In this document: in pieces, positions 1 through 64,000 of the stretch
Layout: the number at the start of each line of letters is the position of its first letter
How positions within the stretch are numbered: position 1 is the stretch's first letter
Notes under the pieces: generated by a model
Told to the model about the DNA's origin: nothing
The model's input: the letters and a program-made list of their open reading frames with translations, nothing else
The model's database searches: none
Position numbers and translations under genes: made by a program
DNA from: Thermodesulfobacteriota bacterium
GTDB taxonomy: Bacteria > Desulfobacterota > RBG-13-43-22
Direction: 5' to 3'
DNA: 64,000 bases
NCBI GenBank assembly: GCA_040755035.1
Contig: JBFMBU010000313.1
Span: 3,763-67,762, forward strand

Positions 1-890
1 CTGCCCCAACGGTTCGGGTACCTGACGGGTCGATCAGGGTTACGACCATTGGCCATGCCTCTTTTTTGATTCAAATGGACGGGGTCAATATCCTAACCGA
101 TCCCATCTGGTCCAAACGCTGCAGCCCGGTTTCCTGGGTCGGACCAAAACGTCACCAGCCCCCCGGCCTGCGCTTCGATGACCTGCCTCAAATCGATATG
201 ATTCTGATATCGCACAACCACTACGATCACCTGGATCTCCCCACTCTTAAACGGCTGGCCGATAAAGACACTCCCCGCGCTTTGGTGCCCCTTGGAAATC
301 GGGAGCTGGTTTTGGAATCAGGGATACCGCAGGTGGAGGAAAAGGACTGGTGGGAATCGGTCTCTCTGAGTCCGAAGGTTAAAGTCACCCTGGTTCCGGC
401 TCAGCATTTTTCAGCACGGACCCCCTGGGACCGCAATAAGACCCTTTGGGGAGGATTTGTTATTTCCGGGCCTTCCGGAAAGGTCTATTTTGCCGGGGAT
501 ACCGCCTATGGGCCGCATCTCCTGGAAATCGGGCGCCGTTTTGTTCCAATCCGATTGGCCCTTCTACCCATTTCCCCTTTCCGAACCGGGAAATCGAACG
601 ATCTGACCCCTTCCAGGTTTTCCATTGTTCACCTGGGGCCGGTCGAAGCCGTTCGGGCTCATATGGACCTGGAGGCTGAAAAGAGTATCGCTGCTCATTT
701 CCGGGTCTTTCGTCTGGGGTGGGACGGTTTTGATGATGCCGTCAACGAACTGGCCAGTGCTATCCGGAAGCAGAATCTCCGGCCAGAGGTATTTCCGGCC
801 CCGTCCCCCGGTCAGGTTTTCGAATCGGGGCCGTTCATTGCAGAAAAAGAGGTAGCCGGGAGGCCCAGGCGGTCAGCCCTTGGGGGATGA
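1..890 (+). CDS. MBL-fold metallo-hydrolase (Lactamase_B_2 / NAPE-PLD-like), 5' partial. The reading frame is open to the window start.
   Basis: HNHYDHLD (HxHxDH) metal-binding motif. The upstream in-frame translation ...IRVTTIGHASFLIQMDG is the typical MBL N-terminus. No stop before position 1. Confidence 0.8.
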   Translation, partial: APTVRVPDGSIRVTTIGHASFLIQMDGVNILTDPIWSKRCSPVSWVGPKRHQPPGLRFDDLPQIDMILISHNHYDHLDLPTLKRLADKDTPRALVPLGNRELVLESGIPQVEEKDWWESVSLSPKVKVTLVPAQHFSARTPWDRNKTLWGGFVISGPSGKVYFAGDTAYGPHLLEIGRRFVPIRLALLPISPFRTGKSNDLTPSRFSIVHLGPVEAVRAHMDLEAEKSIAAHFRVFRLGWDGFDDAVNELASAIRKQNLRPEVFPAPSPGQVFESGPFIAEKEVAGRPRRSALGG

Positions 891-897
891 TAAGGGT

Positions 898-1266
898 ATG
901 AAATCGATCAGCTCGTTCGCTTGGGTTCTTCTTTTATGGATCGGGGTTGCTCACGGGGCAGAGGATCACGAGGGGGCTAGGATCCAATATCTGATTTCCT
1001 CGGTCGAGACCCTTGAAGGGGCTGTATTTATTCGAAACGGACAGGCCTATGACGGAAAAAAAGCAGGGGAGCATTTAGGGCTTAAATTAAAAGCCGCCGG
1101 AAAGCGGGTTAAGACCGCCGAGGACTTTATTAAGTTATGCGCTTCCCGATCATCGGTGACGGGCATTCCTTATCAAATTCGGTTTCCCGACGGCCGGGTT
1201 CTGAAAGCGGAAACTTTCTTTATAAGCACTCTGAAAAGTTACTCTGCCAAAGGGGCTCGGGAGTAG
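898..1266 (+). CDS. DUF5329-family secreted protein
   Basis: Signal peptide (SFAWVLLLWIGVAHGA) followed by the IQYLISSVE...FIRNG...AGEHL...TAEDFIKLCASRSSVTG pattern typical of DUF5329. An AAGGG RBS precedes the ATG at 898. The ORF-track start at 880 is less likely. Confidence 0.55.
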   Translation: MKSISSFAWVLLLWIGVAHGAEDHEGARIQYLISSVETLEGAVFIRNGQAYDGKKAGEHLGLKLKAAGKRVKTAEDFIKLCASRSSVTGIPYQIRFPDGRVLKAETFFISTLKSYSAKGARE

Positions 1267-1291
1267 ATCCTTTCCTGTCCCTTCCGTCCCC

Positions 1292-2431
1292 TTATTTGGG
1301 GCCGAAATAGGGATCTTTGGTTTTGGCCGGTTGGGTTGGAGACGGCGACGGTTTTTTGGTTTTGGTTTTGGTGCCGGATTTTTCCTCGGCTGCCCCCTCC
1401 GTGGTGACAGTTGTGGCCGTCGTTTCCTGGGCCCTTTTTTCTTCCAACCTCTTCAACTCGGCCCGAATCTCTTCCAGCCTTTTTTCTTCAGCCCGGATTT
1501 CCTCCTGTCTTTTCTCCTCAGCCTTTTTTTCTTCCAGACGTTTGATCTCCTCGCGCAACTCTTCCAAACGTTTCTCTTCGGCCCGGATTTCCTCCTGACG
1601 CTTCTCAGCCGCTCTTTTCTCTAAAAGCCGTTTTTCTTCCAAGCGTTTTTCCTCGGCCCGGATTTCCTCCAATCGTTTCGCTTCCAGCTTCTTTTGTTCG
1701 GCTTGGATTTCCGCGTTTTTTTTCTCTTCTGATGGTTTGTCTCCGGCCGGTTTCTCCTGGACGGATTTATCTTTTTTCTCTTTTTCCGGTTTTACCTCGG
1801 TTGTTTTTTCTTTAGCTGTTTTTTCTTCGGACGGGGCCGGTTTGCTTTCTTCCACCAGGGCGGCCAGGAAAGCCGAATCGGCCAGGATTTGTTCCGTCAC
1901 CCTGACCAGGGACTCACTGATGCTTTCCTGATAGTTCACCTCAGAAAGGCTACGTCCCCGATTCGTTCCCACACCGGAATAAACGTGCTTGAACAGAACG
2001 GTCCCCGCTTTATCCTTGATCTCAAGAGCCAGCCGGGTTTCGGAATTATAGGTCCGCCCTTCGATAGTCCAGAACTCCATGACGGAACCGGATAGTAATC
2101 GATCCGCGGTGTCAGCGTTATTGGCCAGTCGTAAACCTATGGCATTAAATTCATTTTTTAAAACCGTCAGGATGAAATTCCTGACCTGACGATCGTCCGA
2201 GGTTACTATACGAATGAATTTATTTTTTTCTTCCTGATTTTCGCCGATTTCCCTGGGGCGTTTTCGAGTATCCCGGATCCCTTCCCAAAAGATTCTGATG
2301 GGCGGAACTTTTTTTATTTGAACATTGACGGAGCTTTTGGGCTTATACTGAAGCTGGATCACCTTTTCATTGGCCTCGGCCAACAGGGGAATCAGCAGGA
2401 AAAAAAGGCAAATAAATAGATATCGTTTCAA
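1292..2431 (-). CDS. Secreted/periplasmic protein with three tandem ~30-aa KE-rich coiled-coil repeats (EEIRAEEKRLEE...) and a Thr/Pro/Lys-rich C-terminal tail
   Basis: Long ORF. The likely start is a TTG at 2431 with a perfect AGGAGG RBS 7 nt upstream, giving MKRYLFICLFFLLIPLLAEA as signal peptide. The track start at 2494 is also TTG. The DNA shows ~90-nt tandem repeats at 1440-1720. Confidence 0.7.
   Translation of the reverse strand: MKRYLFICLFFLLIPLLAEANEKVIQLQYKPKSSVNVQIKKVPPIRIFWEGIRDTRKRPREIGENQEEKNKFIRIVTSDDRQVRNFILTVLKNEFNAIGLRLANNADTADRLLSGSVMEFWTIEGRTYNSETRLALEIKDKAGTVLFKHVYSGVGTNRGRSLSEVNYQESISESLVRVTEQILADSAFLAALVEESKPAPSEEKTAKEKTTEVKPEKEKKDKSVQEKPAGDKPSEEKKNAEIQAEQKKLEAKRLEEIRAEEKRLEEKRLLEKRAAEKRQEEIRAEEKRLEELREEIKRLEEKKAEEKRQEEIRAEEKRLEEIRAELKRLEEKRAQETTATTVTTEGAAEEKSGTKTKTKKPSPSPTQPAKTKDPYFGPK
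1440..1720 (-). repeat. Intragenic ~90-bp (36-nt sub-periodic) tandem repeats encoding an EEKRLEE/EEIRAEE coiled-coil array
   Basis: Repeated ttcctccagncgttt / ttcttcagcccggatttcctcc blocks are visible on '+'. They encode three ~30-aa repeats in the '-' frame. Confidence 0.7.
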
Positions 2432-2481
2432 GGAAGGACCTCCTGCATGAAGGATACAAACTCTAACGTACCTTAAAAGAT

Positions 2482-2590
2482 GAATGCTACGCAAATTGGA
2501 TAGAATGCATTAAAAATAAGAGATAAACCCGGACCAAATGAGGAATTTTCGAATATCCAATTTGGGTTCCGGCTGATCCGGGTTGGGATA
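2482..2590. repeat. Dispersed intergenic repeat family A, copy 1. It has a 5' GAATKCTACGCAAATTGGATAG box, an internal AAACCCGGACC...GGTCCGGGTT inverted pair and a 3' GGTTCCGGCTGRTCCGGGTTGG box.
   Basis: Near-identical blocks at 23982-24090, 48917-49024 and 59786-59912. A 3' half lies at 60005-60052. Confidence 0.75.
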
Positions 2591-2665
2591 TTACACTAAG
2601 ATGAAGGGATTATAAATCAAGAAAAAATTTCGGTCAAAAAGAAAAAGGATTTAACAGTAAAAATT

Positions 2666-2741
2666 TGGTGGGCCGTGTAGGGCTCGAACCTACGACCTAC
2701 TGATTAAGAGTCAGTTGCTCTACCTGTTGAGCTAACGGCCC
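2666..2741 (-). tRNA. tRNA-Lys (anticodon CTT), CCA encoded
   Basis: Reverse complement reads GGGCCGTTAGCTCAACAGGTAGAGCAACTGACTCTTAATCAGT...GGTTCGAGCCCTACACGGCCCACCA. It has a cloverleaf with a 7-nt anticodon loop C-T-CTT-A-A and a T-loop GGTTCGAGCCC. Confidence 0.9.
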
Positions 2742-2810
2742 TAAAGATGTTATTTTCTAACATAAACGGCAGAAATTGACAAGGGGAAAAATGTATCCCG
2801 GGAAAAAGAA

Positions 2811-3307
2811 TTATGGACTATTTTTATCTGGTTGCGGTTTCCCCCGTTCTTTTTCTACCCCTTCCAGAATCCTTTCTATTCTCGATTTTGGCAACCGGCC
2901 GAAAAGTTTTTGCAGGGCTTCCTTGGAAAAATGCTCCTGCAGAAAGGCGTTTACTGGGATTCGCTCCTGCCAGCAACCGATCAGATTGCGGCAGGGCAGG
3001 GTCCCTTGAGAACGGCGACAATACTGGAAGTTAAGCGTCATCCCCAGTTGGTTGCAATAAGCTTCCAGAGTATCGTAGGCGTCGATCATGATCCGGAAGG
3101 GCTTCAAGTGACCGGGAGGACCGGACACGCTGACGCGGAGCAGGGGGGGACACGGGGAGCGAGAGACAGGGAGACACGGGTAATAATAAAGATGTGGTCA
3201 AGAACAGATAGAATATCATCCTTTACGAGGTCCTTCACTTCACTGTTCACCCGTGTCGCCAAATTCTCCGCCTCACCGTGCCTCTCCAAATAACGGTTCA
3301 AAAGCAA
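2811..3307 (-). pseudogene. Hypothetical gene split by a -1 frameshift in a low-complexity, G7-containing repeat region. The N-terminal part is ORF 3104-3307 and the C-terminal part is ORF 2811-3128.
   Basis: Two protein-like minus-strand ORFs in different frames overlap at 3104-3128. The downstream frame is open up to 3197 and spans a G7/C7 tract (3143-3149) inside a degenerate LPVSP-coding repeat. A 1-nt indel would fuse them into a ~165-aa protein. The C-terminal part contains four Cys. Confidence 0.35.
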
Positions 3308-3327
3308 AACAGCTCCTTGACTGAAAA

Positions 3328-4695
3328 TCAGATCTTTGGTTTGGGAAATTTTTCCAGGGCTTTTAAGGATTTTTGAATGTCTTCGTCAGGCAATTCGAAA
3401 TCAGCCAGTTTGCCTTCGAAGTAGGCATTGTAAGCCATCATATCCACCAGCCCGTGACCGCTCCAGTTCACCAGGATGGTCTTGGCCTTGCCTTCTTCCT
3501 TGCATTTTTTAGCCTCGGAAATAACCGCGGCTAGGGCATGGTTGGTCTCCGGGGCCGGGATATACCCTTCCGTTCTGGACCAGGTCACGCCGGCGGCAAA
3601 GGTTTCCAGTTGCTGTACGGCTCGGGGTTCAATCAGTTTATCCAGGATCAATTGAGAAACAATAGGAGCCATACCGTGATAGCGCAATCCACCGGCATGG
3701 ATTGGGGCCGGGACGAAGTTATGGCCCAGGCTATGCATGGCCAGCAAGGGGGTCATCTGGACCGTATCCCCGAAATCATAGACAAAGGGACCTTTGGTCA
3801 TGGTCGGGCATGAGGCCGGTTCTACGGCGATAATTTCAATCTTTTTCCCGCCGATCTTGTCCCGGACAAAGGGCAGGGCCATTCCGGCGAAGTTGCTTCC
3901 GCCTCCGGCACAACCGATGACGATGTCCGGATAGTCTCCGGCCTTCTGAAGCTGCTTTTGTGCTTCCAGGCCGATGATGGTCTGATGAAGCAATACGTGG
4001 TTCAAGACACTGCCCAGGGAGTACTTGCTGCCGGGATTGGTTACGGCATCTTCCACGGCTTCACTGATGGCAATCCCCAGGCTGCCCGGGGAGTTGGGGT
4101 CCTGTTCCAATATGGTTCGACCGGCCTTGGTGTCCGGGCTGGGGCTGGGGATACAGGTCGCTCCCCAGGTGTTCATCATCAGCCTGCGGTAAGGTTTCTG
4201 ATCATAACTGATACGGACCATATAGACCTTGATTTCCAGACCGAATAGGGCGCCGGCAAAACTCAGGGCACTGCCCCATTGTCCGGCACCGGTTTCAGTG
4301 GCAATGCGTTTGGTCCCGGAAATTTTATTGTAATAAGCCTGGGGAACGGCCGTATTGGGTTTATGACTGCCGGCCGGACTGACCCCTTCGTTTTTATAAT
4401 AGATCTTGGCCGGGGTTTGTAAAAAGGCTTCCAGGGCATACGCTCGTATTAAAGGAGAAGGACGCCAGATCAGGTATTTTTCCAGGACCGGTTCCGGGAT
4501 ATCGATAAACCTTTGGGGACTGACCTCCTGTTCAATAAGGGGCATGGGAAAGATGGGGGCCAGATCGTCAGGGCCGACCGGCTGACCGGTCCCGGGATGC
4601 AAAGGGGGTTGCATTCCATTGGGCATGTCTGGCAAAATGTTGTACCACTGGCGGGGCATTTCATCTTCGGTCAATAGAATTTTTTTGGGCACCAT
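3328..4695 (-). CDS. trpB2: TrpB-like pyridoxal-phosphate-dependent enzyme (tryptophan synthase beta paralog, TrpB2 type)
   Basis: Full-length match to the TrpB-like family layout: [16 protein letters not shown] lysine motif, [12 protein letters not shown], and a [10 protein letters not shown] glycine loop. Confidence 0.85.
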
Positions 4696-4851
4696 AAATC
4701 CTCCTTCTCCAATATTCGGTTTTATTTTTGTTGCATATTATAGTGTTTTAAATGAAAATATGAGGCCGAATGCCGCAGCTGAAAAAAGCCGGGAGGGCTA
4801 TGGGTCACACTATATATAAGGACCCACTTCACTGTCAATGGTATTTATTCA

Positions 4852-5175
4852 ATGGAGAACGATACAAAATCAATAAAAAGCGTAGTCGGGGAGCTATGGT
4901 CCGGCGGGGACGCGGTGATCGATCCCACGATCACTTCCGTTATCGCGGCCTGGTCCAGGGTCGTACCGAAATCCTTGAGGTCGGGAATGTGTCTGGAAGG
5001 TTTTAGGGAGGGGACCCTTCATGTCCTCGTCTCCAATCCGGTAGTCGGCCAGCAGCTGCAATTTCAGAAAGAAATCCTAAGGGAGAAGATGAATGCCCTT
5101 CTGGGGAAGCCGCTGATCAAGGGTTTTCGGATCAAATCCGGTACGTTTGCCCCTATCCATCCAACCAGCGTTTGA
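4852..5175 (+). CDS. DUF721 (DciA-like) domain protein
   Basis: V.P.SL..G.L.V.V..P....QL.F.K..L..K.N..LG...I..F..K pattern characteristic of DUF721. Confidence 0.55.
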   Translation: MENDTKSIKSVVGELWSGGDAVIDPTITSVIAAWSRVVPKSLRSGMCLEGFREGTLHVLVSNPVVGQQLQFQKEILREKMNALLGKPLIKGFRIKSGTFAPIHPTSV

Positions 5176-5914
5176 ACTGAGGATTGTAAACCCCGACCTC
5201 CCGGTAAACCGTGAGCGGCGGCAGGACACGCAGATCCTCTCGGCCTTGATAAACCGCTTCCATTAAGACCCATTCGGCTTCTTTTTCGGCAAAAGAATGA
5301 ACCAGTTGAATTTTTTTGGGCTCCAGAAGGTACTTCCGAGAAGAGGCCAATAAAGAAACCAAACGCCAGGCCGGATAGATGACAAACCATTTCCCTCCGG
5401 CCTTCAAGGCATGGGCCACGGCCATGAGCAATTCAGGCAGGGTGACCCTTATTTCATGGCGGGCCAGGGCTTTTTGCGGATCAGGGTTAATACGCCCCTT
5501 GTGCAAAGGGCGAAATGGCGGATTGCTGATGACCAGATCAAAACATCCTTTTTTAAGGTACCAGGGGAGGCGGCAAAGATCCCCGCGAATGACGAAAATT
5601 CGTTTCTCATAGCCGTTCAAAAGGACGTTTCGCCTGGCCAGATCGGCGAGGGATGCTTCCAGTTCCAAAGCGACAAAACGGGCCCCGGGAAAGTTCCGGG
5701 CCAGGAGCAGGGTCAGTATCCCGCTGCCGGTTCCCAGGTCCAGGATGCTGGAGGGTGTCTTGGAATGGACAAAATGGGAGAGGATCAAGGCGTCAATGGA
5801 AAAACGATATCCGTTTTTTTTCTGGATAAGCCGAATTCCCTTTTCCCCCCAAAAATCAAGGGTTTCATCAGTCCCAAGGCCCATCGGCTTTTCAGGGGGA
5901 AACGGATTCATCAC
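5153..5914 (-). CDS. trmN6: tRNA1(Val) (adenine37-N6)-methyltransferase, TrmN6/YfiC family
   Basis: SAM-binding LDLGTGSGIL motif, VISNPPF (N6-adenine MTase motif IV), and family-typical length and N-terminus. Confidence 0.8.
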   Translation of the reverse strand: MMNPFPPEKPMGLGTDETLDFWGEKGIRLIQKKNGYRFSIDALILSHFVHSKTPSSILDLGTGSGILTLLLARNFPGARFVALELEASLADLARRNVLLNGYEKRIFVIRGDLCRLPWYLKKGCFDLVISNPPFRPLHKGRINPDPQKALARHEIRVTLPELLMAVAHALKAGGKWFVIYPAWRLVSLLASSRKYLLEPKKIQLVHSFAEKEAEWVLMEAVYQGREDLRVLPPLTVYREVGVYNPQFKRWLDG

Positions 5915-7244
5915 CTTTTAGAGAATGCATCACCAATCCGGTCAAGGTTTTGGGATAAAAAAAGGTGGATTTTCTGGGCATGACCAATGAGGCTTCAGCA
6001 ATACGCCGGACTTGTTCCACCGGGGTGGGGTTCAAAAAGAAGGCCAGTCGATCCCTGCTTTTTTCCACCGATTCCAAGGTCTGTAATCCATCATGGCAAT
6101 AGGTGATCATGTTTTCCCGGTCCAGATCCTCGGGTTTGATGCCCAGGATTTTTTGAAAGATAAGCCGGCTGAGAATCATGACATCCAGCCCATAAAGCAG
6201 GGGATGGAGGTCTTCGACCCAATGGCCTTTCAAGGCCTTATTTTTAAGGCTCAAAAGATAAATGAGATTGGTTTGAGGCAGGAAAAAGCCGAATGAAGGT
6301 GACGATCGCCCCTTTTCCTTTTGACGGGATTTTAACTCTGCCAGTATCTGTGACTTGAGGTCAGGGTTATAGGGGATTTTTTCAATGATAAAATCTTCAG
6401 CCAGTTTGTTTTCTAATGTGGAAGGGGTGAGTTCGATGGACCGGTTCAAGATGCGATGAACCGGAAAAATGGTCAAACCGGGGTCTTCCATGGGGCAGAA
6501 AAACATCAACGTATAGTTGAAAGATCCTGTTTCGACCAGCTCCGGAAATTGACCGAGCATATCGGCTTGAAAAGCCAGACTGGTCTCATAGCGGTGGTGA
6601 CCATCGGCGATATAGACCGTTTTATTGGAAAAATTTTCCATTACCCTTTTCAGAGCTGAAGGGTCGGAAATCCTCCAGAGTTGATGATGAACAGCATCCT
6701 GATCGACAAAGTCGATAAAAGGTTCGTTGGGACGCTTTTCGGAGAGGGTAGGAATGACCGATCCCTCCGGATCCAGATAAAAAGAAAAAATCGGGCAGAA
6801 TTGCATTCGGCAATGCTGAAATAATTCATACCGGTCTCGTTTGTGGGAAGAAAAAGTTTTTTCATGAGGACGAACTTTGCCGGATTCAAAACTTTCCAGT
6901 CTCAAAAGGGCAATAAATCCGTTCCGGACCCTTATCTCTCCCCCGGGGACCTTAAAGTGGATTGTATAAAGATAGATAGCCGGTTCTCGGTCCTGAATCA
7001 GAATATTATTCTCTTGCCATCGGGATAAATCCCGGGCGGCCCGGGTGTAACGGTTGTCTTCGGCGGTGTCTTGGGGGGAAGTCTTCCCAAAATCAATCCG
7101 TATAATATTATAGGGGTGCAACCGGTAATAAAAGCTCTGTCCTTCCTCATCGATCACGTCGTAGGGAGGGGTTAAAACCCGGGAGAGGTCTTCAATGAGG
7201 TTGTGATTATAGAGAATTCCCCGAAAGGGGGCGATATGGGCCAC
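5892..7244 (-). CDS. DUF1015 domain-containing protein
   Basis: N-terminus MAHIAPFRGILYN...LTPPYDVID and overall ~450 aa match the DUF1015 family. Confidence 0.8.
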   Translation of the reverse strand: MAHIAPFRGILYNHNLIEDLSRVLTPPYDVIDEEGQSFYYRLHPYNIIRIDFGKTSPQDTAEDNRYTRAARDLSRWQENNILIQDREPAIYLYTIHFKVPGGEIRVRNGFIALLRLESFESGKVRPHEKTFSSHKRDRYELFQHCRMQFCPIFSFYLDPEGSVIPTLSEKRPNEPFIDFVDQDAVHHQLWRISDPSALKRVMENFSNKTVYIADGHHRYETSLAFQADMLGQFPELVETGSFNYTLMFFCPMEDPGLTIFPVHRILNRSIELTPSTLENKLAEDFIIEKIPYNPDLKSQILAELKSRQKEKGRSSPSFGFFLPQTNLIYLLSLKNKALKGHWVEDLHPLLYGLDVMILSRLIFQKILGIKPEDLDRENMITYCHDGLQTLESVEKSRDRLAFFLNPTPVEQVRRIAEASLVMPRKSTFFYPKTLTGLVMHSLKGDESVSP

Positions 7245-7513
7245 CTTCGTCTGTGCTCCTTTCTATTCACTGTCTATGAGGATTTTTATTACCATGACCG
7301 CGTTGCCGGGTAAAGAAAAACATTTTCAAATTAAATCACATTTAATAATGCAACAGCGAACTATGGAGGCGAAAAATAGCTTTCGGTGGGAAAGGGCTTG
7401 GTTTTGTTAATTTCTCCCGAAGCCCCCTGCTTGGGACCGTGCAGAGGACTTCAGGAATGAATGATTGCGATGCGTAGAAAAAGCTTTCGGCCTTATTAGG
7501 TTAACGGAAAGGA

Positions 7514-7756
7514 TTATTTTTTCTTGGGAAGGGGTTTGACTTTTTTCCCTTTTAAATAAATCCTCAAGGCCTCATCGACTACCTCTTTAATCCCCTTTTT
7601 CTCCCAATAGGTGATGGATTTGATCTTACTGTGACTGGTCCCCCGTATCATAACGGTGGTACGTATCCATTTTTCTTCCGGTTTGAAAGGTCCTTGAGCT
7701 TTTCTGACGGTACCAGGGCGGCTTCTTTTTACCGCCGATTTTTTGCGGACAACCAT
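7514..7756 (-). CDS. Small basic ribbon-helix-helix (CopG/Arc-like) DNA-binding protein
   Basis: An RTTVMIRG beta-strand is followed by two helices (SHSKIKSITYW / KEVVDEALRIYL), which is the RHH fold signature. The N- and C-terminal tails are Lys/Arg-rich. Confidence 0.5.
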   Translation of the reverse strand: MVVRKKSAVKRSRPGTVRKAQGPFKPEEKWIRTTVMIRGTSHSKIKSITYWEKKGIKEVVDEALRIYLKGKKVKPLPKKK

Positions 7757-7770
7757 ATGGTTTTGCCCCC

Positions 7771-7810
7771 ATTCAAATTAAAACCACTTATCCTGATACG
7801 GATAAGGTTA
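7771..7810 (-). terminator. Intrinsic terminator downstream of hup. The hairpin CCUUAUCC/GGAUAAG is followed by UUUUAAUUU.
   Basis: A 7-8 bp perfect inverted repeat CTTATCC-N7-GGATAAG at 7787-7807. The minus-strand RNA has a U-rich tail right after the HU stop. Confidence 0.5.
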
Positions 7811-7851
7811 TTTCCCTCCGGCCTGTTTTATGGACCGTCGTCCAGGAAAGA

Positions 7852-8154
7852 CTATTTTTTGGGTGGAACAACAGCGTCCTTAAAGGCCTTGGCGATCCGC
7901 ATTTTGGTAACGGTCTTGGCCGGGATCTTGATGGGTTCGCCGGTTTGGGGATTCCTGCCCGTTCTGGCTTTCCTTTTGGAAAGGACCATCTTCCCGATGC
8001 CGGGGATGGTAAACGAACCGCTTTTTTTGGTTTCTGAAACGGCTAACCGGGCCAATTCATCCAGGACCTCTTTGGAGGTGTTTTTAGTCAGCATGAATTT
8101 TCCCGCCAGATGTGAAACTAACTGGGTTTTGGTGAGGGGTTTTTTGGTAGCCAT
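7852..8154 (-). CDS. hup: HU family nucleoid-associated DNA-binding protein
   Basis: RNPQTGEPIKIPAK arm motif and family N-terminus MATKKPLTKTQLVSHLA. The 100 aa include a Lys-rich C-terminal tail. Confidence 0.9.
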   Translation of the reverse strand: MATKKPLTKTQLVSHLAGKFMLTKNTSKEVLDELARLAVSETKKSGSFTIPGIGKMVLSKRKARTGRNPQTGEPIKIPAKTVTKMRIAKAFKDAVVPPKK

Positions 8155-8277
8155 AGCCTAAGTCCTCCTTTAAAAAAAATATTTTCTTTGTTGTATATAA
8201 TAGAAAATAAGCAAAGGTCAAGGGAAAAAGTTGAAAACACCCAAAAAAAAGCAGAAAAAATACCTTTTTCTTTTTCG

Positions 8278-9147
8278 TTAACGTTCTTTCCTTCTAAGAA
8301 ATGGGTTTTTGGGAAAAGCGCTGGGTCCCAATTTTTGACAAGAGGGGCAAAAGTGTGTGCCTCTTCCGGCTACGCGAATTTTTTTTATCAAAAAACCACA
8401 AATCGGGCAAGGCTCTGCCGTCCGGCCATAGACCTGATGGTAGTTTTGAAATCCGCCGCTGGTCCCATCCGGTTTGCGGTAATCTCTCAGAGTGGATCCC
8501 TGGGCGGTGATGGCGCGTTTCAATATTTTTTTGATGATCCGAAAGAGGTTTTGGATTTGAGACTTCGACAAAACACCGGTTTGGGTCAGGGGATGGAGGC
8601 CCGATTGGAATAAGGCCTCGTCCACATAAATGTTCCCCAGACCGCTGATCATCGTTTGGTCCAGTAAAAAGGATTTGATATTTCTTCTTTTCGATTGGAT
8701 CAGGTCGGTAAATTTTTGACAGGTGGTCTCAAAGGGATCGGGTCCAATTCGACGAAGGCCGGACAGGCTTTCTGGTCTGTCGGCCGGTTCGTATTGAAAA
8801 AAGCCGAATTTTCTGACATCCCGGTATCGTAATTGAATGTCCGAATCGTCAAACCGGAAAAGGAGATGGGAATGACGGTCTACGGCGGCGGATTGGGGTT
8901 CGATAAAGACCTGCCCGGTCATTTTGAGATGCAGTATCATCGTTCCCGGGGGATCGAGAACAAAAAGGATGAACTTGCCTTTACGCCGGATTTCCCTTAT
9001 GATTGACCCCGTTACCTGACGAAGGAAAGCTGAGGGAGGGCCTTGGAGGACGCTCCGGCTGAGAATCTTTACGCTTCGGATTTTGCGGCCGGTCAGAGGT
9101 AAGCGAAGACGGCGAACCACGGTTTCAACTTCGGGGAGTTCCGGCAT
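8278..9147 (-). CDS. mutM: Formamidopyrimidine-DNA glycosylase
   Basis: MPELPEVE catalytic N-terminus (Pro2/Glu3), H2TH region, and C-terminal zinc finger CPICG...CPSCQ. Confidence 0.9.
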   Translation of the reverse strand: MPELPEVETVVRRLRLPLTGRKIRSVKILSRSVLQGPPSAFLRQVTGSIIREIRRKGKFILFVLDPPGTMILHLKMTGQVFIEPQSAAVDRHSHLLFRFDDSDIQLRYRDVRKFGFFQYEPADRPESLSGLRRIGPDPFETTCQKFTDLIQSKRRNIKSFLLDQTMISGLGNIYVDEALFQSGLHPLTQTGVLSKSQIQNLFRIIKKILKRAITAQGSTLRDYRKPDGTSGGFQNYHQVYGRTAEPCPICGFLIKKIRVAGRGTHFCPSCQKLGPSAFPKNPFLRRKER

Positions 9148-9156
9148 ACGGATAGC

Positions 9157-10041
9157 TCAGCGTTCAATGTCCGGGGTTCGGCGTTGATCCGGTCGGGGAC
9201 GATAACGGTTGATGAACCATTTCATTTGACGGCAGATCCCGCGGATCAGACGTACTTCGTTGCTGTACAGTCCGATGCGGGAAAAAAAACGACGCAAGCT
9301 CATCATCCACAGGTCAGGATTTTGCTTATCCAGGAAATCCATTAGCTGCAGGACCTCGGACAGGTGGCCGTACATACCCTCCAGTTCGAAAGAAGAGGCC
9401 AATGAATTTCGGATTTCCAATTTCTGATTTCGGGCTGGAAAAATCGGAGAATCGATAGCCGAAAGATCTAAAGTTTCAGGGGTGGGGGGGATGGGTTCTT
9501 TTCCATTCCGAAATCTGAAATCCGCAATCGGCAATGATGGGTCCTGCTGGGCCAGGAGGACCTCATAACAAAGGATCAATACCGCCTGGGCCAGATTAAG
9601 GGAACCGGGCCGGGCTGTGGGAATGGTGACCGTGGCCTGACAAAAGCGTAATTCTTCATTGGTCAATCCTCGGTTTTCCGGACCGAAGAGCAGGGCGATA
9701 CGGTTTTTCCTTCCCAGGGAGGCAATTTTTTGAGCGGCCCGGACCGGATCAATGACTTCCTTGCGCTGCCCCCCCAGGCGGGCTGTAGTTCCCACGACGT
9801 ACTGAAAAGGGGATAGGGCCTCGGCCAGGTCGGAGTGGGTCTCCATAGTCTCCAAAAGTCCCCGGGCCACATGGGTGGAGAGTTTGGTCATCCTTTCCCA
9901 GTCGGTGTCCTCGGGATTGACCAAAAGGATGCGGGAAAACCCCATATTCCAGGCCGCTCGGGCCGTAGCCCCGATGTTTTCGGCAAAACGAGGACGGTGC
10001 AGAACCACCGAGATATGATCGAATCTAACCGGTTCCTTCAT
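9157..10041 (-). CDS. TrmH/SpoU-family RNA 2'-O-methyltransferase (TrmJ-like) with a ~60-aa C-terminal extension
   Basis: SPOUT motifs HISVVLHRPRFAENIGATARAA, LLFGPENRGLTNEE and NLAQAVLILCYE. Confidence 0.8.
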   Translation of the reverse strand: MKEPVRFDHISVVLHRPRFAENIGATARAAWNMGFSRILLVNPEDTDWERMTKLSTHVARGLLETMETHSDLAEALSPFQYVVGTTARLGGQRKEVIDPVRAAQKIASLGRKNRIALLFGPENRGLTNEELRFCQATVTIPTARPGSLNLAQAVLILCYEVLLAQQDPSLPIADFRFRNGKEPIPPTPETLDLSAIDSPIFPARNQKLEIRNSLASSFELEGMYGHLSEVLQLMDFLDKQNPDLWMMSLRRFFSRIGLYSNEVRLIRGICRQMKWFINRYRPRPDQRRTPDIER

Positions 10042-10144
10042 TGAAATTTTACACTTTTAACCCAACTGGTTTATAGGTTATAATCTTTGAAATCTGAACT
10101 CTTGGTTTATTATCACACTTAGGCGGGTAAAACAACAACCCTCA

Positions 10145-12322
10145 ATGGTTAAAGGAATTTTTACTGTTTTCATCGTTCTTATTTCCCCCTGGGCCATGTT
10201 TTTCGCCGGATGCGGAAAGACCTGGAACAACCCTTACCCGGCCGGAGACCAGGGAGGCAACATCCTGTATTCGGCCTTTTCCGAGCGGCCCAAACATCTT
10301 GACCCGGTACAGTCCTACAGCGAAAACGAAGCCGTTTTTCTGGGCCAGATCTATGAGCCTCCCCTGCAATATCACTACCTGAAAAAACCTTATGTCCTGG
10401 TTCCGGCCACAGCCAAAGAGATCCCCCGACCCAAATTTTTTGATAAGGCCGGACGACGTCTATCGGATGAGGCGGAAGCCGGGGAGGTAGCCTTTAGTCT
10501 CTATGAAATAAAAATCTTTCCAGGAATTTTTTTCCAACCTCATCCGGCCTTTGCTAAAGACAGGGCCGGAAATTTGCGTTATCATAACCTAACGGCCACT
10601 GATCTCAGATTTATCGAAACCCTCTCCGATTTTAAATATAAAGGGACCCGGGAATTGACTGCGGCAGATTATGTCTATCAGATCAAGCGCCTGGCCCACC
10701 CGAGGCTTCATTCGCCGGTTTTCGGACTCATGAGCGAATATATCATCGGTCTAAAAACCCTGGCCCGCCAACTCAAAGAAGCCGACTCGATTCTGAGCCG
10801 GGGGGGTAAAGAAAACCCCTTTCTGGATCTGAAGGGGTTCGATCTGGAAGGGGTCCGGGCCATTGATCGTTATACGTTTCAAATAAAACTCAAGGGTAAG
10901 TATTCTCAATTTGTTTACTGGCTGGCTATGTCTTTTTTCGCCCCTGTCCCCTTAGAAGCCGACCGGTTTTATGCCCAGCCGGGCATGGCGGAAAAGAATC
11001 TGACCCTGGACTGGTATCCGGTGGGTACCGGGCCGTATATGTTGACCGAAAACAACCCCAACCGTCGAATGGTCCTGGAAAAAAACCCCCATTTCCACGG
11101 GGAGAAATATCCCTCGGAGGGGGAAAAGGGGGATGCGGCGGCGGGCTTTCTTAAGGATGCGGGAAAACCTTTGCCTTTTATCGATCGGGCGGTTTTCAGT
11201 ATGGAAAAGGAAGGCATCCCTTACTGGAATAAATTTCTGCAGGGATATTACGATGCCTCGGGGATCAGTTCCGACAGTTTCGATCAGGCCGTTCGAATAA
11301 CTTCAGCCGGTGAAATCGCCTTGACTGAAAAAATGAGGGAAAAAGGGATTGGTCTGACTACTTCCGTGGCCCCGACGGTTATTTACGTGGGATTTAACAT
11401 GCTGGATCCGGTGGTGGGAGGGTTTTCGGAAAAGGCTCGAAAACTGCGGCAGGCCCTCTCTATCGCCGTCGATTACGAGGAATACATCAGCATCTTCGCC
11501 AACGGGCGGGGGATGGCCGCCCAAGGCCCCATACCTCCGGGAATTTTCGGGACCCACGACGGTCCGGAGGGGATCAATCCCTATGTTTATGATTGGGTGA
11601 ACCTCCAGGTGAGGCGGAAACCCATTGAAACCGCAAAAAGGCTTCTGGCCGAGGCCGGGTATCCGGAAGGGATCGAGCGGGAGACCGGCCGGCCCCTGGT
11701 CCTTAATTTTGATGTGACGGCCCGTGGACCGGATGATAAATCACGGCTGGATTGGATGCGGAAACAGTTTCAAAAATTAAACCTGCAATTGGTGGTCCGG
11801 TCCACCGATTACAACCGGTTTCAGGATAAGATCCGTAAAGGGAACGCCCAAATTTTCAATTGGGGTTGGAATGCCGATTACCCGGATCCGGAAAATTTCC
11901 TCTTTCTGCTTTACGGTCCCCAGGGAACGGTAAAAAACCAGGGGGAAAACTCGGCAAACTACGGTAATCCGGAGTATGATCGACTTTTTGAGAAAATGAA
12001 AAACATGGAAAACGGTCCTGCCCGTCAGGCCGTTATAGACCAGATGGTAGAAATCGCCCGTGGGGATGCACCCTGGCTGTGGGGATTTCATCCCAAGGAA
12101 TACAGCCTTTATCAGGGCTGGATGCATAACCGGAAACCGAATCCGATGGCCAGGAACGGTTTGAAATATCAACGTATCGACACGCTGCAGCGGGAAAGGC
12201 TGCGCCGGGCATGGAACCGGCCCGTCTTCTGGCCCTTGTCCCTGATCCTGGTTCTGGGCGCCGCTTCACTTTTACCGGCTATCCTTGTCTTTCGGCGAAG
12301 GGAGCGGAGGACAGCCATCTGA
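10145..12322 (+). CDS. ABC transporter substrate-binding protein, family 5 (peptide/nickel, DppA/OppA-like), with a C-terminal transmembrane anchor
   Basis: N-terminal signal with a Cys lipobox (FFAGCG) and an SBP_bac_5-like core. The C-terminus VFWPLSLILVLGAASLLPAILVFRRRERR is hydrophobic and followed by positive charges. Confidence 0.8.
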   Translation: MVKGIFTVFIVLISPWAMFFAGCGKTWNNPYPAGDQGGNILYSAFSERPKHLDPVQSYSENEAVFLGQIYEPPLQYHYLKKPYVLVPATAKEIPRPKFFDKAGRRLSDEAEAGEVAFSLYEIKIFPGIFFQPHPAFAKDRAGNLRYHNLTATDLRFIETLSDFKYKGTRELTAADYVYQIKRLAHPRLHSPVFGLMSEYIIGLKTLARQLKEADSILSRGGKENPFLDLKGFDLEGVRAIDRYTFQIKLKGKYSQFVYWLAMSFFAPVPLEADRFYAQPGMAEKNLTLDWYPVGTGPYMLTENNPNRRMVLEKNPHFHGEKYPSEGEKGDAAAGFLKDAGKPLPFIDRAVFSMEKEGIPYWNKFLQGYYDASGISSDSFDQAVRITSAGEIALTEKMREKGIGLTTSVAPTVIYVGFNMLDPVVGGFSEKARKLRQALSIAVDYEEYISIFANGRGMAAQGPIPPGIFGTHDGPEGINPYVYDWVNLQVRRKPIETAKRLLAEAGYPEGIERETGRPLVLNFDVTARGPDDKSRLDWMRKQFQKLNLQLVVRSTDYNRFQDKIRKGNAQIFNWGWNADYPDPENFLFLLYGPQGTVKNQGENSANYGNPEYDRLFEKMKNMENGPARQAVIDQMVEIARGDAPWLWGFHPKEYSLYQGWMHNRKPNPMARNGLKYQRIDTLQRERLRRAWNRPVFWPLSLILVLGAASLLPAILVFRRRERRTAI

Positions 12323-13299
12323 TGCTGAATTATATCATCCGCCGTGTCCTTTATGCCGTTCCGATCCTGATCGGGGTCAATATTTTGACCTTCAGTCTCT
12401 TTTTTGTGGTCAACTCAGCGGATGATATGGCCAGGGTCCATCTGGGCACAAAACGGGTCACCCCGGAGGCTGTCCAAAAATGGAAACAAGAAAGGGGATA
12501 TGACCAACCCCTTTTGTATAATCCTCAAGCCACCGGGATAGGCCAAATAACCCGGACCATTTTTTTTCAAAAATCGGTCCGATTATTCGCCTTCCAATTC
12601 GGCCGGGCCGATGACGGCCGGGACATCGCTTACGAGATCCGGAACCGGATGATGCCCAGTCTGGCCATTGCCCTGCCGGTGTTCCTTTTAGGTCTGTTCT
12701 GTTATATTTCGTTCGCTTTGATGATGGCCTTTTTCCGGGCCACTTACCTCGATATCTGGGGGGTGGTCTTCTGCGTAGCTTTGATGTCCATCTCCAGCCT
12801 CTTTTATATCATCGGAGGGCAGTATCTGATCAGTAAGCTTTGGAATCTGGTCCCGATTTCGGGTTATGGAAACGGGATCAGCGCTGTAAAATTCCTGATC
12901 CTGCCGGTGCTGGTAGGGGTGGCCAGCGGCGTAGGGGCCGGTGCCCGCTGGTATCGAACCATCTTTCTGGAGGAAATGAATAAAGACTATGTCCGCACTG
13001 CCCGGGCCAAAGGGCTTTCGGAATGGCGTGTACTCTTTCGGCATGTCCTCCAGAACGCCATGATTCCCATTTTAACCGGGGCGGTGGTGGTCATTCCCGT
13101 TCTTTTTATGGGAAGTCTGATCACCGAATCCTTTTTCGGAATCCCGGGCCTGGGCAGTTATACCATTGATGCCATACATTCTCAAGATTTCGCTGTGGTC
13201 CGGGCCATGGTTTTTCTGGGGTCGGTGCTCTACATCATAGGGCTGATCCTGACCGATATCTCTTATACCCTGGTAGATCCGAGGATCAGGTTGGAATAG
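12322..13299 (+). CDS. ABC transporter permease (DppB/OppB-like)
   Basis: MLNYIIRRVLYAVPILIGV N-terminus and the EEMNKDYVRTARAKGL EAA-loop motif. The ATG overlaps the upstream stop (TGATG). Confidence 0.85.
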   Translation: MLNYIIRRVLYAVPILIGVNILTFSLFFVVNSADDMARVHLGTKRVTPEAVQKWKQERGYDQPLLYNPQATGIGQITRTIFFQKSVRLFAFQFGRADDGRDIAYEIRNRMMPSLAIALPVFLLGLFCYISFALMMAFFRATYLDIWGVVFCVALMSISSLFYIIGGQYLISKLWNLVPISGYGNGISAVKFLILPVLVGVASGVGAGARWYRTIFLEEMNKDYVRTARAKGLSEWRVLFRHVLQNAMIPILTGAVVVIPVLFMGSLITESFFGIPGLGSYTIDAIHSQDFAVVRAMVFLGSVLYIIGLILTDISYTLVDPRIRLE

Positions 13300-14765
13300 T
13301 GGGCTTCAAACCGATCATACTCTGGACGGATGGATTGCTGGCCTTGCTGCTATTGGCAGGGCTGACCTATGGTTGGGCAGTAAAACACCGGGAACACCTG
13401 CGAACACCATGGCAGCGGGTGATCCGGAACCGGAGCGGGTTGGTTTCTATTTTGATTTTGTCCGTTTTCCTGTTTGTCGGTTTAGTGGACAGCCTCCATT
13501 TCCGCCCGGAGTTGAAGTCCTCCAAGGGCCGGGAAAAAGCCTATGCCGTGGAAGTGTTGAGTCTGCTGGACGTTTTGCTGGCCCCCCTGCGGCTGCACAC
13601 GGAAAAGACGTATTCCGCACCCTTGGCCGCCAGGTTATTCTCCAAAGAAACGGTGGAAATGCCGGACGGGCGTCAAACACGGATTTTCCCACGTCTGCTT
13701 TACGGAGGGGCCCATCTTCAAGAGCCGGAAAGGGAAAAAAACGGAGATATCGTGAAAAGGACCTTTTGGGGTCTGTTGACGGCCGTGGTGATTTGGGGAA
13801 TGCTGGCCTTTTTTTTCCTGATACTCCTGGCCCGGCGGAGCCAGGAACGATTATCCGTCAAGGCCAGGAGTCTGTTCCGGGGTAAGGAGGAGGTCCCCTG
13901 GCAGGCCGCTTTGTGGACCCTTTTGGTACTGCTTTTGTTCGGGATTCCTATCGCCTTTCTGAGTATCAAGTACCATGTGTTGGGGACCGATAAAGTGGGG
14001 CAGGATGTTTTATTTCTGGCCCTGAAGAGCATTCGCACCGGATTGATCATCGGCACCCTGACCACACTGGTGATGCTGCCCTTTGCCGTGTTGCTGGGAA
14101 TCATGGCCGGATATTTCCGGGGTTGGGTGGATGATGCCATTCAGTATATATACACCACACTGAACTCCATTCCGGCGGTGCTGTTGATCGCCGCGGCCGT
14201 GCTGATGACCCAGGTCTTTATGGATAGGCATGTCGACTGGTTTGAAACGGTCAGCGCCAGGGCTGATTTTCGTCTCCTGTTTCTTTGCCTCATCCTGGGG
14301 GTGACCAGTTGGACCGGCCTTTGCCGTCTGCTGCGTGGTGAGGCACTGAAATTGCGGGAGATGGAGTATATCCAGGCCGCTCAGGCTTTGGGGGTTTCCG
14401 AATTCCGAATCATCCTCCGGCATATCCTGCCTAATGTCATGCATATTATTTTGATTGCCGTGGTGATGGACTTTTCCGGCCTGGTCTTGGCCGAGGCCGT
14501 ATTGTCCTATGTCGGCGTGGGTGTGGATCCCTCCATGATCAGTTTCGGGACCATGATCAACAGCGCCCGGATGGAAATGGCCAGGGAGCCGATGGTCTGG
14601 TGGTCCCTGGCCGCCGCTTTCGGTTTTATGTTTTTGCTGGTACTCTCCGCCAACCTCTTTTCCGATACGGTGCGGGATGCCTTTGATCCCAGAATTCAAA
14701 CCCGCTCTATCCGTCTCCTCTTCCGGCGGCAAGCCCTTTTAGAAAAAAAAGAGGACCGGCCATGA
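13299..14765 (+). CDS. ABC transporter permease (DppC/OppC-like) with a ~190-aa N-terminal membrane extension
   Basis: GTG start overlapping the upstream stop. Contains the C-terminal BPD_transp_1 core with EAAQALGVSEFRIILRHILPN. Confidence 0.8.
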   Translation: MGFKPIILWTDGLLALLLLAGLTYGWAVKHREHLRTPWQRVIRNRSGLVSILILSVFLFVGLVDSLHFRPELKSSKGREKAYAVEVLSLLDVLLAPLRLHTEKTYSAPLAARLFSKETVEMPDGRQTRIFPRLLYGGAHLQEPEREKNGDIVKRTFWGLLTAVVIWGMLAFFFLILLARRSQERLSVKARSLFRGKEEVPWQAALWTLLVLLLFGIPIAFLSIKYHVLGTDKVGQDVLFLALKSIRTGLIIGTLTTLVMLPFAVLLGIMAGYFRGWVDDAIQYIYTTLNSIPAVLLIAAAVLMTQVFMDRHVDWFETVSARADFRLLFLCLILGVTSWTGLCRLLRGEALKLREMEYIQAAQALGVSEFRIILRHILPNVMHIILIAVVMDFSGLVLAEAVLSYVGVGVDPSMISFGTMINSARMEMAREPMVWWSLAAAFGFMFLLVLSANLFSDTVRDAFDPRIQTRSIRLLFRRQALLEKKEDRP

Positions 14766-16879
14766 AAGCGCCCTTACTGGAGGTTGAGGGTCTTAATACC
14801 CGGCTCTTCACCGCTGATGGGGTGGTCAGGGCCGTAGATGGTCTATCCTTTTCTCTTCAGACCGGGGAAACCTTCGCCCTTCTGGGGGAATCCGGTTGCG
14901 GCAAGACCATGGCCGCTTTGTCTATCATGAGGCTGTTACCGGAAACCGGGATGATCACCGGCGGCCGGGTCCGGTTGAACGGGACCGATCTTTTGCGGCT
15001 GCCGGAGATGGAAATGCGGAAGGTTAGGGGTAGAAGAATCGGCATGATTTTTCAAGAGCCGATGTTGAGTCTGAATCCGGTGGTAACCGTAGGCAGCCAG
15101 GTGACGGAGGTCCTGCTGCATCATTTCTCTTTGTCCAGGGGGGAGGCCGAAGGACGCGCCTTGGAGATGTTGGAAGCCGTTGGCCTTCCTGAAGCACGAC
15201 GACGAAAGGATTATTATCCCTTTCAGTTCTCCGGCGGTATGAAACAAAGGGTCATGGCCGCCATGGCCCTGGCCTGCGGACCGGATCTATTGATTGCCGA
15301 TGAACCGACGACAGCCCTGGATGTGACCATTCAAGCCCAGGTGCTTGATCTGCTCAGAAATTTGCAAGCCCAAAAAGGCATGGCTGTTTTGCTGATCACC
15401 CATGATTTAGGTGTAGTAGCGGAAATGGCCCAGCGGGTGGCGGTCATGTATGCCGGTGAGGTGGTGGAAACCGCGGACCGGGCCCTTTTTTTCACCCGAC
15501 CCTCTCATCCCTATTCTCAGAAGCTGTTTGCATCTATGCCCTTAAGGGATAAGCGGGGGCAGGCCTTGTCGGTTATCCAGGGTAATGTGCCCTCTCTGGC
15601 CCGGGAGTTTCCCGGCTGCCGGTTTGCCGAACGTTGCGAAAAGAGCCGCGGTCAATGTTTTCGGGAACCCCCCCCCTGGATTGAAACCGCTCCCGGTCAG
15701 GGGGTCCGCTGCCATCTTTTCGCTCTTGGAGCAGAGGGAAATAGTTCGGCCTTCAGCGTTCAGTGTTCAGCGTTCGGCGTAAAACCTGAAAACCAAAGGC
15801 TTGCGGGAGAACTTTTTCAAGACGAGCGAGATACGGGATACGAGATACGAGATACACCGATTGAAGGCGGGCACTGTACTGGAGAGCAGGGCCGGGAAGA
15901 ACCGCCTACCCTCCTGCTGGTGGAAGGATTGAAGGTCTACTTTCCTATCCGCAAGGGTTTGCTGAAAAAAACCGTAGGCCAGGTAAAAGCCGTCGACGGG
16001 GTCTCTCTCTCCATCCGAACCGGTCGGACCCTGGCTTTAGTCGGCGAATCCGGTTGTGGAAAGACTACGCTGGGGAAGGGAATTTTGCGGCTTATTCCCA
16101 TGGCCGGAGGGTCGGTATCCTTTGAAGGAAGGGAGTTGGCATTGCTCGGGGCCGAACGGCTGCGGTCTCTGCGGAAGTCATTTCAGATTATTTTTCAGGA
16201 CCCCTATGCCTCATTAAACCCCCGCCTGCGGGTGGTGGAGATCATCGAGGAGGGCATGAGTGCCTTAGGGGTGGGAAAAACCCGGGAAGAACGCCTGTAC
16301 CGGATCGACCGGCTGTTGGAGGAAGTAGGGTTGTCCCCGGAAATCAAATTCCGTTATCCCCACGAATTTTCCGGAGGGCAGCGTCAGCGCATTGCCATAG
16401 CCCGGGCCCTTTCCGTGGAGCCCAAACTGATTGTCTGCGACGAACCGACCAGCGCCCTGGACATCTCCGTCCAGGCTCAAATCCTGAATCTGCTCAAAGA
16501 CCTCCAGGAAAAACACAAACTGGGCTACCTGTTTATCACCCATAATATATCAGTGGTGGAGTATCTGGCCCATGAAGTGGCGGTCATGTACTTAGGCCGG
16601 GTGGTGGAACAAGGTACGGTCGATGAGCTCTTGGATCATCCCGGTCATCCCTACACCCGGGCCCTGCTTTCGGCCGTACCGACCATAGATCCGAAAACCC
16701 GGAGGGAGGTTATACGCCTGGTGGGGGACCTGCCTTCCCCGGCCGCACCTCCTGACGGCTGCTTTTTCCATCCCCGCTGCCCGGAGGTGATGGCCGTCTG
16801 CCGGGATCGTTATCCGGGAAAAAGCATGATAAGCGCAACCCGTTATGTCCACTGTCATCTTTATGGGGAGCGGGAATAA
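14762..16879 (+). CDS. ABC transporter ATP-binding protein, fused double ATPase (DppD-like plus DppF-like domains). The inter-domain linker carries heptamer tandem repeats.
   Basis: Two sets of Walker A (GESGCGKT), signature (FSGGMKQR / FSGGQRQR) and Walker B motifs, plus oligopeptide C-terminal domains. The ATGA start overlaps the upstream gene. Confidence 0.85.
15745..15779 (+). repeat. Heptanucleotide tandem array, 5 units (TTCGGCC TTCAGCG TTCAGTG TTCAGCG TTCGGCG), in frame inside the ATPase linker
   Basis: Direct reading. It is the reverse complement of the CGCCGAA units at 52931-52958. Confidence 0.85.
15827..15854 (+). repeat. Heptanucleotide tandem array CGAGATA/CGGGATA, 4 units, inside the ATPase linker
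   Basis: Direct reading. An inverted copy array lies at 16882-16916. Confidence 0.85.
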
Positions 16880-16881
16880 TT

Positions 16882-16916
16882 TCTCGTATCTCGTATCTCG
16901 TTGCTCGTATCTCGTC
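16882..16916 (+). repeat. Heptanucleotide tandem array TCTCGTA, 5 units (reverse complement of CGAGATA), 3 nt after the ATPase stop codon
   Basis: Direct reading. It forms a long-range inverted repeat with 15827-15854, ~1.05 kb away. Confidence 0.85.
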
Positions 16917-17003
16917 TAAACTCTCTTCTGATGATCTCAAAAAAAGTTAAAATCACTAAGTGGTCATTTCGACTGGAAGGAGAAATCTTGAAATCTCGCA
17001 TCC

Positions 17004-17043
17004 CTGAACCCTTGAATCCTCGAATCCTTGGACCCTTTTGACC
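17004..17043 (+). repeat. Octanucleotide tandem array, 5 degenerate units (consensus TTGAATCC)
   Basis: ctgaaccc ttgaatcc tcgaatcc ttggaccc ttttgacc, in the convergent intergenic region. Confidence 0.6.
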
Positions 17044-17067
17044 AACCCCTCGTGAGAAGAACCCTTC

Positions 17068-17838
17068 TTATTTGCCGCTGAAGCGGGGTTCCCTTTTTTC
17101 AGCAAAGGCCCGGATGGCCTCCTCCCGGTCTTCACTTATTTCCTGGGGAAGGACGTAGTCCACATATTCCCTTTCCGCTTTTCTGACCGACCGCTCCGTT
17201 TGCGTATAGTATCCGTATTTTACCGAACGGACAAAGAGGGGAGGGACTTTTTTTAGCATTTCCGCCCATTTTTCGGCTTCGCTCAACAGGGCGTCGTCCG
17301 GGACCACTTGGTTGACCAGACCGAATCCCATGGCCCTTTGGGCATTCATCAGACGGCCTCCCTTCCAGGAAAGCAGCATGAACTCCAGGGCGATTTTAAA
17401 AGGCATATAGGGGATATATTGAGGAGGGACCTGGGCCACCCCGGCCTTGCTTTCCGGATAACCGAAGAAGGCGTTCTCGGAAGCGATGGTGATATCGCAG
17501 CCGGTTACGGCAATGAGATAACCCTGGCCCAGGGCATAACCACGAACAGCCCCGACAATCGGTTTGAAAAGGGCGGTCCCGTTAAGGGGATACGCCTCGT
17601 GGTATTGCCAGGGTTTCCCGTTTTTTCGGTCCTCACCGGTCAAATCGACGCCCACGGAAAAGGAGGTTCCCTTTCCGGATAAAATGGCCACCCGGGCTTC
17701 GGGATCGGCCTCGAAACGTTTCCAGGTATCCCGGAGGGCGTAACTCATTTCAATATTGAAGGCATTCAATTTCTCCGGCCGATTGAGGCTGATATAGGCG
17801 ATCCGGTTTTTTACTTCATAGAGAACGGTTTCGGACAT
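17068..17838 (-). CDS. Enoyl-CoA hydratase/isomerase (crotonase) family protein
   Basis: ISLNRPEKLNAF and the oxyanion-hole region GKGTSFSVGVDL. Confidence 0.85.
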   Translation of the reverse strand: MSETVLYEVKNRIAYISLNRPEKLNAFNIEMSYALRDTWKRFEADPEARVAILSGKGTSFSVGVDLTGEDRKNGKPWQYHEAYPLNGTALFKPIVGAVRGYALGQGYLIAVTGCDITIASENAFFGYPESKAGVAQVPPQYIPYMPFKIALEFMLLSWKGGRLMNAQRAMGFGLVNQVVPDDALLSEAEKWAEMLKKVPPLFVRSVKYGYYTQTERSVRKAEREYVDYVLPQEISEDREEAIRAFAEKREPRFSGK

Positions 17839-17851
17839 GGGGTCTTCCTCC

Positions 17852-18712
17852 TTATTCTTTTTTACTCAATCCCGCTTTTTCCAGCCAGGGCCGGGAGAGT
17901 TCAAAGTTCCTCTGGGCTAGTTTGGTCCGGGCGAACCCTCCTTCGCTGGGCGGGGCCATTTTCCCTTCCCGCGTGGCGGTCATGAGGCAGAAATTATTAA
18001 ACGAAGATTCCACTTCGGCGTTCAAACCCATGGTTTCTTCCATATGATTGATGGAAAACTTGCACAACCGGACCCAGTAAGGAACATCCAAGTAATTTTC
18101 CGCTACCCGTTCGGCATAGGCCAGGGTTTCCTGTTCCAGGGTTTCCGGGGAAAAGACCCTGTTGACAAAACCGTAAGAACGGGCTTCTTCGGCGGTCATA
18201 AAGCGGTGTTCGAACAAAATCTCCTTGGCCTTGCGGGGACCGATGTCATAAGGAACGGAGAAATATTCGACAAAACCGGGGAGGAAGCGGGCGTCGGAGG
18301 CGGCGAAAAGTACATCCATGGAAGCGGCCACCATCCAGCCCCCGAAGATGCAATAGCCGTGGACCATGGCCATGGTGGGTTTGGCCAGATTCCTCCAGGC
18401 TAAGCAGAATTCGATATAGACCCTGCGCATGTCTTCAAACCAGGGGGTCAACCCCTGTTCGGCCCGGACGGCATAACCCTGCTCTTGTTTGTACATCCGA
18501 TCCTCCTCCGTGCCGATGTCATGACCGGCGGAAAAGGCCCGGCCCAGGCCGGAAAGGACGATAGCCCCGCAGGCCGGATCCTTGACCGCGGTCTTGAGGG
18601 CGGTATCCACTTCTTCCAACATCTGGTAGCTCTGGGCGTTGAGGAACCTGGGTCGATTCAACAGGATCCTGGCCACTTTTCCCGGTTGATAAAGGATGTG
18701 GTTGTAGTTCAT
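17852..18712 (-). CDS. Enoyl-CoA hydratase/isomerase (crotonase) family protein
   Basis: ILLNRPRFLNAQ and GLGRAFSAGHDIG. The start is chosen at MNYNH with a GGAGG RBS. The upstream ATG of the ORF track (18784) is less likely. Confidence 0.75.
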   Translation of the reverse strand: MNYNHILYQPGKVARILLNRPRFLNAQSYQMLEEVDTALKTAVKDPACGAIVLSGLGRAFSAGHDIGTEEDRMYKQEQGYAVRAEQGLTPWFEDMRRVYIEFCLAWRNLAKPTMAMVHGYCIFGGWMVAASMDVLFAASDARFLPGFVEYFSVPYDIGPRKAKEILFEHRFMTAEEARSYGFVNRVFSPETLEQETLAYAERVAENYLDVPYWVRLCKFSINHMEETMGLNAEVESSFNNFCLMTATREGKMAPPSEGGFARTKLAQRNFELSRPWLEKAGLSKKE

Positions 18713-18890
18713 GGGGCGACCTCCAGAAAAGAATGAAAGTTTTTTATATGAAATTTGCCTATCACTTACGCTGTTGGATGTCAATCTTTCCTTTCTCGAA
18801 ACCGTTTCGGGTTAAAAAAAACTTGAAGAATCAAGGGAAAAATGATAACTTATTTAACATGTCTATTAACTTATATAAGGAGGATTGGAA

Positions 18891-19253
18891 ATGAGGAAAC
18901 TTTTTATTTTTCTGTCGGTTGGAGCACTCTTGGGAATATTTTTAGGAGCGGCCCCGGTTCAGGCAGCGGATAGTGTGACCGGAAACTGGGATTGTAAAAT
19001 CGATTACGGCAGCGGTACGGGGTATCCCACCTTTGTTTTGCAGCAGGACGGTGAAAAAGTTGCCGGAACGTACAAGGGGGCCTTGGGAGACTCTAAAGTT
19101 ACAGGAAAAATAACGGGCAGCGATTTCGAACTCTCATTTAATTCCAATAATATTGATATGACCTATAAAGGCAAGGTGGAAGGGAATAGGCTGAGCGGCA
19201 GCGGTGATTTGGGACCGATCGGCAAAGGGCCCTTCTCCTGCACCAAGAAATAA
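18891..19253 (+). CDS. Small secreted protein of unknown function (signal peptide, Gly/Lys-rich beta-type domain)
   Basis: An AGGAGG RBS lies 7 nt upstream of the ATG at 18891. The signal peptide is LFIFLSVGALLGIFLGAAPVQA. The track start at 18885 is TTG. Confidence 0.6.
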   Translation: MRKLFIFLSVGALLGIFLGAAPVQAADSVTGNWDCKIDYGSGTGYPTFVLQQDGEKVAGTYKGALGDSKVTGKITGSDFELSFNSNNIDMTYKGKVEGNRLSGSGDLGPIGKGPFSCTKK

Positions 19254-19432
19254 GAATTCGATAGGAACCCTTTCTATCCGGCTGGCCGGTCTGAGGTCGG
19301 GCAGCCGGAATATTTTTTAACCGCCGTTCCCTTCCCCCGGGTCCTTTGTCTCCATCCCCAACAGGTTCCTTTTAGTATCATATCCGTAAAAACCCTTGCC
19401 AAAATCACATTTCTTCTTTAAAATAGAAGCTT

Positions 19433-20803
19433 ATGGATTTTTCGCATAAAATTTACACCGTTAGCCGTTTGACCGAGGAGATTAAAGACCTGCTGGAGGA
19501 GTCCTTCCCCGTCGTCTGGCTGGAAGGGGAAATTTCCAATTTCAGGGTCCCACCCAGCGGGCACTACTACTTTCTTTTAAAGGACTCCGCCAGCCAGATC
19601 CGGGCGGTTTTTTTCAAGTCCGGGAGGTCGGTCCTGGCCTTCAAACCGGAGGATGGCCTTCAGGTCCTTTGCCTGGGCCGTTTGAGCGTCTATCCCGGTC
19701 GGGGGGAATACCAGATTATTTTAGAGCGGATGGAATTGAAAGGCTGGGGTGCCCTGCAGTTGGCCTTTGAACAGCTCAAGGCCAGGTTGCTTGAAGAGGG
19801 CTTGTTTGATGGGGAGCGGAAGAAATCGTTGCCTTTACTCCCTCGAAAAGTGGCCGTGGTCACCTCCCCCTCCGGGGCGGCCATACGGGACTTTTTACGG
19901 ATCCTCTACCGGCGTTTTACCAACATACAAGTCCTTGTCTTTCCCGTACTGGTGCAGGGAGAATCGGCTTCTTTTGAGATTGAAAAAGCCTTAGACCGGA
20001 TCAACCGGGACTTTCAGGAGATAGAGGTTATTGTTCTGACCAGAGGAGGGGGTTCGGTTGAGGACCTTTGGCCTTTTAATGAAGAACGGGTAGCCAGGGC
20101 TATTGCTGTTTCCCGAATACCTGTTATTTCCGCTGTGGGACATGAAGTGGATTTTACCATTTCCGATTTTGTAGCGGATTTAAGGGCCTCCACCCCGTCG
20201 GCCGCCGCCGAACTGTTGATCCAACCCCAAAGGGAATGGGAGGCGAAGATTGAGGATTACCAGAACCGCTTGTTTAATCAAATTCAGGTCAGGATCGATC
20301 GTTATAAAGAAAAGGTCTTCCATTGGCAGAAGCGGTTAGGGGACCCTCGGCGGCGTTGGGTGGATATGGCCCTGCGTCTGGATGATTTCGGGGTCCGCCT
20401 TCGTCTGGCTTTGCAATCGGCGGCCAGGAAAGAGGAGGAACGCCTGCGCTGGATGCGGGAAAGAATTATATCGTATAATCCCCAAGGAAGGATGGAGAGC
20501 AGCCGCCTTCGACTGGAAGGAGCGGAATCGAATTTAAAAGCCCTGATGGCCAAAATAATGGTCCATTGGGAGATGCATCTTAAGACCCAGCATAAAACCC
20601 TCCAGGCTTTGAGTCCTTGGGGGGTGTTGGATAGGGGATATGCCCTGGTTCGAACGCTTCCCGACTTGAAATGGATTAAAACGGTGGAAGATGCCCCGCA
20701 AGGGAAGAACATTCATATAGACATGGCCCGGGCCGAATGGGATTGCCGGGTGGAAGAAGCACGGGAAAAGGAGGAACGGTTCCTTGTCCAAAGAACGATT
20801 TGA
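19433..20803 (+). CDS. xseA: Exodeoxyribonuclease VII large subunit
   Basis: OB-fold N-terminus (YTVSRLTEEIKDLLEESFPVVWLEGEISNF), a catalytic core and a long coiled-coil C-terminus, ~456 aa. Confidence 0.9.
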   Translation: MDFSHKIYTVSRLTEEIKDLLEESFPVVWLEGEISNFRVPPSGHYYFLLKDSASQIRAVFFKSGRSVLAFKPEDGLQVLCLGRLSVYPGRGEYQIILERMELKGWGALQLAFEQLKARLLEEGLFDGERKKSLPLLPRKVAVVTSPSGAAIRDFLRILYRRFTNIQVLVFPVLVQGESASFEIEKALDRINRDFQEIEVIVLTRGGGSVEDLWPFNEERVARAIAVSRIPVISAVGHEVDFTISDFVADLRASTPSAAAELLIQPQREWEAKIEDYQNRLFNQIQVRIDRYKEKVFHWQKRLGDPRRRWVDMALRLDDFGVRLRLALQSAARKEEERLRWMRERIISYNPQGRMESSRLRLEGAESNLKALMAKIMVHWEMHLKTQHKTLQALSPWGVLDRGYALVRTLPDLKWIKTVEDAPQGKNIHIDMARAEWDCRVEEAREKEERFLVQRTI

Positions 20804-21020
20804 AGATACCTTTAGAAAACTGGAAACCATTGTCCAGAAAATGGAGAACGGTGACCTCTCCCTGGAAGATTCCCTGAAGCTTTTTGAGGAAGGGATGCGT
20901 TTGTCCAGACTTTGTTCGGAGAAGTTGAATGAGATTCAGAAAAAGGTTGAAATATTGGTGAAAACCGAGGACGGCGGAATAACCAGCCGACCTTTTTCCC
21001 AGGAAGAGGAGCCGGCGTAG
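20784..21020 (+). CDS. xseB: Exodeoxyribonuclease VII small subunit
   Basis: FE..LE.IV..LE.GDLSLEDSL..FEEG motif. Overlaps xseA by 20 nt. Confidence 0.9.
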   Translation: MSKERFEDTFRKLETIVQKMENGDLSLEDSLKLFEEGMRLSRLCSEKLNEIQKKVEILVKTEDGGITSRPFSQEEEPA

Positions 21021-21021
21021 T

Positions 21022-21915
21022 TTGATTGATTTTAGGGCGGAACTGAAAACCTATCAAGACCGTATTGACGGAGCGCTGCGGGCTTATTTCCCCACGGCCG
21101 CCTACCTTACCCCCCGGGTACGGAAAGCCATGGCCTACAGCCTCTTTGCCGGTGGAAAACGGATCAGGCCTATCCTCTGTCTGATGGGCTGCCGGGTTGT
21201 GGGCGGGCGTATCGCATCGGCCCTTCCGGCGGCCTGCGCCCTTGAATATATCCATACCTATTCCTTGATCCATGACGATCTCCCGGCCCTTGATAACGAT
21301 GATTTTCGAAGGGGTCGGCTGACCTGTCATAAAAAATTCGGGGAAGCGACGGCGATCCTGGCCGGTGACGCCTTGCTGACCGAAGCCTTTGTTTTGCTTT
21401 CCCGGAGGGAGGTACTAAAATCGGTTCCGAGTGCGGCACGACTGCAAGTGATCCATATTGTAGCCGAGGCCGCCGGTCTTCGAGGGATGATCGGTGGACA
21501 GGAGGCCGATTTAGAGGCTGAAAAGAAAAAGGTGACCAAGACTTTTATAAATTTCATTCACCAGCGCAAAACCGGGGCCATGATCAAGGCCTCTCTGCTG
21601 TGCGGAGGAGTGATCGGAGGGGGGAGCAAGGCCCAGCTTAGAGCACTGGCCGCCTTTGGAGAAAAGATAGGCTTGGCTTTCCAGATCAGGGATGATTTGT
21701 TGAATGTGGAAGGTCAGCCCCGGCTCATGGGAAAACGAACCGGGACGGATGAAAAAAAGGCCAAAGCCACCTATCCCCTCTTGGTGGGCCTGGAAACTTC
21801 CCGGGCGGTTGGCAGGGAGCTGGTCAATCAGGGCGCTGCGGCCCTTGGGATTTTTGGGAATAGGGCGCAACCCCTGATCCGGCTGGGGACGTATGTCCTT
21901 TCCAGGGACCGTTAG
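21022..21915 (+). CDS. ispA: Polyprenyl diphosphate synthase (farnesyl diphosphate synthase / geranyltranstransferase)
   Basis: First Asp-rich motif [17 protein letters not shown] and second Asp-rich region [12 protein letters not shown] start. Confidence 0.85.
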
Positions 21916-21970
21916 GGAAAGGAAGTATCCAAGGGCAATTCCAAATGGAAAGCAACAAGTTGAAGAAACC

Positions 21971-23893
21971 ATGAATCAAAAAATTAGAATTCCGGTAGAG
22001 GATGAACCCTCCTCCCTGTTAAGCACTATTTCCGGTCCCCAGGACCTGAAATCCCTATCCCTGCCCAGATTAAAGCAGGTGGCGGAGGAAGTACGAAAAC
22101 TGATCATTGAGACGGTCAGCCGGAACGGCGGGCATTTGGCTCCCAATTTGGGTGTGGTAGAATTGACCATTGCCCTTCATTATGTGTTTAACAGTCCTGT
22201 GGACAAGATCATTTGGGATGTGGGACACCAGTCGTATACCCATAAAATTTTATCCGGTCGGAGGGAGCTGTTCCCCAGCCTAAGGACTTTCGGTGGGATC
22301 AGCGGATTTCCAAAGAGACAGGAAAGTCCTCATGATGTCTTCGATACCGGTCACAGCGGCAATTCCATTTCGGTGGGATTGGGGATCACAGCGGCCAGGG
22401 ACCTGAAAAGGGAGCCGTTCAAGGTCATCGCCGTTATTGGAGACGGTTCGATGACCTCCGGAGAAGCCTTTGAAGGGCTGAACCAGGCCGGACATCTGAA
22501 CAAAGATCTGATCGTGATCTTAAACGACAACGAGATGTCCATTTCTCAGAATGTGGGAGCCCTTTCCTCCTTTTTAAGCAAACGGCTGACCGGAAAGGGT
22601 TTCGTTCATTTCAAGAGAGACGTGGAATCTTTTTTCAAATCCATTCCCGGGATCGGGGAGAACCTGATTCAGTTCGTAAAAAAAGGGGAGGATTCTTTTA
22701 CCGGGTTTTTCACCCCGGGCATGCTTTTCGCCGCTTTGCATTTTGACTATGTGGGGCCGGTCAAGGGCCACCAATTGGAGGACCTGATCACCACCTTTGA
22801 AAATATCCGTCATCTCCAGGCCCCGGTACTGGTCCATGTCCTGACCACCAAGGGCAAGGGGTATCCGCCGGCGGAAAAAAATCCCAGCTATTTTCACGGG
22901 GTAGGGCCTTTCGATCTTGAAGCAGAGGATCCGAGTCTGAAAAAACCTGGAGCCGTTCCAACCTACACCGAGGTCTTCGGATCGACCCTCATCGAATTAG
23001 GGGAGAGGGATCTTCGTCTGGTGGCCATCACCGCTGCCATGCCCGAGGGGACCGGTTTGCATGGATTTGCCCAAAGATTCCCCCAGCGTTTCTTTGATGT
23101 GGGGATCGCCGAACAACATGCCGTCACCTTCGCCGCCGGATTGGCCTTGGAGGGTTTGAGGCCCATAGTCGCTTTGTATTCCACTTTCATCCAGCGGGCT
23201 TATGACCAGGTATTGGAAGATGTCTGTCTCCAGAACCTGCCGGTCATTTTCGCCCTGGATCGGGCCGGAATCGTAGGGGAAGACGGACCGACCCATCAGG
23301 GGCTTTTTGATCTATCCTTCCTGCGCATCCTCCCCAATCTGATGATCCTGGTCCCAAAGGACGAGAAAGAGCTAAGAGATATGCTTTATTCAGCCCTTAC
23401 TTATGCCGGACCGGTGGCCATACGCTATCCCCGTGGAGCCGGAGTGGGCGTATCGTTGACCGTTCCTCCGCAAACCTTGAATCCAGGACAATGGGAGGTC
23501 CTCCAGGAGGGGGATGCTTTGGCCCTGCTGGCCATAGGGAATACGGTCTATCCGGCCCTGGAAGCGGCAAAACTTTTATTAAGACAGGGGAGAAAGGCCC
23601 AAGTGGTCAATGCCCGTTTTCTTAAACCTCTGGACGAAGGACTTCTGCTGGCCTTAGGAAGGAAATTTAAAACGATTATTACTGTGGAAGAGAACCTCTT
23701 GGCCGGCGGTTTCGGGAGCGCTGTTATGGAAAAGCTGCAACAGTTGTCATGCCCGGGGGTGCGGGTCAGGTCCTTAGGGATTCCCGATTGTTTTGTCGAA
23801 CAAGGGGCCCCGCAAAAACTAAGAAGCCTTTATGGTCTGGACGCCGAGGGGATTTTCCGGGTCTTAGCCGAGGAACTCAGCCTGTCCCAATAA
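21971..23893 (+). CDS. dxs: 1-deoxy-D-xylulose-5-phosphate synthase
   Basis: TPP-binding GDG(x)n N motif ([15 protein letters not shown]), GHQSY, and transketolase-like C-terminal domains. The ORF-track start at 21893 is possible, but MNQKIR fits Dxs N-termini better. Confidence 0.85.
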
Positions 23894-23981
23894 AAGAAAC
23901 CGGGGACGATAAAAGGATTTGACCAGTGACCGCCAAGGGGGTTATCTTCTCCCTGAGCGGGGCCTTAGGGCCTTAAGGTTT

Positions 23982-24090
23982 GAATTCTACGCAAATTAAG
24001 TGAAATTAATACAAAAAAGGGAATTTCCCCGGACCGAACGGAACATTTTCGGAATTCCGAATTTGGTCCCGGCGGGTCAGGGCTGGAATC
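23982..24090. repeat. Dispersed intergenic repeat family A, copy 2
   Basis: gaattctacgcaaatt...ccccggaccgaacgg...ttttcggaattccgaatttggtcccggcgggtcagggctgg. Aligns with copies at 2482, 48917 and 59786. Confidence 0.75.
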
Positions 24091-24127
24091 GATATGGGGT
24101 TGGAAGGTTCCCCCCCCTACTTGGGAG

Positions 24128-24871
24128 ATGAGGATGCGAAAAATCCGGGTGGACCGTCTGCTGGTCGAAAAAGGGCTGGCCCCTTCGCATGAAAAGGCCC
24201 GGGCATTGGTCTATGCCGGGGTAGTCCGAGCGGGGAAGATAGTGGTTGAAAAACCCGGGAAAGCCGTGGACCCGGGGTTGTCTTTGGAGGTAGATACCGC
24301 TCCCCACCCTTTTGTCAGCAGGGGGGGGGTAAAATTAGAGAAGGCCCTGGCCGAGTTTGAGGTTGAGGTCCTGGGCCGGGTGGCCCTGGATATTGGGGCT
24401 TCCAGCGGAGGATTTACCCATTGCCTTTTGTTGAGAGGAATTAAGCGGGTTTATGCCGTCGATGTCGGTTATGGTCAATTGGCCTGGGAGATCCGTCAGG
24501 ATCCCCGGGTCAAGGTCATGGAACGGGTTAATGCCAGGTATCTTACCCCCGGGGATATCGGCGAAACGGTGGATATTTTGGTTGTAGACGCTTCTTTTAT
24601 TTCCTTGAAATTAATTATCCCCCCCTTACTGCCCTTAGTCAAAGGGGAGGGAGAAATCATCGCCCTGATCAAACCCCAATTTGAAGTCGGAAAAGGGAAG
24701 GTGGGGAAAGGAGGAGTGGTTAGAAGTGAGGAGGATCACTTAAAAGTCATTGAGGACCTTTCCCTTTTTTTTAAAGAGAGGGGCCTGAAGGTTATGGGAA
24801 TCACGGAATCTCCTATTCAAGGGGCCAAGGGGAATCGGGAATTTTTTATTTATTTGATAAATAAGGCCTAA
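24128..24871 (+). CDS. tlyA: TlyA-family rRNA (cytidine-2'-O)-methyltransferase (hemolysin A-like)
   Basis: S4-like N-terminus (RVDRLLVEKGLAPSHEKARALV) and FtsJ-like MTase core (VALDIGASSGGFT). Confidence 0.85.
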   Translation: MRMRKIRVDRLLVEKGLAPSHEKARALVYAGVVRAGKIVVEKPGKAVDPGLSLEVDTAPHPFVSRGGVKLEKALAEFEVEVLGRVALDIGASSGGFTHCLLLRGIKRVYAVDVGYGQLAWEIRQDPRVKVMERVNARYLTPGDIGETVDILVVDASFISLKLIIPPLLPLVKGEGEIIALIKPQFEVGKGKVGKGGVVRSEEDHLKVIEDLSLFFKERGLKVMGITESPIQGAKGNREFFIYLINKA

Positions 24872-24951
24872 GGGGGTCCGGAACCAAAAGTGGTTATCCG
24901 AGTTTTAAGGTACTAAAGGTCTATCAAAATAGCAAAAGGAGACGGTGAAAG

Positions 24952-26145
24952 ATGAAGTTGGCAGAACGTGTGGGACAAATCAAACCATCCCTGACCTTGG
25001 CCGTGGATGCCAAGGCCAAGGCTATGGTAAAATCCGGACTGGATATTATCAGTTTCGGTGTCGGAGAACCGGATTTTGATACGCCGGAACACATCAAAGA
25101 GGCCGCCGTGCAGGCGCTCAAAGAAGGTTTTACCAAATATACCCCGGTAAGCGGGATTGAAGAATTGAAAGAGGCGGTCGCCTTTCGGTTTAAAGAAGAT
25201 TTAGGTTTGGAGTATAAGGCGCAGGAAGTGGTTGTCAGCTGCGGGGGAAAACATGCCTTGTATAATATCGCTCAGGCCCTTTGGGGACCCGGGGACGAGG
25301 TGATCATCCCGGCCCCCTACTGGGTCTCCTATCCGCCCATGGTGCAATTGGCCGGCGCTGAACCGGTTATTATTCCCACCAGCGCGTCCAGAGGATTCAA
25401 GCTTTCCGCGGAAGAATTAGAAGCGGCGGTCACCCCTCGAACCAGGGCCATCATCCTCAACAGCCCCTCCAATCCCACCGGTTCTGTGTATTCAAGAGAA
25501 GAACTGCAAGCCTTGGGCAGGGTGATCCTGGAAAAAGACCTGATGGTGATCAGTGATGATATCTACGACAAGATCCTCTTTGACCAACCGTCTTTTTTCA
25601 ACCTGGCCATGATCGATCCCCGTTTCAAGGAAAGGACCCTGGTCGTCAATGGGGCTTCCAAAACCTATGCCATGACCGGCTGGCGGATCGGCTATCTGGC
25701 CGGTCCAGGCGCGGTGATCAAGGCCATTGATACCATTCAAAGCCATAGTACCTCGAATCCGACCTCCATCGCCCAGAAGGCCGCCGTGGCCGCCTTGAGA
25801 GGCCCCCAGGATTTTGTAAAGACTATGGTTGCCGAATTCGATCGCCGGCGAAGGTATATTGCCGACCGGTTGCAAGCCCTTTCGGCGGTAAAAACCACAC
25901 TGCCCCAGGGGGCCTTTTATATTTTTCCTGTTTTTTCCTCCTACTATGGGCGAAAGAATGGAAACCAGGAGTTAAAGAATTCTCTGGATTTCGCCGATTA
26001 TCTATTAGAGAAGGCCAGGATCGCCGTAGTGCCCGGTGCGGCCTTTGGAGAAGACGCCTGTCTCCGGTTTTCCTATGCGACTTCATTGGAAAAAATTGAA
26101 AAGGGAATGGATCGGTTGGAAAAGGCCTTGAAGGAACTTGGATAA
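24952..26145 (+). CDS. Pyridoxal-phosphate-dependent aminotransferase class I (aspartate aminotransferase-like)
   Basis: SPSNPTG, the PLP-lysine region NGASKTYAMTGWRIGY, and ~397 aa. Confidence 0.85.
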   Translation: MKLAERVGQIKPSLTLAVDAKAKAMVKSGLDIISFGVGEPDFDTPEHIKEAAVQALKEGFTKYTPVSGIEELKEAVAFRFKEDLGLEYKAQEVVVSCGGKHALYNIAQALWGPGDEVIIPAPYWVSYPPMVQLAGAEPVIIPTSASRGFKLSAEELEAAVTPRTRAIILNSPSNPTGSVYSREELQALGRVILEKDLMVISDDIYDKILFDQPSFFNLAMIDPRFKERTLVVNGASKTYAMTGWRIGYLAGPGAVIKAIDTIQSHSTSNPTSIAQKAAVAALRGPQDFVKTMVAEFDRRRRYIADRLQALSAVKTTLPQGAFYIFPVFSSYYGRKNGNQELKNSLDFADYLLEKARIAVVPGAAFGEDACLRFSYATSLEKIEKGMDRLEKALKELG

Positions 26146-26229
26146 AAGCCATTCCGGGAGGGATCAGAAACTAAGAGGTCCGGGCTGTAAGCTCCCTATC
26201 GTTTTCCATAGGGCGGAATTTCCCTTGCG

Positions 26230-26267
26230 GTGTGAGCCTTCCAGGGCAAACAGGAAGGCTCAGACAC
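26230..26267. other. Strong intergenic stem-loop (13-bp stem GTGTGAGCCTTCC / GGAAGGCTCAGACAC, 10-nt loop)
   Basis: Direct inverted repeat. No U-tract follows on either strand, so it is not a canonical terminator. Confidence 0.5.
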
Positions 26268-26297
26268 CAAAAGGGCGGTTCATTTACTAAGGAAACC

Positions 26298-26585
26298 TTA
26301 GCGGGCACTCCGTTTGGATGCCTTCAACGGATTGATTTTGGCGGCGGCTGGGGCCGGGGATTTCTTGATATGGGTGGCGAGATTGCAATTCCCCAATTTC
26401 CATTTTTGCGATGGATTCGGAGTGGAAAGGCAAAAGTTCCCGCTTTCAAAGGCTTTGACCCGATCACAACCGTCACATTGTTCGATTATCGGATAACAGG
26501 CCCCGCTGTTAAATGAACAGCCCTTAGGGCTCATGAAGGTGCAGGGAACGCCGGGTTTTAACGTGGAACAATTCATGGGTATCAC
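26298..26585 (-). CDS. Small Cys-rich protein (8 Cys in 95 aa) of unknown function, divergent from pilB
   Basis: An ORF with regularly spaced Cys (C6, C15, C23, C30, C37, C40, C52, C67). Nothing else is recognizable. Confidence 0.3.
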   Translation of the reverse strand: MIPMNCSTLKPGVPCTFMSPKGCSFNSGACYPIIEQCDGCDRVKAFESGNFCLSTPNPSQKWKLGNCNLATHIKKSPAPAAAKINPLKASKRSAR

Positions 26586-26648
26586 CCCCTTTCATTAAAC
26601 TTTATAATATAAATTTAATTACAAACAAAGTCAATACTTTTTTGAAAA

Positions 26649-28346
26649 ATGTTTAAAAGTAATCGCATCGGCGAATTGCTCCTGCGGGAGAAGAAGATAA
26701 CCACCCAGCAGCTGGATGATGTTCTGGCGGAACTAAAACGACTGGGCGGCCAGTCCAAAATCGGGACCCTGTTGATTCAAAAGGGTTTTATGGACGAAAC
26801 CACCCTGCTTCGTTTTTTGGCCAAACAGTTCGGGCTGCCGATTATCGATCTGACCCGAATCGAGTTTGATCCGGCCTTGGCTGATCTCATCCCCGACAAC
26901 ATTGCCCGCAAATACGAGATCCTTCCTATCAGCAAAGAAGGGACCACGCTGAAACTGGCCATCTCGGATCCGTCGAATATTTTCGCCCTGGATGACCTGA
27001 AATTCCTGACCGGCAGTAATATTCAGTTATTCCTGTCCTCGGAAAGACAACTGAAAGAGGCCCTGGATAAACACTACAGCCTGACTTCCTCCCTGACCCA
27101 GGCCCTGGAGGATCTGAAGGGCATGGAAATTGATTTCGTCAGTCAGGAAGAGGACCTGGACGATACCAACCTGGAAATCGCCGCCAAAGAAGCCCCGGTC
27201 GTTAAACTGGCCAACCTTTTGCTGATTGACGCCATAAAACGAGGGGCCAGCGATATTCATTTTGAAGCCTATGAACGGGCTTTCCGGGTCCGTTACCGTA
27301 TTGACGGGGTGCTATATGAAATCATGAATCCCCCGATGAAATTGAAAAATGCCCTGATTTCCCGTTTAAAAATCATGTCCAACCTTAATATTGCCGAACG
27401 AAGGCTTCCCCAGGACGGGCGGTTGAAGCTGCGTTTCGGGGAAAACAGGGATATGGATTTCCGGGTATCGGTCCTGCCCACCCTTTACGGGGAAAAGGTG
27501 GTCCTTCGTCTCTTAGATAAGACCAATCTACAGGTGGACCTGGAACGGCTCGGCTTTGAGCCGGATGCCCTGACAAAATTCTATCAGGCGGTCCATAAAC
27601 CCTATGGCATGATCCTGGTCACCGGGCCTACCGGCAGCGGGAAAACCACCACCCTTTACTCCACCCTGGGCGAATTAAATAAAACCACCTACAATATTTC
27701 CACGGCCGAAGATCCGGTGGAACTCAATATTTTCGGTATCAATCAGGTCCATGTCCATGAAGAAATTGGACTGACTTTTTCCAATGTCCTTCGGTCTTTC
27801 CTTAGACAAGATCCTGATATCATTATGGTTGGTGAAATTCGCGATAAGGAGACGGCTGAAATTTCCATAAAAGCGGCCCTAACCGGCCATCTGGTTTTAA
27901 GTACGCTCCATACCAATGACGCGGCTAACACGGTCACCAGGCTTCTGGATATGGGGATTGAACCCTTTTTGGTGTCCTCCTCACTTAATCTGGTCCTGGC
28001 CCAGAGGCTGGTGAGAAAATTATGTCCCAGCTGTAAAAAAAAGGTTGAAAAATCTACGGATTTATTGAAAGAATTTAATCTGGATCCAAGGATCCAGGCC
28101 TTGTGGGAACCGGTGGGATGTCCGTCCTGCAATTTCTCGGGTTACAAAGGACGAATCGCCATTTATGAGGTATTACCTTTGTTTGAACGGCTAAAAGATT
28201 TAATCTTTGAAAGGGCCTCGGCCGCCGAAATAAAACGGGTCGCCCGGGGCGAGGGGATGAAGACCCTTAGAGAAGGCGGGGTCACTAAGGTATTAGAGGG
28301 GTTAACCACCTTGGAGGAAGTCATTCGAGTGACGGATAAGGATTAA
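26649..28346 (+). CDS. pilB: Type IV pilus assembly ATPase PilB (GspE/PilB family, with N-terminal GSPII_E_N domain)
   Basis: Walker A GPTGSGKTTT, Asp box, His box, the tetracysteine CPSC...CPSC motif, and 565 aa. Confidence 0.85.
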   Translation: MFKSNRIGELLLREKKITTQQLDDVLAELKRLGGQSKIGTLLIQKGFMDETTLLRFLAKQFGLPIIDLTRIEFDPALADLIPDNIARKYEILPISKEGTTLKLAISDPSNIFALDDLKFLTGSNIQLFLSSERQLKEALDKHYSLTSSLTQALEDLKGMEIDFVSQEEDLDDTNLEIAAKEAPVVKLANLLLIDAIKRGASDIHFEAYERAFRVRYRIDGVLYEIMNPPMKLKNALISRLKIMSNLNIAERRLPQDGRLKLRFGENRDMDFRVSVLPTLYGEKVVLRLLDKTNLQVDLERLGFEPDALTKFYQAVHKPYGMILVTGPTGSGKTTTLYSTLGELNKTTYNISTAEDPVELNIFGINQVHVHEEIGLTFSNVLRSFLRQDPDIIMVGEIRDKETAEISIKAALTGHLVLSTLHTNDAANTVTRLLDMGIEPFLVSSSLNLVLAQRLVRKLCPSCKKKVEKSTDLLKEFNLDPRIQALWEPVGCPSCNFSGYKGRIAIYEVLPLFERLKDLIFERASAAEIKRVARGEGMKTLREGGVTKVLEGLTTLEEVIRVTDKD

Positions 28347-28349
28347 TCT

Positions 28350-29558
28350 ATGCCTACTTACACCTGGCAGGGGAAGACAAAACAAGGGGAGGTAAAAAGA
28401 GGGGAACTGGTGGCCGATAACCCGGCCGTGGCCGCTTTACAGCTTCGGAAAACGGGCATCATCCCCGGTCGTATTCAACAGAAACGGGAAGAGGCGGCAA
28501 AAAAGCTGTCGGTCCGGAAGAAGATACCCAGGAAATCGGTGGTGGTTTTTACCCGTCAGTTCGCGACGATGATCAATGCCGGGTTACCCCTGGTGCAGTG
28601 CCTCAATATTCTGGCTCTGCAGCAGGAGAACCCCTCTTTTGCCAATATTATAACCAAGGTTAAAGGGGACGTCGAAAGCGGTGAGGCCTTGAATGAAGCC
28701 CTTAAAAAGCACCCTAAGGTGTTTGATGAGCTCTATACCAACCTGGTTCAAGCCGGTGAAACCGGCGGTATCCTGGATCTGATTTTAAACCGATTGGCCA
28801 GTTATATTGAAAAGAGTGAAAAATTGCGGAAAAAGGTCCGAGGGGCCATGATCTATCCGGCCGTGGTTACCTCGGTGGCCGTCATTGTTACGGCGGTGAT
28901 CCTTCTCTTTGTGATTCCGGTTTTTGAAAAGATGTTCTCCGAGGTCGGTCAATCCCTGCCCGGTCCCACCCAGTTTGTCATCAACCTCAGCCGTTTTGTA
29001 AGCCAAAATATTATTTATATGATCATCGGGCTGGCGGTTCTCATTTATATTTTTCGGCGCGTCTACCGGACGGAAAAGGGTAAATATCTCTTGGATGATC
29101 TTTTTCTAAAGCTGCCCCTTTTTGGGCTGCTGTTAAAAAAAGTGGCCGTGGCCAAGTTTACCCGGACTTTCGGGACCATGATCAGCAGCGGCGTACCGAT
29201 CCTGGAGGCCATGGATATCGTGGCCAAGTCGGCCGGCAACAAAGTAGTGGAAAAGGCCATTTATAAGGCCAGAGGAAGCATAGCCGAAGGAAGGACCATT
29301 TCCGAACCTTTGGCCGAAAGCAAGGTTTTTCCACCTATGGTAACCCAAATGATCGGTGTGGGTGAGGCTTCGGGGGAGCTGGACACCATGCTCAATAAAA
29401 TTGCCGATTTTTACGACGACGATGTTGACGCGGCCGTCAGCAACCTGACCTCCATGATGGAACCGGTCATGATGGTTGTTCTGGGAGGGGTGGTGGGAGG
29501 GCTGGTTATTTCAATGTATCTGCCGATCTTCAAGATGGGGGAAGCCATCCAGGGGTAA
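28350..29558 (+). CDS. pilC: Type IV pilus inner-membrane platform protein PilC (GspF family)
   Basis: Two T2SSF repeats, three TM segments and a MPTYTWQGKTKQGE N-terminus. Confidence 0.85.
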   Translation: MPTYTWQGKTKQGEVKRGELVADNPAVAALQLRKTGIIPGRIQQKREEAAKKLSVRKKIPRKSVVVFTRQFATMINAGLPLVQCLNILALQQENPSFANIITKVKGDVESGEALNEALKKHPKVFDELYTNLVQAGETGGILDLILNRLASYIEKSEKLRKKVRGAMIYPAVVTSVAVIVTAVILLFVIPVFEKMFSEVGQSLPGPTQFVINLSRFVSQNIIYMIIGLAVLIYIFRRVYRTEKGKYLLDDLFLKLPLFGLLLKKVAVAKFTRTFGTMISSGVPILEAMDIVAKSAGNKVVEKAIYKARGSIAEGRTISEPLAESKVFPPMVTQMIGVGEASGELDTMLNKIADFYDDDVDAAVSNLTSMMEPVMMVVLGGVVGGLVISMYLPIFKMGEAIQG

Positions 29559-29561
29559 TTC

Positions 29562-31274
29562 ATGGGAAACGACTTCCCCCTTCCCGGCCCCGAAAAGGAC
29601 AGGACGGGTTCTTCTCTAAACTGGATATATCTCGAATCAGGTTTGTCGCGCAAGATCCGCTGGCTGATCCTCTGGCGACTGGTTTTTGTTTCCCTGCTTT
29701 TGATATTGACGGTGCTCCTCCAGGAAAAGGAGGGGTATTTCAGTTTCCCCTTTTCCTTTTTTTCTTTCAATGTTCTGATCGCCCTACAGTACTTTTTTTC
29801 TCTGGTGTATATCCTGGTTATGGTATGGGGGAAAGCTCTTCGGGCGATTGCCATGGTTCAATTGGTCATGGACGTGCTTTTCGTCACGGCCGTGGTTTAT
29901 GTATCGGGGGGGATTGAGTCCCTTTTTTCTTTTCTGTATTTTCTGATCATTTTGGCCGGAGGGGTCCTCTTTTTCCGCTGGGGAGGGTTGTTGACCGCCC
30001 TCTTTGTCCTGGTATCGTATGCCCTGCTCTTGCTTTTCCAGGGCGCAGGGGTCATCCCCTTCTATTTTGGATTACCGGACTTGCCGGCCCCGGTTTCCCG
30101 CCGGTATCTTTATTATCAAATCATCATGAACGGCCTTGGGTTCTTTTTTGTAGGATTTCTGGGCAGTGTCTTTACCGAGGAGACCAGACGACAACGCTCT
30201 CAAATTGAGACCCAGAAAAAAAACATCGAACAATTGGAACAACTAAACCGTATTGTCGTTGAAAATCTGGAAATGGGTTTGCTCACCCTGGACCATGAAA
30301 ATAAAATCCTGAGTATAAACCAGGCCGGAGAAAAAATACTGGGGAAGAAGGCCACGGAGTTGGTCCGCCAACCTTTGGAGACCCTCTTCCCGGAAGCATA
30401 CAGCCTGCCGGATGGGGGGGAAACCTCCGAAGGGCAACGGAGTGAGGTCTCTTACTCCACTCCCGAGGGGGCCCTGATGATTATCGGGTATACCCAATAT
30501 CGGCTCAAGGAGGGGCAAGCCCCGGGAATCGGGACCATCGTTTCTTTTAAGGATATTTCCAGGATCAAAACCATGGAGGACCATTTGAGGCAGGTGGATC
30601 GTCTGGCCTTGCTGGGTAGAATGGCCGCCGGGATTGCCCACGAGGTTCGCAATCCTCTGGCCTCGATCAGCGGATCCATCCAGGTCTTAAGGGATGATTA
30701 TCATGGGAATGAAACCGGTGAACGGCTTCTGAATATCGTTTCCCGGGAATTAGCCAAGCTGGACGGTTTGATGAATAACTTTTTGGCGTTTACCCGGGGG
30801 GTTCAATCCTCGGCCACCCGCATAAACGTTTCCGAACTGATTCTGGAAACCGTGGATCTGATGAAAAAAAACAGAGAATTCCCTTCTTCCATCCTCTGGA
30901 AGCTGGAAATCACTCCCGATCTTTTTTTAAAAATATCGGCCAGCGAATTGTCCCAGGTCCTTTTTAATCTCATAACCAATGCCTTGCAGGCCCTGGCCGC
31001 CGATGGAGAAATTCTCATCCGGGCCCGAGAGCTTAAGACCGGCCTGAAGGATGACACCATCGAAATTTTGATCCGGGACAATGGGGCCGGGATCAACGAG
31101 ACCGATCAAAAAAAAATATTTGAACCGTTTTATACAACCAAGAGCAGGGGGACCGGTTTGGGCTTGAGTATTGTTCAAAAAATCGTCTCCGACTATGATG
31201 GAAGGATCTTACTGGAAAGCCGGTTGGGGGCTGGGACGACCTTTACCATCCAATTTCCTGATCGAGGGCGGTAG
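29562..31274 (+). CDS. pilS: Sensor histidine kinase, PilS-like (polytopic membrane N-terminus, PAS, HisKA, HATPase_c)
   Basis: Six or more TM helices, H-box AHEVRNPLASI, and the N/G1/G2 boxes (NLITNALQA, DNGAGI, GTGLGL). The position after pilBC matches pilS. Confidence 0.7.
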   Translation: MGNDFPLPGPEKDRTGSSLNWIYLESGLSRKIRWLILWRLVFVSLLLILTVLLQEKEGYFSFPFSFFSFNVLIALQYFFSLVYILVMVWGKALRAIAMVQLVMDVLFVTAVVYVSGGIESLFSFLYFLIILAGGVLFFRWGGLLTALFVLVSYALLLLFQGAGVIPFYFGLPDLPAPVSRRYLYYQIIMNGLGFFFVGFLGSVFTEETRRQRSQIETQKKNIEQLEQLNRIVVENLEMGLLTLDHENKILSINQAGEKILGKKATELVRQPLETLFPEAYSLPDGGETSEGQRSEVSYSTPEGALMIIGYTQYRLKEGQAPGIGTIVSFKDISRIKTMEDHLRQVDRLALLGRMAAGIAHEVRNPLASISGSIQVLRDDYHGNETGERLLNIVSRELAKLDGLMNNFLAFTRGVQSSATRINVSELILETVDLMKKNREFPSSILWKLEITPDLFLKISASELSQVLFNLITNALQALAADGEILIRARELKTGLKDDTIEILIRDNGAGINETDQKKIFEPFYTTKSRGTGLGLSIVQKIVSDYDGRILLESRLGAGTTFTIQFPDRGR

Positions 31275-31315
31275 GACCTTCGGAAACAGGCTTAGAAAAG
31301 GGATGTAAGAATACT

Positions 31316-31954
31316 ATGATCAGTATTATTGATTATAAAGCGGGAAACCTGACCAGTGTGGAGCGGGCCTTAAAAAAGCTGGGCATTTCCTGCCGGATCA
31401 CCGGCGATCCTGAACGTATTATGGAATCGGATCGGGTTATTTTCCCAGGGGTCGGGGCTGCCGGAGAGGCCATGAAGATCCTGCGTCGTGAGGGTTTGGA
31501 TGAGGCCTTACGGAACTTTTTCCGGTCCGGCCGTCCTTTGCTGGGTATTTGCCTGGGGACTCAGGTCATCTTGGATTTCAGTGAAGAAAATCAAACCCCT
31601 TGTCTGGGAATCCTGCCCGGGGAGGTGAAGCGTTTCCCGTCCCCCCACAGGGATGCTGCCGGGAATCCTTTAAAAATCCCCCATATGGGATGGAACCAGG
31701 TTGAATGGGAAGGGGACCACCCCATGATCCGGGGCCTAAACCCCCGGAGCAGCTTTTATTTCGTTCATGCTTATTATCCTTTACCGCGGGACCTGAGACA
31801 GGTCCTGGGAAGGACCCACTACGGGTTTTTTTTTCCTTCAGCCCTGGCCTTTAGAAATTTAGTGGCCCTGCAATTTCATCCGGAGAAGAGCGGTCCTCCA
31901 GGCCTGGCTTTGCTGAGGGCTTTTTCCGAATGGGAGGGACAGGATGTTGACTAA
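31316..31954 (+). CDS. hisH: Imidazole glycerol phosphate synthase glutaminase subunit HisH (or HisH-like paralog)
   Basis: [12 protein letters not shown], the catalytic Cys in GICLGTQ, and an HGF...QFHPEKS C-terminal region. Confidence 0.8.
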
Positions 31955-32723
31955 ACGTATCATCCCCTGTCTGGATGTCCGGGATGGGAAAACCACCAAG
32001 GGGGTCAGGTTTCTGGAAAACAAAGACATCGGTGACCCGGTGGAAATGGCCCGTTTTTATTACCAAGAAGGGGCGGATGAATTGGTTTTTTACGACATCA
32101 CCGCTTCAGCTGAAAAAAGGGGGATCATGATCGAGGTGGTTCGTCGGGTAGCCGAAGAAATTTTTATTCCCTTCTCCGTAGGTGGCGGGATAGCCAGTTT
32201 GGAAGACATGCATCAGGTCCTTTGGGCCGGGGCGGAAAAGGTCAGTATCAACTCGGCGGCCATAAAAAATCCTTCCTTAATCAGTGAGGGTGCCCGGGCT
32301 TTTGGTTCACAATGTATTGTTTTGGGGATGGACGTAAAAAAAGTTTCCCTTCGCCCCGGAATTCCTTCCGGATACGAAATGGTTATCCACGGCGGCCGGA
32401 CCTATACCGGCTTTGATGCCTTGTGGTGGGCCAAAGAGGTCGAAAGACTGGGAGCAGGAGAAATCTGCCTCAACTCCATTGATGCCGATGGGACCCAAAA
32501 AGGTTATGAAATGGAGTTAACGACCTTGATTTCCGAAGCGGTTTCCATCCCGGTCATCGCCTCCGGCGGGGCCGGTCTCCCGGAACATTTGTTGGAAGTA
32601 TTAACAGCGGGAAAGGCCGATGCGGCCTTGATAGCCTCCATGACCCATTTTGGGACGTACACCATTAGGCAGCTCAAGGACTTTTTAAAAGACCGGGAGG
32701 TGGGGGTACGGTATTTGTGGTAA
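31944..32723 (+). CDS. hisF: Imidazole glycerol phosphate synthase cyclase subunit HisF (or HisF-like paralog). It follows hisH directly with no hisA.
   Basis: [28 protein letters not shown] and [12 protein letters not shown] are canonical HisF motifs. An 11-nt overlap with hisH suggests translational coupling. Confidence 0.8.
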
Positions 32724-32749
32724 GGATACCTATTTAAAAGGGGAACTCT

Positions 32750-33544
32750 ATGTTTGAAGCGGGAGATTTTTTCGATTGTTCCCAAGGGGAGCATCAAGGA
32801 CTTTTTGCCGATACAGATCGGGTTTGGGAAGTATTGCCAAAAATAAAATCGTATTTACAGGCCAAGGTGGTTTCCAATTTGGAAGGGATCGTGGGGGAGA
32901 GCACCTTTTTGGCGCAAACGGTGGTTATTTCCGGAGGAATCCCTTTACGTTACGGATTTTCTCTTCAACCGGGTGACGCCACCAAAGGGGAATTCAAGGT
33001 TTTCTATGAAAATCATGAATTAGAGGACCCGGTGGTCTTATTCGCCGGTGTGACTCTGGTTGGAAGGGATATTTATATTGGACCCGGAACCGTGGTCGAA
33101 CCCGGGGCCTATATCAAAGGTCCGGCCTATATAGGAAAAATGACCGAAGTACGTCAGGGTGCCTATTTGCGCGGTAACTGTTTGGTCGGCGATCGCTGCG
33201 TAGTGGGCCATGTAACGGAAATGAAGAATTCGGTTATGTTTGACGGGGCCAAGGCCGGGCATTTCGCCTACATCGGCGACAGCCTTTTAGGCAGGGACTG
33301 TAATTTGGGTGCCGGGACCAAACTGGCTAATCTGAAAGTGGTGGGAGGAACTATTCATGTCAAAGGGGAAGATCGAGAATTCGATACCGGCTTGAGGAAA
33401 TTGGGCGTGATTATGGGAGATCGTACGGAAACCGGATGTAATGCCGTCACCAACCCCGGGACCTTGTTGGGTCCGAAATGTATTATTGGTCCCAACGTGG
33501 CCGTAAAAGCAGGGTATTATCCAGGACGGACAGTGATCCGCTGA
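32750..33544 (+). CDS. Left-handed beta-helix (hexapeptide repeat) protein, probable acyl/acetyltransferase
   Basis: Multiple [LIV]-G-x-x-x-x hexapeptide repeats across ~150 aa. Confidence 0.65.
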   Translation: MFEAGDFFDCSQGEHQGLFADTDRVWEVLPKIKSYLQAKVVSNLEGIVGESTFLAQTVVISGGIPLRYGFSLQPGDATKGEFKVFYENHELEDPVVLFAGVTLVGRDIYIGPGTVVEPGAYIKGPAYIGKMTEVRQGAYLRGNCLVGDRCVVGHVTEMKNSVMFDGAKAGHFAYIGDSLLGRDCNLGAGTKLANLKVVGGTIHVKGEDREFDTGLRKLGVIMGDRTETGCNAVTNPGTLLGPKCIIGPNVAVKAGYYPGRTVIR

Positions 33545-33550
33545 AAGGCC

Positions 33551-34333
33551 ATGAACCAGGGACCGTATATCACCTTCAGTCAGCGCTTCAAAGAATGTCC
33601 GGGGGTGACCCTTCTCCGGACCCGGCCAAATTTTTCCGACTATTCTGCGGAAGAAAAAAAAATGATCCGAGGGGCGGAAAAAGTCTATTATCCCACCTGG
33701 CTTTATGTCGATTTGTTCATCACTTTAGGGAAAAAGATATTTCCCAGTCGGGAAACCTATGTATATTCAGGCGATAAAATCAAACAAACCACCCTTTTTC
33801 AACTTTTACAAATTCCCCATCCCCGGACACGGATCTATTTCGGGGATCAGAAAAAGAACGTTCTTAATGAGTTCACCTTCCCCTTTATCGGGAAAATTCC
33901 CCGGGGTTCCTCCATGGGAAGGGGGGTGTTTTTAATTCGCCATGAGGAGGACCTGAGGCGTTATCTGCATAGATCCCCGGTAGCTTACATCCAGGAATAT
34001 GTCCCTTTGGAAAAAGACTTGCGGGTGATCCTGATTAAGCAGTGCGTTATCCTGGCTTACTGGAAAATCGCCTCCCCGGGGGAGTTTCGCCATAATCTGG
34101 CCCAGGGAGCGGCGATCAGTTTTGGTGATATCCCCCAGGAGGCCCTGGATTTCGCCGAGGCAACCACCCGGATGTGTAATTTTGATGACGTGGGGCTGGA
34201 TTTATGTCATAATTCTGAAAAAGGCTGGATGGTGCTGGAGGCCAATATGAACTATGGTCTTCAGGGATTGAAGGAAAAAGGACTGAATATACGGTCGGTC
34301 CTCAAAGATTTGATGATCCAGGGAAAAATCTGA
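33551..34333 (+). CDS. ATP-grasp domain protein (RimK-like ligase)
   Basis: The PFIGKIPRGSSMGRGVFLI and YIQEYVP...DLRVILI pattern of RimK/GshB-type ATP-grasp enzymes. Confidence 0.65.
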   Translation: MNQGPYITFSQRFKECPGVTLLRTRPNFSDYSAEEKKMIRGAEKVYYPTWLYVDLFITLGKKIFPSRETYVYSGDKIKQTTLFQLLQIPHPRTRIYFGDQKKNVLNEFTFPFIGKIPRGSSMGRGVFLIRHEEDLRRYLHRSPVAYIQEYVPLEKDLRVILIKQCVILAYWKIASPGEFRHNLAQGAAISFGDIPQEALDFAEATTRMCNFDDVGLDLCHNSEKGWMVLEANMNYGLQGLKEKGLNIRSVLKDLMIQGKI

Positions 34334-34361
34334 TAGGGGGATAATTAAGGAAAAACCATAG

Positions 34362-34778
34362 TTGATTATGATGGTTCTTGACTTACAATGCACCCATGCC
34401 CATTGTTTTGAAGGCTGGTTTTCCAATTCAGAGGCCTTTCTAAGACAGAAAGAGGCGGGCGAAATCCGCTGTCCGGTTTGTGACGATCATCATGTCACCC
34501 AAGCCTTATCTCCGGTGGCCATAAAACGAGCTTATCGGCCCCAGCCTGAGGAAGACAGGGATGAGGTTCCGGGAAAACTGATAAAGGATTTTTACCGCTA
34601 TATCGAAAAGAATTTTGAAGAGGTCGGGACTGAATTTGCCAAAGAGGCCTTAAAGATCCACTATGGAGTGGGTGAAAAAAGGAATATCCGAGGAACCTCC
34701 ACCGAAGAAGAAGAGAAGGTCTTGAAGGAGGAGGGCGTGGCCTTTCATAAAATCCCCTTTCCCAAAGGGGGGCAGTAA
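34362..34778 (+). CDS. DUF1178 family protein (zinc-ribbon-like CxxHxF...CPVC N-terminus)
   Basis: DLQCTHAHCFEGWF...CPVC matches the DUF1178 N-terminal signature. Confidence 0.6.
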   Translation: MIMMVLDLQCTHAHCFEGWFSNSEAFLRQKEAGEIRCPVCDDHHVTQALSPVAIKRAYRPQPEEDRDEVPGKLIKDFYRYIEKNFEEVGTEFAKEALKIHYGVGEKRNIRGTSTEEEEKVLKEEGVAFHKIPFPKGGQ

Positions 34779-34849
34779 TTTATTGGGAATATCTCCCCCG
34801 GGAACTTTCACCATCGGCGGCAGCGTCAGATCCTGTGCACTTTTAATAG

Positions 34850-35542
34850 TTGGGGAATTCTTTAATGGCTCAGTCCCTCAAAGATAAGGGATTAAAAGCC
34901 CTGATTCCTTTTGCCCATCCCTTATTTTCCCTCTGGTTCGGCAGCTGCCGTCCCCGTATGCTTCATCAAGAATATCATGAAGCGTTTTTTTTGAATCAGA
35001 ATCCATTTATCGCCGTAACCTGGCATCGGGCTTCGATTTTTTTCTGTTATTATTATGGGCCCTTTCATCCCATGGTCATGTTCAGTCAGAGCCCCGATGG
35101 GGAATATTTGGCCCGCTTTGCCCAACGCTGCGGTGTCGTTCCGGTGAGGGGATCTTCCACCCGCGGAGGTGAACGGGCTTTGATTCAAATGATCCGCTTT
35201 TTGCGCCAGGGAAACAGGATTTGCTCGACGGTGTTGGACGGACCTCAAGGCCCACCCTATAAGGCCAAGACCGGCCTTCTTTTTTTGGCTAAAAAAACCG
35301 GCTTACCGCTGTTGCCGATCATCTGGTCCTCCCCTAAAGCCATTACCCTGGAGAACACCTGGGACAGGACCATGATTCCCAAACCCTTCAGTCCGGTGGT
35401 AATTAATTATGGCCCACCCATGTTTGTCCCCTCGGATTGTCCCGATAGTGAGATGGAAAGAATAAGAAAGGGGATTGAGGACAGGCTGAATGGGTTGATG
35501 GTCGAAGCGGATCACTATTGCGGATATAAAACCCGCTGGTAA
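34850..35542 (+). CDS. DUF374 domain protein (lysophospholipid acyltransferase-like)
   Basis: The IAVTWHRASIF...MFSQSPDGEYLARFAQRCGVVPVRGSSTRGG pattern is typical of DUF374. Confidence 0.7.
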   Translation: MGNSLMAQSLKDKGLKALIPFAHPLFSLWFGSCRPRMLHQEYHEAFFLNQNPFIAVTWHRASIFFCYYYGPFHPMVMFSQSPDGEYLARFAQRCGVVPVRGSSTRGGERALIQMIRFLRQGNRICSTVLDGPQGPPYKAKTGLLFLAKKTGLPLLPIIWSSPKAITLENTWDRTMIPKPFSPVVINYGPPMFVPSDCPDSEMERIRKGIEDRLNGLMVEADHYCGYKTRW

Positions 35543-35565
35543 TAAAATAGGGCTCATCTCCAAAG

Positions 35566-35632
35566 GATGGTTTCGCAAAAAGTCCCATTTTGTCATTTCG
35601 AGGAGAGAATCGACGAAAAATCTTTAAGGTTT
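35566..35632. repeat. Dispersed intergenic repeat family B, copy 1 (GGTYTCGCAAAAAGNCC...ATTTTGTCATTTCGAGGAGAGAANCGACGANAAATCTTT)
   Basis: Nearly identical to 59930-60001. The 5' part recurs at 61176. Confidence 0.75.
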
Positions 35633-35652
35633 CCTGATCCGAAATCCGCATT

Positions 35653-35922
35653 TTAATGGTAGTATCCTTGGCGCAGGAAACCCAATTTTTTAATATAAAA
35701 AATCTTGGCCAATTCCCGAAGCAGATGATTGGTTGACTCCTCAATTTTTTCCAGATCCTGATCGGTAATGGCCTCAGGCTGGAAATGGGTGATCAGTTCC
35801 TTCAGGTTTTGAAGCTGGTGGGCGATTTCCAGGTTGACGGCCTTTCCCCCCATGAATTCATGGACTTCCAGTATGGTTTGGAGACAATTTTGAAGGCGAA
35901 GTTGCCGTTGCTGAGGCTTCAT
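35653..35922 (-). CDS. Small helical protein of unknown function, last gene of the pilT/pilU operon
   Basis: ORF with start chosen at MKPQQ, which avoids overlap with the upstream gene. The track ORF extends to 36018. Confidence 0.4.
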   Translation of the reverse strand: MKPQQRQLRLQNCLQTILEVHEFMGGKAVNLEIAHQLQNLKELITHFQPEAITDQDLEKIEESTNHLLRELAKIFYIKKLGFLRQGYYH

Positions 35923-35960
35923 GGCGATTTTCCGGTTTGGCTTACCAAATAAACAGTGTT

Positions 35961-36428
35961 CTAATATCCGATAATATCTTTTCGGGATTGGAAATAGGCC
36001 TGGTAGAGGTGCTTCCATTCCATCCAGGAGTTTGTAATCCGTTTGGCGATATCGGGCAGGTTTTGCGGCGGAAGGACCAGATTGACGCCCAGGGCAAAAG
36101 CGGCCAGACGATCTCCGACCTTAACCCCTTGTCCCACCCAGGCCACAAAGATTTCCCTTCGTTGATTGGTCGGCATGGTTTGTATATATTCCAGAACCGG
36201 GTTGGATCCCGAATCCTCGCTGCCGAACCCTTCAAACAATATGAGAAAATCCGGCTCCCCAAATTCCATGCTGGAAAAAAGCTCCTCCGGGGTATTGCAT
36301 TGCAGGGGAAATCCCTTTTTGGTACGAATAATTTCCGCCAGGGAGTCCGCTCCCGGTGGGGGAGCGGCGATAAGCACCGTTCGTTCAGCCAGGGGATTGT
36401 CTTCTAATCCGATCCAAAGTCGGTTCAT
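35961..36428 (-). CDS. Receiver-like (CheY-fold) protein lacking the canonical phospho-acceptor Asp
   Basis: A beta-alpha pattern (VLIAAPP...DFLILFEGFG...IFVAWVG...) resembles REC domains, but Glu/Phe replaces the conserved Asp. Confidence 0.4.
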   Translation of the reverse strand: MNRLWIGLEDNPLAERTVLIAAPPPGADSLAEIIRTKKGFPLQCNTPEELFSSMEFGEPDFLILFEGFGSEDSGSNPVLEYIQTMPTNQRREIFVAWVGQGVKVGDRLAAFALGVNLVLPPQNLPDIAKRITNSWMEWKHLYQAYFQSRKDIIGY

Positions 36429-36452
36429 ATCATCCTTCTTTTTTTCCTGAAG

Positions 36453-37613
36453 TTATCTCGTATATTCATGGTCCAGGGTCAAATTTTCAATATCCGTTGT
36501 TTTTTCACCCCTGCGGCTTTTAATGTGGTCCAGACCCCGCTGCACTATTGCGCGTTTGGAGGCGTAGAGTTGGGCGGTCTCTTCGCTGATGAGGCCCTGA
36601 CGGTAAACGGAGATAATGTCCTGGTCGAAAGTTTGGCATCCCAAGGGACGGCTGCTCTCCATGATTTCATAAAAAGTTTTTTCTTCCGTTTCGCCGTGTA
36701 ATATCAGGTCCTGGACCCGGAGATTGTTGACCATAATCTCAAAAACCGCTACTCGCCCCTGGTCGATTCGGGGTAAAAGTCTTTGACTGACTACCCAGCG
36801 TAAGGCCCCCGAAAGACGGATCCTGACCTGTTGTTCTTCTTCCTGATCAAAAAAACCCAGAATGCGGTTCAGGGTTTGTGTGGCGTCAGTGGTATGCAAG
36901 GTACTCAAGACCAGATGACCGGTTTCCGAGGCGGTCAAAGCGATCTCCATGGTCTCCCGGTCCCTGATTTCGCCGACGAGTATGACCTTGGGTGCTTGCC
37001 TTAAGGCGGCCCGCAATCCATGGGCGAACGTGTCAAAATCAATCCCCAGTTCCCTTTGGTTAAACGTCGCCCTTTTGTGGGGGTGAACGATTTCCACCGG
37101 ATCCTCCAAGGTAATGACGTGGACCGGATCCATTTCATTAATCTCGTCCAGGATGGCCGCCAGAGAAGTGGTTTTCCCGGACCCGGTGGCGCCGGTGAAA
37201 AATATGATCCCGTTTTTCTCCCGGGACATTTTCTTAAACACCTGGGGTAGATGCAGTTCATCAATGGTCGGAATTTCAACCGGCAGTTTTCTCATGACGA
37301 TACTGTATTGGTTCTTTTGAGAAAAAACACTGACCCGGAAACGCACTTTGTCCTGGATGGCATGGGAAAGGTCGCAAGACCCTTCCCGGAGCAGGGTTTC
37401 CATTTTTCGCCGGTCGGAACGGATCAGATTAAAGGCCATAACCTCGGTTTGAAAGGGTGTCAGCACTTTGGTGGGAAAATTCATCTGCACCGGGACGAGT
37501 TGCCCGTAAATCTCTACCTGAAAAGGACGACCGACGGTCAGATTGATGTCCGAAATTTGGGGGAAATTTTCAACGATTTTGGATAGGATGAAATCCAGTT
37601 CGGCTCGTCGCAT
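36453..37613 (-). CDS. pilU: PilT/PilU-family type IV pilus retraction ATPase (PilU-like paralog)
   Basis: Walker A GATGSGKTT, Asp box, His box (LSTLHTTDA) and ~386 aa. Confidence 0.75.
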   Translation of the reverse strand: MRRAELDFILSKIVENFPQISDINLTVGRPFQVEIYGQLVPVQMNFPTKVLTPFQTEVMAFNLIRSDRRKMETLLREGSCDLSHAIQDKVRFRVSVFSQKNQYSIVMRKLPVEIPTIDELHLPQVFKKMSREKNGIIFFTGATGSGKTTSLAAILDEINEMDPVHVITLEDPVEIVHPHKRATFNQRELGIDFDTFAHGLRAALRQAPKVILVGEIRDRETMEIALTASETGHLVLSTLHTTDATQTLNRILGFFDQEEEQQVRIRLSGALRWVVSQRLLPRIDQGRVAVFEIMVNNLRVQDLILHGETEEKTFYEIMESSRPLGCQTFDQDIISVYRQGLISEETAQLYASKRAIVQRGLDHIKSRRGEKTTDIENLTLDHEYTR

Positions 37614-37730
37614 AGATCAATCCATCTAAGTTAGTGTTAAAAGAACAGGGTGGATACCAAATTCGATTATAGTAGCTTTTAGAAAAAGGACCTGCATCAG
37701 AACCTCCTCCGGATCCGCTACACCTGCTTG

Positions 37731-38813
37731 CTATATCTCAGTGAAATCGGTGACCAGATCTCCGGCGAAGGGTTTGAATTTTTCTTTATCAATACATTTA
37801 TTGTAAGCCTCTGCCCCGGAAATCCATCCTTTTTTTACAAAGTCCATAATGGCGTCGTCCAGGGATTGCATTCCGTACTTTCTCCCGGTTTGAATGACCG
37901 AGGGGATCTGATAGGTTTTGCCTTCCCTGACTAAGTTGCGCACGGCGTGGGTGCCGATCAGGATTTCCAGGGCGGCGATCCGTCCTTTTCGGTCTATTCT
38001 TTTAAAAAGGGTTTGGGAGATCACCGCCCGTAAAGCATCGGCCAACGTGGACCGGATTTGGGACTGCTGATCGGCAGGGAAGACCTCGATGATACGGTCC
38101 ATGGTTTTGGAGGCACTGATCGTGTGCAGAGTGGCAAAGACCAGGTGGCCGGTTTCGGCAGCTTCAATGGCCAGGGAAACCGTTTCCAGATCCCTCATTT
38201 CTCCCACCAGAATAATGTCCGGGTCCTCACGCAAGGCCCCCCTCAAAGCCGAGGCAAACGACCGGGTATGCCGGCCGACTTCACGGTGGTTAATCGTGCA
38301 ATTGATGTTATGATGTACGAATTCTATCGGGTCTTCGACAGTCAGGATATGGTCTTTGCGCTCCCGATTGGCCTGATCGATAATCGCCGCCAGGGTGGTG
38401 GATTTACCGCTGCCGGTAGGACCGGTCACCAGGACCAGGCCTTTTGGCAACAAGGCCAGGCGCTTAATAACCATGGGGAGTCCCAACTCCTCCACCGTGG
38501 AGATCTTGCTCGGGATTTCTCTGAAGACCGCCCCGACTCCATGGAGCTGGCGGAAAAAATTGGCCCGGTATCTGGCTAAACCTGGAATCTCATAGGCGAA
38601 ATCCAAATCACCGGTTTCCTCAAAATGCTTGATCTTTTCCTCGGGGGTGACTTCATATAACAAGGCCTTGAGCTGATCATTTTCCAGAACGTCAAACTTC
38701 ACCCTTTCCAGCTCACCACGGATGCGGAGGATCGGTTGAGCCCCTGAGGAGAGATGGAGGTCAGAGGCCCCATGGTCGTGCATTAATTTAAAAAAAGCGT
38801 CGATCTGTGCCAT
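37731..38813 (-). CDS. pilT: Twitching motility ATPase PilT
   Basis: GPTGSGKSTT, and the AIRNLVREGK motif is present as AVRNLVREGK. The N-terminus MAQIDAFFKLMHDHGASDLHL is canonical PilT. Confidence 0.9.
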   Translation of the reverse strand: MAQIDAFFKLMHDHGASDLHLSSGAQPILRIRGELERVKFDVLENDQLKALLYEVTPEEKIKHFEETGDLDFAYEIPGLARYRANFFRQLHGVGAVFREIPSKISTVEELGLPMVIKRLALLPKGLVLVTGPTGSGKSTTLAAIIDQANRERKDHILTVEDPIEFVHHNINCTINHREVGRHTRSFASALRGALREDPDIILVGEMRDLETVSLAIEAAETGHLVFATLHTISASKTMDRIIEVFPADQQSQIRSTLADALRAVISQTLFKRIDRKGRIAALEILIGTHAVRNLVREGKTYQIPSVIQTGRKYGMQSLDDAIMDFVKKGWISGAEAYNKCIDKEKFKPFAGDLVTDFTEI

Positions 38814-38838
38814 ATCGCTCCCGTTTATAGCATTAAGG

Positions 38839-39177
38839 TTATCGTATCAAACTGTTTATTATCCAGCTTATCAGGCTTATCAGCAGTGCCCCGACAAAAG
38901 CCGGCCAGAACCCTTGGATTACGAATCCTTTTATCAAGGAGGACACCAGCCAGAGCATAAACCCATTAATAACCAAGGTGAACAGCCCTAAAGTAAGGAT
39001 AGTGACGGGAAGGGTCAGGATGATCAAAAAAGGGCGGATCAGGGCGTTTAAGATGCCGAGCAAGGCGGCGGCCAGAAATAAAGGGGCTGCTCCTCTGACC
39101 TCAATGCCCCGGACCAGATAGGAGGCGGTAAAAATGGCCAAGGCATTAATTACCCATCTGAGCAATATCTTGGACAT
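38839..39177 (-). CDS. Phage holin family 4 (YvlD/DUF360-like) small membrane protein
   Basis: Four TM helices and LIRPFLIILTLPVTILTLGLFTLVINGFMLWL, typical of that family. Confidence 0.65.
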   Translation of the reverse strand: MSKILLRWVINALAIFTASYLVRGIEVRGAAPLFLAAALLGILNALIRPFLIILTLPVTILTLGLFTLVINGFMLWLVSSLIKGFVIQGFWPAFVGALLISLISWIINSLIR

Positions 39178-39374
39178 GTTTTCTTATTTAGCACACTTGC
39201 CTGGAAGTGTAAATTTTATTTTTATTGACGGGATCGGTCCAAGTTGGTAAGAAATTATGGACTACGGTTTTCATCGGAAAAAGGCCTTTCCGGATGAGAA
39301 CGCCATTTAGTTATTGTTGGGTTCTACACCGCTTGGATCCGTAAAAAGGACTGGGACGGGGAAAGAAAGCACGA

Positions 39375-39408
39375 AAAACCCCTGGACGCCCATCCCGGGG
39401 TTTTTTTT
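39375..39408 (+). terminator. Strong intrinsic-terminator-like hairpin (CCCCTGG-N8-CCCGGGG plus T8) immediately upstream of the panB RBS
   Basis: GC stem, T8 tract downstream and A5 upstream. Confidence 0.55.
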
Positions 39409-39452
39409 GCCGAGGAGACCTCTTGACCCAGGAAAGAGAAAAGGACGATACC

Positions 39453-40319
39453 ATGGAAAGAAAAAAAGTTACCATCGTAGACCTGCTGACCAAAAAAAAG
39501 GAAAGAAATAAAATAACCATGTTAACCGCCTATGACTTCGCCCTGGCTTCCTTTATCGACCAATCGGGAATTGATATGATCCTGGTGGGCGATTCCTTGG
39601 GGATGGTGGTCCTGGGATACGATTCCACGGTTCCGGTGACCATGGAGGAGATGATCCATCATTGCCGTGCTGTCCGCCGGGGGGTGCGCTATGCCTTTTT
39701 GGTGGGGGATATGCCCTTCATGTCCTACAATGTCAACAGGGAAGAGGCCATCAGAAACGCCGGAAGATTGATTAAAGAGGCCGGTTGTGATGCCGTCAAA
39801 CTGGAAGGGGGGATGGAGGTGGCCGAAACCGTTCGCTCTATCACCCTGGCCGGTATTCCTGTGATGGCCCACATCGGATTGACCCCACAGACAGCCGGAC
39901 AATTGGGGGGATTCAAGGTTCAGGGAAAGGAGGTCGAATCGGCAAAAAAGTTGTTGGATTCCGCACTGGCTTTGGAAGCTGCCGGGGCTTTTTCTATAGT
40001 TATGGAATGCATTCCGGACAAGCTGGCCGGTCTGATTTCACGTGCTTTAAAAATTCCCACCATTGGAATAGGGGCCGGTCCGGACTGCGACGGCCAGGTG
40101 CTTGTCAGCAATGATCTGTTAGGTTTGTTTGAGAGGTTTACTCCTAAATTTGTAAAACAATACATAAAGTTATTTACTATAATTAAGGAAACGGTTAAAG
40201 AATACAAAAAGGAAGTGGAATCCGGAAATTTTCCCGGTCCGGAACACAGTTTTCTCATGGATCCCAAGGTCTTCGAGCAAATGGGCCTAATGAAAAAGGG
40301 CAGAAAGAGGAAAGGATAA
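39453..40319 (+). CDS. panB: 3-methyl-2-oxobutanoate hydroxymethyltransferase
   Basis: ITMLTAYD, MILVGDSLGMVVLG and HIGLTPQ motifs. An alternative TTG start at 39423 with a GAGGAG RBS is possible. Confidence 0.85.
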   Translation: MERKKVTIVDLLTKKKERNKITMLTAYDFALASFIDQSGIDMILVGDSLGMVVLGYDSTVPVTMEEMIHHCRAVRRGVRYAFLVGDMPFMSYNVNREEAIRNAGRLIKEAGCDAVKLEGGMEVAETVRSITLAGIPVMAHIGLTPQTAGQLGGFKVQGKEVESAKKLLDSALALEAAGAFSIVMECIPDKLAGLISRALKIPTIGIGAGPDCDGQVLVSNDLLGLFERFTPKFVKQYIKLFTIIKETVKEYKKEVESGNFPGPEHSFLMDPKVFEQMGLMKKGRKRKG

Positions 40320-40323
40320 AGCC

Positions 40324-41274
40324 ATGAAAATCGGAGTTGTCGGGCCGGGGGCCATGGGCTGCCTCCTGGCCGGAAAATTGGCCCTGGCCGGCAATGAGGT
40401 CGTCCTCCTGGACCACTATCCGGAACGGGTCCGAGTTTTAAATCGGTTAGGGGTGAGGATAGAGTCCGATAATCAGGTTGTAAAAGTAAAAATTCCCGTC
40501 ACCCTTGATGCTGAAGTTTTATCGTCGTCCGAGGTGATCCTGATCTGCGTCAAGGCTTACGATACTCTAACGGTAGCCCGGACCCTCCAAGGCCTTGCTA
40601 AAGGGCCCTATTTTTTAACCCTCCAAAACGGGGTGGGAAATATAGAGACCCTGGGAAAATATCTTCCCAAAAAAAAGATCCTGGGCGGTATTACCTCCCA
40701 TGGGGCCACAGATTTGGGTTCTGGAAGGGTACGCCATGCCGGCCGGGGAGAAACCTTTATCGGTTTCGGGTTCGATAAGGGGAAAAGAGAACCAAGAGTG
40801 GACCAGATCAGGGACCAAATTCTGGAAAGATTATCCCAGGCCGGGTTCTCGACCCGGTGGGTGCCGGACATTGAGAATCTCATTTGGAGTAAGCTATTGA
40901 TAAACATTGGAATTAACGCCTTGACCGCCCTGACTCGGCTCCCTAACGGTAAGCTGGTCGAATTTAACGGGGTCAAAGAGATCTTGGAAGAAGCCGTCAG
41001 AGAAGGGATGGAAATCGGTCTGAAAAAAGGCATACAATTTATCCAAGCCGACCCTGTGGCCCAGGTGAAGAAAGTCTGCCGGCTGACGGCCACGAACGTC
41101 TCTTCCATGCTCCAAGACATCCTCAAAAAAAGCAGGACAGAGATTGATTTTATTAACGGCGTTATCGTGCGGGAAGGACGTCGTTATGGAACGCCGGTGC
41201 CGGTCAACAGCCTGCTGACACGTCTGGTAAAAACCATTGAACAATCCTATGCTCAGACGGTAGCTGCCTGTTGA
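40324..41274 (+). CDS. panE: 2-dehydropantoate 2-reductase (ketopantoate reductase)
   Basis: MKIGVVGPGAMG Rossmann N-terminus and the ApbA C-terminal domain. Confidence 0.8.
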   Translation: MKIGVVGPGAMGCLLAGKLALAGNEVVLLDHYPERVRVLNRLGVRIESDNQVVKVKIPVTLDAEVLSSSEVILICVKAYDTLTVARTLQGLAKGPYFLTLQNGVGNIETLGKYLPKKKILGGITSHGATDLGSGRVRHAGRGETFIGFGFDKGKREPRVDQIRDQILERLSQAGFSTRWVPDIENLIWSKLLINIGINALTALTRLPNGKLVEFNGVKEILEEAVREGMEIGLKKGIQFIQADPVAQVKKVCRLTATNVSSMLQDILKKSRTEIDFINGVIVREGRRYGTPVPVNSLLTRLVKTIEQSYAQTVAAC

Positions 41275-41706
41275 CGGAGGGAAAACGGATTGGGGATAAA
41301 GGAAGATGGCGACCATCCTCCCTCATTCCCCCAATCCCGCTTTTTCCTGGATTATGATTGCGGTGCCGGTGAAGCGGCAACGGCTGTCTTGGCGGCTATT
41401 TTTTTCCTTTTTTGACGGCGATGCCGTCTCCGTTCGATTTCTCTAACCCTTTCAATCTTTTTGTGCTTTGCCAATGGATCACCCCCCTAAAAAATATTTT
41501 TCTTGCCGGAGAACGGGATAGGTCCCGGTTTTACCTTCCATCTATTATGGTAAGATATTTTGATCCTGTCAAGAAGGTTATCCCCTCTGATTTTTCTTCA
41601 AGATACCCGCGGTTTTGAAAAGGAGAAGGTTTGAAAAGAGGCCTTTTCTTGCGTCCTCCGATGTTAGTTTAAAGAAATAGATTCTGTAGTGATTTTCCCT
41701 CAATAT

Positions 41707-41742
41707 TGTGCACTTTCACATTTTTTTGTGCAAAAAAATGAA
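41707..41742. promoter_or_regulatory. Palindromic operator-like motifs: TGTGCACTTTCACA followed by T7-GTGC-A7
   Basis: Inverted repeats in the AT-rich island, ~90 bp upstream of the sigma-54 promoter. Confidence 0.4.
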
Positions 41743-41806
41743 GGGGACTAAAGCAATAAAAAACATAACCAATTGAAATTTAATATAATATTTTTTAAGC
41801 GTTAAT

Positions 41807-41826
41807 TGGCATTTTTTTTGCAAAAA
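41807..41826 (+). promoter_or_regulatory. Sigma-54 (RpoN) promoter candidate TGGCAT-N5-TTGCA, overlapped by the perfect palindrome TTTTTTGCAAAAAA
   Basis: GG and GC are separated by exactly 10 nt. It matches TGGCAC-N5-TTGCW at 11 of 12 positions. A small ORF with a strong RBS lies ~60 nt downstream. Confidence 0.55.
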
Positions 41827-41889
41827 ATTATTTTTATTACATGAGGATCCCAAAATAAGGGAGGGTTTTGGGGGAAAAGGAGATGGATA

Positions 41890-42132
41890 ATGAGGTTGCA
41901 GACCGAGTCATTAGTTGACCAGTTTTATTACTCGAACCAGGATAAAATGATTTCCTGTCCCTTTCAACCCGGAAACCTAAAAATTTCTAAAAAGGCCTGT
42001 CTGAAACGGTACAAAGCGGCCCAGCGTAGAAAGATGGAAGTCTTCCGGGTGGAAGATCTTTTTAACTATTTCATATCGCAGGGATTGTCTCGCTGCCAAA
42101 AATGTCCGATCATTGAAACTTCAGGGGCTTGA
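41890..42132 (+). CDS. Small hypothetical protein (80 aa, 4 Cys: C23, C37, C70, C73) downstream of the sigma-54 promoter
   Basis: AGGAG RBS 7 nt upstream of the ATG. No recognizable family. Confidence 0.3.
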   Translation: MRLQTESLVDQFYYSNQDKMISCPFQPGNLKISKKACLKRYKAAQRRKMEVFRVEDLFNYFISQGLSRCQKCPIIETSGA

Positions 42133-42324
42133 AGGGATTTTATTGTTCTAATTCGGTCCCTGTTGTCAGAGCAGTGGAGGTTCCGTTGCGGTTTTTTCAA
42201 AAATCGGGAGATGCCGATTTTGGAAGGCTGCCTGCCTATAGAATTCTATTCGTAAGTTACTGAGGGAAAACCCTGTCGGCGTCCTTCCTCCCGGTGAAAA
42301 CGGATAATCAATAAAGAAGGATAA

Positions 42325-42582
42325 ATGCTTCCAATTTTAATTTTATATATTGATAAAGAGTATAGCATCACCTATTGGATCATCGGGGGAGAAATGAAAA
42401 TCGTCTCCCCCTTAACCCTCTCCCAGGCCATTCAACTTTTAAAGAACGTCCAATTCGATCTGATTGTTTCCGACCCGTTACATATCGCCATCCTAAGGAC
42501 GGAGGATCCCGGAAGCAGGAAAAGTGAGAATTCCCCTATTTGGTTGGCGGCAGAATCCTTATCCCAACCTCCTTTACCTTGA
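42325..42582 (+). CDS. Hypothetical 85-aa ORF. It may be a fragment resembling a receiver-domain segment (DLIVSDP).
   Basis: ORF only, in an AT-rich region. Confidence 0.15.
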   Translation: MLPILILYIDKEYSITYWIIGGEMKIVSPLTLSQAIQLLKNVQFDLIVSDPLHIAILRTEDPGSRKSENSPIWLAAESLSQPPLP

Positions 42583-42614
42583 AGAAATCCATCCGGAGCA
42601 AAGACCAAGATGAT

Positions 42615-42669
42615 CAGTACAGAATCAGTACAGAATCAGTACAAAATCAGTACAAAATCAGGACAGAAT
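42615..42669. repeat. 11-bp tandem array, 5 units (CAGTACAGAAT x2, CAGTACAAAAT x2, CAGGACAGAAT), directly 3' of the aconitase-family gene
   Basis: Direct reading. Confidence 0.85.
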
Positions 42670-44618
42670 CAACCCCGTGCCTTTTGATTTCTCTTAAGGT
42701 AAGACAGTAGACCACCGGCCAGGAAAATTTCCATTTTTTCCGTGGGGACCAAGGCTTTTAAAAGGAAATTTTTCTTTTGGGTCAGGTTAAAGGCCTGGAT
42801 CTCTTTTCCCTGTTTGAGGGCTTTCAAGACCTGATGAAACTCCAACCAATCGTCTTGCTGCAGGGATAAATAATCCTTCGGTTCTAAAAAAACCAGAGGA
42901 AGGATCCCGTAATTGATCAGATTACTTAGATGGATTCTGGCAAAAGACTTGGCTACCACAGCACGGATGCCTAAAAACATAGGGGCCAGGACCGCATGTT
43001 CTCTTGAAGAACCCTGTCCATAATTTTCACCTCCGATAATGACGCCCCCCTGGGCCTGAGCGGCCCTTTCGGTAAAAGTTGGGTCCAGACGGGAGAAGGT
43101 AAAACGGGAGATGGCCGGGATGTTTGATCGAAACGGCAGAACCTCGGATCCTCCAGGCAGGATGTCGTCGGTAGAGATGTGGTCACCGGTTTTAATCAAG
43201 ACCCGGGCCTGGAAGGAAGCCGATAAAGGTTTACTAAGCGGGAGGGGCTTGATATTCGGCCCGCGGACAATTTTTATCCCTTGCGGATTGGGGGTGGGGG
43301 GGTGAAGCAGAGAGGCGGACTGGCTTCGGGGAGGGAGATTGGAAACCTTTGGCAGGGAAATTTTTTCCTTAAAAGGGTCGACCACTTCTCCCTTGAGGGC
43401 GATTAAAGCGGCGGTCAGCGGATTACATAAATAAACCCGGGCGGAGAGGGTTCCGCTCCGACCCCTGAAGTTTCGATTATAGGTCCTGAAGGAAATTCCA
43501 TTTTCCGGAGGCGCTCCCCCCATACCAATGCAGGGACCACATGCGGATTCCAGGAGACGGGCGCCGGAAGCCAGGAGTGCCCCGAGATCCCCTTTTTCAG
43601 CCAGGGCCTTCATGACTTCTCTGGAACCGGGATTGATTAAAAGGCTTAGGCCGGGGTGGATGGGTTTCCCGGCCAGGAGGGTGGCTACGGACTTCAGAGA
43701 AGCATAGGAGGAATTGGAACAACTTCCGATACAGACCTGGTGGACCTTCAATCCGATAATCTTTTTCAGTGGTACAATATTATCCGGGCTGAAAGGACAG
43801 GCGACCAACGGTTCCAGTTGATCGAGATTTATTTCTAAATGATCCTCATAGACCGCTTCCGGGTCAGGAGACAGCTTTATCCAATCTCTCGCCCGTCCTT
43901 GGGTCTCTAAAAAGGACCGGGTTATTTCATCGCTGGGGAACAGGGAGGTCGTGGCCCCCAGTTCAGCCCCCAGGTTACAAATAGTAGCCCTTTCGGTGGC
44001 CGAAAGGGTCTTAAGGGCCGGGCCTTGAAACTCATGTACCCATCCCACTCCTCCACGAACCGTCAGGCGACGGAGCAGTTCCAAAGCCACGTCCATGGCC
44101 GTAACCCAGGGTCTCTTCAGATGGCCGATAAGCCGAATACGCCTTACCTTGGGTCGAACAAGAAAATAGGGGTAACCGGCCATAGCCGCGGCGATGTCCA
44201 ATCCCCCGCAGCCCATAGCCAGCATGCCCAGACCGCCGGCGGTAGGGGTATGGCTGTCCGATCCCAATAGGACTTGACCTGGTCTGGCAAACCGTTCCAG
44301 ATGTACCTGATGGCAGATGCCGTTTCCGGCCGGGGAGAAGTAGGCCCCAAAGCGGGCGGCCGAGCTTTGCAGATAGAGATGATCATCCGGATTGCGGGAA
44401 TCCGCCTGAAGCGTGTTGTGGTCTACATAGGAAACCGCCAGGGGGACCTGTATGCGTTTTTTTTTGATGGCTTCAAACTGCAGATAGACCATGGTCCCGG
44501 TGGCGTCCTGAGTCAAGACCTGGTCTATTTTTAGGGGAATGGTTTCCCCGTTTGTTTTCTGGCCTCTGCTCACATGGTGATTGACAATTTTTTGAAAAAG
44601 CGTCTCCTGCATAACCAC
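42669..44618 (-). CDS. Aconitase-family hydro-lyase with fused large (LeuC-like) and swivel (LeuD-like) domains
   Basis: GSDSHT, the Cys ligand region GSCSNSS (one of the conserved Fe-S cluster ligands), and a C-terminal swivel domain. 649 aa. Confidence 0.7.
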   Translation of the reverse strand: MVMQETLFQKIVNHHVSRGQKTNGETIPLKIDQVLTQDATGTMVYLQFEAIKKKRIQVPLAVSYVDHNTLQADSRNPDDHLYLQSSAARFGAYFSPAGNGICHQVHLERFARPGQVLLGSDSHTPTAGGLGMLAMGCGGLDIAAAMAGYPYFLVRPKVRRIRLIGHLKRPWVTAMDVALELLRRLTVRGGVGWVHEFQGPALKTLSATERATICNLGAELGATTSLFPSDEITRSFLETQGRARDWIKLSPDPEAVYEDHLEINLDQLEPLVACPFSPDNIVPLKKIIGLKVHQVCIGSCSNSSYASLKSVATLLAGKPIHPGLSLLINPGSREVMKALAEKGDLGALLASGARLLESACGPCIGMGGAPPENGISFRTYNRNFRGRSGTLSARVYLCNPLTAALIALKGEVVDPFKEKISLPKVSNLPPRSQSASLLHPPTPNPQGIKIVRGPNIKPLPLSKPLSASFQARVLIKTGDHISTDDILPGGSEVLPFRSNIPAISRFTFSRLDPTFTERAAQAQGGVIIGGENYGQGSSREHAVLAPMFLGIRAVVAKSFARIHLSNLINYGILPLVFLEPKDYLSLQQDDWLEFHQVLKALKQGKEIQAFNLTQKKNFLLKALVPTEKMEIFLAGGLLSYLKRNQKARG

Positions 44619-44631
44619 TCCTCATTACGTA

Positions 44632-46440
44632 TTAGATGTCTGACTCATTCTCTAAGGGGAGCACCACGGTCATGGTCGTACCCCGGGGGGAGGTCTCGAC
44701 GCGGATATCCCCATTATGGTCCTGTATCAATTTATAAGAAACGGCCAATCCCAGACCGGTACCTTTCTTCTTGTTGGTGATAAAAGGACGGAAGAGATTT
44801 TCTTTAATCTCCGGTTCTATTCCTGGGCCGGTGTCGGTGATGCGGATCAGGACCGAATCCTGATCCCGTTCGGTAGCCAGGGTCAGTGATCCTCCTTCAG
44901 GCATGGCTTCAACGGCATTCTTTGTCAGGTTCAACAGAACCTGCTTGATCTGCTCCGGATCAAAATTAAACTCAGGCAGGGAGGGGGCCAGTTCGGTTTT
45001 AACCTCTATGTGCTGTTCGGTGAATAAAGGATTGAAAAGATGGACCTGGTCCCGCACCATATCATTGATCTGGGCCTTTGATTTTTTCGGAATGGTCGGG
45101 CGGGTGAAATCACGGACATCGATCAAAATTTTTTCCAGCCGGGCGATTTCCGAGGTAATAATTTCGAGCTTGGCCTTTTCTTTCTCCCCCAGTTGGGGTG
45201 AGCGCTTGAGTTGTCCGGCGAGTCCACCGATGGCCATCAGGGGATTTTTTATCTCGTGGGAAACATGACCGGCCATGGAACCTACAGCGGCCAGCCGTTC
45301 GGAGTGAACCAGTTTTTCCTGGGAGCGACGCAGTTCTTCCGTTTTATTATCTACTTCGATTTTGAGGTATCGGGACCAGCGGTTGGAGATAAAAACAAAG
45401 AGGCCGGTGCTGAAAATGACGATCAATTGAAAGATAACGATTAAAAAGGCCTGATCCATAATAAGGCTGCGGACCAGTCCGGAGACCTCTTTCACCGGGG
45501 CGACCACGGCTACAGACCAAAACTCCGCAGCCGGCCCCAGCCTTTTTTGCCCTTTCCGGTCAGGTGTTTCATAAAAAGGGATGGGGGTGTAGGCTACCAG
45601 TTTATCGGTAACTTTGATTAATTCCCGGTGCCACCCGGTCACATAAGTGGAAGTGCCCTCTTTTTTCTTTAACAGCTCATTGCGGGTCAGATCGTCAATT
45701 TTTTTATAGGAAATCCTGGGATTCTTCAGACCGCGGACGACAAAGATGTTTCGGCCGACAAATTCAGGATCGAAATGATCCATAAATATCCCATTGGAGT
45801 TGATGATCCAAGGGTACCCGGATTTACCGGAGATGACCCCCTCGTCGGCTTTCTTGGCCATATGGATGGCGTCGATTATGAAAACCAAGGCCCCGGCGAT
45901 TTGATCCTGCCTTTTGTTTTCAAAAGGTACGGCCATAGGAAGGACCCATTTGCCTCCCTGGGCCATGGTCCTTCCCACCCATACCCGATGGTCCCCCGAT
46001 TCGGATTCCCTGTAGGGGATCAGTGTCGGGGTGAGGGGCAAGGGAATGGATCCCGCGGTCCATTCCGGGGAACGGACCTGACCGATAACCCGGCCATCCC
46101 GGTCCAAAGCCATAATGGCCAAGAGATCTCCCGGCATCAGGTTTTGAAAGGGAGAAAAGATCCTTTCCGGTTGCAGGACAATATCAAATAGTTCCTTTTC
46201 CCAAATCTGGCGCAGGCCCAGAAGGGTGATCTGTAGATGGGTCATCTGGTTTTGGACGTGATCGGAAATCTTTCGGGCCAGGATGAGCTGTTGTTGGTTG
46301 AATTGGTCGGAAAGCACCTGAGAGATCTGCCGCCAAGTGGAGTAGCCCACGAAAACGATCAAAATCGTCAATAGGACAGCCAGGGTGTATACCAGGGGGA
46401 GGGTTTTTCTTACTAGAAAGGGGATGGGTATCTTTTTCAT
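44632..46440 (-). CDS. Sensor histidine kinase with periplasmic Cache-like domain, HAMP/coiled coil, HisKA and HATPase_c
   Basis: H-box GHVSHEIKNPLMAI and N/G boxes (NLTKNAVEAM, DTGPGI, GTGLGL). The start at 46440 forms an ATGA overlap with the upstream lptF/G-like stop. The track start at 46566 is less likely. Confidence 0.75.
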   Translation of the reverse strand: MKKIPIPFLVRKTLPLVYTLAVLLTILIVFVGYSTWRQISQVLSDQFNQQQLILARKISDHVQNQMTHLQITLLGLRQIWEKELFDIVLQPERIFSPFQNLMPGDLLAIMALDRDGRVIGQVRSPEWTAGSIPLPLTPTLIPYRESESGDHRVWVGRTMAQGGKWVLPMAVPFENKRQDQIAGALVFIIDAIHMAKKADEGVISGKSGYPWIINSNGIFMDHFDPEFVGRNIFVVRGLKNPRISYKKIDDLTRNELLKKKEGTSTYVTGWHRELIKVTDKLVAYTPIPFYETPDRKGQKRLGPAAEFWSVAVVAPVKEVSGLVRSLIMDQAFLIVIFQLIVIFSTGLFVFISNRWSRYLKIEVDNKTEELRRSQEKLVHSERLAAVGSMAGHVSHEIKNPLMAIGGLAGQLKRSPQLGEKEKAKLEIITSEIARLEKILIDVRDFTRPTIPKKSKAQINDMVRDQVHLFNPLFTEQHIEVKTELAPSLPEFNFDPEQIKQVLLNLTKNAVEAMPEGGSLTLATERDQDSVLIRITDTGPGIEPEIKENLFRPFITNKKKGTGLGLAVSYKLIQDHNGDIRVETSPRGTTMTVVLPLENESDI

Positions 46441-47516
46441 TGCCGGATATTCAGGAATAAATAACCGCCGACCAAAAGAAAAAGCAGGTTGGAAGCCCAG
46501 GCGGCCCAGAGGGGGGGAAAGGTCCCGGAAAGACCCAGGGAACGGGAAAAGCCGAAAAAGATCCAATAGAGAAAGGCCAGGAACAAACTGCCGACGATCC
46601 CTTGGGCGACCCCGATGCCTTTTTCCTTACGCAAGGCCAGGGCGATACCGAAGAGGGCCATGATTATGCAGACAAAAGGAAAAGACAAACGGATATGTTT
46701 TTCCACAATATAAGGGGTGGCGTCATATCCCTCCCCTTGAACCTTGCGGATGGTTTTCCGCAGTTCCTGGTAGGTCATTTCCGCCCCGGTTTTTTCCTGA
46801 TAGCGAAAATCCTCAGGCGTTTCAGAAAGGAAAAGGACTTTTTCAAGAAACGGTTCGCTGCCGGAGGTGCCGTCAGGCGAGAAGGTCTGATACAGTCCAT
46901 TTTTAAAGGTCCAACCGCCGTTTTTCCAGACCACGGATGCCGCATCCAGTCGAGATTGTAATTTAAATCCATGGTCGAAAAAATGGAGGGAAACCCCCTC
47001 AGCGGTTTGATCTTTAAAATTAAAACGGCTGAAAGAATAAATAGCCTGATGTCCTTTATACCAGATCTTTTCTTGAAGCAGCACGGCCCGGGGTTCGATT
47101 TTTTTAACCCGGACGTTCCAGATTTCCTGGGCCCGGCCTTGAGCAAAAGGGACCATCACCTCCCCCAGGATCAGGAGAGAGATGGTTGAGGCCATGGCCA
47201 GAAGTAGGATGGGAAAGGAGAGGCGGCCCATATTGATCCCGCTGGATTTGAAGGCGATAAGCTGGTTGTTCTTGGAAAAAAACCCAAACGTGAGCTGGGT
47301 GCCCATTACTATGGCCACCGGGATCAGTTGTTTGATGATAAAGGGTAGGGTATAGGCAAAGTATTGCATCATGACCCTTGTGGACACACCGGCTTCGCTG
47401 AAGTCCTTGAGTTTTCCCATGACATCCAGCAGGAGGAAGAGGAAGATAAATATACCCAGGCAGAGGAGGGTCATTTTCAGGAATTCCCGGGATATATAAT
47501 GACTGATAATTCGCAT
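46437..47516 (-). CDS. LptF/LptG-family lipopolysaccharide export permease
   Basis: MRIISHYISREFLK N-terminus and a YjgP/YjgQ six-TM layout with a periplasmic beta-jellyroll insert. Confidence 0.8.
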   Translation of the reverse strand: MRIISHYISREFLKMTLLCLGIFIFLFLLLDVMGKLKDFSEAGVSTRVMMQYFAYTLPFIIKQLIPVAIVMGTQLTFGFFSKNNQLIAFKSSGINMGRLSFPILLLAMASTISLLILGEVMVPFAQGRAQEIWNVRVKKIEPRAVLLQEKIWYKGHQAIYSFSRFNFKDQTAEGVSLHFFDHGFKLQSRLDAASVVWKNGGWTFKNGLYQTFSPDGTSGSEPFLEKVLFLSETPEDFRYQEKTGAEMTYQELRKTIRKVQGEGYDATPYIVEKHIRLSFPFVCIIMALFGIALALRKEKGIGVAQGIVGSLFLAFLYWIFFGFSRSLGLSGTFPPLWAAWASNLLFLLVGGYLFLNIRQ

Positions 47517-47635
47517 GATTAAATACTAACCAAGGACACCCTTTTTGTAAATAGAAAATACAGATCAAGAAAGGTGTTTGATTTTTTTTCCAACAGTTGA
47601 TACCTTAGGAACAGTAATTTCAGGTAGAGACCCTT

Positions 47636-48679
47636 ATGAACATCAGAGTGCAGATCGAAACCAGAGAAGAGCAGGTCTTATCCCCTCTGGCAGCCTTCAG
47701 TTCCAGAAGCCGCGGCCGGGATATCCCTGAGGAAGAATGTGCCATTCGAACGGCTTTCCAGAGGGATCGGGACCGTATTATCCACTCCAAGGCCTTTCGC
47801 CGTTTGAAACATAAAACCCAGGTATTTCTGGCCCCTACCGGGGATCATTACCGCACCCGTCTGACCCATACCCTGGAGGTTTCTCAAATCGCCCGAACCA
47901 TTTCCCGGGCCCTTGGGTTGAATGAGGATTTGGCTGAAGCCGTGGCCCTGGGACATGATCTGGGACATACCCCGTTCGGACACGCGGGGGAAGAGGTCCT
48001 TAATGATATCGTCCCCGGGGGTTTTAATCATACCCAACAGAGTCTTCGGGTGGTGGAGGTCCTGGAAAAAGGGGGGAAAGGGCTGAACCTGACCCTCGAG
48101 GTGCGGGACGGAATTATTAAACATTCCAAAGGCAGGGGAGAAATTCTTCCCCGCGGCTCGGCTGACAAGGCTTTGACCATGGAAGGGCAGGTAGTAAGGG
48201 TGGCTGATATCATCGCCTATATCTGCCACGATCTGGACGATGCCATTCGCGGGGGGGTCATTTCCGTGGAGGATGTACCTGTTTTTTGCACCCGTATGCT
48301 GGGGGACCGGAGTTCTAAAAGGATTGATACCATGGTGCGAAGCTTAGTCGAATTCAGTCTCAAGGATCCCTCCCAGGGGCTTTCCATGGACGAGGAGGTC
48401 CTGGAAGCCATGGTCACTCTGAGGGCTTTTTTATATGAGCGGGTCTATGATCTGGGTAGGGTCCATGATGATTTTATCAAGGCCCGGAAAGTGATCAGTG
48501 AATTGTTTCAGGTTTTAGTTTCCGTCCCGGACCTTATGGAAACCTATCTGGGACCGAACAGGGATCCGGAGACCTCTGCCGGACAGAGGGCGGCGGATTT
48601 CATCGCCGGAATGACCGACCGCTATGCCCTGAATCTTTATGAAAGGATTTTTTTACCGAAGCCCTGGGCGGTGTTGTAA
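47636..48679 (+). CDS. dGTPase-like HD-domain phosphohydrolase (deoxyguanosinetriphosphate triphosphohydrolase-like protein)
   Basis: RDRDRIIHSKAFRRLKHKTQVF, the HD motif TRLTHTLEVSQIAR and GHDLGHTPFGH. Confidence 0.8.
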   Translation: MNIRVQIETREEQVLSPLAAFSSRSRGRDIPEEECAIRTAFQRDRDRIIHSKAFRRLKHKTQVFLAPTGDHYRTRLTHTLEVSQIARTISRALGLNEDLAEAVALGHDLGHTPFGHAGEEVLNDIVPGGFNHTQQSLRVVEVLEKGGKGLNLTLEVRDGIIKHSKGRGEILPRGSADKALTMEGQVVRVADIIAYICHDLDDAIRGGVISVEDVPVFCTRMLGDRSSKRIDTMVRSLVEFSLKDPSQGLSMDEEVLEAMVTLRAFLYERVYDLGRVHDDFIKARKVISELFQVLVSVPDLMETYLGPNRDPETSAGQRAADFIAGMTDRYALNLYERIFLPKPWAVL

Positions 48680-48916
48680 TTTTTGTTGGGGAAAATTGTC
48701 ATGGGAAAAAGAAGTACTCCCGGCATCCTGTAAAATAGAGATATATTAAAAGGTTAATCTTGACAAAGCCCTTCCGGGATGATAACCTATAATTATCATT
48801 AGGTTTATTTTTCTTGCCCCCTGGCCCTGAGGGGAGGGAATTTTTTCGTCTGACCTTGTGGGGGAAGGGTCTTTTGAAGAAACGCGCCTGCCTGGGGCAA
48901 TAGGAACTTAAAAGCA

Positions 48917-49024
48917 GAATTCTACGCAAATTGGATAGTATTTATTTAGAAACAAGATCTAAACCCGGACCGCATGAGGTGTTTGCGAACATCCCCCTCC
49001 GGTTCCGGCTGGTCCGGGTTGGAA
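48917..49024. repeat. Dispersed intergenic repeat family A, copy 3 (best-preserved copy)
   Basis: gaattctacgcaaattggatag...aaacccggaccgcatgagg...ggttccggctggtccgggttgg. Confidence 0.8.
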
Positions 49025-49049
49025 ACCCATAAGGTAAAAAAGGTCAGAG

Positions 49050-50573
49050 ATGATTTCCGAAATACCCGTTTTCAAACCCGAACAACTTCCCAGGATCCCC
49101 TTGACCCTGGAAGGAATTTCTTCCCGGTTTATAAGGGAAAATCTGGTTATCCCCCTTGAATATAAAAATAATATTTTAAAAGTGGCTATGGGCTGCCCGG
49201 AAGATCGGGAGACGGTCGATGCCCTGGAAGTAGCCACTTCGGCTGAAGTCGTGGTTTATGCCGGTGATCCCTCCCTGATTTCCGATTATATCGCCAAATT
49301 TTACGGCCAGGAATCGCAGAATATCAACCGGATCATTGAGGACATCGGCACCGATTCCTTGGAATTCCTGAAGGAAGAGGAAGAGGACATCGGCCATTTA
49401 AAAGACCTGGCTTCGGAGGCCCCGATTATCAAGCTGGTCAATATGGTCATTTCCCGGGCCGTTGAAAACCGGGCCAGTGATATTCACATTGAGCCCTTTG
49501 AGGATGAATTGAAGGTGCGCTACCGCATAGACGGCGTGCTTCACGATATTGAATCCCTGCCCAAGAATCTCCAGGCCGCCATCCTCTCCCGGATTAAAAT
49601 CATGGCCAAACTCAATATCGCCGAAAAGAGGCTCCCCCAGGACGGCCGGATCAAATTGAAGGTCATGGAAAAGGAAATCGATCTCAGGGTATCCACCATA
49701 CCCGTTCTATACGGTGAGGGGGTGGTGATGAGGATCCTGCAGAAGGAAGGGATCACCATCGACCTCAACCTCCTGGGGTTTGCGCCCCGAACCCTATCCC
49801 TTTTTGATCAGCTTATAACAAAATCCAACGGAATTATCCTGGTCACCGGGCCCACCGGCAGCGGGAAGACCACCACCCTTTATGGGGCACTGGACAAAAT
49901 CAATTCGCCGGACAAAAAGATCATTACCGTTGAGGACCCCATAGAATATCAATTGAAAGGGATCAACCAAATCCAGGTTAAACCACAAATCGGCTTGAAT
50001 TTTGCCGGCACCCTTCGTCATATTGTCCGACATGATCCGGATATTATCATGATCGGCGAAATCCGCGATTTGGAAACGGCCGAGATCGCTATCCAGTCGG
50101 CCTTGACCGGACATCTGGTTTTTTCTACCTTACATACCAATGATGCTCCCAGCGCCATCACCCGTTTGCTGGATATGGGGGTAGAAAGTTTTCTCCTTTC
50201 TTCCACCATTCGAGGCGTTCTGGCCCAGCGTTTGGTGCGGCTCATCTGTCCGGTTTGTAAAACGGTCGACCCCGCCCCGGCGGTGCCGGAGGAGTGGGTT
50301 CATCTGCAAGTGGGGGATATGGGGACTTTATATCGAGGGGCCGGCTGCGAAAGATGTGCCGGAACCGGGTATTGGGGGCGAATCGGTATCTTTGAACTGT
50401 TTCTGATCGACGATCTCATACGACGAATGATCCTGCAGGGTGCCGATGTGATTCAAATCCGGGAGGCGGCCAGAAAAAACGGGATGAAAACTTTGCTGGA
50501 AGACGGCCTGGAAAAGGTGAAGGCCTCCCTGACCACGCTGCCTGAAGTCTTAAGGGTCACACAAGAGGTCTAA
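49050..50573 (+). CDS. gspE: Type II secretion system ATPase GspE
   Basis: Short N1/N2 domain, GPTGSGKTTT, His box and the tetracysteine CPVC...CERC motif. It heads a gspF-pseudopilin-gspK-L-M cluster. Confidence 0.85.
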   Translation: MISEIPVFKPEQLPRIPLTLEGISSRFIRENLVIPLEYKNNILKVAMGCPEDRETVDALEVATSAEVVVYAGDPSLISDYIAKFYGQESQNINRIIEDIGTDSLEFLKEEEEDIGHLKDLASEAPIIKLVNMVISRAVENRASDIHIEPFEDELKVRYRIDGVLHDIESLPKNLQAAILSRIKIMAKLNIAEKRLPQDGRIKLKVMEKEIDLRVSTIPVLYGEGVVMRILQKEGITIDLNLLGFAPRTLSLFDQLITKSNGIILVTGPTGSGKTTTLYGALDKINSPDKKIITVEDPIEYQLKGINQIQVKPQIGLNFAGTLRHIVRHDPDIIMIGEIRDLETAEIAIQSALTGHLVFSTLHTNDAPSAITRLLDMGVESFLLSSTIRGVLAQRLVRLICPVCKTVDPAPAVPEEWVHLQVGDMGTLYRGAGCERCAGTGYWGRIGIFELFLIDDLIRRMILQGADVIQIREAARKNGMKTLLEDGLEKVKASLTTLPEVLRVTQEV

Positions 50574-51766
50574 TGGCCGTATTTTCTTACCGGGGTACCA
50601 ATGGGGAGGGTGCAGTCCTGGAAGGGGCCATTGAAGCCCCTGATGAACAGGCAGCCGCCGAACAACTGAAAAATGCCCATATCATCCCCATTGCCATCGC
50701 TCTTCCGGGAAAAAGTCTTAAGACCCGCCTGGGGCGACGTACCACGGCCGGGGACCTCCTCAACTTTACTACCGAATTATCGGCCCTGCTTGAGGCCGGA
50801 TTACCCATAGACCGGAGCCTCAACATCCTTTCCGGTCTGGCGGAAAAAAAAGAAAAACAAATCCTCCTTCAGACCATTCTGCGTTCCATTCGTGAGGGGA
50901 GTTCTTTTTCTGATGCCCTGCAGAAACACCCCCGGGTATTCTCCCGCTTATATATTAATATGGTCAGGGCCGGTGAAGCCGGGGGTGTCCTGCCCACGGT
51001 GCTGGAAAAATTAACCGAATTTCTGGAAACGACCCAGGAACTTAAAGAGCAGGTTTTATCCTCAATGATTTACCCGATTATACTGCTTTCCACCGGCGGG
51101 ATCTCCATTCTCATATTATTAACCTACGTTTTGCCGAAATTTTCCACTATCTTCGCCGAATTGGGTGGGGCCATGCCCCTTTCCACTCAGTTGCTGCTCT
51201 CCTTCAGCCGTGGTCTACAATCCTATTGGTGGGTCGTTTTGCCGGTGTTTTTTGCCTCCTGGATCTTATTCAGGACCTATATAAAATCCGATACCGGCCG
51301 CTACCGCTGGGACGGATTGAAATTAAAATTGATGAAAGAGATCCTCCAGAAGCTGGAAACCGCTCGGTTTTGCCGGACCCTGGGGACCCTGCTACGAAGC
51401 GGGGTTCCCTTATTGCAGGCCTTGAAAAATTCGCGAGACGTGATCGGCAATCAGGTCATCGCCCTGGCTCTGGAAGAGGTTTCCAAAGGGGTAAAAGAAG
51501 GGAAAGGCATGGCCCTGCCTCTGTCAGGGACGGGGGTCTTTCCGCCTCTGGCCTTATCCATGATCAAGGTCGGGGAAGAGACCGGGCAGTTGGATGTCAT
51601 GTTATTGAAAGTGGCCGCAGCTTACGAGAAGAGCCTTCGGGTTTCGATCAAGCGTTTTATCAGTTTTCTGGAGCCGGCGCTGATCCTGGGTATGGGATTG
51701 ATTATCGGGTTTATTGTCATGTCTATGCTGCTGGCTGTTTTCAGTATTACCGATCTGCCTTTTTAG
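50573..51766 (+). CDS. gspF: Type II secretion system inner-membrane platform protein GspF
   Basis: Two T2SSF repeats and three TM segments. The start overlaps the gspE stop. Confidence 0.85.
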   Translation: MAVFSYRGTNGEGAVLEGAIEAPDEQAAAEQLKNAHIIPIAIALPGKSLKTRLGRRTTAGDLLNFTTELSALLEAGLPIDRSLNILSGLAEKKEKQILLQTILRSIREGSSFSDALQKHPRVFSRLYINMVRAGEAGGVLPTVLEKLTEFLETTQELKEQVLSSMIYPIILLSTGGISILILLTYVLPKFSTIFAELGGAMPLSTQLLLSFSRGLQSYWWVVLPVFFASWILFRTYIKSDTGRYRWDGLKLKLMKEILQKLETARFCRTLGTLLRSGVPLLQALKNSRDVIGNQVIALALEEVSKGVKEGKGMALPLSGTGVFPPLALSMIKVGEETGQLDVMLLKVAAAYEKSLRVSIKRFISFLEPALILGMGLIIGFIVMSMLLAVFSITDLPF

Positions 51767-51784
51767 ATCGGAGGCGGGTGAAAA

Positions 51785-52303
51785 GTGCGACGGATCATTA
51801 ACGGTTATCGGGAAATGCCGTTACTCAAAGCCGAGCGATTGGCGAGGAACGGTTATAGTAACAACCCGTCGGGTTTCACGCTCTTGGAAATGATTATTGT
51901 TTTATTGTTGAGCCTGTTGATCCTGGGGGTGGTTTCGGTTTCTCTGGCCGGATTAATTTCTTCAACCAGACTCCTTGGCGCGGCCAGGGAATTTCAGGCT
52001 TCTTTAAGACAGGCCCGTGATTTGGCCGCCATTCACGGGGAAGAGCAGGAGTGGCGGGTCGATTTGGAATCCGGGGTCTATGGAATCGAAGGCCGAAGTC
52101 AGCGAAAAATTCCTCCGCGAGTGGGATTGATCATTGTCGTTTCCACAGGTGAAGAGATCCGCAGCGGGAAATATCTCCTGCGTTTCCAACCCAATCGGGG
52201 ATCGTCCGGCGAGCTTTTCCGATTGACCGACAAAAATAGGATGGTCACTATCGCCCTGGATCCGGTGATAGGGGCTGTGATCTACCGGGAGGTACATTCT
52301 TAA
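51785..52303 (+). CDS. gspH: Pseudopilin with prepilin-type N-terminal cleavage/methylation domain (GspH-like by size and position)
   Basis: G|FTLLEMIIVLLLSLLILG class III signal, ~170 aa. Confidence 0.65.
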   Translation: MRRIINGYREMPLLKAERLARNGYSNNPSGFTLLEMIIVLLLSLLILGVVSVSLAGLISSTRLLGAAREFQASLRQARDLAAIHGEEQEWRVDLESGVYGIEGRSQRKIPPRVGLIIVVSTGEEIRSGKYLLRFQPNRGSSGELFRLTDKNRMVTIALDPVIGAVIYREVHS

Positions 52304-52435
52304 GCGGATGGAATCCCGCGAGCGATGGGATTAATGTGGGAGGTTATATTGAAGCACAAGAAATCTCCCTGAATTGACTTGACCCTTTTTTATAAAACCT
52401 TGACCGCAGCACAAATTAAAAAAAGGTCCACGAAC

Positions 52436-52852
52436 ATGGCGGCAAACCTAAAGGATGCACAGAGCCTTTTTAAAAAAAAATCCGGGTTTACCCTGCTGGA
52501 GGTGCTGGTGGCTTTGGTTCTCTTGGGGATGGCCGTTACGGCGATGTTACAGCTTTTTTCGGCCAACCTGAACGCCATATCCAAATCAGAGGGTTATGTG
52601 GCCTGTTCCCTGGAGGCGCAATCCAAAATGCGGGAGGTCCTCGAGGAAAAAGAACTTTCCGAGAGTTCCTGGAGCGGCATTACGGCCAACGGCTATCGCT
52701 ATCAGGTTACCGTTGCTGAACTCTTAAAAGAAAGGACGGACAGCCTTCCGCTGAAACTGTTGGAGGTGGAAGTCAGGCTCTATTGGAACCTGGGGGTCCG
52801 GGAAAAGACCTTATCTCTGAACACCATGAAAATGGTGGAAAAAAAGATATGA
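52436..52852 (+). CDS. gspI: Pseudopilin (GspI-like by size and position)
   Basis: KKKSG|FTLLEVLVALVLLGMAV. The start is chosen at MAANL; the track ORF begins at 52379. Confidence 0.6.
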   Translation: MAANLKDAQSLFKKKSGFTLLEVLVALVLLGMAVTAMLQLFSANLNAISKSEGYVACSLEAQSKMREVLEEKELSESSWSGITANGYRYQVTVAELLKERTDSLPLKLLEVEVRLYWNLGVREKTLSLNTMKMVEKKI

Positions 52853-53598
52853 AAAACCAGATGATAGGCATAGCTTTTATAGGCGATGCCTGTAAAACCC
52901 CTCTAAAAATAGAAGAGGGTTATCTCTTATCGCCGAACGCCGAACGCCGAAGGCCGAACGTTTTTTTAGGGAAGGCCCCCGGTTTCACCCTGCTGGAATT
53001 GCTGATTTCCATAACCATTGTCGGGGTGCTGCTGTTTATCCTCATGTCTGTTTTGCGGCTGGGTTATCGGTCGGTGGAGGCCGGAGAAAAAAAGATTGAA
53101 TCCCTGGAACGCTTCCGGGCCTCTTTTAACCTGATTGAGGCCCAGATCCAGTCCGAGATCCCCTTGTCCTTTTTGGAAAACGGAGAGAGAAAATACTATT
53201 TTAAAGGGCAATCCGGGTTACTGGAGTTTTCTACCAACCATTCCCTTTGGGAAGGGGAGAGCGGTTTTGTGCTGGTCTCCTACCGGGTGGAGGAGGAGGG
53301 GCAGGGGAAATGGTCCTTGTGGGCCGCGGAAGGCAAAATAGGGCAATCACCCTTGAGGGAGGTAAAGCTTCTGGGGGCTTTTGACAAGATCTCCTTTTCC
53401 TATTTCTATCAGGACCCGACCGAAGAAAGCGGGCAATGGCTGGAGGAATGGACGGAGACGGCTTTTCGGCCGAAAAAGATCAAACTGGATTTGGTTGTTG
53501 ACGGTAAAGAGCTCTCCATCCTATCGCCCTTAAAAAGCCAGGGGGGCCTGACCGGACTCCAGACCAGGCCGATTTCCAGAAGCTCAAGCGGGGGATGA
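52849..53598 (+). CDS. gspJ: Pseudopilin (GspJ-like) with an unusually long ~45-aa leader that contains a heptamer repeat array
   Basis: ...GKAPG|FTLLELLISITIVGVLL. The only in-frame ATGs (52849, 52861) lie upstream of the CGCCGAA array. The ATGA start overlaps gspI. Confidence 0.6.
   Translation: MKNQMIGIAFIGDACKTPLKIEEGYLLSPNAERRRPNVFLGKAPGFTLLELLISITIVGVLLFILMSVLRLGYRSVEAGEKKIESLERFRASFNLIEAQIQSEIPLSFLENGERKYYFKGQSGLLEFSTNHSLWEGESGFVLVSYRVEEEGQGKWSLWAAEGKIGQSPLREVKLLGAFDKISFSYFYQDPTEESGQWLEEWTETAFRPKKIKLDLVVDGKELSILSPLKSQGGLTGLQTRPISRSSSGG
52931..52958 (+). repeat. Heptanucleotide tandem array CGCCGAA x3 plus GGCCGAA, followed by a T7 homopolymer, inside the pseudopilin leader coding region
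   Basis: Direct reading. It is the same heptamer family, in reverse complement, as 15745-15779. Confidence 0.85.
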
Positions 53599-54698
53599 TG
53601 AACGACCTTGACTTAGAATCTCTTGTCGGGAAAAGGCCTTCTCCGGAAGGGAGAGACCTTTTTCAACGACCGACGTCCTCCCGGGGATCGGCCCCGGGAT
53701 ATTTCTTCAGGGGGAGAAAAATCGGGCAGGAGGGGATCGCCCTATTGACCGTGGTCTGGGTCTTAATGGTTTTGATGGTCATTGTTTTTTCCTTTTCGTT
53801 CATGGCCAGGACCGAAACCCTTTCTTCCCTGGCCTTTAAGGAAGGGATGGAAAAACGGTTTCTGGCGGAGGCCGGCGTGGAACGAGGGATCATGGAGCTG
53901 TTTTTCCGAAAAACCAACCTCAATGCGTCGTTGCCAGAAGACCTGGCCGTCTGGAAAATTGACGGCCGCCCCTATGAGGGAAGGGTGGGGGAAGGGAATT
54001 ACCGGGTCAGAATTTTTGACGAATCGGGAAAACTGGATTTAAATACAGCACCGGAGCGGTTGTTGCGCGCCCTGATCCGATCCCTTGTTTCGCAAGAAAC
54101 AGAGGCGGATTCGATTATGGATTCTATTCAGGACTGGCGGGACGGTGATGATTTACATCGACTGCTCGGTGCCGAATCCGACTATTATCAGTCCCTGCCT
54201 CAACCGTATAAGGCCAAAAACGCTGACTTCGAGACCCTGGAGGAACTGTCGTTGGTCAAAGGCGTGACCAAGGAACTCCTTTATGGAGAAAATAACCGCA
54301 AAGGACTGATGGATTATTTGACGGTCCAGGGAAGGACCAACCGGATCAATGTCAACGCCGCTCCCCGGGAGGTCCTGCTGATCATTCCGGGAATGACGGC
54401 GGCAATGGTCGAAGAAATCCTGGCCTTCCGGGAAAAACAAGAGATTAAAAATTTACAAGAGATCGGCGGTTCTGTGGTCGGCAGTCAGTCTCTGATCCAG
54501 CCCTATGTCACCACCGCACAAGGAACGGCCTTTGCCATAGAGTCCTTGGGTTTCAAAGAAAAGGCCCGGTCCGGATACGCGGTCAAAGCCGTCGTTTCCC
54601 TGACCGCAAACAACCAGTATAACACCCTTTATTTTAAGACAGCGGTTACAATCAGAGAAAATGGAAGCACCCGGGAACAATCAACCAACGGAAGTTAA
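53595..54698 (+). CDS. gspK: Type II secretion minor pseudopilin GspK
   Basis: N-terminal hydrophobic helix lacking Glu5 (GIALLTVVWVLMVLMVIVF), ~367 aa, and a C-terminal helix-hairpin-helix-like region. Confidence 0.7.
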   Translation: MMNDLDLESLVGKRPSPEGRDLFQRPTSSRGSAPGYFFRGRKIGQEGIALLTVVWVLMVLMVIVFSFSFMARTETLSSLAFKEGMEKRFLAEAGVERGIMELFFRKTNLNASLPEDLAVWKIDGRPYEGRVGEGNYRVRIFDESGKLDLNTAPERLLRALIRSLVSQETEADSIMDSIQDWRDGDDLHRLLGAESDYYQSLPQPYKAKNADFETLEELSLVKGVTKELLYGENNRKGLMDYLTVQGRTNRINVNAAPREVLLIIPGMTAAMVEEILAFREKQEIKNLQEIGGSVVGSQSLIQPYVTTAQGTAFAIESLGFKEKARSGYAVKAVVSLTANNQYNTLYFKTAVTIRENGSTREQSTNGS

Positions 54699-56181
54699 TC
54701 AGGGGACCTCTGGGAAACCTAAAGGAAAGGCCCTGGGCCGGCTGTTTTTATTGAGTCTGGCCGACGACAGGATTTGGTATAAAAAAACCCTTTGCCTGGC
54801 CATAGAAAAGGGAGGGGTCTCGGTATCCTTGGGCAGGCGTTTCTTTTCCAAGATAAGAATCAGCGGACTCAAATATTATCCCTGCCCCGGCAGTGAATAC
54901 CCTCCGCCGGAATTTGTGACTTCCTGTTTAGGATTGGCGACCACCGAGCTTCAGGCCGGTGGAGTTCCGGTGGTCCTGAGTCTTCCCAAATCCTGGGCGG
55001 TTATCCGAACCGCGGACTACCCGTCGACCGTATTGGAAAATCTCTCCAATGTCCTGGGGTTTGAATTGGATCGGATAACTCCTTTTAATCCGGAAACCGC
55101 TTATTTTGATTTCCATACAATCAAGGAAGATGCCTCCCGCATAACGGTTTTGGTGGCGGCCGTCAGAATGGACGTGGCTGATCCCTATCTTAAAGTCCTG
55201 CGGGAAAAAGGGATAACGGTCGAGCAGGTAACCATCAACCTTTTGGGGTTTGGGACCCTGAGCCGGTTCCTGCAAAAACAAGATCCGGTCATTTTTCTGA
55301 ATATTGAAGAAAACCAATATGAGGGCCTTCTGTACTTGCCCGAATCCCTATTGAAAGTTTTTTCAGGCCCTTTCCCCAACGAAGACCGGAACGGGGCCTT
55401 GAGCCGGATTGAAAAGGATTTGGAATCCATACTGGCTGAAGCGGGGGGAGTTGGCAAAATAAAAGAAGTCTATTGTCGGATAAAGGAAGGAGATCCCTTT
55501 CTCAAGGAACGGATACCTACCCGTATGCGCTGGCCGGTTCATTTTTTGGGGGGATCGGATCCGGCCTTCAATCAAATCCTCGGTCTTAAACCCGGGGAAG
55601 GCCCCATCCCCTGCAGCGCCCTGGGGGGACTGCTGGAGGCTTTATGGACCAAGGCCCTGGGCCTCAATCTTTTACGGAAAGGCCGACGTAAAAAAATAAG
55701 GCCCCCGCTGGTCCTGACCCTTCTGCTGCTTATCCTTTTCGGGATTATGATCGGGGTTTATTGGCTGGCCCCAATGGAAGCGGAGAAGAAGCGATTGCAG
55801 GACATTGAAAAACAAATCGCCGCCCAAAAAGGGGAAATAAAAAAAATTGAAACCTTAAAAAAAGAGGTGGATTCCGTTTTTGAAGAAATCGAAAAGATAC
55901 ATTCCTTCAAGACCACGAACCCCTTGAGCTTGAATCTCCTGAAGGAACTTACCCTGATCCTGCCCAAAAATTCCTGGTTGACACGGGTGAGGATTTCGGA
56001 ATCGCAGGTCAATATCGAGGGCTATTCCCCCTCAGCCACACCGTTGATTCCCAGACTGGATGCCTCAAGATATTTCAGAAAGGTGGAGTTCTCCGCCCCG
56101 ACTTTTCGGGACCCAAGGCAGAATATGGACCGTTTTCAGATCAAAATGGAAATTGAAGGCCGTGAGGATGAAAAAAAATAG
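54661..56181 (+). CDS. gspL: GspL-like assembly protein: PilM-type actin-like cytoplasmic domain fused to a TM helix plus a PilN-like periplasmic domain
   Basis: The N-terminal 330 aa are PilM/GspL-cyto-like. A TM segment LVLTLLLLILFGIMIGVYWL is followed by a coiled coil and a PilN-like domain. Confidence 0.65.
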   Translation: MEAPGNNQPTEVNQGTSGKPKGKALGRLFLLSLADDRIWYKKTLCLAIEKGGVSVSLGRRFFSKIRISGLKYYPCPGSEYPPPEFVTSCLGLATTELQAGGVPVVLSLPKSWAVIRTADYPSTVLENLSNVLGFELDRITPFNPETAYFDFHTIKEDASRITVLVAAVRMDVADPYLKVLREKGITVEQVTINLLGFGTLSRFLQKQDPVIFLNIEENQYEGLLYLPESLLKVFSGPFPNEDRNGALSRIEKDLESILAEAGGVGKIKEVYCRIKEGDPFLKERIPTRMRWPVHFLGGSDPAFNQILGLKPGEGPIPCSALGGLLEALWTKALGLNLLRKGRRKKIRPPLVLTLLLLILFGIMIGVYWLAPMEAEKKRLQDIEKQIAAQKGEIKKIETLKKEVDSVFEEIEKIHSFKTTNPLSLNLLKELTLILPKNSWLTRVRISESQVNIEGYSPSATPLIPRLDASRYFRKVEFSAPTFRDPRQNMDRFQIKMEIEGREDEKK

Positions 56182-56812
56182 AGTATTATACATAGCGATT
56201 CCCATTTTGTTTATCCTGGCCGGCTTGGTATTTTATGAATACGGCTATCTCCGGATAAAAACGGAAGAAGCCGTTATTCGAGAGGAACAAGAAAGCAAGG
56301 CCAAGACCCTGGAAAAATATCTTTCCGTTATTGCCGAAAGACCGGATCTGGAAAAAAGGTTGGCGGCACTCAAAGAGCAAAGAAAGTCGGAAAACGCCAA
56401 AATGGTTGAAGGAGAAACCTTTTCCCTGGCCGCGGCCGCACTGCAGGACATGGTCAAGAGCATCATCGTCAGTCGCAACGGTGTCATCTCCAGCGAGCGT
56501 ATGGGCAAGGAAGAGGAATTCACTCCCGGGCCGCCCGATCCGCCCCGCGATGGTCTTCCCAAACAGAAAGGCGAAAGGACTTCCTTGCCGGGAAAAGAGA
56601 AGAAAGAAGAAAAAAAACGTTTTAGAATCGTCCAGGTCAGCTTCGATTTTACAGCACCGGACATCGGTGTGTTGAGGGACATCGTTTTTTTTATCGAAAC
56701 CAAAACCCCCTACCTGGTGATCAAAGAACTGGATGCCCGGGTCAGAAATTTCCGGGACCCCCGGGAACTTATGGTCAGACTGGATGTCACCGCCCTGTAT
56801 GGAGGACGGTAA
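56168..56812 (+). CDS. gspM: GspM/PilO-like inner-membrane assembly protein
   Basis: Single N-terminal TM segment (LYIAIPILFILAGLVFY), a coiled coil and a C-terminal alpha/beta domain. Start at MKKNRV. Confidence 0.6.
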   Translation: MKKNRVLYIAIPILFILAGLVFYEYGYLRIKTEEAVIREEQESKAKTLEKYLSVIAERPDLEKRLAALKEQRKSENAKMVEGETFSLAAAALQDMVKSIIVSRNGVISSERMGKEEEFTPGPPDPPRDGLPKQKGERTSLPGKEKKEEKKRFRIVQVSFDFTAPDIGVLRDIVFFIETKTPYLVIKELDARVRNFRDPRELMVRLDVTALYGGR

Positions 56813-56813
56813 T

Positions 56814-57515
56814 ATGATTTTAAGGAAAATATTCTCCCAGGTTACTATCCTGAACGGCCTGTTGATAGCGGGGATCGCTGTTTTCTTTTTTGGTTTTCTT
56901 TCCCCGCGCTTGAATACGGATGTAACCTACGCCCCGACGATCATCAAAAAAAAACCTATGGGCAGAAGCGCGTCCGAGACTTCCACCGCGCAAGCCCCTT
57001 TGTCTCCCCAGGATTACCGGACCGTTGCCGATGAAAATTTGTTTCATCCCGACCGTATCGTTCCCCCGGAAAAAAAGGCGGAAGCAGCGCTCCCCAAACC
57101 GGAATTTGTCCTCTATGGGACTTTACTTGCGCCGGATTTGAGCCTGGCCTATATGGAGGATAAGAAAGCTCCGGTGACCACTCCCGGTAGGGGACAGAGG
57201 CAGACCGCTTTAAAGATCGGAGAAACCCTGAGCGGTTTCCGGTTGAAGGAAGTAGCCAAAGACCGGGTGGTGATGGTTCGGGGGGAAGAATCCCTTCAGG
57301 TCCTGCTTCAGGACCCTGGAACCTCTAAACCCAGGGAAGCGGGAACAGGGGCCGCTGTCAGAGGCTCGGTCTCATCTCCCGGGAGGACACCAACCTCATC
57401 TCCACCCCTGCCGAACAGGACACCACCTCCGCTTCCTCCTGGGCAACGGGTGCCGGTTCCGGAGAGAATCCCTCCTCCCGCTCTTCCTCCCCCTCCGATG
57501 CCGCCGGGGAGATGA
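56814..57515 (+). CDS. gspC: GspC/PilP-like protein with Pro-rich C-terminus
   Basis: N-terminal TM segment, a central domain, and a C-terminal PPPLPPG...PPPALPPPPMPP region. Confidence 0.5.
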   Translation: MILRKIFSQVTILNGLLIAGIAVFFFGFLSPRLNTDVTYAPTIIKKKPMGRSASETSTAQAPLSPQDYRTVADENLFHPDRIVPPEKKAEAALPKPEFVLYGTLLAPDLSLAYMEDKKAPVTTPGRGQRQTALKIGETLSGFRLKEVAKDRVVMVRGEESLQVLLQDPGTSKPREAGTGAAVRGSVSSPGRTPTSSPPLPNRTPPPLPPGQRVPVPERIPPPALPPPPMPPGR

Positions 57516-57644
57516 GATAGAGAAAACCTCGGATTTTCGATTTGGGTTGCCGCTGGTTCGGGTCGGGAAGATTAGAGAAAAGGTCGTTTGCTGCCGAAGT
57601 GAAAACCGGAAAATTACTTTGGAAGCGTTCAGTTTTTTTGCAAT

Positions 57645-59663
57645 TTATTGGGGCTTGTTCAAGAGCAGGTCCATTTTCTTCATATCCTTGGTCACGCCAT
57701 CCAACCGATGGATATAAATCGAGGTCAGGTTCTCGGCCTCCTGTTGATTGCGGATCACCTTGGGGGTGAGGAGAAGAACGATTTCGGACCTTGATTTTTC
57801 CCTGGTGGTTGATCCGAACAGGTACCCTAACAAAGGAATTTTGCTCAGCCAGGGGATCCCTCCCCGGGTAGTATCCGTTTTATCTCTGATCAGTCCTCCA
57901 ATAACAATGGTCTGACCGTCCTGGACCACCAGATTGGTTTTAGCCTCCCGCTTAAAGATGATCGGGTATTCCTGATCGTCATAAAGCTTCCGTAAACGGT
58001 AATCGGAAACCTCCTGGGACACTTCCAGATTAACCAGTCCGCCGTCATTAATTAAAGGGGTTATTTCCAACATGGTGCCGGTGTCTTTATATTGGATGGT
58101 CCTTTGGATTTGGGTCGTGCCGGTAATATTGGTTTCGGAGGTGACGATGGGGATCTGGTCGCCGATCTGTATCTTGGCCTTGCGGTTGTCCATGGCCAGG
58201 ATATGGGGGGAGGCCAGGACGGACAGCTTGGATTCCGTGGCCAGGGTGCGTAGAAAACCCCGGATAAGGCCGGTCTTGTCGATACCCAAAAAGGTAAAGC
58301 CGGTGGTGGCGGCCGTTTCGGAAGGGGAAAAACCGAAATTGAAAAAATTGGAATCCACCTTACTTTTGACCGACCACTCCAGACCGAATTGCAGGTCATC
58401 CCCCAAAGTAATCTCGGCGATGAGGACTTCGATCATCACCTGGCGGGGGACGATATCGATCTTTCTGATGGTTTCCAGGATCAGGGCATAGTCATCCGGC
58501 GTGGCCAGAATGATCAGGGAATTGGTCACTTCATCCGGAAAGATTTTGGTGATATCGGAAACCAAGGCCTCTCCGGCGGCAGATGGGCCCAAAGTGATGC
58601 GGGATTGAACCGCCGGGGTCGTTTGCCCGCCGGCGGGAGAGGTCGGTCGGGCGGGAGTAGTAACGGTGGCCTGGGCCGGGGGGGCGGTCCGGGGGGGTGC
58701 TGCAGTTCCTAAATAAATCTGTTGCAGCAGAGCGGAGAGGTCCTTGGCCTTGCTGTTTTGGACCGGGTAGACATAGACCTGGGGTTTGATCTGCTTGAGC
58801 TGTTCGCTGTCGAATATTTCGATGAGATGGAGGAGTCGTTTCACATTGGCGTCCGTATCGACGATAATGAGATAATTGATCTTGGGCACATCGACGATAA
58901 CGGCATTGGCCGATAAAAAAGGGGTCAAAACCCGGACCATCTCCGTTGAGGAAAAATATTTGATGGGTACCACCTGCAGCAGGCCCAATCCGGACAGGGT
59001 CACCTTTTCAGGCGTTCGGCCGATGCTGACCGGTGCCGGTTCTTTGGACATGTCGGCGATGGGGATGATCCGGTACAGGCCTCCCTCTTCCACCACTCCG
59101 ATGCCATTTAAACGGAGGATGACCTCCATGAGCGGCAGGACGTCCTCCCTGCCGACCGGGGTCACCGAGCGGAAATTGACCCTTCCTTTGACCTTTGGAT
59201 CGATAATGTAATTATAGCGCAGAACCCCGCCGAATATGGTTTGAATCACGGAATAGACATCGGCATCATCGAAATTTAAGCTGATATCCCCTCTTTTAGG
59301 GGCCGGCTTTTGCTGATTGAAGGCCCCTTGACCATTTTGAACAGGGGCAGGAAGCGAAGTCCCATTCGGGGGCCCGGGTTGGGGAGGAGGGACCTTGTCG
59401 CTTCTCCCATCAACGGGTGGGGGCGGAAGGGACGGAGGCAAGGGGACAGGCGTCGGAGGAGTAGAAGAGGGCGCGCTCTGGGTTTTGGGCGGCGGCAACG
59501 GAGGGGGCATTACCTGTTGTGTTTGGGCCTGGGCAAACTCCTTGGGAAGCGGGGGTTGGGACCAGGTTGGGTGACCGAGGGCCAGCACCACAAGGCAGAG
59601 ACCAAGAAAAGCGATAAAACTACACCGGACTGCCCGCATTCCCAAAAGAATTTTCCTCCTCAA
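57645..59663 (-). CDS. gspD: Secretin GspD/PilQ family
   Basis: N0/N1 domains, a C-terminal secretin domain (VVQDGQTIVIGGLIRD...IPWLSKIPLLGYLF) and a Pro-rich N-terminal linker. Confidence 0.85.
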   Translation of the reverse strand: MRRKILLGMRAVRCSFIAFLGLCLVVLALGHPTWSQPPLPKEFAQAQTQQVMPPPLPPPKTQSAPSSTPPTPVPLPPSLPPPPVDGRSDKVPPPQPGPPNGTSLPAPVQNGQGAFNQQKPAPKRGDISLNFDDADVYSVIQTIFGGVLRYNYIIDPKVKGRVNFRSVTPVGREDVLPLMEVILRLNGIGVVEEGGLYRIIPIADMSKEPAPVSIGRTPEKVTLSGLGLLQVVPIKYFSSTEMVRVLTPFLSANAVIVDVPKINYLIIVDTDANVKRLLHLIEIFDSEQLKQIKPQVYVYPVQNSKAKDLSALLQQIYLGTAAPPRTAPPAQATVTTPARPTSPAGGQTTPAVQSRITLGPSAAGEALVSDITKIFPDEVTNSLIILATPDDYALILETIRKIDIVPRQVMIEVLIAEITLGDDLQFGLEWSVKSKVDSNFFNFGFSPSETAATTGFTFLGIDKTGLIRGFLRTLATESKLSVLASPHILAMDNRKAKIQIGDQIPIVTSETNITGTTQIQRTIQYKDTGTMLEITPLINDGGLVNLEVSQEVSDYRLRKLYDDQEYPIIFKREAKTNLVVQDGQTIVIGGLIRDKTDTTRGGIPWLSKIPLLGYLFGSTTREKSRSEIVLLLTPKVIRNQQEAENLTSIYIHRLDGVTKDMKKMDLLLNKPQ

Positions 59664-59785
59664 CGGCTAAAAATACCTTTTCTAAGCATAAAATCTTACA
59701 CTAAAAAAACCTTTTTAACAAATAAAAACTTCATCTTCTACGTTTTTTTTTAAGGGATTAGTAACAAAAGAATAAAATTAGAATA

Positions 59786-59912
59786 AAATTCTCTGCAAAA
59801 TAGAAGGAACTTATTAAAAAGAACAGACCTTGGACCCGGACCCATTGAGTTATTTTCAATATGTTTCTTGTCACCGGATCTTGATCGCGGCTGGGCCGGA
59901 TTGGGTTGTGGG
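59786..59912. repeat. Dispersed intergenic repeat family A, copy 4 (diverged)
   Basis: aaattctctgcaaaatagaagg...ggacccggacccattgag...cggctgggccggattgggttgtgg. Confidence 0.6.
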
Positions 59913-59929
59913 TTTTCGTTTTAGTAACT

Positions 59930-60001
59930 TGCAAATAGGATGGTCTCGCAAAAAGACCAATTTTGTCATTTCGAGGAGAGAAGCGACGAGAAATCTTTGA
60001 A
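59930..60001. repeat. Dispersed intergenic repeat family B, copy 2 (begins with hairpin GGTCTCGCAAAAAGACC)
   Basis: ~90% identical to 35566-35632. Confidence 0.8.
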
Positions 60002-60004
60002 GTA

Positions 60005-60052
60005 TTTTCGGAATTCCGTCTTGGTTCCGGCTGGTCCGGGCTGGGTTACGGA
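60005..60052. repeat. Repeat family A, partial copy (3' half: TTTTCGGAATTCCG...GGTTCCGGCTGGTCCGGGCTGG)
   Basis: Matches the 3' halves of the copies at 24040-24090 and 48990-49024. Confidence 0.7.
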
Positions 60053-60185
60053 TTTTTTTTCGGAGAAGAAAGTTAATCAAGGGAAAATTTTTTAAAGGTC
60101 CCGGTTTATGGGGTTATGGCCGTGCAGGGCCAGGAAGATTGTTTTTTGTTTTTAGATATCTTATGGTTATGAGATAGTCCTTTTC

Positions 60186-60220
60186 ATTTGAAAAAAAAAG
60201 GGTTCGGTGGTATAAAATAA
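60186..60220 (+). promoter_or_regulatory. Sigma-70-type promoter candidate for gspG (TTGAAA, 17 nt spacer, TATAAA)
   Basis: -35/-10 hexamers with 17-nt spacing, ~20 nt upstream of the RBS. Confidence 0.45.
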
Positions 60221-60238
60221 TAAAAAAGGAAATATCTA

Positions 60239-60673
60239 ATGCTGCCATTAAAAAGCCTTCCTTCTTCTTCTAAACAACGGGGGTTTTCCCTGATCGAACT
60301 CATGGTGGTCATGGTCATTATCGGTCTTCTGGCCGCCCTGGTTGGGCCCAGAATATTTCCCAAACTGGGTAAGGGAAAGCAGGCCACGGCCAAGGCCCAG
60401 ATCGAATTGTTGAATCAAGCCCTGGATCAGTACCGCTTGGACACCGGGGCCTATCCTTCCAGCCAGGAAGGGCTCAACGCCTTGACGACTAATCCCGGAA
60501 ATGAAAAATGGGACGGCCCATATTTAAAGAAAAAGGTCCCTGATGATCCCTGGGGGCACCCCTATGTTTACCAGATTCCCGGCAGCAACGGAGAATATGA
60601 TCTGCTCTCCTACGGCCGCGACAACAAACCGGGGGGAGAAGGGGAAGATAAGGATATCACCAATTGGGAGTGA
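60239..60673 (+). CDS. gspG: Type II secretion major pseudopilin GspG
   Basis: G|FSLIELMVVMVIIGLLAALV, AKAQI, DGPYL, DPWGHPYVY and SYGRD are all hallmark GspG motifs. Confidence 0.9.
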   Translation: MLPLKSLPSSSKQRGFSLIELMVVMVIIGLLAALVGPRIFPKLGKGKQATAKAQIELLNQALDQYRLDTGAYPSSQEGLNALTTNPGNEKWDGPYLKKKVPDDPWGHPYVYQIPGSNGEYDLLSYGRDNKPGGEGEDKDITNWE

Positions 60674-60678
60674 AGGTC

Positions 60679-61116
60679 ATGCTGCCTAAGAAAATTGCCT
60701 TTACGGCCGGGTTGCTTTGGTTGACGTTTTCATTTTTTCTTCTTTCGGGCTGCGAAGTCTCGGAGGTCAACAAGCAGGACAGCCTCTCCAGCGGAACCAC
60801 CTCCGGTTACGGGAGCAGCGGGGGTCCGGCGGCGAATATCACCCTTTATGCGGCCAACAACAATCTGGTTTCCGGGGCGACTACGACCCTGACCGTTGTC
60901 GTTACCGACGGTTCAGGGAGGCGGACCGACGCCTCGATCATCCTCACCTCTACTCGGGGGGGGACTTTTAACGGGACCGATACTACTTTGATCGGTACCA
61001 CGTCCGGAGGGGCTTTCATCGCCGATTATAAAGCAAATTACGCCGGCGATGACGAAGTGACCGCTACGGTAGCCGGTACGGCCCTCAAGGCAACGATTGT
61101 CATCTCTGTCTCTTGA
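60679..61116 (+). CDS. Lipoprotein with Ig-like (BIG-type) Thr/Gly-rich domain
   Basis: Lipobox LLSGC after a signal helix. The beta-rich TTLTVVVTDGSG...VTATVAG region resembles bacterial Ig-like domains. Confidence 0.6.
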   Translation: MLPKKIAFTAGLLWLTFSFFLLSGCEVSEVNKQDSLSSGTTSGYGSSGGPAANITLYAANNNLVSGATTTLTVVVTDGSGRRTDASIILTSTRGGTFNGTDTTLIGTTSGGAFIADYKANYAGDDEVTATVAGTALKATIVISVS

Positions 61117-61175
61117 GTTTCTTGCCTTTCGCAGGGGCTTAGATTCTTACTCGAAAAGTCTGAGGATTTATCTCT

Positions 61176-61311
61176 GATGGTCTCGCAAAAAGTCGTCGAA
61201 GGCCCATTATAGTCATTCCGGTGAAAACCGGAATCCAGTAATTTCAGCAAGATATAGACCTCTGGACCCCGGCTTTCGCCGGGGAGAAGACTTTTTGCAA
61301 GTCCATCTATT
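61176..61311. repeat. Repeat family B-related element bounded by imperfect 19-bp terminal inverted repeats (GATGGTCTCGCAAAAAGTC ... GACTTTTTGCAAGTCCATC), containing hairpin CCCCGGCTTTCGCCGGGG
   Basis: Direct reading. It has a MITE-like architecture and lies in the convergent intergenic region. Confidence 0.6.
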
Positions 61312-61321
61312 AAGATTTTTT

Positions 61322-64000
61322 TTATTCCTGCCGGTCTATTCTTTTTACTTCACCTTCATAATTATTTGAGGGGTTGTTATCCATCCGTTTTTCCCCCAGG
61401 CCTACCCTGTTTTTCCCGGCCCTTTTGGCGGCATAGAGGGCTTGATCAGCGCAACGTATAAGGCTGGTCTTGTCTGCGGCCATGGTGGGGAAAACCGCCA
61501 CCCCCAGGCTGATGGTCACCTGGAGCTTCTTGACCCCGACCGGTACGGCCATTTCTTCCACCGCACGCCTTATTTTTTCCGCGGCCGCCAGGGCCCCGTC
61601 CTGATCCGTAGCCGGTAAAAGGAGAACGAATTCTTCACCTCCGTATCTGGCCGGTAGATCCTCAGTCCGGCAGTTGGTTCTGATGGTCCCAGCCACCTGA
61701 CAAAGCACTTCGTCCCCTGAGAGATGTCCATAGGTATCGTTAATTTTTTTAAAGTTATCGATATCCATCATAACCAGGGAGAGGGGTTGGCTGTGCCGTA
61801 AGGAGCGGTGCAATTCCTGGTCGAGCAGGAAATGGAAATAGCGTTGGATATAAAGTTTGGTCAAGCCGTCGGTTGTGGCCAATTCAAAGAGACGGGCGTT
61901 TTCCAGGGAAACGGCGGCTTGGGTGGAAATGAGTTTCAGGAGTTCCAGCCTCTCAGGGGTAAAGGCATTGGGTGTAAGGTTGTTTTCCAGATAAAGGATT
62001 CCGATGGTTCGGCCTTGACCGACAATCGGAGTGCAAAGAATGGAGCGGCAGCGGTTTCTCCTGATGAAAGGATCATGGATGAAGGCCCCTTCGCGGTAAG
62101 CGTTGCCAAGGATGATGTCTTTTCCGCTGTGGTTGACATAATGAACCACGGCCAGGGAAAGATCCGCCGAGGTTTCCAGGGGAAGGGATTGCCCGACACG
62201 AATGGCCTCCGTTTCCGGCCCTCCGCAGGCTTCGAGGAAAAGATTTCCCTCCCTGGTGAGGAGAAGAAATCCGCGCTGGGCTCCGGCGTTGACCAAGGCC
62301 AACTGCATTATTTTTTTCAGGAGCTGCTCCAGAAAAATTTCGCCGGAAAGTGCCTGGGAGACCTGCAGGACCGTGTTCATATCGAGAAGGGGAAAAGGTT
62401 CCGGAGGGGCCGTCAGGAGCCGGGAGGAATCCTCAGTACCTGCGGGTTTTCCCTTAGGGAAAAAGGCTGGATACCTGGAGGCGAGATAAACCATGCTGGC
62501 TATGGAACCCCATTGTTCATAACAACGGTAGGCCAAAGTCAGCATAACACCGGCCTCAGCCTCGTTTCCGGAGTGTAAATACATTTGTCCCTTTCTTTCG
62601 CAGGCCAAGGCCTGCTCATAAAGGAATCCGTTTCGATCGGCCCCTTCGATAGCGGACTGAAAAAGTCCCAAGGCTTCCTGAAAACGCCCTTCTATGCCGG
62701 CAACCTCCGCCCGAATAAGATCCGCCTTATGTTGAAAATTTTCCGGACAAAGGGCGGCCCAGCGGGACAATTTGCTCAGGTTACGTCGGAGCAGGGCCTT
62801 GAATTTTCGCCGGCGTTTGGTTTCCCCTTCTTTTAAGAGGGCGATCAGGACCAGGGACAGATTAAAATAGTGGTCCACGATCAAGAGACTCCCTCTGGGG
62901 GCCTGGATATAGCGTTCCAGTTCCAGGGCGGTTTTTAGGGCCTCCTCAAAACGGCCGCTCCAGAGATGCAATATGACCATCGGCGATAAAGCATAGCAAA
63001 GCCCAAAGAGATTATTCTCTTTTTTCAAGTGGTCGATATAGGAAGGATAATCCAGTGTGTCGGCCTTCAACCATTGCCGGTCCGGCGGTTGTCCTTTCAA
63101 TCCCAGGATAAACTGGAAGATTTGCTGATACTGGGCGGAGATCATGGGATCATTCACTTTCCCCATAAATTCCCGATACCGCTTCAGTTCATCCAGGGTC
63201 TCATCTAAGTTATGGCTGAGCCAAACCCTTAACTGGGCAGAGGAGGTGACGCTGTGGCCGGCAAAAAGGAAATCGCCGTTATGAAGGGACGCTTCATAGG
63301 CTTGAGAAAAAAAATCAAGGTCGTATCGGGCGTGTTTTTTCCAATGTTGAATGAAAAAGGCGAAAGTATGAAATACCCGACCGGCTGTTTTACGGTTGCC
63401 CAGTTTTTTGTTGAGCTTCAAGGACATCAGTCCGAGGTGGAAGGCCGTTTCAAAATCATCCTGTTCGGTTTGGATGATGGTGGCCAAGGCCATGAAAGAT
63501 ACGGCGGAATGGGGCGTGTGGCCGTGGTGCAGGATGCTGATCACTGCCTTGAGGGTCAGCAGGGCGAACAAATTGGGACTGACATAATAGGCCGGAGTTC
63601 CGATATTGGGAAGGAGGTCATGAAGGGCCAATAAATCGGGGTCGGTCATAGGGGGCAGTTCCAGGATTCCTCCAAGGGAGGTTTTCAATACTTGCCGTTT
63701 CGCTTTGAATAAGGCCAGACGGACCGGAAGTCTTCCCACCTGGAAGGGAACATGGATCCGGAAAAGTTTTAAAGCCTCCAATCCCAGGCGGATCGCTTCT
63801 CGAGGCTGAGCGGTATTGGTCAATAAAAGAACCATGGTGTTGTAGGCGCGAACCTTGTCCCGCTTGGACACGGCCTTTTGTTTGATAATCTCAAAAAGTC
63901 TCTGAGCCTCGGAAAAATTTCTGGTTAAATATCGGCATTCCATCAGTTCGACAAAAAGGGAAAAAGTCAGCCGGTAATCCGTTTCCCAGGGGTTTTTCTC
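61322..64000 (-). CDS. Diguanylate cyclase with N-terminal TPR repeats, GAF domain and C-terminal GGDEF domain (GGEEF active site), 5' partial. The frame is open to the window end.
   Basis: RYGGEEFVLLLP, a GAF-like region, and TPR-like helices. No stop between 63943 and 64000 in frame. Confidence 0.85.
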   Translation of the reverse strand, partial: EKNPWETDYRLTFSLFVELMECRYLTRNFSEAQRLFEIIKQKAVSKRDKVRAYNTMVLLLTNTAQPREAIRLGLEALKLFRIHVPFQVGRLPVRLALFKAKRQVLKTSLGGILELPPMTDPDLLALHDLLPNIGTPAYYVSPNLFALLTLKAVISILHHGHTPHSAVSFMALATIIQTEQDDFETAFHLGLMSLKLNKKLGNRKTAGRVFHTFAFFIQHWKKHARYDLDFFSQAYEASLHNGDFLFAGHSVTSSAQLRVWLSHNLDETLDELKRYREFMGKVNDPMISAQYQQIFQFILGLKGQPPDRQWLKADTLDYPSYIDHLKKENNLFGLCYALSPMVILHLWSGRFEEALKTALELERYIQAPRGSLLIVDHYFNLSLVLIALLKEGETKRRRKFKALLRRNLSKLSRWAALCPENFQHKADLIRAEVAGIEGRFQEALGLFQSAIEGADRNGFLYEQALACERKGQMYLHSGNEAEAGVMLTLAYRCYEQWGSIASMVYLASRYPAFFPKGKPAGTEDSSRLLTAPPEPFPLLDMNTVLQVSQALSGEIFLEQLLKKIMQLALVNAGAQRGFLLLTREGNLFLEACGGPETEAIRVGQSLPLETSADLSLAVVHYVNHSGKDIILGNAYREGAFIHDPFIRRNRCRSILCTPIVGQGRTIGILYLENNLTPNAFTPERLELLKLISTQAAVSLENARLFELATTDGLTKLYIQRYFHFLLDQELHRSLRHSQPLSLVMMDIDNFKKINDTYGHLSGDEVLCQVAGTIRTNCRTEDLPARYGGEEFVLLLPATDQDGALAAAEKIRRAVEEMAVPVGVKKLQVTISLGVAVFPTMAADKTSLIRCADQALYAAKRAGKNRVGLGEKRMDNNPSNNYEGEVKRIDRQE

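Follow-up and report, generated by a model that had tools for sequence, protein, structure and literature searches.

A dispersed repeat family in a Thermodesulfobacteriota contig, probably made of miniature derivatives of an IS-like element encoding the protein p505

The window, a 64,000-nucleotide stretch of contig JBFMBU010000313.1 from a Thermodesulfobacteriota bacterium, was scanned over its whole length, with filters off, using a covariance model built from 22 subfamily representatives. The scan gave exactly five significant matches to a dispersed repeat, repeat family A, all of them full-length copies on the forward strand, and the sixth-ranked match had an E-value of 1.3. The copies are c1 (2465-2589; 115 bits, E 2e-22), c2 (23965-24089; 96 bits) and c4 (59769-59907; 82 bits), which are degenerate, c3 (48900-49025; 113 bits) and c5 (59921-60047; 32 bits, E 1e-4). 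With E-values down to 2e-22, the family claimed in a preliminary description of this DNA is real and far above chance; the copies are where that description placed them, but their left edges had been set about 17 nt too far to the right. A repeat search of the window also recovered the family, as repeat families D3, D4, D5 and D19. D5 includes a degenerate right-end fragment read from the sequence, ATTTTCGATTTGGGTTGCCGCTGGTTCGGGTCGGG (57533-57567, forward strand), which lies directly after the stop codon of the ORF 56733-57515 and scores below the covariance-model threshold.

All copies are intergenic, and the neighbors named previously, tRNA-Lys(ctt) and the genes for a TlyA-like FtsJ/S4 protein, T2SSE (GspE) and T2SSG (GspG), were confirmed. 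Copy c1 is located between a KE-repeat gene (minus strand, start at about 2449) and tRNA-Lys(ctt) (2666-2741, minus strand), flanked by the start of the KE-repeat gene and a promoter-like site (2637-2609, minus strand), and is probably inside the 5' UTR of the KE-repeat gene. It does precede this gene, as had been described, but in antisense orientation to it. Copy c2 is found in the spacer between dxs (21893-23893) and the tlyA-like FtsJ/S4 gene (24128-24871), both assigned by Pfam, and c3 between an HD-domain gene (47636-48679) and gspE (T2SSE; 49050-50573). Copy c4, whose variable middle is longer, comes first in a tandem pair flanked by the secretin gene gspD (57645-59663, minus strand) and by gspG (T2SSG; 60239-60673). 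What had been taken for a separate 3' half (60005-60052) forms the right part of full-length copy c5, which shows the left end TTAG followed by TAACTT and an intact right half, while its middle is replaced or interrupted by an unrelated 67-nt repeat (59937-60003) with only one other copy (35564-35630). Since c5 is full length with a second repeat inside, c4 and c5 stand in tandem. The window copies are 60-78% identical to each other and therefore old; the five are probably immobile relics.

Small copies of the family are 119-139 nt in length, or up to 184 nt with inserts, and are non-coding, their sole open frame being a chance one. Each copy starts with (T/A)TAG followed by T(G/A)ACTTAAG, and the left part of about 45 nt consists of this start and hairpin I with its loop CGCAAAATGGA. 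The conserved left box noticed earlier is this hairpin of 9 bp, with arms AAAATTCTA and TAGAATTTT and a conserved 11-nt loop, CGCAAA(A/T)TGGA. In c1 it spans 2481-2509 on the forward strand (arms 2481-2489 and 2501-2509, loop CGCAAATTGGA at 2490-2500, read from the sequence), and its outer pairs differ from the consensus on both sides. Family-wide, two-sided changes were found at eight of the nine pairs, and the observed level of covariation was reached in 0 of 500 shuffles. The right part of about 28 nt is TTTTGGTTCCGGCTGGTCCGGGTTGGG. The internal inverted pair reported previously, AACCCGGACC and GGTCCGGGTT, is also real: the c1 mid box ACCCGGACC (2527-2535, forward strand) is the inverse of GGTCCGGGT in the right-terminal box TTTGGGTTCCGGCTGATCCGGGTTGGG (2561-2587, forward strand). 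The corresponding parts of c3, on the same strand, are the hairpin I arms 48916-48924 and 48936-48944, the mid box 48963-48971 and the right box 49001-49022; in c2, full pairing of the mid and right boxes is lost. Across the family, ACCCGGACC(AG) and (CT)GGTCCGGGT are 35-90 nt apart, with 94.5% of cells paired. The middle is variable and has gained a right-end copy in inverted orientation, giving the long hairpin II. The expectation of compensatory changes held for hairpin I but not for the long hairpin, which shows no compensation at its varying positions. The two hairpins are unlike, the left being AU-rich with 9 bp and an 11-nt loop and the right GC-rich.

No terminal inverted repeats were found: the left end, TGACTTAAGAATA..., bears no relation to the reverse-complemented right end, CCCAACCCGGACC..., and only the internal pair of mid box and right box is inverted. 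Among 69 scored copies, no matching or consistent target-site duplication was found. Their left flank was TTAG in 41, ATAG in 12 and another NNAG in nine, and their right flank was variable, with TTA in 11. The terminal bases, TTAG at the left and TT(A/G)GG at the right, are compatible with an origin in the element or in the target.

Repeat family A is widespread. The preliminary description had made its reading depend on further copies, and many were found in MAGs and metagenomes. The Thermodesulfobacteriota MAG CAZVHO01 contains four copies of about 132 nt, differing by no more than a base or two and with unrelated flanks, and one copy was found in CAZSTT01. The exact 22-nt right-box pattern matched 105 metagenome stretches, and the covariance model gave 103 matches within 646 kb of fetched loci. 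A single subfamily accounts for 38 copies, which have a mean identity of 94% and unrelated flanks and lie on different contigs of one metagenome sample. Within a subfamily, the whole of about 130 nt, variable spacer and box included, was copied as one unit with sharp boundaries. Misjoining of metagenome contigs at repeats by assemblers could have raised the number of different flanks, but identical boundaries across independent samples argue against it.

Orthologous sites vary in the presence of a copy, as had been predicted for a mobile element. The closest relatives (L121, L126, L123 and L125) lack copy c2 between dxs and tlyA: the 82 and 80% relatives have the spacer without it, and in the 73% relatives dxs and tlyA overlap. 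The 82% relative has a copy downstream of tlyA instead (L121, 3745-3868; covariance model 88 bits). Furthermore, one copy (L009) interrupts a decayed AlbA_2/HATPase-like pseudogene whose reading frame resumes past the element, and another (L097) lies inside a different repeat unit.

The preliminary description had left two readings side by side, small non-autonomous mobile elements or a shared cis-regulatory or structured-RNA module. According to the second, family A would be a 5' leader, a portable promoter or an sRNA conserved for that function, placing tlyA, gspE, gspG and others under common control. Three of the five window copies do lie 26-190 nt upstream of forward-strand genes, two of them type II secretion genes, and many metagenome copies stop 8-30 nt short of a ribosome-binding site and ATG. 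Orientation relative to the downstream gene, however, was 22:22 in 44 scored copies, with all four flanking-gene configurations present, and c1 is antisense to its neighboring KE-repeat gene. The conservation of two hairpins and the compensatory changes in hairpin I suit a structured RNA, as does the excess of G-T over A-C pairs on the forward strand of hairpin I (33 against 8); 22 of the 33 G-T pairs are at one position, stem pair 8, so they were probably inherited from one or a few changes and did not arise independently. Relative to shuffled sequences, folding is better in some subfamilies (z -3.6 to -3.8) but not in c1 and c3 (z -1.0 and -0.26), and the long hairpin lacks compensation where it varies. 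Rfam at gathering thresholds yielded only tRNA in the window, and at E<=5 four copy-carrying MAG loci showed no match at the copies. Neither a shared sigma-70-like promoter nor an intrinsic terminator was found among the copies. The empty dxs-tlyA spacers of the relatives and the copies within a pseudogene and within other repeats also speak against a regulatory module, and a 38-copy subfamily at 94% mean identity in one sample is unlike the evolution of a regulator. On this evidence we abandon the claim of a shared module for tlyA, gspE and gspG, and consider a family conserved for any such function decidedly unlikely; should the element affect tlyA or the gsp genes at all, this would be incidental.

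The near-identical copies with unrelated flanks, the polymorphic sites and the pseudogene insertion favor the other reading, small non-autonomous mobile elements, and so do ends shared with a larger element. This element, of about 1.7 kb, contains a single gene between its ends, p505, and occurs commonly in environmental metagenomes and Thermodesulfobacteriota. Identical-sequence p505 genes were found at no fewer than 13 different insertion sites with identical boundaries. The layout is flank, CCTAACCCGGACAAGCCGG...ATG p505...CACTGATAAGAGACTAA, flank; reverse-complemented, the ends read TTAGTCTCTTA..GAAATTGAACGCAAAATGG... directly after one flank and ...TTTTTGGTTCCGGCT(T/G)GTCCGGGTT(A/G)GG directly before the other. 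They are sharp, and at every element the sequence diverges right after the terminal box. No inverted repeats were found between the ends and no target duplication at the p505-element sites, all of which are abutted by TTAG or ATAG.

The left part of the small element, about 45 nt, matches the gene-distal terminus of the p505 element, and the right part, about 28 nt, its gene-proximal terminus, to which the c1 right-terminal box corresponds. With an nhmmer profile of the small element, all 15 loci showed its right end immediately upstream of p505 (E 3e-8 to 6e-3) and three of the 15 showed its left end just past the p505 stop codon (E 0.011-0.021), on the same strand and in the correct order. 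One p505 element (L098) shows the 26-nt right box of the small element exactly, with an identical boundary directly after GGGTTGGG, beside three different flanks; this box variant is also found in c3 and in metagenome copies, and c1 differs from it at two positions. At the other end, a p505 element (L144) and the small element are identical at 33 of 46 positions by hand count, including ACGCAAAATGG. The left-end homology is modest: E is about 0.01-0.02, and roughly 60-72% of positions are identical across about 45 nt. Nothing in the large element corresponds to the mid box. Judged from these alignments, both ends of the small element are homologous to those of the p505 element.

A p505 gene was found neither in the window nor adjoining any small copy in the fetched loci. 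The copies are small, non-coding and multi-copy, and their ends are homologous to those of an autonomous element. Family A thus probably consists of non-autonomous, MITE-like internal-deletion derivatives of the unclassified IS-like p505 element. The label MITE proposed previously applies insofar as the copies are mobile and non-autonomous; they are not classical MITEs, as they lack terminal inverted repeats and target-site duplications.

Two other mobile-element readings were weighed against this one. In the first, family A would be of REPIN/REP type or an IS200/IS605 PATE, moved as single-stranded DNA by an HUH Y1 transposase (RAYT or TnpA); for the p505 element, the sequence would be no more than a shared one or a target. 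The target of IS608 is TTAC, and family A resembles IS608 in its conserved 4-nt left flank and in having neither terminal inverted repeats nor target duplication; hairpins also lie near both ends of the small element. RAYT genes normally have REPINs on their flanks. However, in about 0.8 Mb of DNA surrounding more than 100 copies, no Y1/HUH ORF was found by an HUH...Y motif scan or by BLAST with approximate IS608 TnpA and E. coli RAYT sequences as queries, which distant RAYTs could escape; the sole match was an unrelated chance locus (L008). The two short inverted repeats with a spacer of 35-90 nt, together with solo right boxes in ordinary intergenic regions, form a layout that resembles REP singlets and REPIN doublets, at least as these are outlined in PMC3337134. 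Solo boxes are rare in the high-copy sample, though, with one (L023) among about 50 loci fetched. The REP-type head, GTAG or CGTC, is absent from both terminal boxes, and CTAC is confined to the stem-loop junction of hairpin I. In addition, the left and right hairpins are dissimilar, whereas IS200/IS605 ends have similar ones, and the p505 element is matched by both termini, correctly ordered. Transposition of family A by a Y1 enzyme is hence an unlikely reading.

In the second, the right-terminal box would be a pre-existing dispersed REP-like site outside the mobile unit, serving several elements of separate origin (the left module and the p505 element) as a specific insertion target. REP sequences have been described as targets of IS110/IS1111 elements. 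The box does have varied upstream partners, some of them short forms (L025/L031 and L083) and others carrying p505 (L016, L026 and L098), and solo boxes adjoin NifU, Lon, TrxB and P-type ATPase genes. But L025 and L083 keep hairpin-I-like modules and so look like shortened elements rather than empty targets; spacer and box are copied as part of the single sharp-ended unit of about 130 nt within a subfamily; and the box lies inside the conserved terminus of every p505 element, with divergence immediately beyond. A box of independent origin is highly improbable.

If family A derives from the p505 element, p505 supplied in trans would move the small copies, and the p505 gene behaves like a transposase gene. 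The protein has about 505 amino acid residues. Of 8,000 scored candidates, 7,995 reached E<=1e-10 and lay, with few exceptions, on contigs of 1.6-3 kb, so p505 looks like a collapsed repeat; at 50% identity the family falls into 10,434 clusters, including many fragments. Searches against Pfam and NCBIfam gave no family and no transposase, Y1_Tnp or OrfB match, PF02486 (Rep_trans) gave none at E<=1, and a p505 profile matched only wHTH proteins among PDB sequences. Across the Pfam, PDB and PHROGs searches, no relation to a transposase, a nickase or a solved structure was detectable by sequence. The AlphaFold2 model (pLDDT 92.6) predicts a TBP-like domain followed by a winged helix, and not an HUH fold. 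Residues D20, E112, Y141, Y143, E243, D247, Y317, R325 and E327 are invariant, K319 is conserved in at least 90% of members, and all are on predicted beta-strands. In Rep_trans and in the Rep-Arvir proteins of archaea, a TBP-like fold is joined to a wHTH (PMC13107129). The catalytic Tyr of Rep_trans is part of a beta-sheet, and these proteins also have a D-D-E metal site and the motifs YxKxxE and LxRxE (PMC5714925); by eye, the string Y317, K319, R325 and E327 resembles these motifs.

The chemistry may be a single-strand nick-and-join of the rolling-circle or IS200/IS91 type. This is suggested by ends that are asymmetric and hairpin-bearing, without terminal inverted repeats or target duplication and bounded by TTAG at the left, and also by the predicted TBP-like fold and winged helix, as in tyrosine nickases of the Rep_trans type. 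We tentatively propose that p505 could be the first of an unrecognized class of prokaryotic transposases, TBP-like and winged-helix tyrosine nickases, which would move a very abundant IS family and its miniatures by single-strand nick-and-join at ends marked by hairpins and bounded by TTAG. Such enzymes would be distant kin of the Rep_trans/Rep-Arvir rolling-circle initiators and not DDE, DEDD, HUH, serine or tyrosine-recombinase enzymes, and the IS family, with about 10,000 clusters at 50% identity, would lack inverted repeats and target duplications.

The type II secretion genes and tlyA are, on the reading favored here, not linked by a common regulator and merely adjoin old transposon relics. 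The p505 IS-like family is missed by current annotation pipelines, its members being named "MarR family regulator" or "hypothetical" at NCBI, although it is very abundant in sediment and wetland metagenomes and breaks assemblies, leaving most members on contigs of 1.6-3 kb. Its recognition should improve annotation and repeat masking of Thermodesulfobacteriota MAGs. If p505 proves to be a TBP-like nickase, the known transposases would gain a new enzyme class, and biochemistry would gain a single-strand or rolling-circle system whose ends are short and defined (45 and 28 nt) and whose natural substrates measure 125 nt.

Like the classical MITEs (Correia/NEMIS, ERIC, RUP, MITEAba12), family A is short (about 100-150 nt), non-coding, mostly intergenic, present in tens of copies per genome and able to form hairpins, and such elements are internal-deletion derivatives of autonomous IS ends, presumably moved in trans; it differs in that its ends are mutually unrelated, no target site is duplicated and the parent has no DDE transposase. 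With IS200/IS605 PATEs it shares asymmetric ends, subterminal hairpins, the lack of inverted repeats and duplications, a conserved tetranucleotide at the left end (TTAG in family A) and orientation-specific insertion. Its hairpins differ, however, no Y1 TnpA or TnpB partner was found, and the matching autonomous element encodes p505, with neither an HUH motif nor a Pfam Y1_Tnp match.

The inverted pair of a short GC-rich repeat with a spacer, the solo intergenic units and the persistence of old diverged copies recall the REP/REPIN-RAYT systems, but family A has an additional conserved left module of 45 nt, no GTAG/CGTC tag and no RAYT gene found near any copy, and its ends match an element present in many copies, unlike RAYT, a domesticated gene of single copy. 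Both IS91/ISCR and Helitrons likewise have no inverted repeats or duplications, a hairpin near one terminus and a short conserved junction sequence, and chimeric or one-ended variants also occur in family A (L082, L079 and the short forms). The transposases of those systems are of the HUH Y2 type and have their catalytic tyrosines on a helix, unlike p505, which has no HUH signature and whose invariant tyrosines are on predicted beta-strands of the TBP-like domain.

Finally, p505 can be compared with Rep_trans (PF02486; pT181 RepC/RepD, CTXphi RstA and ICE relaxases) and Rep-Arvir. It is about twice as long, has no detectable sequence similarity to them and is a putative nickase, and it belongs to a chromosomal multi-copy element, not to a plasmid or phage replicon. 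Nevertheless, p505 resembles both in its predicted TBP-like beta-saddle, a domain of catalytic type, followed by a winged helix and perhaps also in the invariant Tyr, Asp and Glu on predicted beta-strands, its Y-x-K...R-x-E string resembles motifs III and IV of Rep_trans by eye, and the p505 element, like the DNA substrates of these proteins, carries hairpins.

Exactly five matches to repeat family A, the dispersed intergenic repeat of about 125 nt, were found in the window with R1, a covariance model of the family built from 22 subfamily representatives and run across the whole window with filters off. All lie on the forward strand: c1 at 2465-2589 (115 bits), c2 at 23965-24089 (96 bits), c3 at 48900-49025 (113 bits), c4 at 59769-59907 (82 bits) and c5 at 59921-60047 (32 bits, E = 1e-4), the next best hit having an E-value of 1.3. 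Unguided repeat finding recovers the family as families D3, D4, D5 and D19, and the four full copies of the preliminary description are agreed on by sequence reading, repeat finding and R1. Their loci stand as first placed, while the true left start is about 17 nt further left in each copy. The sequence first taken for a 3' half copy is the right portion of the full-length c5, which has a normal left end (TTAG followed across the boundary by TAACTT) and a middle taken up by an unrelated 67-nt repeat (59937-60003). Pairwise identity among the window copies ranges between 60 and 78%, and repeat finding together with the sequence also shows a decayed right-end fragment at 57533-57567. The 67-nt repeat has a second, 90% identical copy at 35564-35630 and carries TTTTGTCATTTCGAGGAGAGAA.CGACGA.AAATC with an imperfect palindrome; these are its only two window copies, and none is present among the 145 loci fetched from metagenome-assembled genomes (MAGs) and metagenomes.

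The neighbouring genes (the KE-repeat gene next to tRNA-Lys, tlyA, gspE and gspG) are those named in the preliminary description, but c1 runs in the opposite sense to the KE-repeat gene. This copy is located between the start of that gene and a strong promoter-like site on the minus strand (TTGACC-17-TATAAT, 2637-2609), and is probably in the 5' UTR of the gene, in antisense. The KE-repeat gene (1292-2449, minus strand) encodes a protein of 385 residues, largely K/E-rich repeats with a DNA period of 30/45 nt and no Pfam match. Furthermore, the 64 kb of the window contain four T2SSE-family ATPase genes and at least two gsp/pil-like clusters; T2SSE-family sites include 26649-28346, 36453-38813 (minus strand) and 49050-50573, the first and the last sharing DNA stretches 73-80% identical (repeat families D6 and D8). 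Directly 3' of an aconitase-family gene (42669-44618, minus strand) lies a tandem repeat of 11 nt, ATCAGTACAGA, in about five copies (42613-42667).

From left to right, the small element is preceded by a flank ending in TTAG at 41 of 69 scored sites, ATAG at 12 and another NNAG at 9, and starts with T(G/A)ACTTAAGAAT. A left-end stem-loop, hairpin I, follows, with a 9-bp AU-rich stem (AAAATTCTA / TAGAATTTT) and a conserved 11-nt loop, CGCAAA(A/T)TGGA; then an AT-rich linker, the mid box ACCCGGACC, a variable stretch of 35-90 nt at times containing extra hairpins (L044, L006), and the terminal right box TTTTGGTTCCGGCTGGTCCGGGTTGGG. The mid box is inverse to GGTCCGGGT of the right box, with which it forms hairpin II. 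The two ends compared with each other are not inverted repeats, and no consistent target duplication was found at the scored sites.

Compensatory change is seen for hairpin I and not for hairpin II. Both-side changes affect eight of the nine hairpin I pairs among 101 distinct copies, in an alignment fitted to R1, and the covariation observed there is matched by none of 500 shuffles; examples of both-side changes are L094, L121, L089, L069 and c1, and L083 and L081 have differently sequenced hairpins at the same place. Judging from these alignments, hairpin I is conserved as a structure. There is hardly any informative variation in hairpin II, in part since the search pattern fixed the right box, and where it varies (c2 and c4) its pairs are simply broken. 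The hairpin I loop CAAAATGGA was also examined for pairing with TCCAATTTTG, which immediately precedes the right box; 69% of cells pair, no better than in shuffles.

Several known kinds of sequence were considered and rejected. An in-frame, RPE-like peptide is open in one subfamily and interrupted by stops in the others, a 43-codon open frame being expected by chance. Integron attC, dif/Xer and IHF sites, the IS630 TA target, the IS5 YTAR duplication and group II intron boundaries were set aside on the sequence, which lacks the core motifs or duplications that they need. Structural variants were found at L082 (184-359), L079 (4318-4490, reverse strand), L025 (533-653) and L083. One type is palindromic and has a left module at each end; in another, the left module is joined to an unrelated hairpin whose stem is 24 bp long; short forms keep hairpin I and the right box and lack the mid box. 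These variants suggest modular or one-ended events.

Mobile DNA and a shared regulatory module had both been proposed for the family, and comparison between relatives favours the former. The synteny xseB-ispA-dxs-tlyA is kept in relatives; the dxs-tlyA spacers of the 82% and 80% relatives are of 108-128 nt and unrelated, and dxs and tlyA overlap in the 73% relatives, so c2 is an insertion in the lineage of the window. The 82% relative has its own copy just downstream of tlyA (L121, 3745-3868). In L009, a decayed AlbA_2/HATPase-like gene is broken by a copy and its reading frame resumes directly past the element, and in L097 a copy lies within another palindromic repeat. The small elements are therefore dispersed and differ between relatives. 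At L121 (3745-4041), the copy runs straight into the middle of an aminotransferase gene that is intact in the window (24952-26145); this junction reflects either a deletion associated with the element or a join made in assembly at the repeat.

By crude gene calls around 44 full copies, the downstream gene is as often on the strand of the copy as on the other (22 each), and all four flanking-gene configurations are present. Rfam was blank both at gathering thresholds and at a permissive E<=5, which rejects a riboswitch or known RNA, and inspection by eye with consensus scans found no common element-borne sigma-54 or sigma-70 promoter or intrinsic terminator in the family copies. Regulation is thus not supported as the reason for the family's existence, and single copies could affect neighbouring genes. 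Insertion preference behind terminator hairpins was also rejected, the left flanks folding no better than right flanks or controls, as was a replication-strand bias: the five window copies are all on the forward strand, yet two-copy loci show mixed orientation.

Outside the window, a search of MAGs with a pattern spanning left box and mid box found four copies of about 132 nt on four contigs of CAZVHO01, differing by at most 1-2 bases, and one copy in CAZSTT01, all with sharp boundaries and unrelated flanks. The exact 22-nt right box matches 105 metagenome stretches, about 75 of which are full elements in about 24 subfamilies; the pattern demanded ...GGGYTGG, so these counts miss small copies ending in TTAGG. 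R1 finds 103 copies in the 646 kb of fetched loci. One subfamily contains 38 copies of 94% mean identity on separate contigs of a single sample, Ga0233425, probably from a single genome. This sample also holds other repeat families (L038, L118, L030, L097, L105, L119), among them palindromic units of about 110 nt based on GGGCGGGG...CCCCGCCCCTAC and tandem arrays of about 50 nt (L062, 3360-3673; L119, 6427-6741; L024, 9785-9997), and some copies of the small element are inserted within or beside them. Phage or plasmid carriage was rejected, no copy being found in viral contigs (IMG/VR) or plasmids (PLSDB). A literature search with the box sequences returned nothing relevant.

Three metagenome loci (L016, L026 and L098) are identical up to the right box and diverge exactly after GGGTTGGG. 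Upstream of the box, on the opposite strand, they show an ORF of 505 residues, p505. Contigs with identical p505 proteins share one unit of about 1.7 kb with sharp boundaries at 13 or more different sites; this p505 element (L098, 352-1866; L128-L145) has a single gene and no terminal inverted repeats. Its layout is flank, CCTAACCCGGACAAGCCGGA(A/G)CC, about 95 nt, ATG-p505-stop, TTTTGCATTCAATTTCACTGATAAGAGACTAA and flank. Relatives of p505 scored E<=1e-10 in 7,995 of the 8,000 scored candidates, and an exhaustive profile search gave 10,434 clusters at 50% identity, many of which are fragments. Nearly all relatives are on contigs of 1.6-3 kb, which is the signature of a collapsed repeat.

When reverse-complemented, the p505 element begins with (T/A)TAGTCTCTTA..GAAATTGAA(T/C)GCAAAA(T)GG and ends with TTTTTGGTTCCGGCT(T/G)GTCCGGGTT(A/G)GG; these termini are the two ends of family A, left and right respectively. 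Over 26 nt, the L098 element and the small element have the same right box. Left-end homology is modest: the L144 element matches at 33 of 46 positions by hand count, including ACGCAAAATGG, and has a hairpin at the corresponding position. With a small-element profile, nhmmer placed the right end directly ahead of the p505 start in all 15 loci (E 3e-8 to 6e-3) and the left end directly after the p505 stop in three of them (E about 0.01-0.02); the two ends lie on one strand and in the correct order. Both termini of the small elements are thus common to a single-gene, multi-copy element. The copying of the whole unit inside subfamilies and the position of the box within the conserved terminus of the p505 element contradict the alternative that the right box is a pre-existing target site outside the mobile unit. 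From the match of both termini, family A probably consists of non-autonomous, internal-deletion derivatives of the p505 element. For the mid box the large element offers no equivalent, so this box was probably a later acquisition. No p505 gene was found in the window or, in the fetched loci, beside any small copy.

No Pfam or NCBIfam family matched p505, whose sole signal is a weak C-terminal winged-helix match (residues 435-492); sequence searches found no related solved structure, and source databases label its members "hypothetical" or "MarR family". A structure model (pLDDT 92.6, from a 47-sequence alignment) predicts a TBP-like fold with a winged helix. Down to about 26-30% identity, residues D20, E112, Y141, Y143, E243, D247, Y317, R325 and E327 do not vary, and K319 is kept in at least 90%; these conserved residues sit on predicted strands.

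We propose that p505 would be the transposase of its own element and would move the small copies in trans. Transfer may proceed by a single-strand nick-and-join of rolling-circle or IS200/IS605 type, as suggested by several features: the ends are asymmetric and not inverted repeats, there is no duplication, TTAG forms the boundary, and a hairpin lies near either terminus. The predicted TBP-like fold, with its invariant tyrosines and acidic residues, would fit such a pathway. Mobilisation by an HUH Y1 enzyme, as for REPIN/RAYT or IS200/IS605 PATE, agrees with the general look of the element, but no Y1 ORF was found in about 0.8 Mb around the copies, the left and right hairpins are unlike each other and the termini match the p505 element.

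Insertion sequences are already known to have small non-autonomous derivatives. Family A differs from classical MITEs in having neither inverted repeats nor duplication, and from PATEs and REPINs in that no Y1 partner was found. The p505 element itself fits none of the Pfam and NCBIfam transposase models, and a literature search found no insertion-sequence family whose transposase is Rep_trans-like or of TBP fold; it may represent a previously unrecognised transposase class. A catalytic domain of TBP-like fold paired with a winged helix is known from Rep_trans and from archaeal Rep-Arvir proteins, the latter described recently (PMC13107129). Rep_trans enzymes have a D-D-E metal site and the motifs YxKxxE and (W/L)xRxE, and their catalytic tyrosine is part of a beta-sheet (PMC5714925). 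Rep_trans-like chemistry specifically is a tentative assignment for p505, which we would sooner doubt than adopt. The predicted fold of p505 is like that of both, and its tyrosine and acidic residues on predicted strands may recall those of Rep_trans; sequence searches detected no link, and this is a likeness rather than a demonstrated kinship.

Follow-up and report, generated by a model that had tools for sequence, protein, structure and literature searches.

Fused ATPase gene and its heptanucleotide arrays

The window, i.e., the whole stretch of 64,000 nucleotides analyzed here, contains at 14762–16879 on the forward strand a gene for a fused double ABC ATPase of 705 amino acids of the Opp/Dpp-type peptide/nickel importers, as assigned from the open reading frame and from NCBIfam and Pfam matches. 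The first half of the protein is DppD/OppD-like and the second half is DppF/OppF-like; Pfam detects two ABC_tran and two oligo_HPY domains, and in the alignment of homologues (alignment A1) invariant columns cover the Walker A, Walker B and signature regions of both halves. The protein is 100% identical to a Thermodesulfobacteriota protein of a metagenome-assembled genome (MAG) in NCBI, and it passes the NCBIfam subfamily model NF008453, scoring 640 bits where the cutoff is 408. Its domain order is that of E. coli GsiA and YejF, which have two ABC domains each followed by oligo_HPY, and the NCBIfam models of GsiA and YejF match both halves; it differs from these two proteins, however, in scores under the equivalog cutoffs (585 vs 1077 and 580 vs 834 for GsiA and YejF, respectively) and in a linker made much longer by repeat arrays. 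The original prediction described the two halves as separate genes in most Dpp/Opp systems, but a fused D/F ATPase proved not to be unusual: E was at most 1e-50 for all 8000 candidates scored, and lengths were 673–721 amino acids for the 120 listed. The gene is an ordinary fused Opp/Dpp double ATPase.

The two halves are joined by an inter-domain linker (about residues 320–385; 15719–15916, forward strand), which is the hypervariable block of alignment A1. This linker is predicted to be disordered: in the AlphaFold model, residues 320–379 have pLDDT values below 50, with means of 21–34 for blocks of ten residues, and are without secondary structure. The span from a conserved Cys to a Leu-Leu pair is 69 amino acids here and mostly 29–42 amino acids in about 58 more distant homologues. 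Heptamer arrays fill the linker and account for its length, which is about double the usual one.

Two of these arrays (A and B) lie within the open reading frame at about residues 320–384, with the first oligo_HPY region on one side and the second ABC domain on the other. Array A, (TTCRGYS)x5, occupies 15745–15779 on the forward strand, and its units are, in order, TTCGGCC, TTCAGCG, TTCAGTG, TTCAGCG and TTCGGCG; Tandem Repeats Finder (TRF) reports it at 15744–15780 with a period of 7, 5.3 copies and 80% matches. Its unit has no stop in any of the three frames of the coding strand, and the reverse strand reads R*TLNAE. Array B, (CGAGATA)x4, is located at 15827–15854 on the same strand (4.1 copies and 90% matches by TRF), with the units CGAGATA, CGGGATA, CGAGATA and CGAGATA. 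Array C, (TCTCGTA)x5, is located at 16882–16916, forward strand, in the spacer between convergent genes (4.9 copies and 85% matches by TRF), with the units TCTCGTA, TCTCGTA, TCTCGTT, GCTCGTA and TCTCGTC. Each array therefore has 4–5 units, with 1–5 variant bases per array. Direct reading and TRF thus agree on the three period-7 arrays originally predicted at these positions, except that the first unit of array A ends in C and not in G. The further claim that the third array is the inverse of the second and starts 3 nt past the stop codon was verified on both points: reverse-complementing TCTCGTA gives a rotation of CGAGATA, and array C begins 3 nt beyond the ATPase stop codon (TAA, 16877–16879). 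In a repeat search, arrays B and C gave inverted arms at 15827–15855 and 16886–16914, which are 29 nt long, 90% complementary and spaced 1030 nt apart.

Traces of other arrays accompany these three. Immediately upstream of array A, at 15731–15744 on the forward strand, direct reading found a remnant of a GCAGAGG/GCAAAGG array, composed of one unit (GCAGAGG) and one degenerate unit (GAAATAG). A degenerate 8/24-nt tandem array (CTTGAAWC, CCTGAACC; TRF periods 8, 16 and 24) is present in the 3' spacer of the ATPase gene at 16987–17037 on the forward strand, and is similar to an intergenic array, (CTTGAAC)n, in a related species cluster, P0025. A terminator scan after the ATPase stop codon detected no canonical terminator.

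Heptanucleotide arrays in the window and in other genomes

Five period-7 arrays with at least three copies were found in the window, where 40 dinucleotide-preserving shuffles gave 0.05 on average, and other periods are represented by at most one array apiece. Each of the unit types CGAGATA, TTCGGCG and GGATTTC occurs at two places in the 64 kb. The second in-frame case in the window is an inverted heptamer pair, (NGATTTC)x4 / (GAAATCN)x4 with a loop of about 75 nt, which was found by TRF and direct reading at 9405–9535 on the reverse strand in the linker of a TrmJ-like methyltransferase. This protein has a SpoU domain at residues 9–158 and carries about 32 extra inter-domain residues at the arrays, in comparison with solved TrmJ structures. 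A stable RNA hairpin formed by this pair was considered and rejected, the fold z-score being only -1.1. The reverse-complement unit of array A is found as (CGCCGAA)x4.3 at 52931–52960 on the forward strand (TRF), a short way before the N-terminal methylation motif in a gene for a T2SS pseudopilin, which has Pfam N_methyl and T2SSJ matches. The array sites are all in weakly constrained DNA, i.e., the disordered linker, the convergent-gene spacer, the TrmJ-like linker and the region upstream of the pseudopilin gene.

Searches with (ACGAGAT)3 gave matches in more than 119 stretches from many phyla. Individual Smithella and Smithellaceae genomes contain several such loci, and the CGAGATA/TCGTATC arrays at these other loci reach up to 9.6 copies. 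In 857 kb of sequence around the matches, 309, 33 and 50 arrays with periods of 7, 6 and 8, respectively, were counted. No orthologous ATPase was found by tblastn among the matches listed. In viral contigs, (ACGAGAT)3 had 4 matches and two permuted control units had 3 and 8, and on these numbers the idea that CGAGATA is a universally favoured unit was rejected. Because the viral controls were comparable, the more than 119 genome matches reflect how abundant heptamer arrays are in general, whatever their unit. Heptamer arrays are not confined to the ATPase locus, and are dispersed in the lineage and in many phyla. Among pairs of arrays with the same unit in other genomes, the inverted arrangement is the rule only at distances up to 110 nt, and pairs more than 500 nt apart are direct in 22 cases and inverted in 9. 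An inverted pair 1 kb apart is thus not special.

Heptamers are the commonest class of long simple sequence repeats (SSRs), according to two earlier papers (PMC4692102, PMC4679880). Bacterial heptanucleotide long SSRs, such as the STRRs of Calothrix/Nostoc, the Xanthomonas repeats and those surveyed by Mrazek et al. 2007 (as summarized in PMC4679880), have a few to about ten copies with many arrays per genome, and the present arrays are like them in the period-7 excess, in favoured units at many loci, in frequent convergent inverted pairs and in a location conserved among related species with variable length. The GGGAATC arrays of Xanthomonas likewise keep their position while their length changes between species, and inverted pairs are frequent (Rehm et al. 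2015, PMC4692102). Head-to-tail units, excess, recurrence, conserved position and weakly constrained sites, by which dispersed heptanucleotide SSRs are recognized, were all found here, the genome of the window being covered over 64 kb. The STRR and Xanthomonas arrays have been described mainly from intergenic sequence, whereas two arrays here, and three in relatives, are translated in frame in a linker; the units here also differ from theirs in the lack of G-quadruplex formation. The TAACTGA repeats of marine Beggiatoaceae are mostly intergenic, with a single prevailing unit that clusters immediately before start codons and for which a regulatory role has been proposed, and the few in open reading frames are located at protein ends or between modules (MacGregor 2015, PMC4679880). 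Their orientation is limited by whether the unit creates stop codons (PMC4679880), as is the case for TTCAGCG here, but several units are present here and these are not associated with start codons. A literature search for heptamer arrays in Syntrophales, Desulfobacterota or Thermodesulfobacteriota found no report. Rickettsia palindromic elements are reportedly inserted in frame in protein-coding genes, and are said to be defined dispersed elements of 100–150 bp with a conserved sequence. The present arrays would likewise be selfish or neutral repeat DNA tolerated in frame in housekeeping proteins without disturbing the fold, and the TrmJ-like pair at 9405–9535, a palindromic insert of about 130 nt, is comparable with such an element. 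Unlike those elements, the arrays here lack a conserved core and consist simply of 7-nt units in tandem, which vary from array to array.

Conservation in orthologues and length changes among strains

In five orthologues with 72–87% amino acid identity outside the linker, linker arrays are present in identical order with differing unit counts and an intact reading frame. Because the order is the same in all five, the arrays are old and are no footprint of a fresh insertion. Unit numbers are similar (3.4–4.7) in four orthologues with 73–87% amino acid identity. In relatives having arrays at orthologous positions, fourfold-degenerate sites are just 42–72% identical, and despite this four lineages share an identical CGAGATA unit. 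When the linker DNA of four orthologues is compared, no stretch of invariant columns is longer than CGAGATACGRGATACGAG of array B.

At the position of the GCAGAGG/GCAAAGG remnant, the closest relative (L001) has (GCAGAGG)x4.1, three other lineages (L203, L204 and L205) have (GCAAAGG)x4.1, x4.3 and x7.4, respectively, and L003 has a run of several degenerate GCAAAGG-type units. The counterpart of array A in L001 is GAGTTCA x3.7. That of array C is CTCGTAT x5.6 in L003, is decayed to about two units in L001, and is absent in L203–L205. The complementary unit of this non-coding array is kept in both the window and L003, for which fourfold-degenerate sites are 55% identical. L002 is uninformative as a strain independent of L001 because the two are identical over 2764 nt, and P0001 has a single database member.

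Among about 60 more distant homologues, period-7 linker arrays were found only in L123 and L124, and in this comparison the linker heptamer arrays are specific to the clade of the window. The linker of L123 has (CCTCATC)n, translated as PHPSSLI, and direct arrays are present ahead of the start and beyond the stop of this gene. Other homologues have G-rich, palindrome-like SPLP..GERG motifs in the linker, and in L124 the same motif recurs at the stop codon in direct orientation.

Variation among strains was found in the P0025 species cluster, to which the assemblies ERZ25039463, ERZ25039489 and ERZ25039517 belong and where the linker lengths between fixed anchors are 77 and 98 nt and, with 1-nt differences removed, 98 and 122 nt. 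The steps of the linker array are +21 and +45 nt, corresponding to differences of 0, 3 and about 6 units, and all of them keep the frame once 1-nt differences are set aside. In the same strains, the intergenic (CTTGAAC)n array changes by -7 and +6 nt, i.e., by about one unit. Unit counts of the linker array do differ among strains of this cluster, in steps that hold the reading frame. Three gene calls in this cluster are split, giving products of about 350–362 and 316 amino acids, and a DNA alignment traced each of them to 1-nt differences, e.g., a run of 8 G versus 7 G. The assemblies with the split calls are error-prone, since they also break xseA and dppB and frameshift the C-terminal ends of two other ATPase alleles. 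The split alleles were rejected as evidence of a switch because all their frameshifts are 1-nt differences in assemblies with other broken genes.

Origin of the arrays and alternative explanations

We consider it quite probable that the arrays belong to a dispersed class of heptanucleotide repeats of which this Thermodesulfobacteriota lineage has many, and that they are tolerated where the DNA is unconstrained, with a filter for reading frame. Replication slippage, a mechanism taken from the literature, would create arrays and alter their length in 7-nt steps, and the arrays would last only in unconstrained sequence, namely in spacers between genes and in disordered linkers between domains. 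The linker of the fused Opp/Dpp ATPase would have roughly doubled through them, and they would have survived there for three reasons: the units are stop-free in all three frames of the coding strand, the encoded peptide would be hydrophilic and unstructured, and selection would purge length changes that are not multiples of three, leaving in practice three-unit (21 nt) steps. Array C would be the locally recurring unit in the next permissive site, the convergent-gene spacer, and its inversion relative to array B would be incidental. We infer that slippage has been the generator and that the arrays have no regulatory role. The locus would then offer no new switch and would serve as a worked example of genome-typical repeats colonizing the disordered linker of a fused protein, with selection filtering them afterwards. 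The linker of the same ATPase carries in different hosts the repeats of the host itself, i.e., heptamers, (CCTCATC)n or G-rich palindrome-like motifs, and the coding arrays change with the frame kept while the adjacent intergenic spacer changes by about one 7-nt unit. For annotation, odd low-complexity linker peptides such as RDTRYEI or AEGRGQR can be taken as translated repeats, and split calls at such linker sites in long-read MAGs as probable 1-nt consensus errors.

The original prediction was that of a repeat-mediated switch, in which a frameshift truncates the protein to a single ATPase. As a phase-variable contingency locus, slipped-strand mispairing of the 7-nt units would toggle between the full-length double ATPase and a truncated single one, with the importer off or altered in part of the population. 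The frameshift arithmetic holds: the arrays are slippage-type repeats in coding DNA with a unit that is not a multiple of three, and a change of one or two units in either linker array would leave the protein with its first ATPase half and give products of 337–394 amino acids, whereas a change of three units stays in frame; such arrays do vary in length between strains, and split calls of about 350–362 plus 316 amino acids do occur in one related species cluster. In having a unit whose single gain or loss shifts the frame, the locus is like the SSR phase-variation contingency loci of Haemophilus, Neisseria and Moraxella, among which are the 7-bp repeats found before the hmw genes. As a rule, contingency tracts are longer than these and close to perfect, whereas the arrays here have just 4–5 imperfect units that are orthologously placed and similar in number across species, and the linker length differences between strains are all in frame with 1-nt differences set aside, the split calls coming from such differences in assemblies that break xseA and dppB too. 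On inspection of the window, no usable ribosome-binding site or start codon was seen for the second half, and the product is a cytoplasmic ATPase of a housekeeping transporter, the gene being no surface or restriction-modification gene. A switch of this type is thus very unlikely. Hardly any credence can be given to the related proposal that the inverted CGAGATA arrays are recombination sites for inversion or excision around the second ATPase domain, or the terminal-repeat remains of a small mobile element, even though the 29-nt arms, 90% complementary and 1030 nt apart, do form flanking inverted repeats and the TrmJ-like inverted pair of about 130 nt does resemble a compact palindromic insertion. 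The arms enclose the second ATPase half, which is conserved and essential and is in forward orientation in all orthologues and relatives examined, and array C is decayed or lost in relatives, several lineages having a linker array without a downstream one. No recombinase or transposase gene is present within about 10 kb, where the neighbours are fpg, trmJ, transporter genes, two enoyl-CoA hydratases, xseA, dxs, an FtsJ-like methyltransferase and an aminotransferase. Neither terminal inverted repeats of an element nor a target-site duplication was seen at the locus, and the arrays belong to a lineage-wide family at the same positions in orthologues. What stands of the original prediction is accordingly the slippage-type repeats, the frameshift arithmetic and the strain variation, and what falls is the switch, the inversion, the insertion footprint and the unusual fusion.

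Pairing of the complementary arrays in the mRNA was also considered. Positions 15820–15852 could form a long-range helix of about 30 bp with 16882–16917, looping out the coding region of the second ATPase half, and such a helix, if true, could act as a 3'-end stabilizer or as a substrate of RNase III and so could set transcript stability or second-half output. For the window, the duplex energy is predicted at -54.8 kcal/mol versus -20.2 (sd 4.3) with shuffled partners, and -57.6 versus -27.0 (sd 4.7) kcal/mol in L003; the helix is present in the minimum-free-energy fold of 15800–16930, and the unit is kept in both arrays of the window and L003 in spite of their divergence at fourfold-degenerate sites. 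In the closest relative, L001, however, array C has decayed and the duplex energy of -27.4 kcal/mol is within 2 sd of the shuffles. In L203, L204, L205 and the P0025 cluster, linker arrays are present but no complementary array follows the stop codon, the flanking repeats of L123 and L124 are in direct orientation, and direct pairs outnumber inverted ones beyond 500 nt in other genomes. Translating ribosomes would hold the linker arm unwound, and an Rfam search of the whole window gave a tRNA as its sole match, with none in the array region. We therefore think it unlikely that this helix exists in the cell. The same low probability applies to the view that the complementary arrays are kept by an mRNA helix controlling processing or second-half stability or, more broadly, that selection or inter-array conversion acts on the nucleotide sequence of the arrays and so preserves them, as opposed to neutral slippage; this view would explain the unchanged CGAGATA unit in lineages near synonymous-site saturation.

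This unit is the weak point of the reading preferred here, that of slippage-generated repeats tolerated in unconstrained DNA, since neutral drift alone is expected to alter the CGAGATA consensus. Something maintains the unit, be it selection on the sequence, biased slippage or inter-array conversion. Protein-level selection on the RDTRYE peptide was considered as the sole cause and is unlikely alone, because in two lineages the complementary unit is also retained by the downstream array, which is non-coding. Conservation of the unit well beyond the level of synonymous sites bears on what generates and maintains heptamer arrays in bacteria.

Period-7 arrays in and beyond the fused ATPase gene

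The ORF at 14762-16879 (705 aa) encodes a fused double ATPase of an Opp/Dpp-type importer, matching ABC_tran twice and oligo_HPY twice in Pfam and, in NCBIfam, NF008453 above its cutoff and GsiA and YejF below theirs. Genes for a substrate-binding protein and two permeases lie 5' of it, and the protein is 100% identical to one from an NCBI MAG with the label Thermodesulfobacteriota. Such fusions are common, with at least 8000 scored candidates at E <= 1e-50 and lengths of 673-721 aa among the 120 listed. The DppC/OppC-like permease (13299-14765) has 488 aa, and its permease-model match begins only at about residue 225; this long form is common to orthologues (489-496 aa in loci L204, L205 and L221-L225).

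The three heptamer arrays of the original prediction were recovered by reading the sequence and by Tandem Repeats Finder. Array A (15745-15779; TTCGGCC, TTCAGCG, TTCAGTG, TTCAGCG, TTCGGCG) and array B (15827-15854; CGAGATA, CGGGATA, CGAGATA, CGAGATA) lie in the linker between the ATPase domains, and array C (16882-16916; TCTCGTA, TCTCGTA, TCTCGTT, GCTCGTA, TCTCGTC) lies beyond the stop codon (16877-16879). As had been claimed, the unit of C is the reverse complement of that of B, the inverted arms being 29 nt long, 90% complementary and 1030 nt apart. The frameshift arithmetic was also right: gain or loss of one or two units would leave truncated products of 337-394 aa, and three units stay in frame. 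The window holds five period-7 arrays of at least three copies, versus 0.05 per dinucleotide-preserving shuffle.

Orthologous arrays and their variation among strains

Orthologue DNA was compared at five loci, with amino-acid identity outside the linker of 87% (L001), 79% (L003) and 72-74% (L203, L204 and L205), and in all five the linker contains heptamer arrays, always in identical order. The first position is occupied by GCAGAGG, GCAAAGG or GGCGAGA arrays, of which the window retains one unit (15731-15737); the second, a TTCAGNG array, is found only in the window and L001; and the next is an ACGAGAT array with 3.9 copies in L001, 4.7 in L003 and 3.4 in L203, a variant AGGGACG/ACGAGAG in L204 and a remnant in L205. 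Translation of heptamer arrays accounts for such peptides of the protein alignment as RDTRYEI and AEGRGQR. The linker arrays are thus old and orthologous rather than left by a recent insertion, and the suspected footprint of an insertion element is not supported. CGAGATACGRGATACGAG forms the longest stretch of invariant columns in the alignment of linker DNA, in contrast to four-fold-degenerate sites, whose identity to the window is only 72%, 55% and 42%; this conservation of the heptamer unit at the nucleotide level is the point that a reading as tolerated repeats leaves without explanation.

Strains were compared in the related P0025 species cluster (at least 90% identity, labelled Thermodesulfobacteriota), which is not the window's own species and whose five loci are 95-98% identical in DNA. 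Relative to L222, with a linker of 77 nt between fixed anchors and a full-length ATPase (674 aa), L225 (98 nt, +21) is also full length (681 aa), and the gene is split in L224 (99 nt, +21 and +1; 350 + 316 aa), L221 (123 nt, +45 and +1, an 8-G run versus 7; 358 + 316 aa) and L223 (79 nt, two 1-nt insertions; 362 + 316 aa). All three split calls stem from 1-nt differences. In the same assemblies (ENA ERZ25039489, ERZ25039463 and ERZ25039517, with 'contig_N' names) xseA (240 + 176 aa) and dppB (282 aa) are broken too, and the further ATPase alleles P0129 and P0135 have frameshifted C-terminal ends. The simplest reading is that these differences are probably long-read consensus errors, and such split calls are a caution for gene annotation in MAGs of this kind. 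When they are set aside, the linker arrays differ by 0, 3, 3 and about 6 units with the frame kept, while an intergenic (CTTGAAC)n array of the same strains differs by -7 and +6 nt; in this cluster, therefore, the arrays are dynamic and coding DNA shows only frame-keeping variants. A phase switch, as originally proposed, is not supported by these alleles.

A permissive linker and a dispersed class of repeats

Residues 320-379 are predicted to be disordered by AlphaFold (pLDDT block means of 21-34, no secondary structure). The span from a conserved Cys to Leu-Leu is 69 aa in the window and 65 and 77 aa in the two closest relatives. In about 58 homologues at greater distance it is mostly 29-42 aa, and their linkers have no period-7 signal; the arrays have thus lengthened an unconstrained segment specifically in this clade. 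Homologues from other hosts carry the respective host's own repeats in the linker: two Burkholderiales-like proteins (P0035 and P0048) show a PSSLVPH-type 7-aa periodicity equivalent to (CCTCATC)n, as in the DNA of the distant locus L123, and G-rich, palindrome-like motifs (SPLP..GERG or PSP.GRG.GVR) occur in P0039, P0045, P0068, P0111, P0118 and L124. Since each host's own repeats occupy it, the linker behaves like intergenic DNA.

(ACGAGAT)3 was found in species-representative genomes of many phyla, in more than 119 stretches altogether. Smithella and Smithellaceae genomes carry (ACGAGAT)n at several loci each, with up to 9.6 copies; none of the matches listed is the locus of this ATPase. 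Across the 857 kb around these listed matches, period 7 accounts for 309 arrays, versus 33 for period 6 and 50 for period 8; 121 distinct units occur. A privileged status of ACGAGAT was rejected, two permuted control units being about equally frequent in viral contigs. Heptamers are the most abundant class of long SSRs in bacteria (Mrazek et al., 2007, as summarized in PMC4679880). Xanthomonas genomes have 70-75 inverted pairs of GGGAATC arrays each, which keep their position and vary in length between species (PMC4692102), and TAACTGA repeats within Beggiatoaceae ORFs lie at protein ends or between modules (PMC4679880). The ATPase-linker arrays fit this known kind, to which they add translation within a linker and a further host lineage, for which we found no report of heptamer arrays in the literature. 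All three arrays are ordinary heptamer repeats, typical of the lineage, that sit in permissive DNA.

Between dppB and dppC of L204 (1356-1525), in an operon orthologous to the window's, almost the whole spacer consists of heptamer arrays, in the order (ATAGCTC)x4.6, about seven units of GCAAAGG/GCAAAAT and (GCTATCA)x9.4; the outer arrays are inverted and form a hairpin, with the middle array as its loop.

The inverted pair and other repeats of the window

In other genomes, same-unit arrays at most 110 nt apart are mostly inverted (14 versus 2 direct) and so form hairpins, whereas those more than 500 nt apart are mostly direct (22 versus 9 inverted), and because of this the 1-kb inverted pair is not a recognisable structural class. 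The inversion proposed for the segment between B and C gains no support from these counts, nor from the housekeeping neighbours (fpg, trmJ, two enoyl-CoA hydratase genes, xseA, dxs and an FtsJ-like gene), among which there is no recombinase or transposase gene. That B and C may pair in the mRNA is suggested by a predicted duplex energy of -54.8 kcal/mol, versus -20.2 (sd 4.3) for shuffles, by the presence of the helix in the minimum-free-energy fold and by -57.6 kcal/mol in L003; however, the pairing is lost in L001 and missing in other lineages, long-range orientation does not favour inverted pairs, and an Rfam search gave no match in the array region, so that we regard it as improbable. Beyond the stop, (TCTCGTA)n is present in the window and L003 (5.6 copies); in the closest relative, L001, it is decayed, with about two units left. 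It is missing from the P0025 cluster and from L203-L205, where other genes follow that of the ATPase. In L123, GAATCAC arrays stand in direct orientation 5' of the start and 3' of the stop, with an unrelated (CCTCATC)4.6 in the linker, and in L124 one G-rich motif occurs within the linker and again, in direct orientation, spanning the stop codon; these show the same general habit without complementarity.

A second in-frame case is an inverted pair, (NGATTTC)x4 and (GAAATCN)x4 with a loop of about 75 nt (9405-9535), in the minus-strand ORF 9157-10041, where it lengthens the segment between the SPOUT and C-terminal domains of a TrmJ-like methyltransferase by about 32 residues. Rickettsia genes carry palindromic inserts in frame, which this insert resembles. 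A (CGCCGAA)x4.3 array (52931-52960), with a small hairpin before and a T-run after it, lies just 5' of the N-terminal methylation motif in a gene for a T2SSJ-like T2SS pseudopilin; read on the other strand, its unit is TTCGGCG, as in the ATPase linker at a distance of 37 kb. Where the ATPase and enoyl-CoA hydratase genes converge, the spacer contains a degenerate 8/24-nt tandem array (CTTGAATC, CCTGAACC; 16987-17037), which resembles the (CTTGAAC)n array that L221-L225 of the P0025 cluster have between dppB and dppC (about 986-1030). An 11-nt array (ATCAGTACAGA x5.4, 93% matches; 42613-42671) adjoins the minus-strand ORF 42669-44618 at its 3' end, and 30/90-nt tandem repeats (1443-1633) lie inside the 400-aa minus-strand ORF 1292-2494, whose product is probably a repetitive coiled-coil or low-complexity protein.

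Follow-up and report, generated by a model that had tools for sequence, protein, structure and literature searches.

What is the short repeat, family B, that recurs between the genes of this Thermodesulfobacteriota contig, and does it belong to something mobile? A sequence-only reading of the window (the whole stretch of 64,000 nucleotides analyzed here) had listed three copies, all placed at gene ends, and proposed a dispersed element family in which one copy resembles a MITE. The proposal is borne out by further copies, target duplications and an empty site in the family, and the list is extended by a fourth, degenerate copy, B4. What is new is the MITE family; as a kind of element it is already known. 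In the window this small non-coding MITE is represented by one complete copy (B3) and three one-ended copies (B1, B2 and B4). The explanation that we consider likely, taken as a whole, is that the family B repeats are copies of a MITE abundant in Thermodesulfobacteriota, with an Ssn unit nested in B3, and B1, B2 and B4 as half-elements.

A scan of the window for the 19-nt end GATGGTCTCGCAAAAAGTC, allowing up to three mismatches, finds it at 35566(+), 59939(+), 61176(+) and 61289(-). These four matches compare with 0.01 expected, and four were reached in none of 100 shuffles. B1 (35564-35630) and B2 (59937-60003) share 90% identity across 67 nt (repeat family D10); the identity first reported for this pair is confirmed, but the interval then given for the second copy, 59930-60001, is displaced by ~7 nt. 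The features are collected in Table 1.

Table 1. Family B features in the window, with positions counted from its first letter.
Feature	Position	Strand	Description	Basis
B3	61176..61307	.	full-length 132-bp MITE, 133-bp subfamily	end-to-end alignment, nhmmer, fold
B3 left terminal inverted repeat	61176..61194	+	GATGGTCTCGCAAAAAGTC	19-mer scan, family alignment
B3 right terminal inverted repeat	61289..61307	-	plus strand GACTTTTTGCAAGTCCATC	2 mismatches to left end
B3 hairpin 1	61211..61238	+	AGTCATTCCGGTGAAAACCGGAATCCAG, NTS-like Ssn-related motif	SRM pattern match; compensatory stem changes
B3 hairpin 2	61262..61292	-	minus strand AGTCTTCTCCCCGGCGAAAGCCGGGGTCCAG, second Ssn-related motif	SRM pattern match; compensatory stem changes
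B1	35566..35630	+	one-ended: left end (1 mismatch), 7-nt spacer, one arm GTCATTTCGAGGAGAGAATCGACGAAAAATCTTTAAGGT	
B2	59939..60003	+	one-ended, 90% identical to B1	
B4	16930..16995	+	degenerate, one-ended: GATGATCTCAAAAAAAGTT, 14-nt spacer, GTCATTTCGACTGGAAGGAGAAATCTTGAAATC	nhmmer E = 0.005

B3 is the longer relative in which near-perfect inverted ends had been noticed, and these are indeed complementary at 17 of 19 positions. The single GC hairpin described between them proves to be two G+C hairpins, inverted relative to each other, of which the second abuts the right end. The element folds much more stably than its shuffles (z = -6.3 as RNA, -5.7 and -7.0 as DNA). It aligns over its full length with 20 elements of other genomes, as a member of the 133-bp subfamily, and is matched to the family by nhmmer at E = 1e-32. 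Its identity to L022, L083 and L121, elements of unrelated genomes, is 76-79%, while the flanks are unrelated. B3 itself is bordered by ATCTCT and TATTAA, so its own duplication is not preserved. Within the 133-bp subfamily, B3 is old yet complete.

How widely is the element distributed? An exact-pattern scan finds the terminal repeat in other genomes, where at least 120 contigs carry it; ~109 of those listed have the names Desulfo-, Syntropho-, Deltaproteobacteria or Thermodesulfobacteriota. There are several copies per MAG, with 7-9 loci in single MAGs (JAUVGT01, CAZJXF01) among the matches listed, and one copy is found in a MAG of Desulfosudis oleivorans. Many of the listed matches lie at contig ends, which fits breakage of assemblies by the repeat. 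From these contigs we obtained 91-92 unique full elements with both inverted ends, falling into discrete length classes. All are built on a terminal inverted repeat of 19-21 bp, (T)GATGGnCTCGyAAAAAGTC ... GACTTTTTrCGAGnCCATC(A), enclosing a modular interior in which the subfamilies of ~100, 133, 151, 189 and 313 bp differ.

The flanks of these elements carry the signature of insertion that had been suggested as a check. Perfect direct repeats of 5-7 bp border 59 of 90 testable elements (6 bp in 45, 7 bp in 12 and 5 bp in 2), and none is found in controls shifted by 2-3 nt. Their consensus, A-W-N-N-W-T, is an A/T-rich and roughly palindromic target; among the 6-bp duplications, 44 of 45 have A at the first position and 43 of 45 have T at the sixth. 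The three exceptions (L009, L015 and L079) are duplicated as well, and thus all six bases are part of the duplication. One paralogous empty site is present in MAG36_tar_biofilm, where the filled locus L013 and the empty locus L093 have flanks that are 85% identical, and L093 lacks exactly the 151-bp element of L013 together with one copy of ATTTTT. A second candidate was set aside: L048 had been taken for a nested insertion whose empty site would be L040, but is instead a chimera of two subfamilies. These hallmarks belong to the family. No flanking direct duplication is found at any of the four window copies, and B1, B2 and B4 each lack a second end, so that mobility of B1-B4 themselves is at most putative.

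The plasmid collection gave no match, and the viral contigs just one, within a coding region, which we take as chance. A literature search for the terminal repeat string returned no paper containing such a sequence, and in the D. autotrophicum genome paper, where repeats are said to be numerous, an element of this kind is absent. The MITE family appears to be undescribed, yet it is among the commonest repeats of Thermodesulfobacteriota MAGs, and very frequent in bacteria of the sulfate-reducer type.

The sequence-only reading had allowed that its copies might simply be conserved terminators. More broadly, they could be non-mobile host structures at gene ends, serving as intrinsic terminators or mRNA-stabilising hairpins. 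B1 is flanked by the convergent genes 34850-35542(+) (DUF374) and 35653-36018(-), B4 by 14762-16879(+) (ABC ATPases) and 17068-17838(-) (enoyl-CoA hydratase), also convergent, and B3 is likewise sited between convergent gene ends. Moreover, the B3 stem is very stable, and on the plus strand a run of eight T begins 9 nt past the element. However, the gene-terminal placement claimed for all the listed copies holds for B1 and B3 only; B2 occupies a divergent promoter region between the starts of gspD (secretin, 57645-59663, minus) and gspG (60239-60673, plus). No T-run follows directly after the stems, and a terminator scan makes no call at B1 or B3, and at B2 finds only a short copy-specific stem, at a rate near that of shuffles. 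B1, B2 and B4 fold no better than shuffles. The hairpin reported for the first 17 nt can form at the 5' end of B2 (GGTCTCGCAAAAAGACC), but not in B1 or the family consensus (GGTCTCGTAAAAAGTC). Rfam 15 covariance models give no match at gathering scores, and none at E <= 1 around B1, B2 and B3. Lastly, relatives 76-79% identical stand where the flanking genes are unrelated, the family occupies many unrelated insertion contexts, and it has duplications and an empty site. We regard the terminator explanation as highly improbable and reject it as the origin of the copies.

The two hairpins of B3 connect the MITE with a second system. Both fit the SRM pattern published for the NTS/dRS3 and SRM/SsnA system (Nat Commun 2025, PMC11893778), used here as HGTCWYN(0-2)YYVSBRHN(0-5)WNVSBRGN(0-2)RNCYNB; in the window they are two of three matches, where 0.48 are expected. 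The at least 120 loci listed contain 57 matches against ~5 expected, and 31 of these (54%) fall inside MITEs that cover 1.75% of the bases. In B3-type hairpins 96% of cells are paired (95-99% per stem), and compensatory change is seen at 11 pairs, a level reached in 0 of 500 shuffles. The covariation comes largely from two lineages, a CCGG type and a CCCG type, with both hairpins of the same type in 19 of 21 elements, so that independent compensatory events are fewer than the cell counts suggest. An oriented GTCAT upstream of the hairpins is nearly invariant. The subfamily consensus YGTCATTCCSGCGAAAGCSGGAATCCAG is nearly that of the Neisseria NTS, CGTCATTCCCGCGMAVGCGGGAATCYRG. The exact Neisseria dRS3 palindrome ATTCCC-N8-GGGAAT does not occur in B3, which has ATTCCGG-N6-CCGGAAT, but is found in some relatives such as L090 (ATTCCCGTGAAAACGGGAAT).

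SsnA is a GIY-YIG nuclease of single-stranded DNA, in which Y6, Y17 and E64 were mutated by the authors, and an arrangement of hairpin, ssn gene and hairpin has been described (PMC11893778). There is no ssn gene within the 64-kb window. GIY-YIG genes flanked by NTS-like hairpins are found on related contigs (L252, L253, L256, L094 and L117), L242 being a further case of the association, and the L117 protein has Tyr8, Tyr19 and Glu66 with the spacing of the three SsnA residues. The protein family is large, with at least 7,994 clusters at E <= 1e-8, the best 120 of which are all at least 79% identical. A PDB search returns only a distant UPF0213 GIY-YIG protein, and NCBIfam gives no specific family. 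On related contigs the gene and its two hairpins form compact units, with neither an outer terminal repeat nor a duplication. Because the interior hairpins of B3 are those flanking ssn genes in such units, the most fitting reading of B3 is that of a MITE with an Ssn unit, devoid of its gene, nested within it. Unlike those of the SsnA system, the two B3 hairpins have no gene between them and lie within a transposon-type terminal repeat, with (in the family) a target duplication; the Ssn paper mentions neither MITEs nor Thermodesulfobacteriota (PMC11893778).

We envisage that a transposase encoded elsewhere would bind the terminal repeats and make a 6-7 bp staggered cut, the MITE inserting with a target duplication of 6 bp, or sometimes 7 bp, and that an Ssn-type host nuclease would recognise the hairpins when the DNA is single-stranded. 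The 133-bp elements like B3 might further be the non-autonomous form of a composite system, in which Ssn hairpin units, whose only gene would encode a 96-aa GIY-YIG nuclease of single-stranded DNA, are carried in transposase-driven MITEs. We think this rather unlikely. In a stronger version the nuclease itself would help to move the hairpin units.

A different division of labour would make the hairpins the working ends. The elements would then be akin to REP or REPIN sequences, spread by an enzyme acting on single-stranded DNA, either the Ssn GIY-YIG nuclease or an IS200/IS605-type Y1, with the outer 19-bp repeats as passengers. The analogy was raised by the Ssn authors themselves (PMC11893778). 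Like REP/BIME and REPIN-RAYT (IS200/IS605-like Y1), family B comprises short extragenic palindromes as inverted doublets and decayed singlets, and the REP and REPIN hairpins are likewise thought to act in single-stranded DNA. The compact hairpin-ssn-hairpin units resemble tiny insertion sequences that have no outer repeat, the GIY-YIG proteins that they encode form a huge and highly conserved family, and many metagenomes have the same arms set in different outer frames, or standing bare as doublets or singlets. Yet the duplications are located outside the 19-bp repeats, and the ~100-bp and 151-bp classes share both repeats and duplications but have no Ssn-type hairpin. The compact ssn units have no duplication. 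REPINs have neither outer terminal repeats nor a target duplication, while family B has both, and the associated gene is that of a GIY-YIG nuclease, no Y1 gene being seen. Moreover, Ssn has been demonstrated to cut single-stranded DNA, not to join it (PMC11893778). Hairpins as the working ends therefore seem to us improbable.

In each of B1, B2 and B4 a single terminal repeat is joined to one arm of another type of hairpin, GTCATTTCGA...GAGAAATCTT. B1 has neither a right end nor a flanking duplication. In B4 the end matches at 15 of 19 positions, and its arm, GTCATTTCGA...GAGAAATCTTGAA, is the one seen in B1 and B2. None of the three arms fits the SRM pattern; elsewhere the B1/B2-type arm flanks GIY-YIG genes (L201, L149 and L173). 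One-ended copies are also found in other genomes (e.g. L036, L033, L108 and L116). As each has a single end, B1, B2 and B4 are most likely immobile half-elements that have lost the other arm of a palindromic element. All three stop at an identical internal point, which is hard to explain by independent truncation and suggests either that all derive from a single truncated ancestor, or that the unit spreads in some other way.

The latter would be a separate element of ~65 bp with weak ends (left GATGGTYTCG, right CGARAAATC), spreading as such. The common endpoint is in its favour, as is its occurrence three times within 64 kb. The left end is able to pair with the right, CGAGAAATC, and B1 and B2 differ there in a compensatory manner (TTTCG/CGAAA in B1, TCTCG/CGAGA in B2), but a single such difference, when only two or three sequences are compared, carries little weight. 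On its right B2 stops abruptly, exactly where a partial family-A repeat (60004-60048) begins. However, conserved sequence runs ~8 nt past the proposed right end, and no flanking duplication is found under any boundary tried. The exact 22-mer of the B1/B2 core has 0 matches in the JGI metagenomes, and the core is absent by BLAST from the at least 120 loci listed. An independent 65-bp element seems to us improbable, and we keep to half-elements. Family A was also considered as an empty site for B2 and rejected: the A4 region comprises a full A copy, B2 and a second partial A, with no clean insertion site.

If B3 and its relatives are moved in trans, what moves them? Within 0.8 Mb of loci we found no transposase-encoding, autonomous element that shares these ends. 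Ordinary genes fill the space between inverted ends that lie 0.45-7 kb apart and have matching flanks, the ORFs that recur across loci are kinases, ligases and similar, and those adjoining unpaired ends are housekeeping genes. The ISNCY / ISDol1 group of insertion sequences, ISDol1 being a subgroup of ISNCY, makes direct repeats of 6-7 bp. ISDol1 comes from Desulfococcus (now Desulfosudis) oleivorans, and its likeness to family B concerns duplication length and host lineage; we treat an origin of the MITE in this group as a lead only.

In general character the family agrees with bacterial MITEs such as Chunjie of Geobacter uraniireducens, Correia of Neisseria and MITEAba12 of Acinetobacter. 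All are non-coding, ~100-310 bp in length and intergenic, with terminal inverted repeats, target duplications and many copies, and all include size variants and numerous partial copies without one end, of which Chunjie has 57 (PMC10969869). The comparison with Chunjie is by description. Family B differs from these in its 6-7 bp duplication at A-W-N-N-W-T, in an interior swapped between subfamilies, in the Ssn-type hairpins carried by one subfamily, and in having no known autonomous partner.

A named model of the family would improve annotation and assembly of the environmentally important Thermodesulfobacteriota genomes. The family also joins work on MITEs to that on Ssn, with more than half of the SRM matches lying inside MITEs that make up <2% of sequence in the listed loci. 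The route by which NTS/SRM hairpins multiply was left open by the 2025 Ssn work (PMC11893778), and a MITE interior that is a hairpin-ssn-hairpin unit without the gene makes that question directly testable. Were the composite system real, the hairpins targeted by Ssn would owe much of their multiplication to MITEs, as a main route, and genomes would thereby gain sites at which recombination of single-stranded DNA is restricted or shaped.

The copies in the window itself are old and probably inert. Possible local effects are limited to B2 in the gspD/gspG promoter region and the strong hairpin of B3 between convergent genes. A GGDEF protein is encoded beside the window copies; neither its 100%-identical database entry nor the GspG of the window leads to a recorded contig, and its best other homologues are 46-52% identical, too distant for an empty-site comparison at the window loci. 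Family-B-type repeats also create spurious ORFs, with one example seen.

Four copies of repeat family B are present in the window, of which B3 has both ends and B1, B2 and B4 have one. The 19-mer GATGGTCTCGCAAAAAGTC (up to three mismatches) is found at 35566 (+), 59939 (+), 61176 (+) and 61289 (−), giving four matches where 0.01 are expected, a number reached by none of the shuffles. The two ~90% identical copies seen in the sequence-only reading were confirmed as B1 and B2 by a repeat finder (family D10; 67 nt, 90% identity), and the degenerate B4 emerged from an inner-arm pattern search followed by a profile made from relatives. The hairpin ascribed to the first 17 nt is formed in B2 but not in B1, as the base change that makes GGTC…GACC exists in B2 only, and neither copy folds better than its shuffles. 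B3 folds far better than shuffles, with z = −6.3 as RNA and −5.7 and −7.0 as DNA. Its inverted ends are as first described, but they enclose two G+C hairpins rather than one. The claim that all three original copies are gene-terminal stands for B1 and B3, but not for B2.

Coordinates of repeats and associated features (window positions, or positions in the named locus)
Feature	Position	Description
B1	35564-35630	between DUF374 gene and 121-aa ORF; convergent ends
B2	59937-60003	between gspD and gspG starts; divergent
B3	61176-61307	ends inverted, complementary at 17/19 positions; between 150-aa ORF and GGDEF gene; convergent ends
B4	16930-16995	between ABC-ATPase genes and enoyl-CoA hydratase gene; convergent ends
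Spurious ORFs generated by element copies	35403-35744, 59871-60080	minus strand
Family A	2472-2590, 23972-24090, 48907-49026, 59776-59915; partial 60004-60048	~120 bp, 66-82% identity
tRNA gene	2669-2741	minus strand; Rfam 74.9 bits
Short-unit repeat blocks	15739-15855, 16882-16914, 52916-52964	
Tandem array	42613-42667	11-nt unit ATCAGTACAGA, ~five copies, 91-100% identity
Periodic repeats	1421-1724	15- and 30-nt, apparently coding stretch
Mini-hairpin insertions	L056:3509-3663, L084:138-291, L020:2330-2486, L242:1420-1500 and 1792-1850	

B3 aligns end to end with 20 elements of the 133-bp subfamily, one length class of a MITE family sharing the terminal repeat. It is 76–79% identical to copies in unrelated MAGs, the flanks being without similarity, and matches a profile of those copies with E = 1e-32. 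Judged by its sequence, B3 is a member of this subfamily. The plan of the subfamily is fixed and asymmetric, comprising the left end, a spacer of ~17 nt, hairpin 1 (GTCATTCC-stem-loop-stem-GGAATCCAG), an A/T-rich loop of ~13–22 nt, and hairpin 2 (CTGGA…TGAC) that abuts the right end. B3 looks to be an old copy, with two mismatches in its right end and flanks (ATCTCT, TATTAA) that do not form a duplication.

How general is the family? The further copies that the sequence-only reading had suggested seeking are found on at least 120 contigs of other genomes, by an exact scan for GATGGNCTCGYAAAAAGTC in one genome per species. Among the 120 contigs listed, ~109 are named Desulfo-, Syntropho-, Deltaproteobacteria or Thermodesulfobacteriota, and the remainder are a few Nitrospirota, NC10 or unclassified. 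The matches listed include one isolate, Desulfogranum marinum DSM 2058, and 7–9 loci each from single MAGs; many are no more than ~200 nt from the end of a contig, in keeping with a repeat that breaks assemblies. These contigs hold 137 exact left ends, 101 of them with a right end (GACTTTTTACGAGNCCATC, up to four mismatches) no more than 450 bp away, and 91–92 unique both-ended elements. Element lengths peak at ~100, 132–133, 150–154, 189 and 313 bp, and interiors are swapped between elements while the ends stay constant. The 151-bp subfamily (L009, L013, L018, L024, L043, L115 and others) is the most homogeneous: its left-end repeat is doubled in tandem (GATGGTCTCGTAAAAAGTC followed by GACGGTTTCGTAAAAAGTTC), and its core (…GCAAATTTCGTAATCATGAAGCGTACTTATCGTACG…) is conserved and pairs strongly. 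Such doubling is reminiscent of transposons whose ends each have several binding sites for the transposase.

The family carries the hallmarks of insertion, including the flanking duplications that had been proposed as a check. Perfect direct repeats lie just outside the ends of elements with both flanks, of 6 bp in 45/90, 7 bp in 12/90 and 5 bp in 2/90; no matches remain when the left flank is displaced by two or three nucleotides. Among the 45 repeats of 6 bp, which follow the pattern A-W-N-N-W-T, 44 begin with A and 43 end in T. These two bases prolong the palindrome of the ends and could be taken as part of the element, but all three exceptions (AAGTAA in L009, AATTAA in L079 and CTACTT in L015) carry the unusual base on both sides, and thus all six bases are duplicated target. 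An empty site had also been suggested as evidence, and a joined-flank search revealed one. In MAG36_tar_biofilm the L013 locus contains a 151-bp element flanked by ATTTTT, whereas the paralogous L093 stretch lacks exactly the element and one repeat copy, with flanks that are 85% identical on both sides. Conserved terminators, the fallback of the first reading, or other host structures are contradicted by these hallmarks, by the position of B2 between gene starts and by the missing T-runs, and we regard them as scarcely credible.

Literature searching with the hairpin sequence pointed to Ssn. This GIY-YIG nuclease cleaves single-stranded DNA at the Neisseria NTS repeat CGTCATTCCCGCGMAVGCGGGAATCYRG, of which dRS3 is a part, and its 2025 description also gives a general Ssn-related motif (SRM; PMC11893778). 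Both hairpins of B3 match the SRM, and they are mutually inverted. The 120 listed loci contain 57 SRM matches against ~5 expected, of which 31 lie inside the MITEs that make up 1.75% of the sequence. The hairpin stems are 96% paired with compensatory change in 11 pairs, as high as in none of 500 shuffles, though much of this covariation is that of two lineages (CCGG and CCCG stems); both hairpins are of the same type in 19 of 21 elements. Single-domain GIY-YIG genes (Pfam PF01541) lie directly between B3-type hairpins in L094, L117 and L242. In the L117 protein Tyr8, Tyr19 and Glu66 have the spacing of SsnA Y6, Y17 and E64, the residues mutated in the Ssn study (PMC11893778). Given hairpins that match the SRM and flank ssn genes elsewhere, the interior of B3 looks like a hairpin-ssn-hairpin unit minus its gene. 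The 96-aa GIY-YIG protein (L117:5753-6040; relatives P0033–P0152) matches no fewer than 7,994 database clusters (E ≤ 1e-8), the best 120 all being at least 79% identical; such conservation and abundance are typical of a mobile or selfish gene. Many of these relatives are located on very short contigs.

The cleanest units (L252, L253 and L256) consist of a hairpin, 10–17 nt, a GTG start, 96 codons, TGA and the inverted hairpin, with neither outer repeat nor duplication. Such bare units are consistent with a REPIN-like spread by a single-strand enzyme. Yet the same ends and duplications occur in subfamilies without any Ssn hairpin (the 151-bp subfamily has none), so that this mode of spread does not fit the outer-ended elements and is an unlikely explanation.

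An arm of the B1/B2 type flanks a second GIY-YIG subfamily (L201, L149, L173). It is extremely common in metagenomes, mainly as inverted doublets, with the terminal repeat nearby in only 5 of 156 occurrences. On metagenome contigs L126, L141, L150 and L210 the GTCATTTCGA…GAGAAATCTT arm doublets lie inside a different outer inverted repeat, TAGTGYCTGAACGAAAA…, and thus hairpin doublets are the cargo of more than one repeat frame. Extra mini-hairpins of ~20–30 nt (e.g. CCCGATTTTCATCGGG…, GCCCCGGACACCGATCCGGGG) sit in the loops of Ssn-type hairpins, forming a third layer of nesting.

In the mechanism that we propose, a transposase encoded elsewhere would bind the ends and insert the element through a 6–7 bp staggered cut, the standard explanation of such flanking duplications. 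The duplicated target is A/T-rich, palindromic and 6–7 bp in length. The hairpin pair would have entered a MITE once, the composite then spreading as a unit, given that it is the outer ends that are bordered by the duplications and that the hairpins keep constant positions. The hairpins are predicted to be substrates of a host Ssn nuclease while the DNA is single-stranded. No transposase for the terminal repeats was identified in the collected loci from end pairs, recurring ORFs or ORFs by unpaired ends. By repeat length and host only, a lead to the transposase source is the ISNCY group ISDol1, originally from Desulfococcus (now Desulfosudis) oleivorans, which produces 6–7 bp repeats; a D. oleivorans MAG has one MITE copy (L110).

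In B1, B2 and B4 the left end is followed, after a short spacer, by a single arm (GTCATTTCGA…GAGAAATCTT(T)GAA), past which nothing similar to a second arm or right end was found. Another subfamily (L042, 143 bp; L077, 182 bp; L112; L134) has a homologous long arm, paired there with a second one across a loop, and on this homology the three copies are most likely half-elements. One-ended copies are present in other genomes (L036, L033, L108, L116), as they are in other bacterial MITE families (PMC10969869). The right boundary falls at the same internal point in all three, which is not explained by half-elements and would suit a separate short element, as would one B1/B2 difference that preserves a possible pairing of the left end with CGARAAATC at the right. 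However, the exact B1/B2 core is absent from the JGI metagenomes and the 120 listed loci; the variant therefore seems lineage-specific, and we give the separate element little credence beside half-elements. The window copies are probably inert relics. In many MAGs, peptides such as …FRRFSPRNDKMGLFAKPS…, translated from a spurious element-derived ORF, have probably been annotated as hypothetical proteins.

No known RNA family matches in Rfam, even at E ≤ 1. The terminal repeat string is in no paper found by literature search, nor is the element mentioned in MITE reviews (including PMC10969869) or a large MITE survey, and the Ssn paper (PMC11893778) mentions neither MITEs nor Thermodesulfobacteriota. 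MITEs are a well-known kind of element; this family stands out by its cargo, a gene-less Ssn unit. What makes the finding valuable is the MITE family and its link to Ssn rather than the window copies themselves.

Family A, a separate window repeat, has an internal inverted repeat CCCGGACC…GGTTCCGG. Its first copy is ~80 bp from the tRNA gene, and its third stops 24 bp ahead of a 507-aa ORF having a T2SS-E-type P-loop stretch common to two other window genes. On one side of B2 is a complete A copy, on the other a further, partial one from the 3′ part of A. The family-A sites may have arisen with duplicated secretion or pilus operons, as their paralogous regulatory regions. The first short-unit block lies between two ABC-ATPase halves of ORF 14762-16879, which reads through without a stop. 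Two parts of it have inverted counterparts: the CGAGATAC-type heptamers (15827-15855) at 16886-16914, with 90% complementarity over 29 nt, and the TTCAGCG/TTCGGCG units (15752-15779) at 52931-52958. A 649-aa minus-strand ORF starts just downstream of the ATCAGTACAGA array, and a coiled-coil or repeat protein may be encoded by the minus strand of the periodic stretch.
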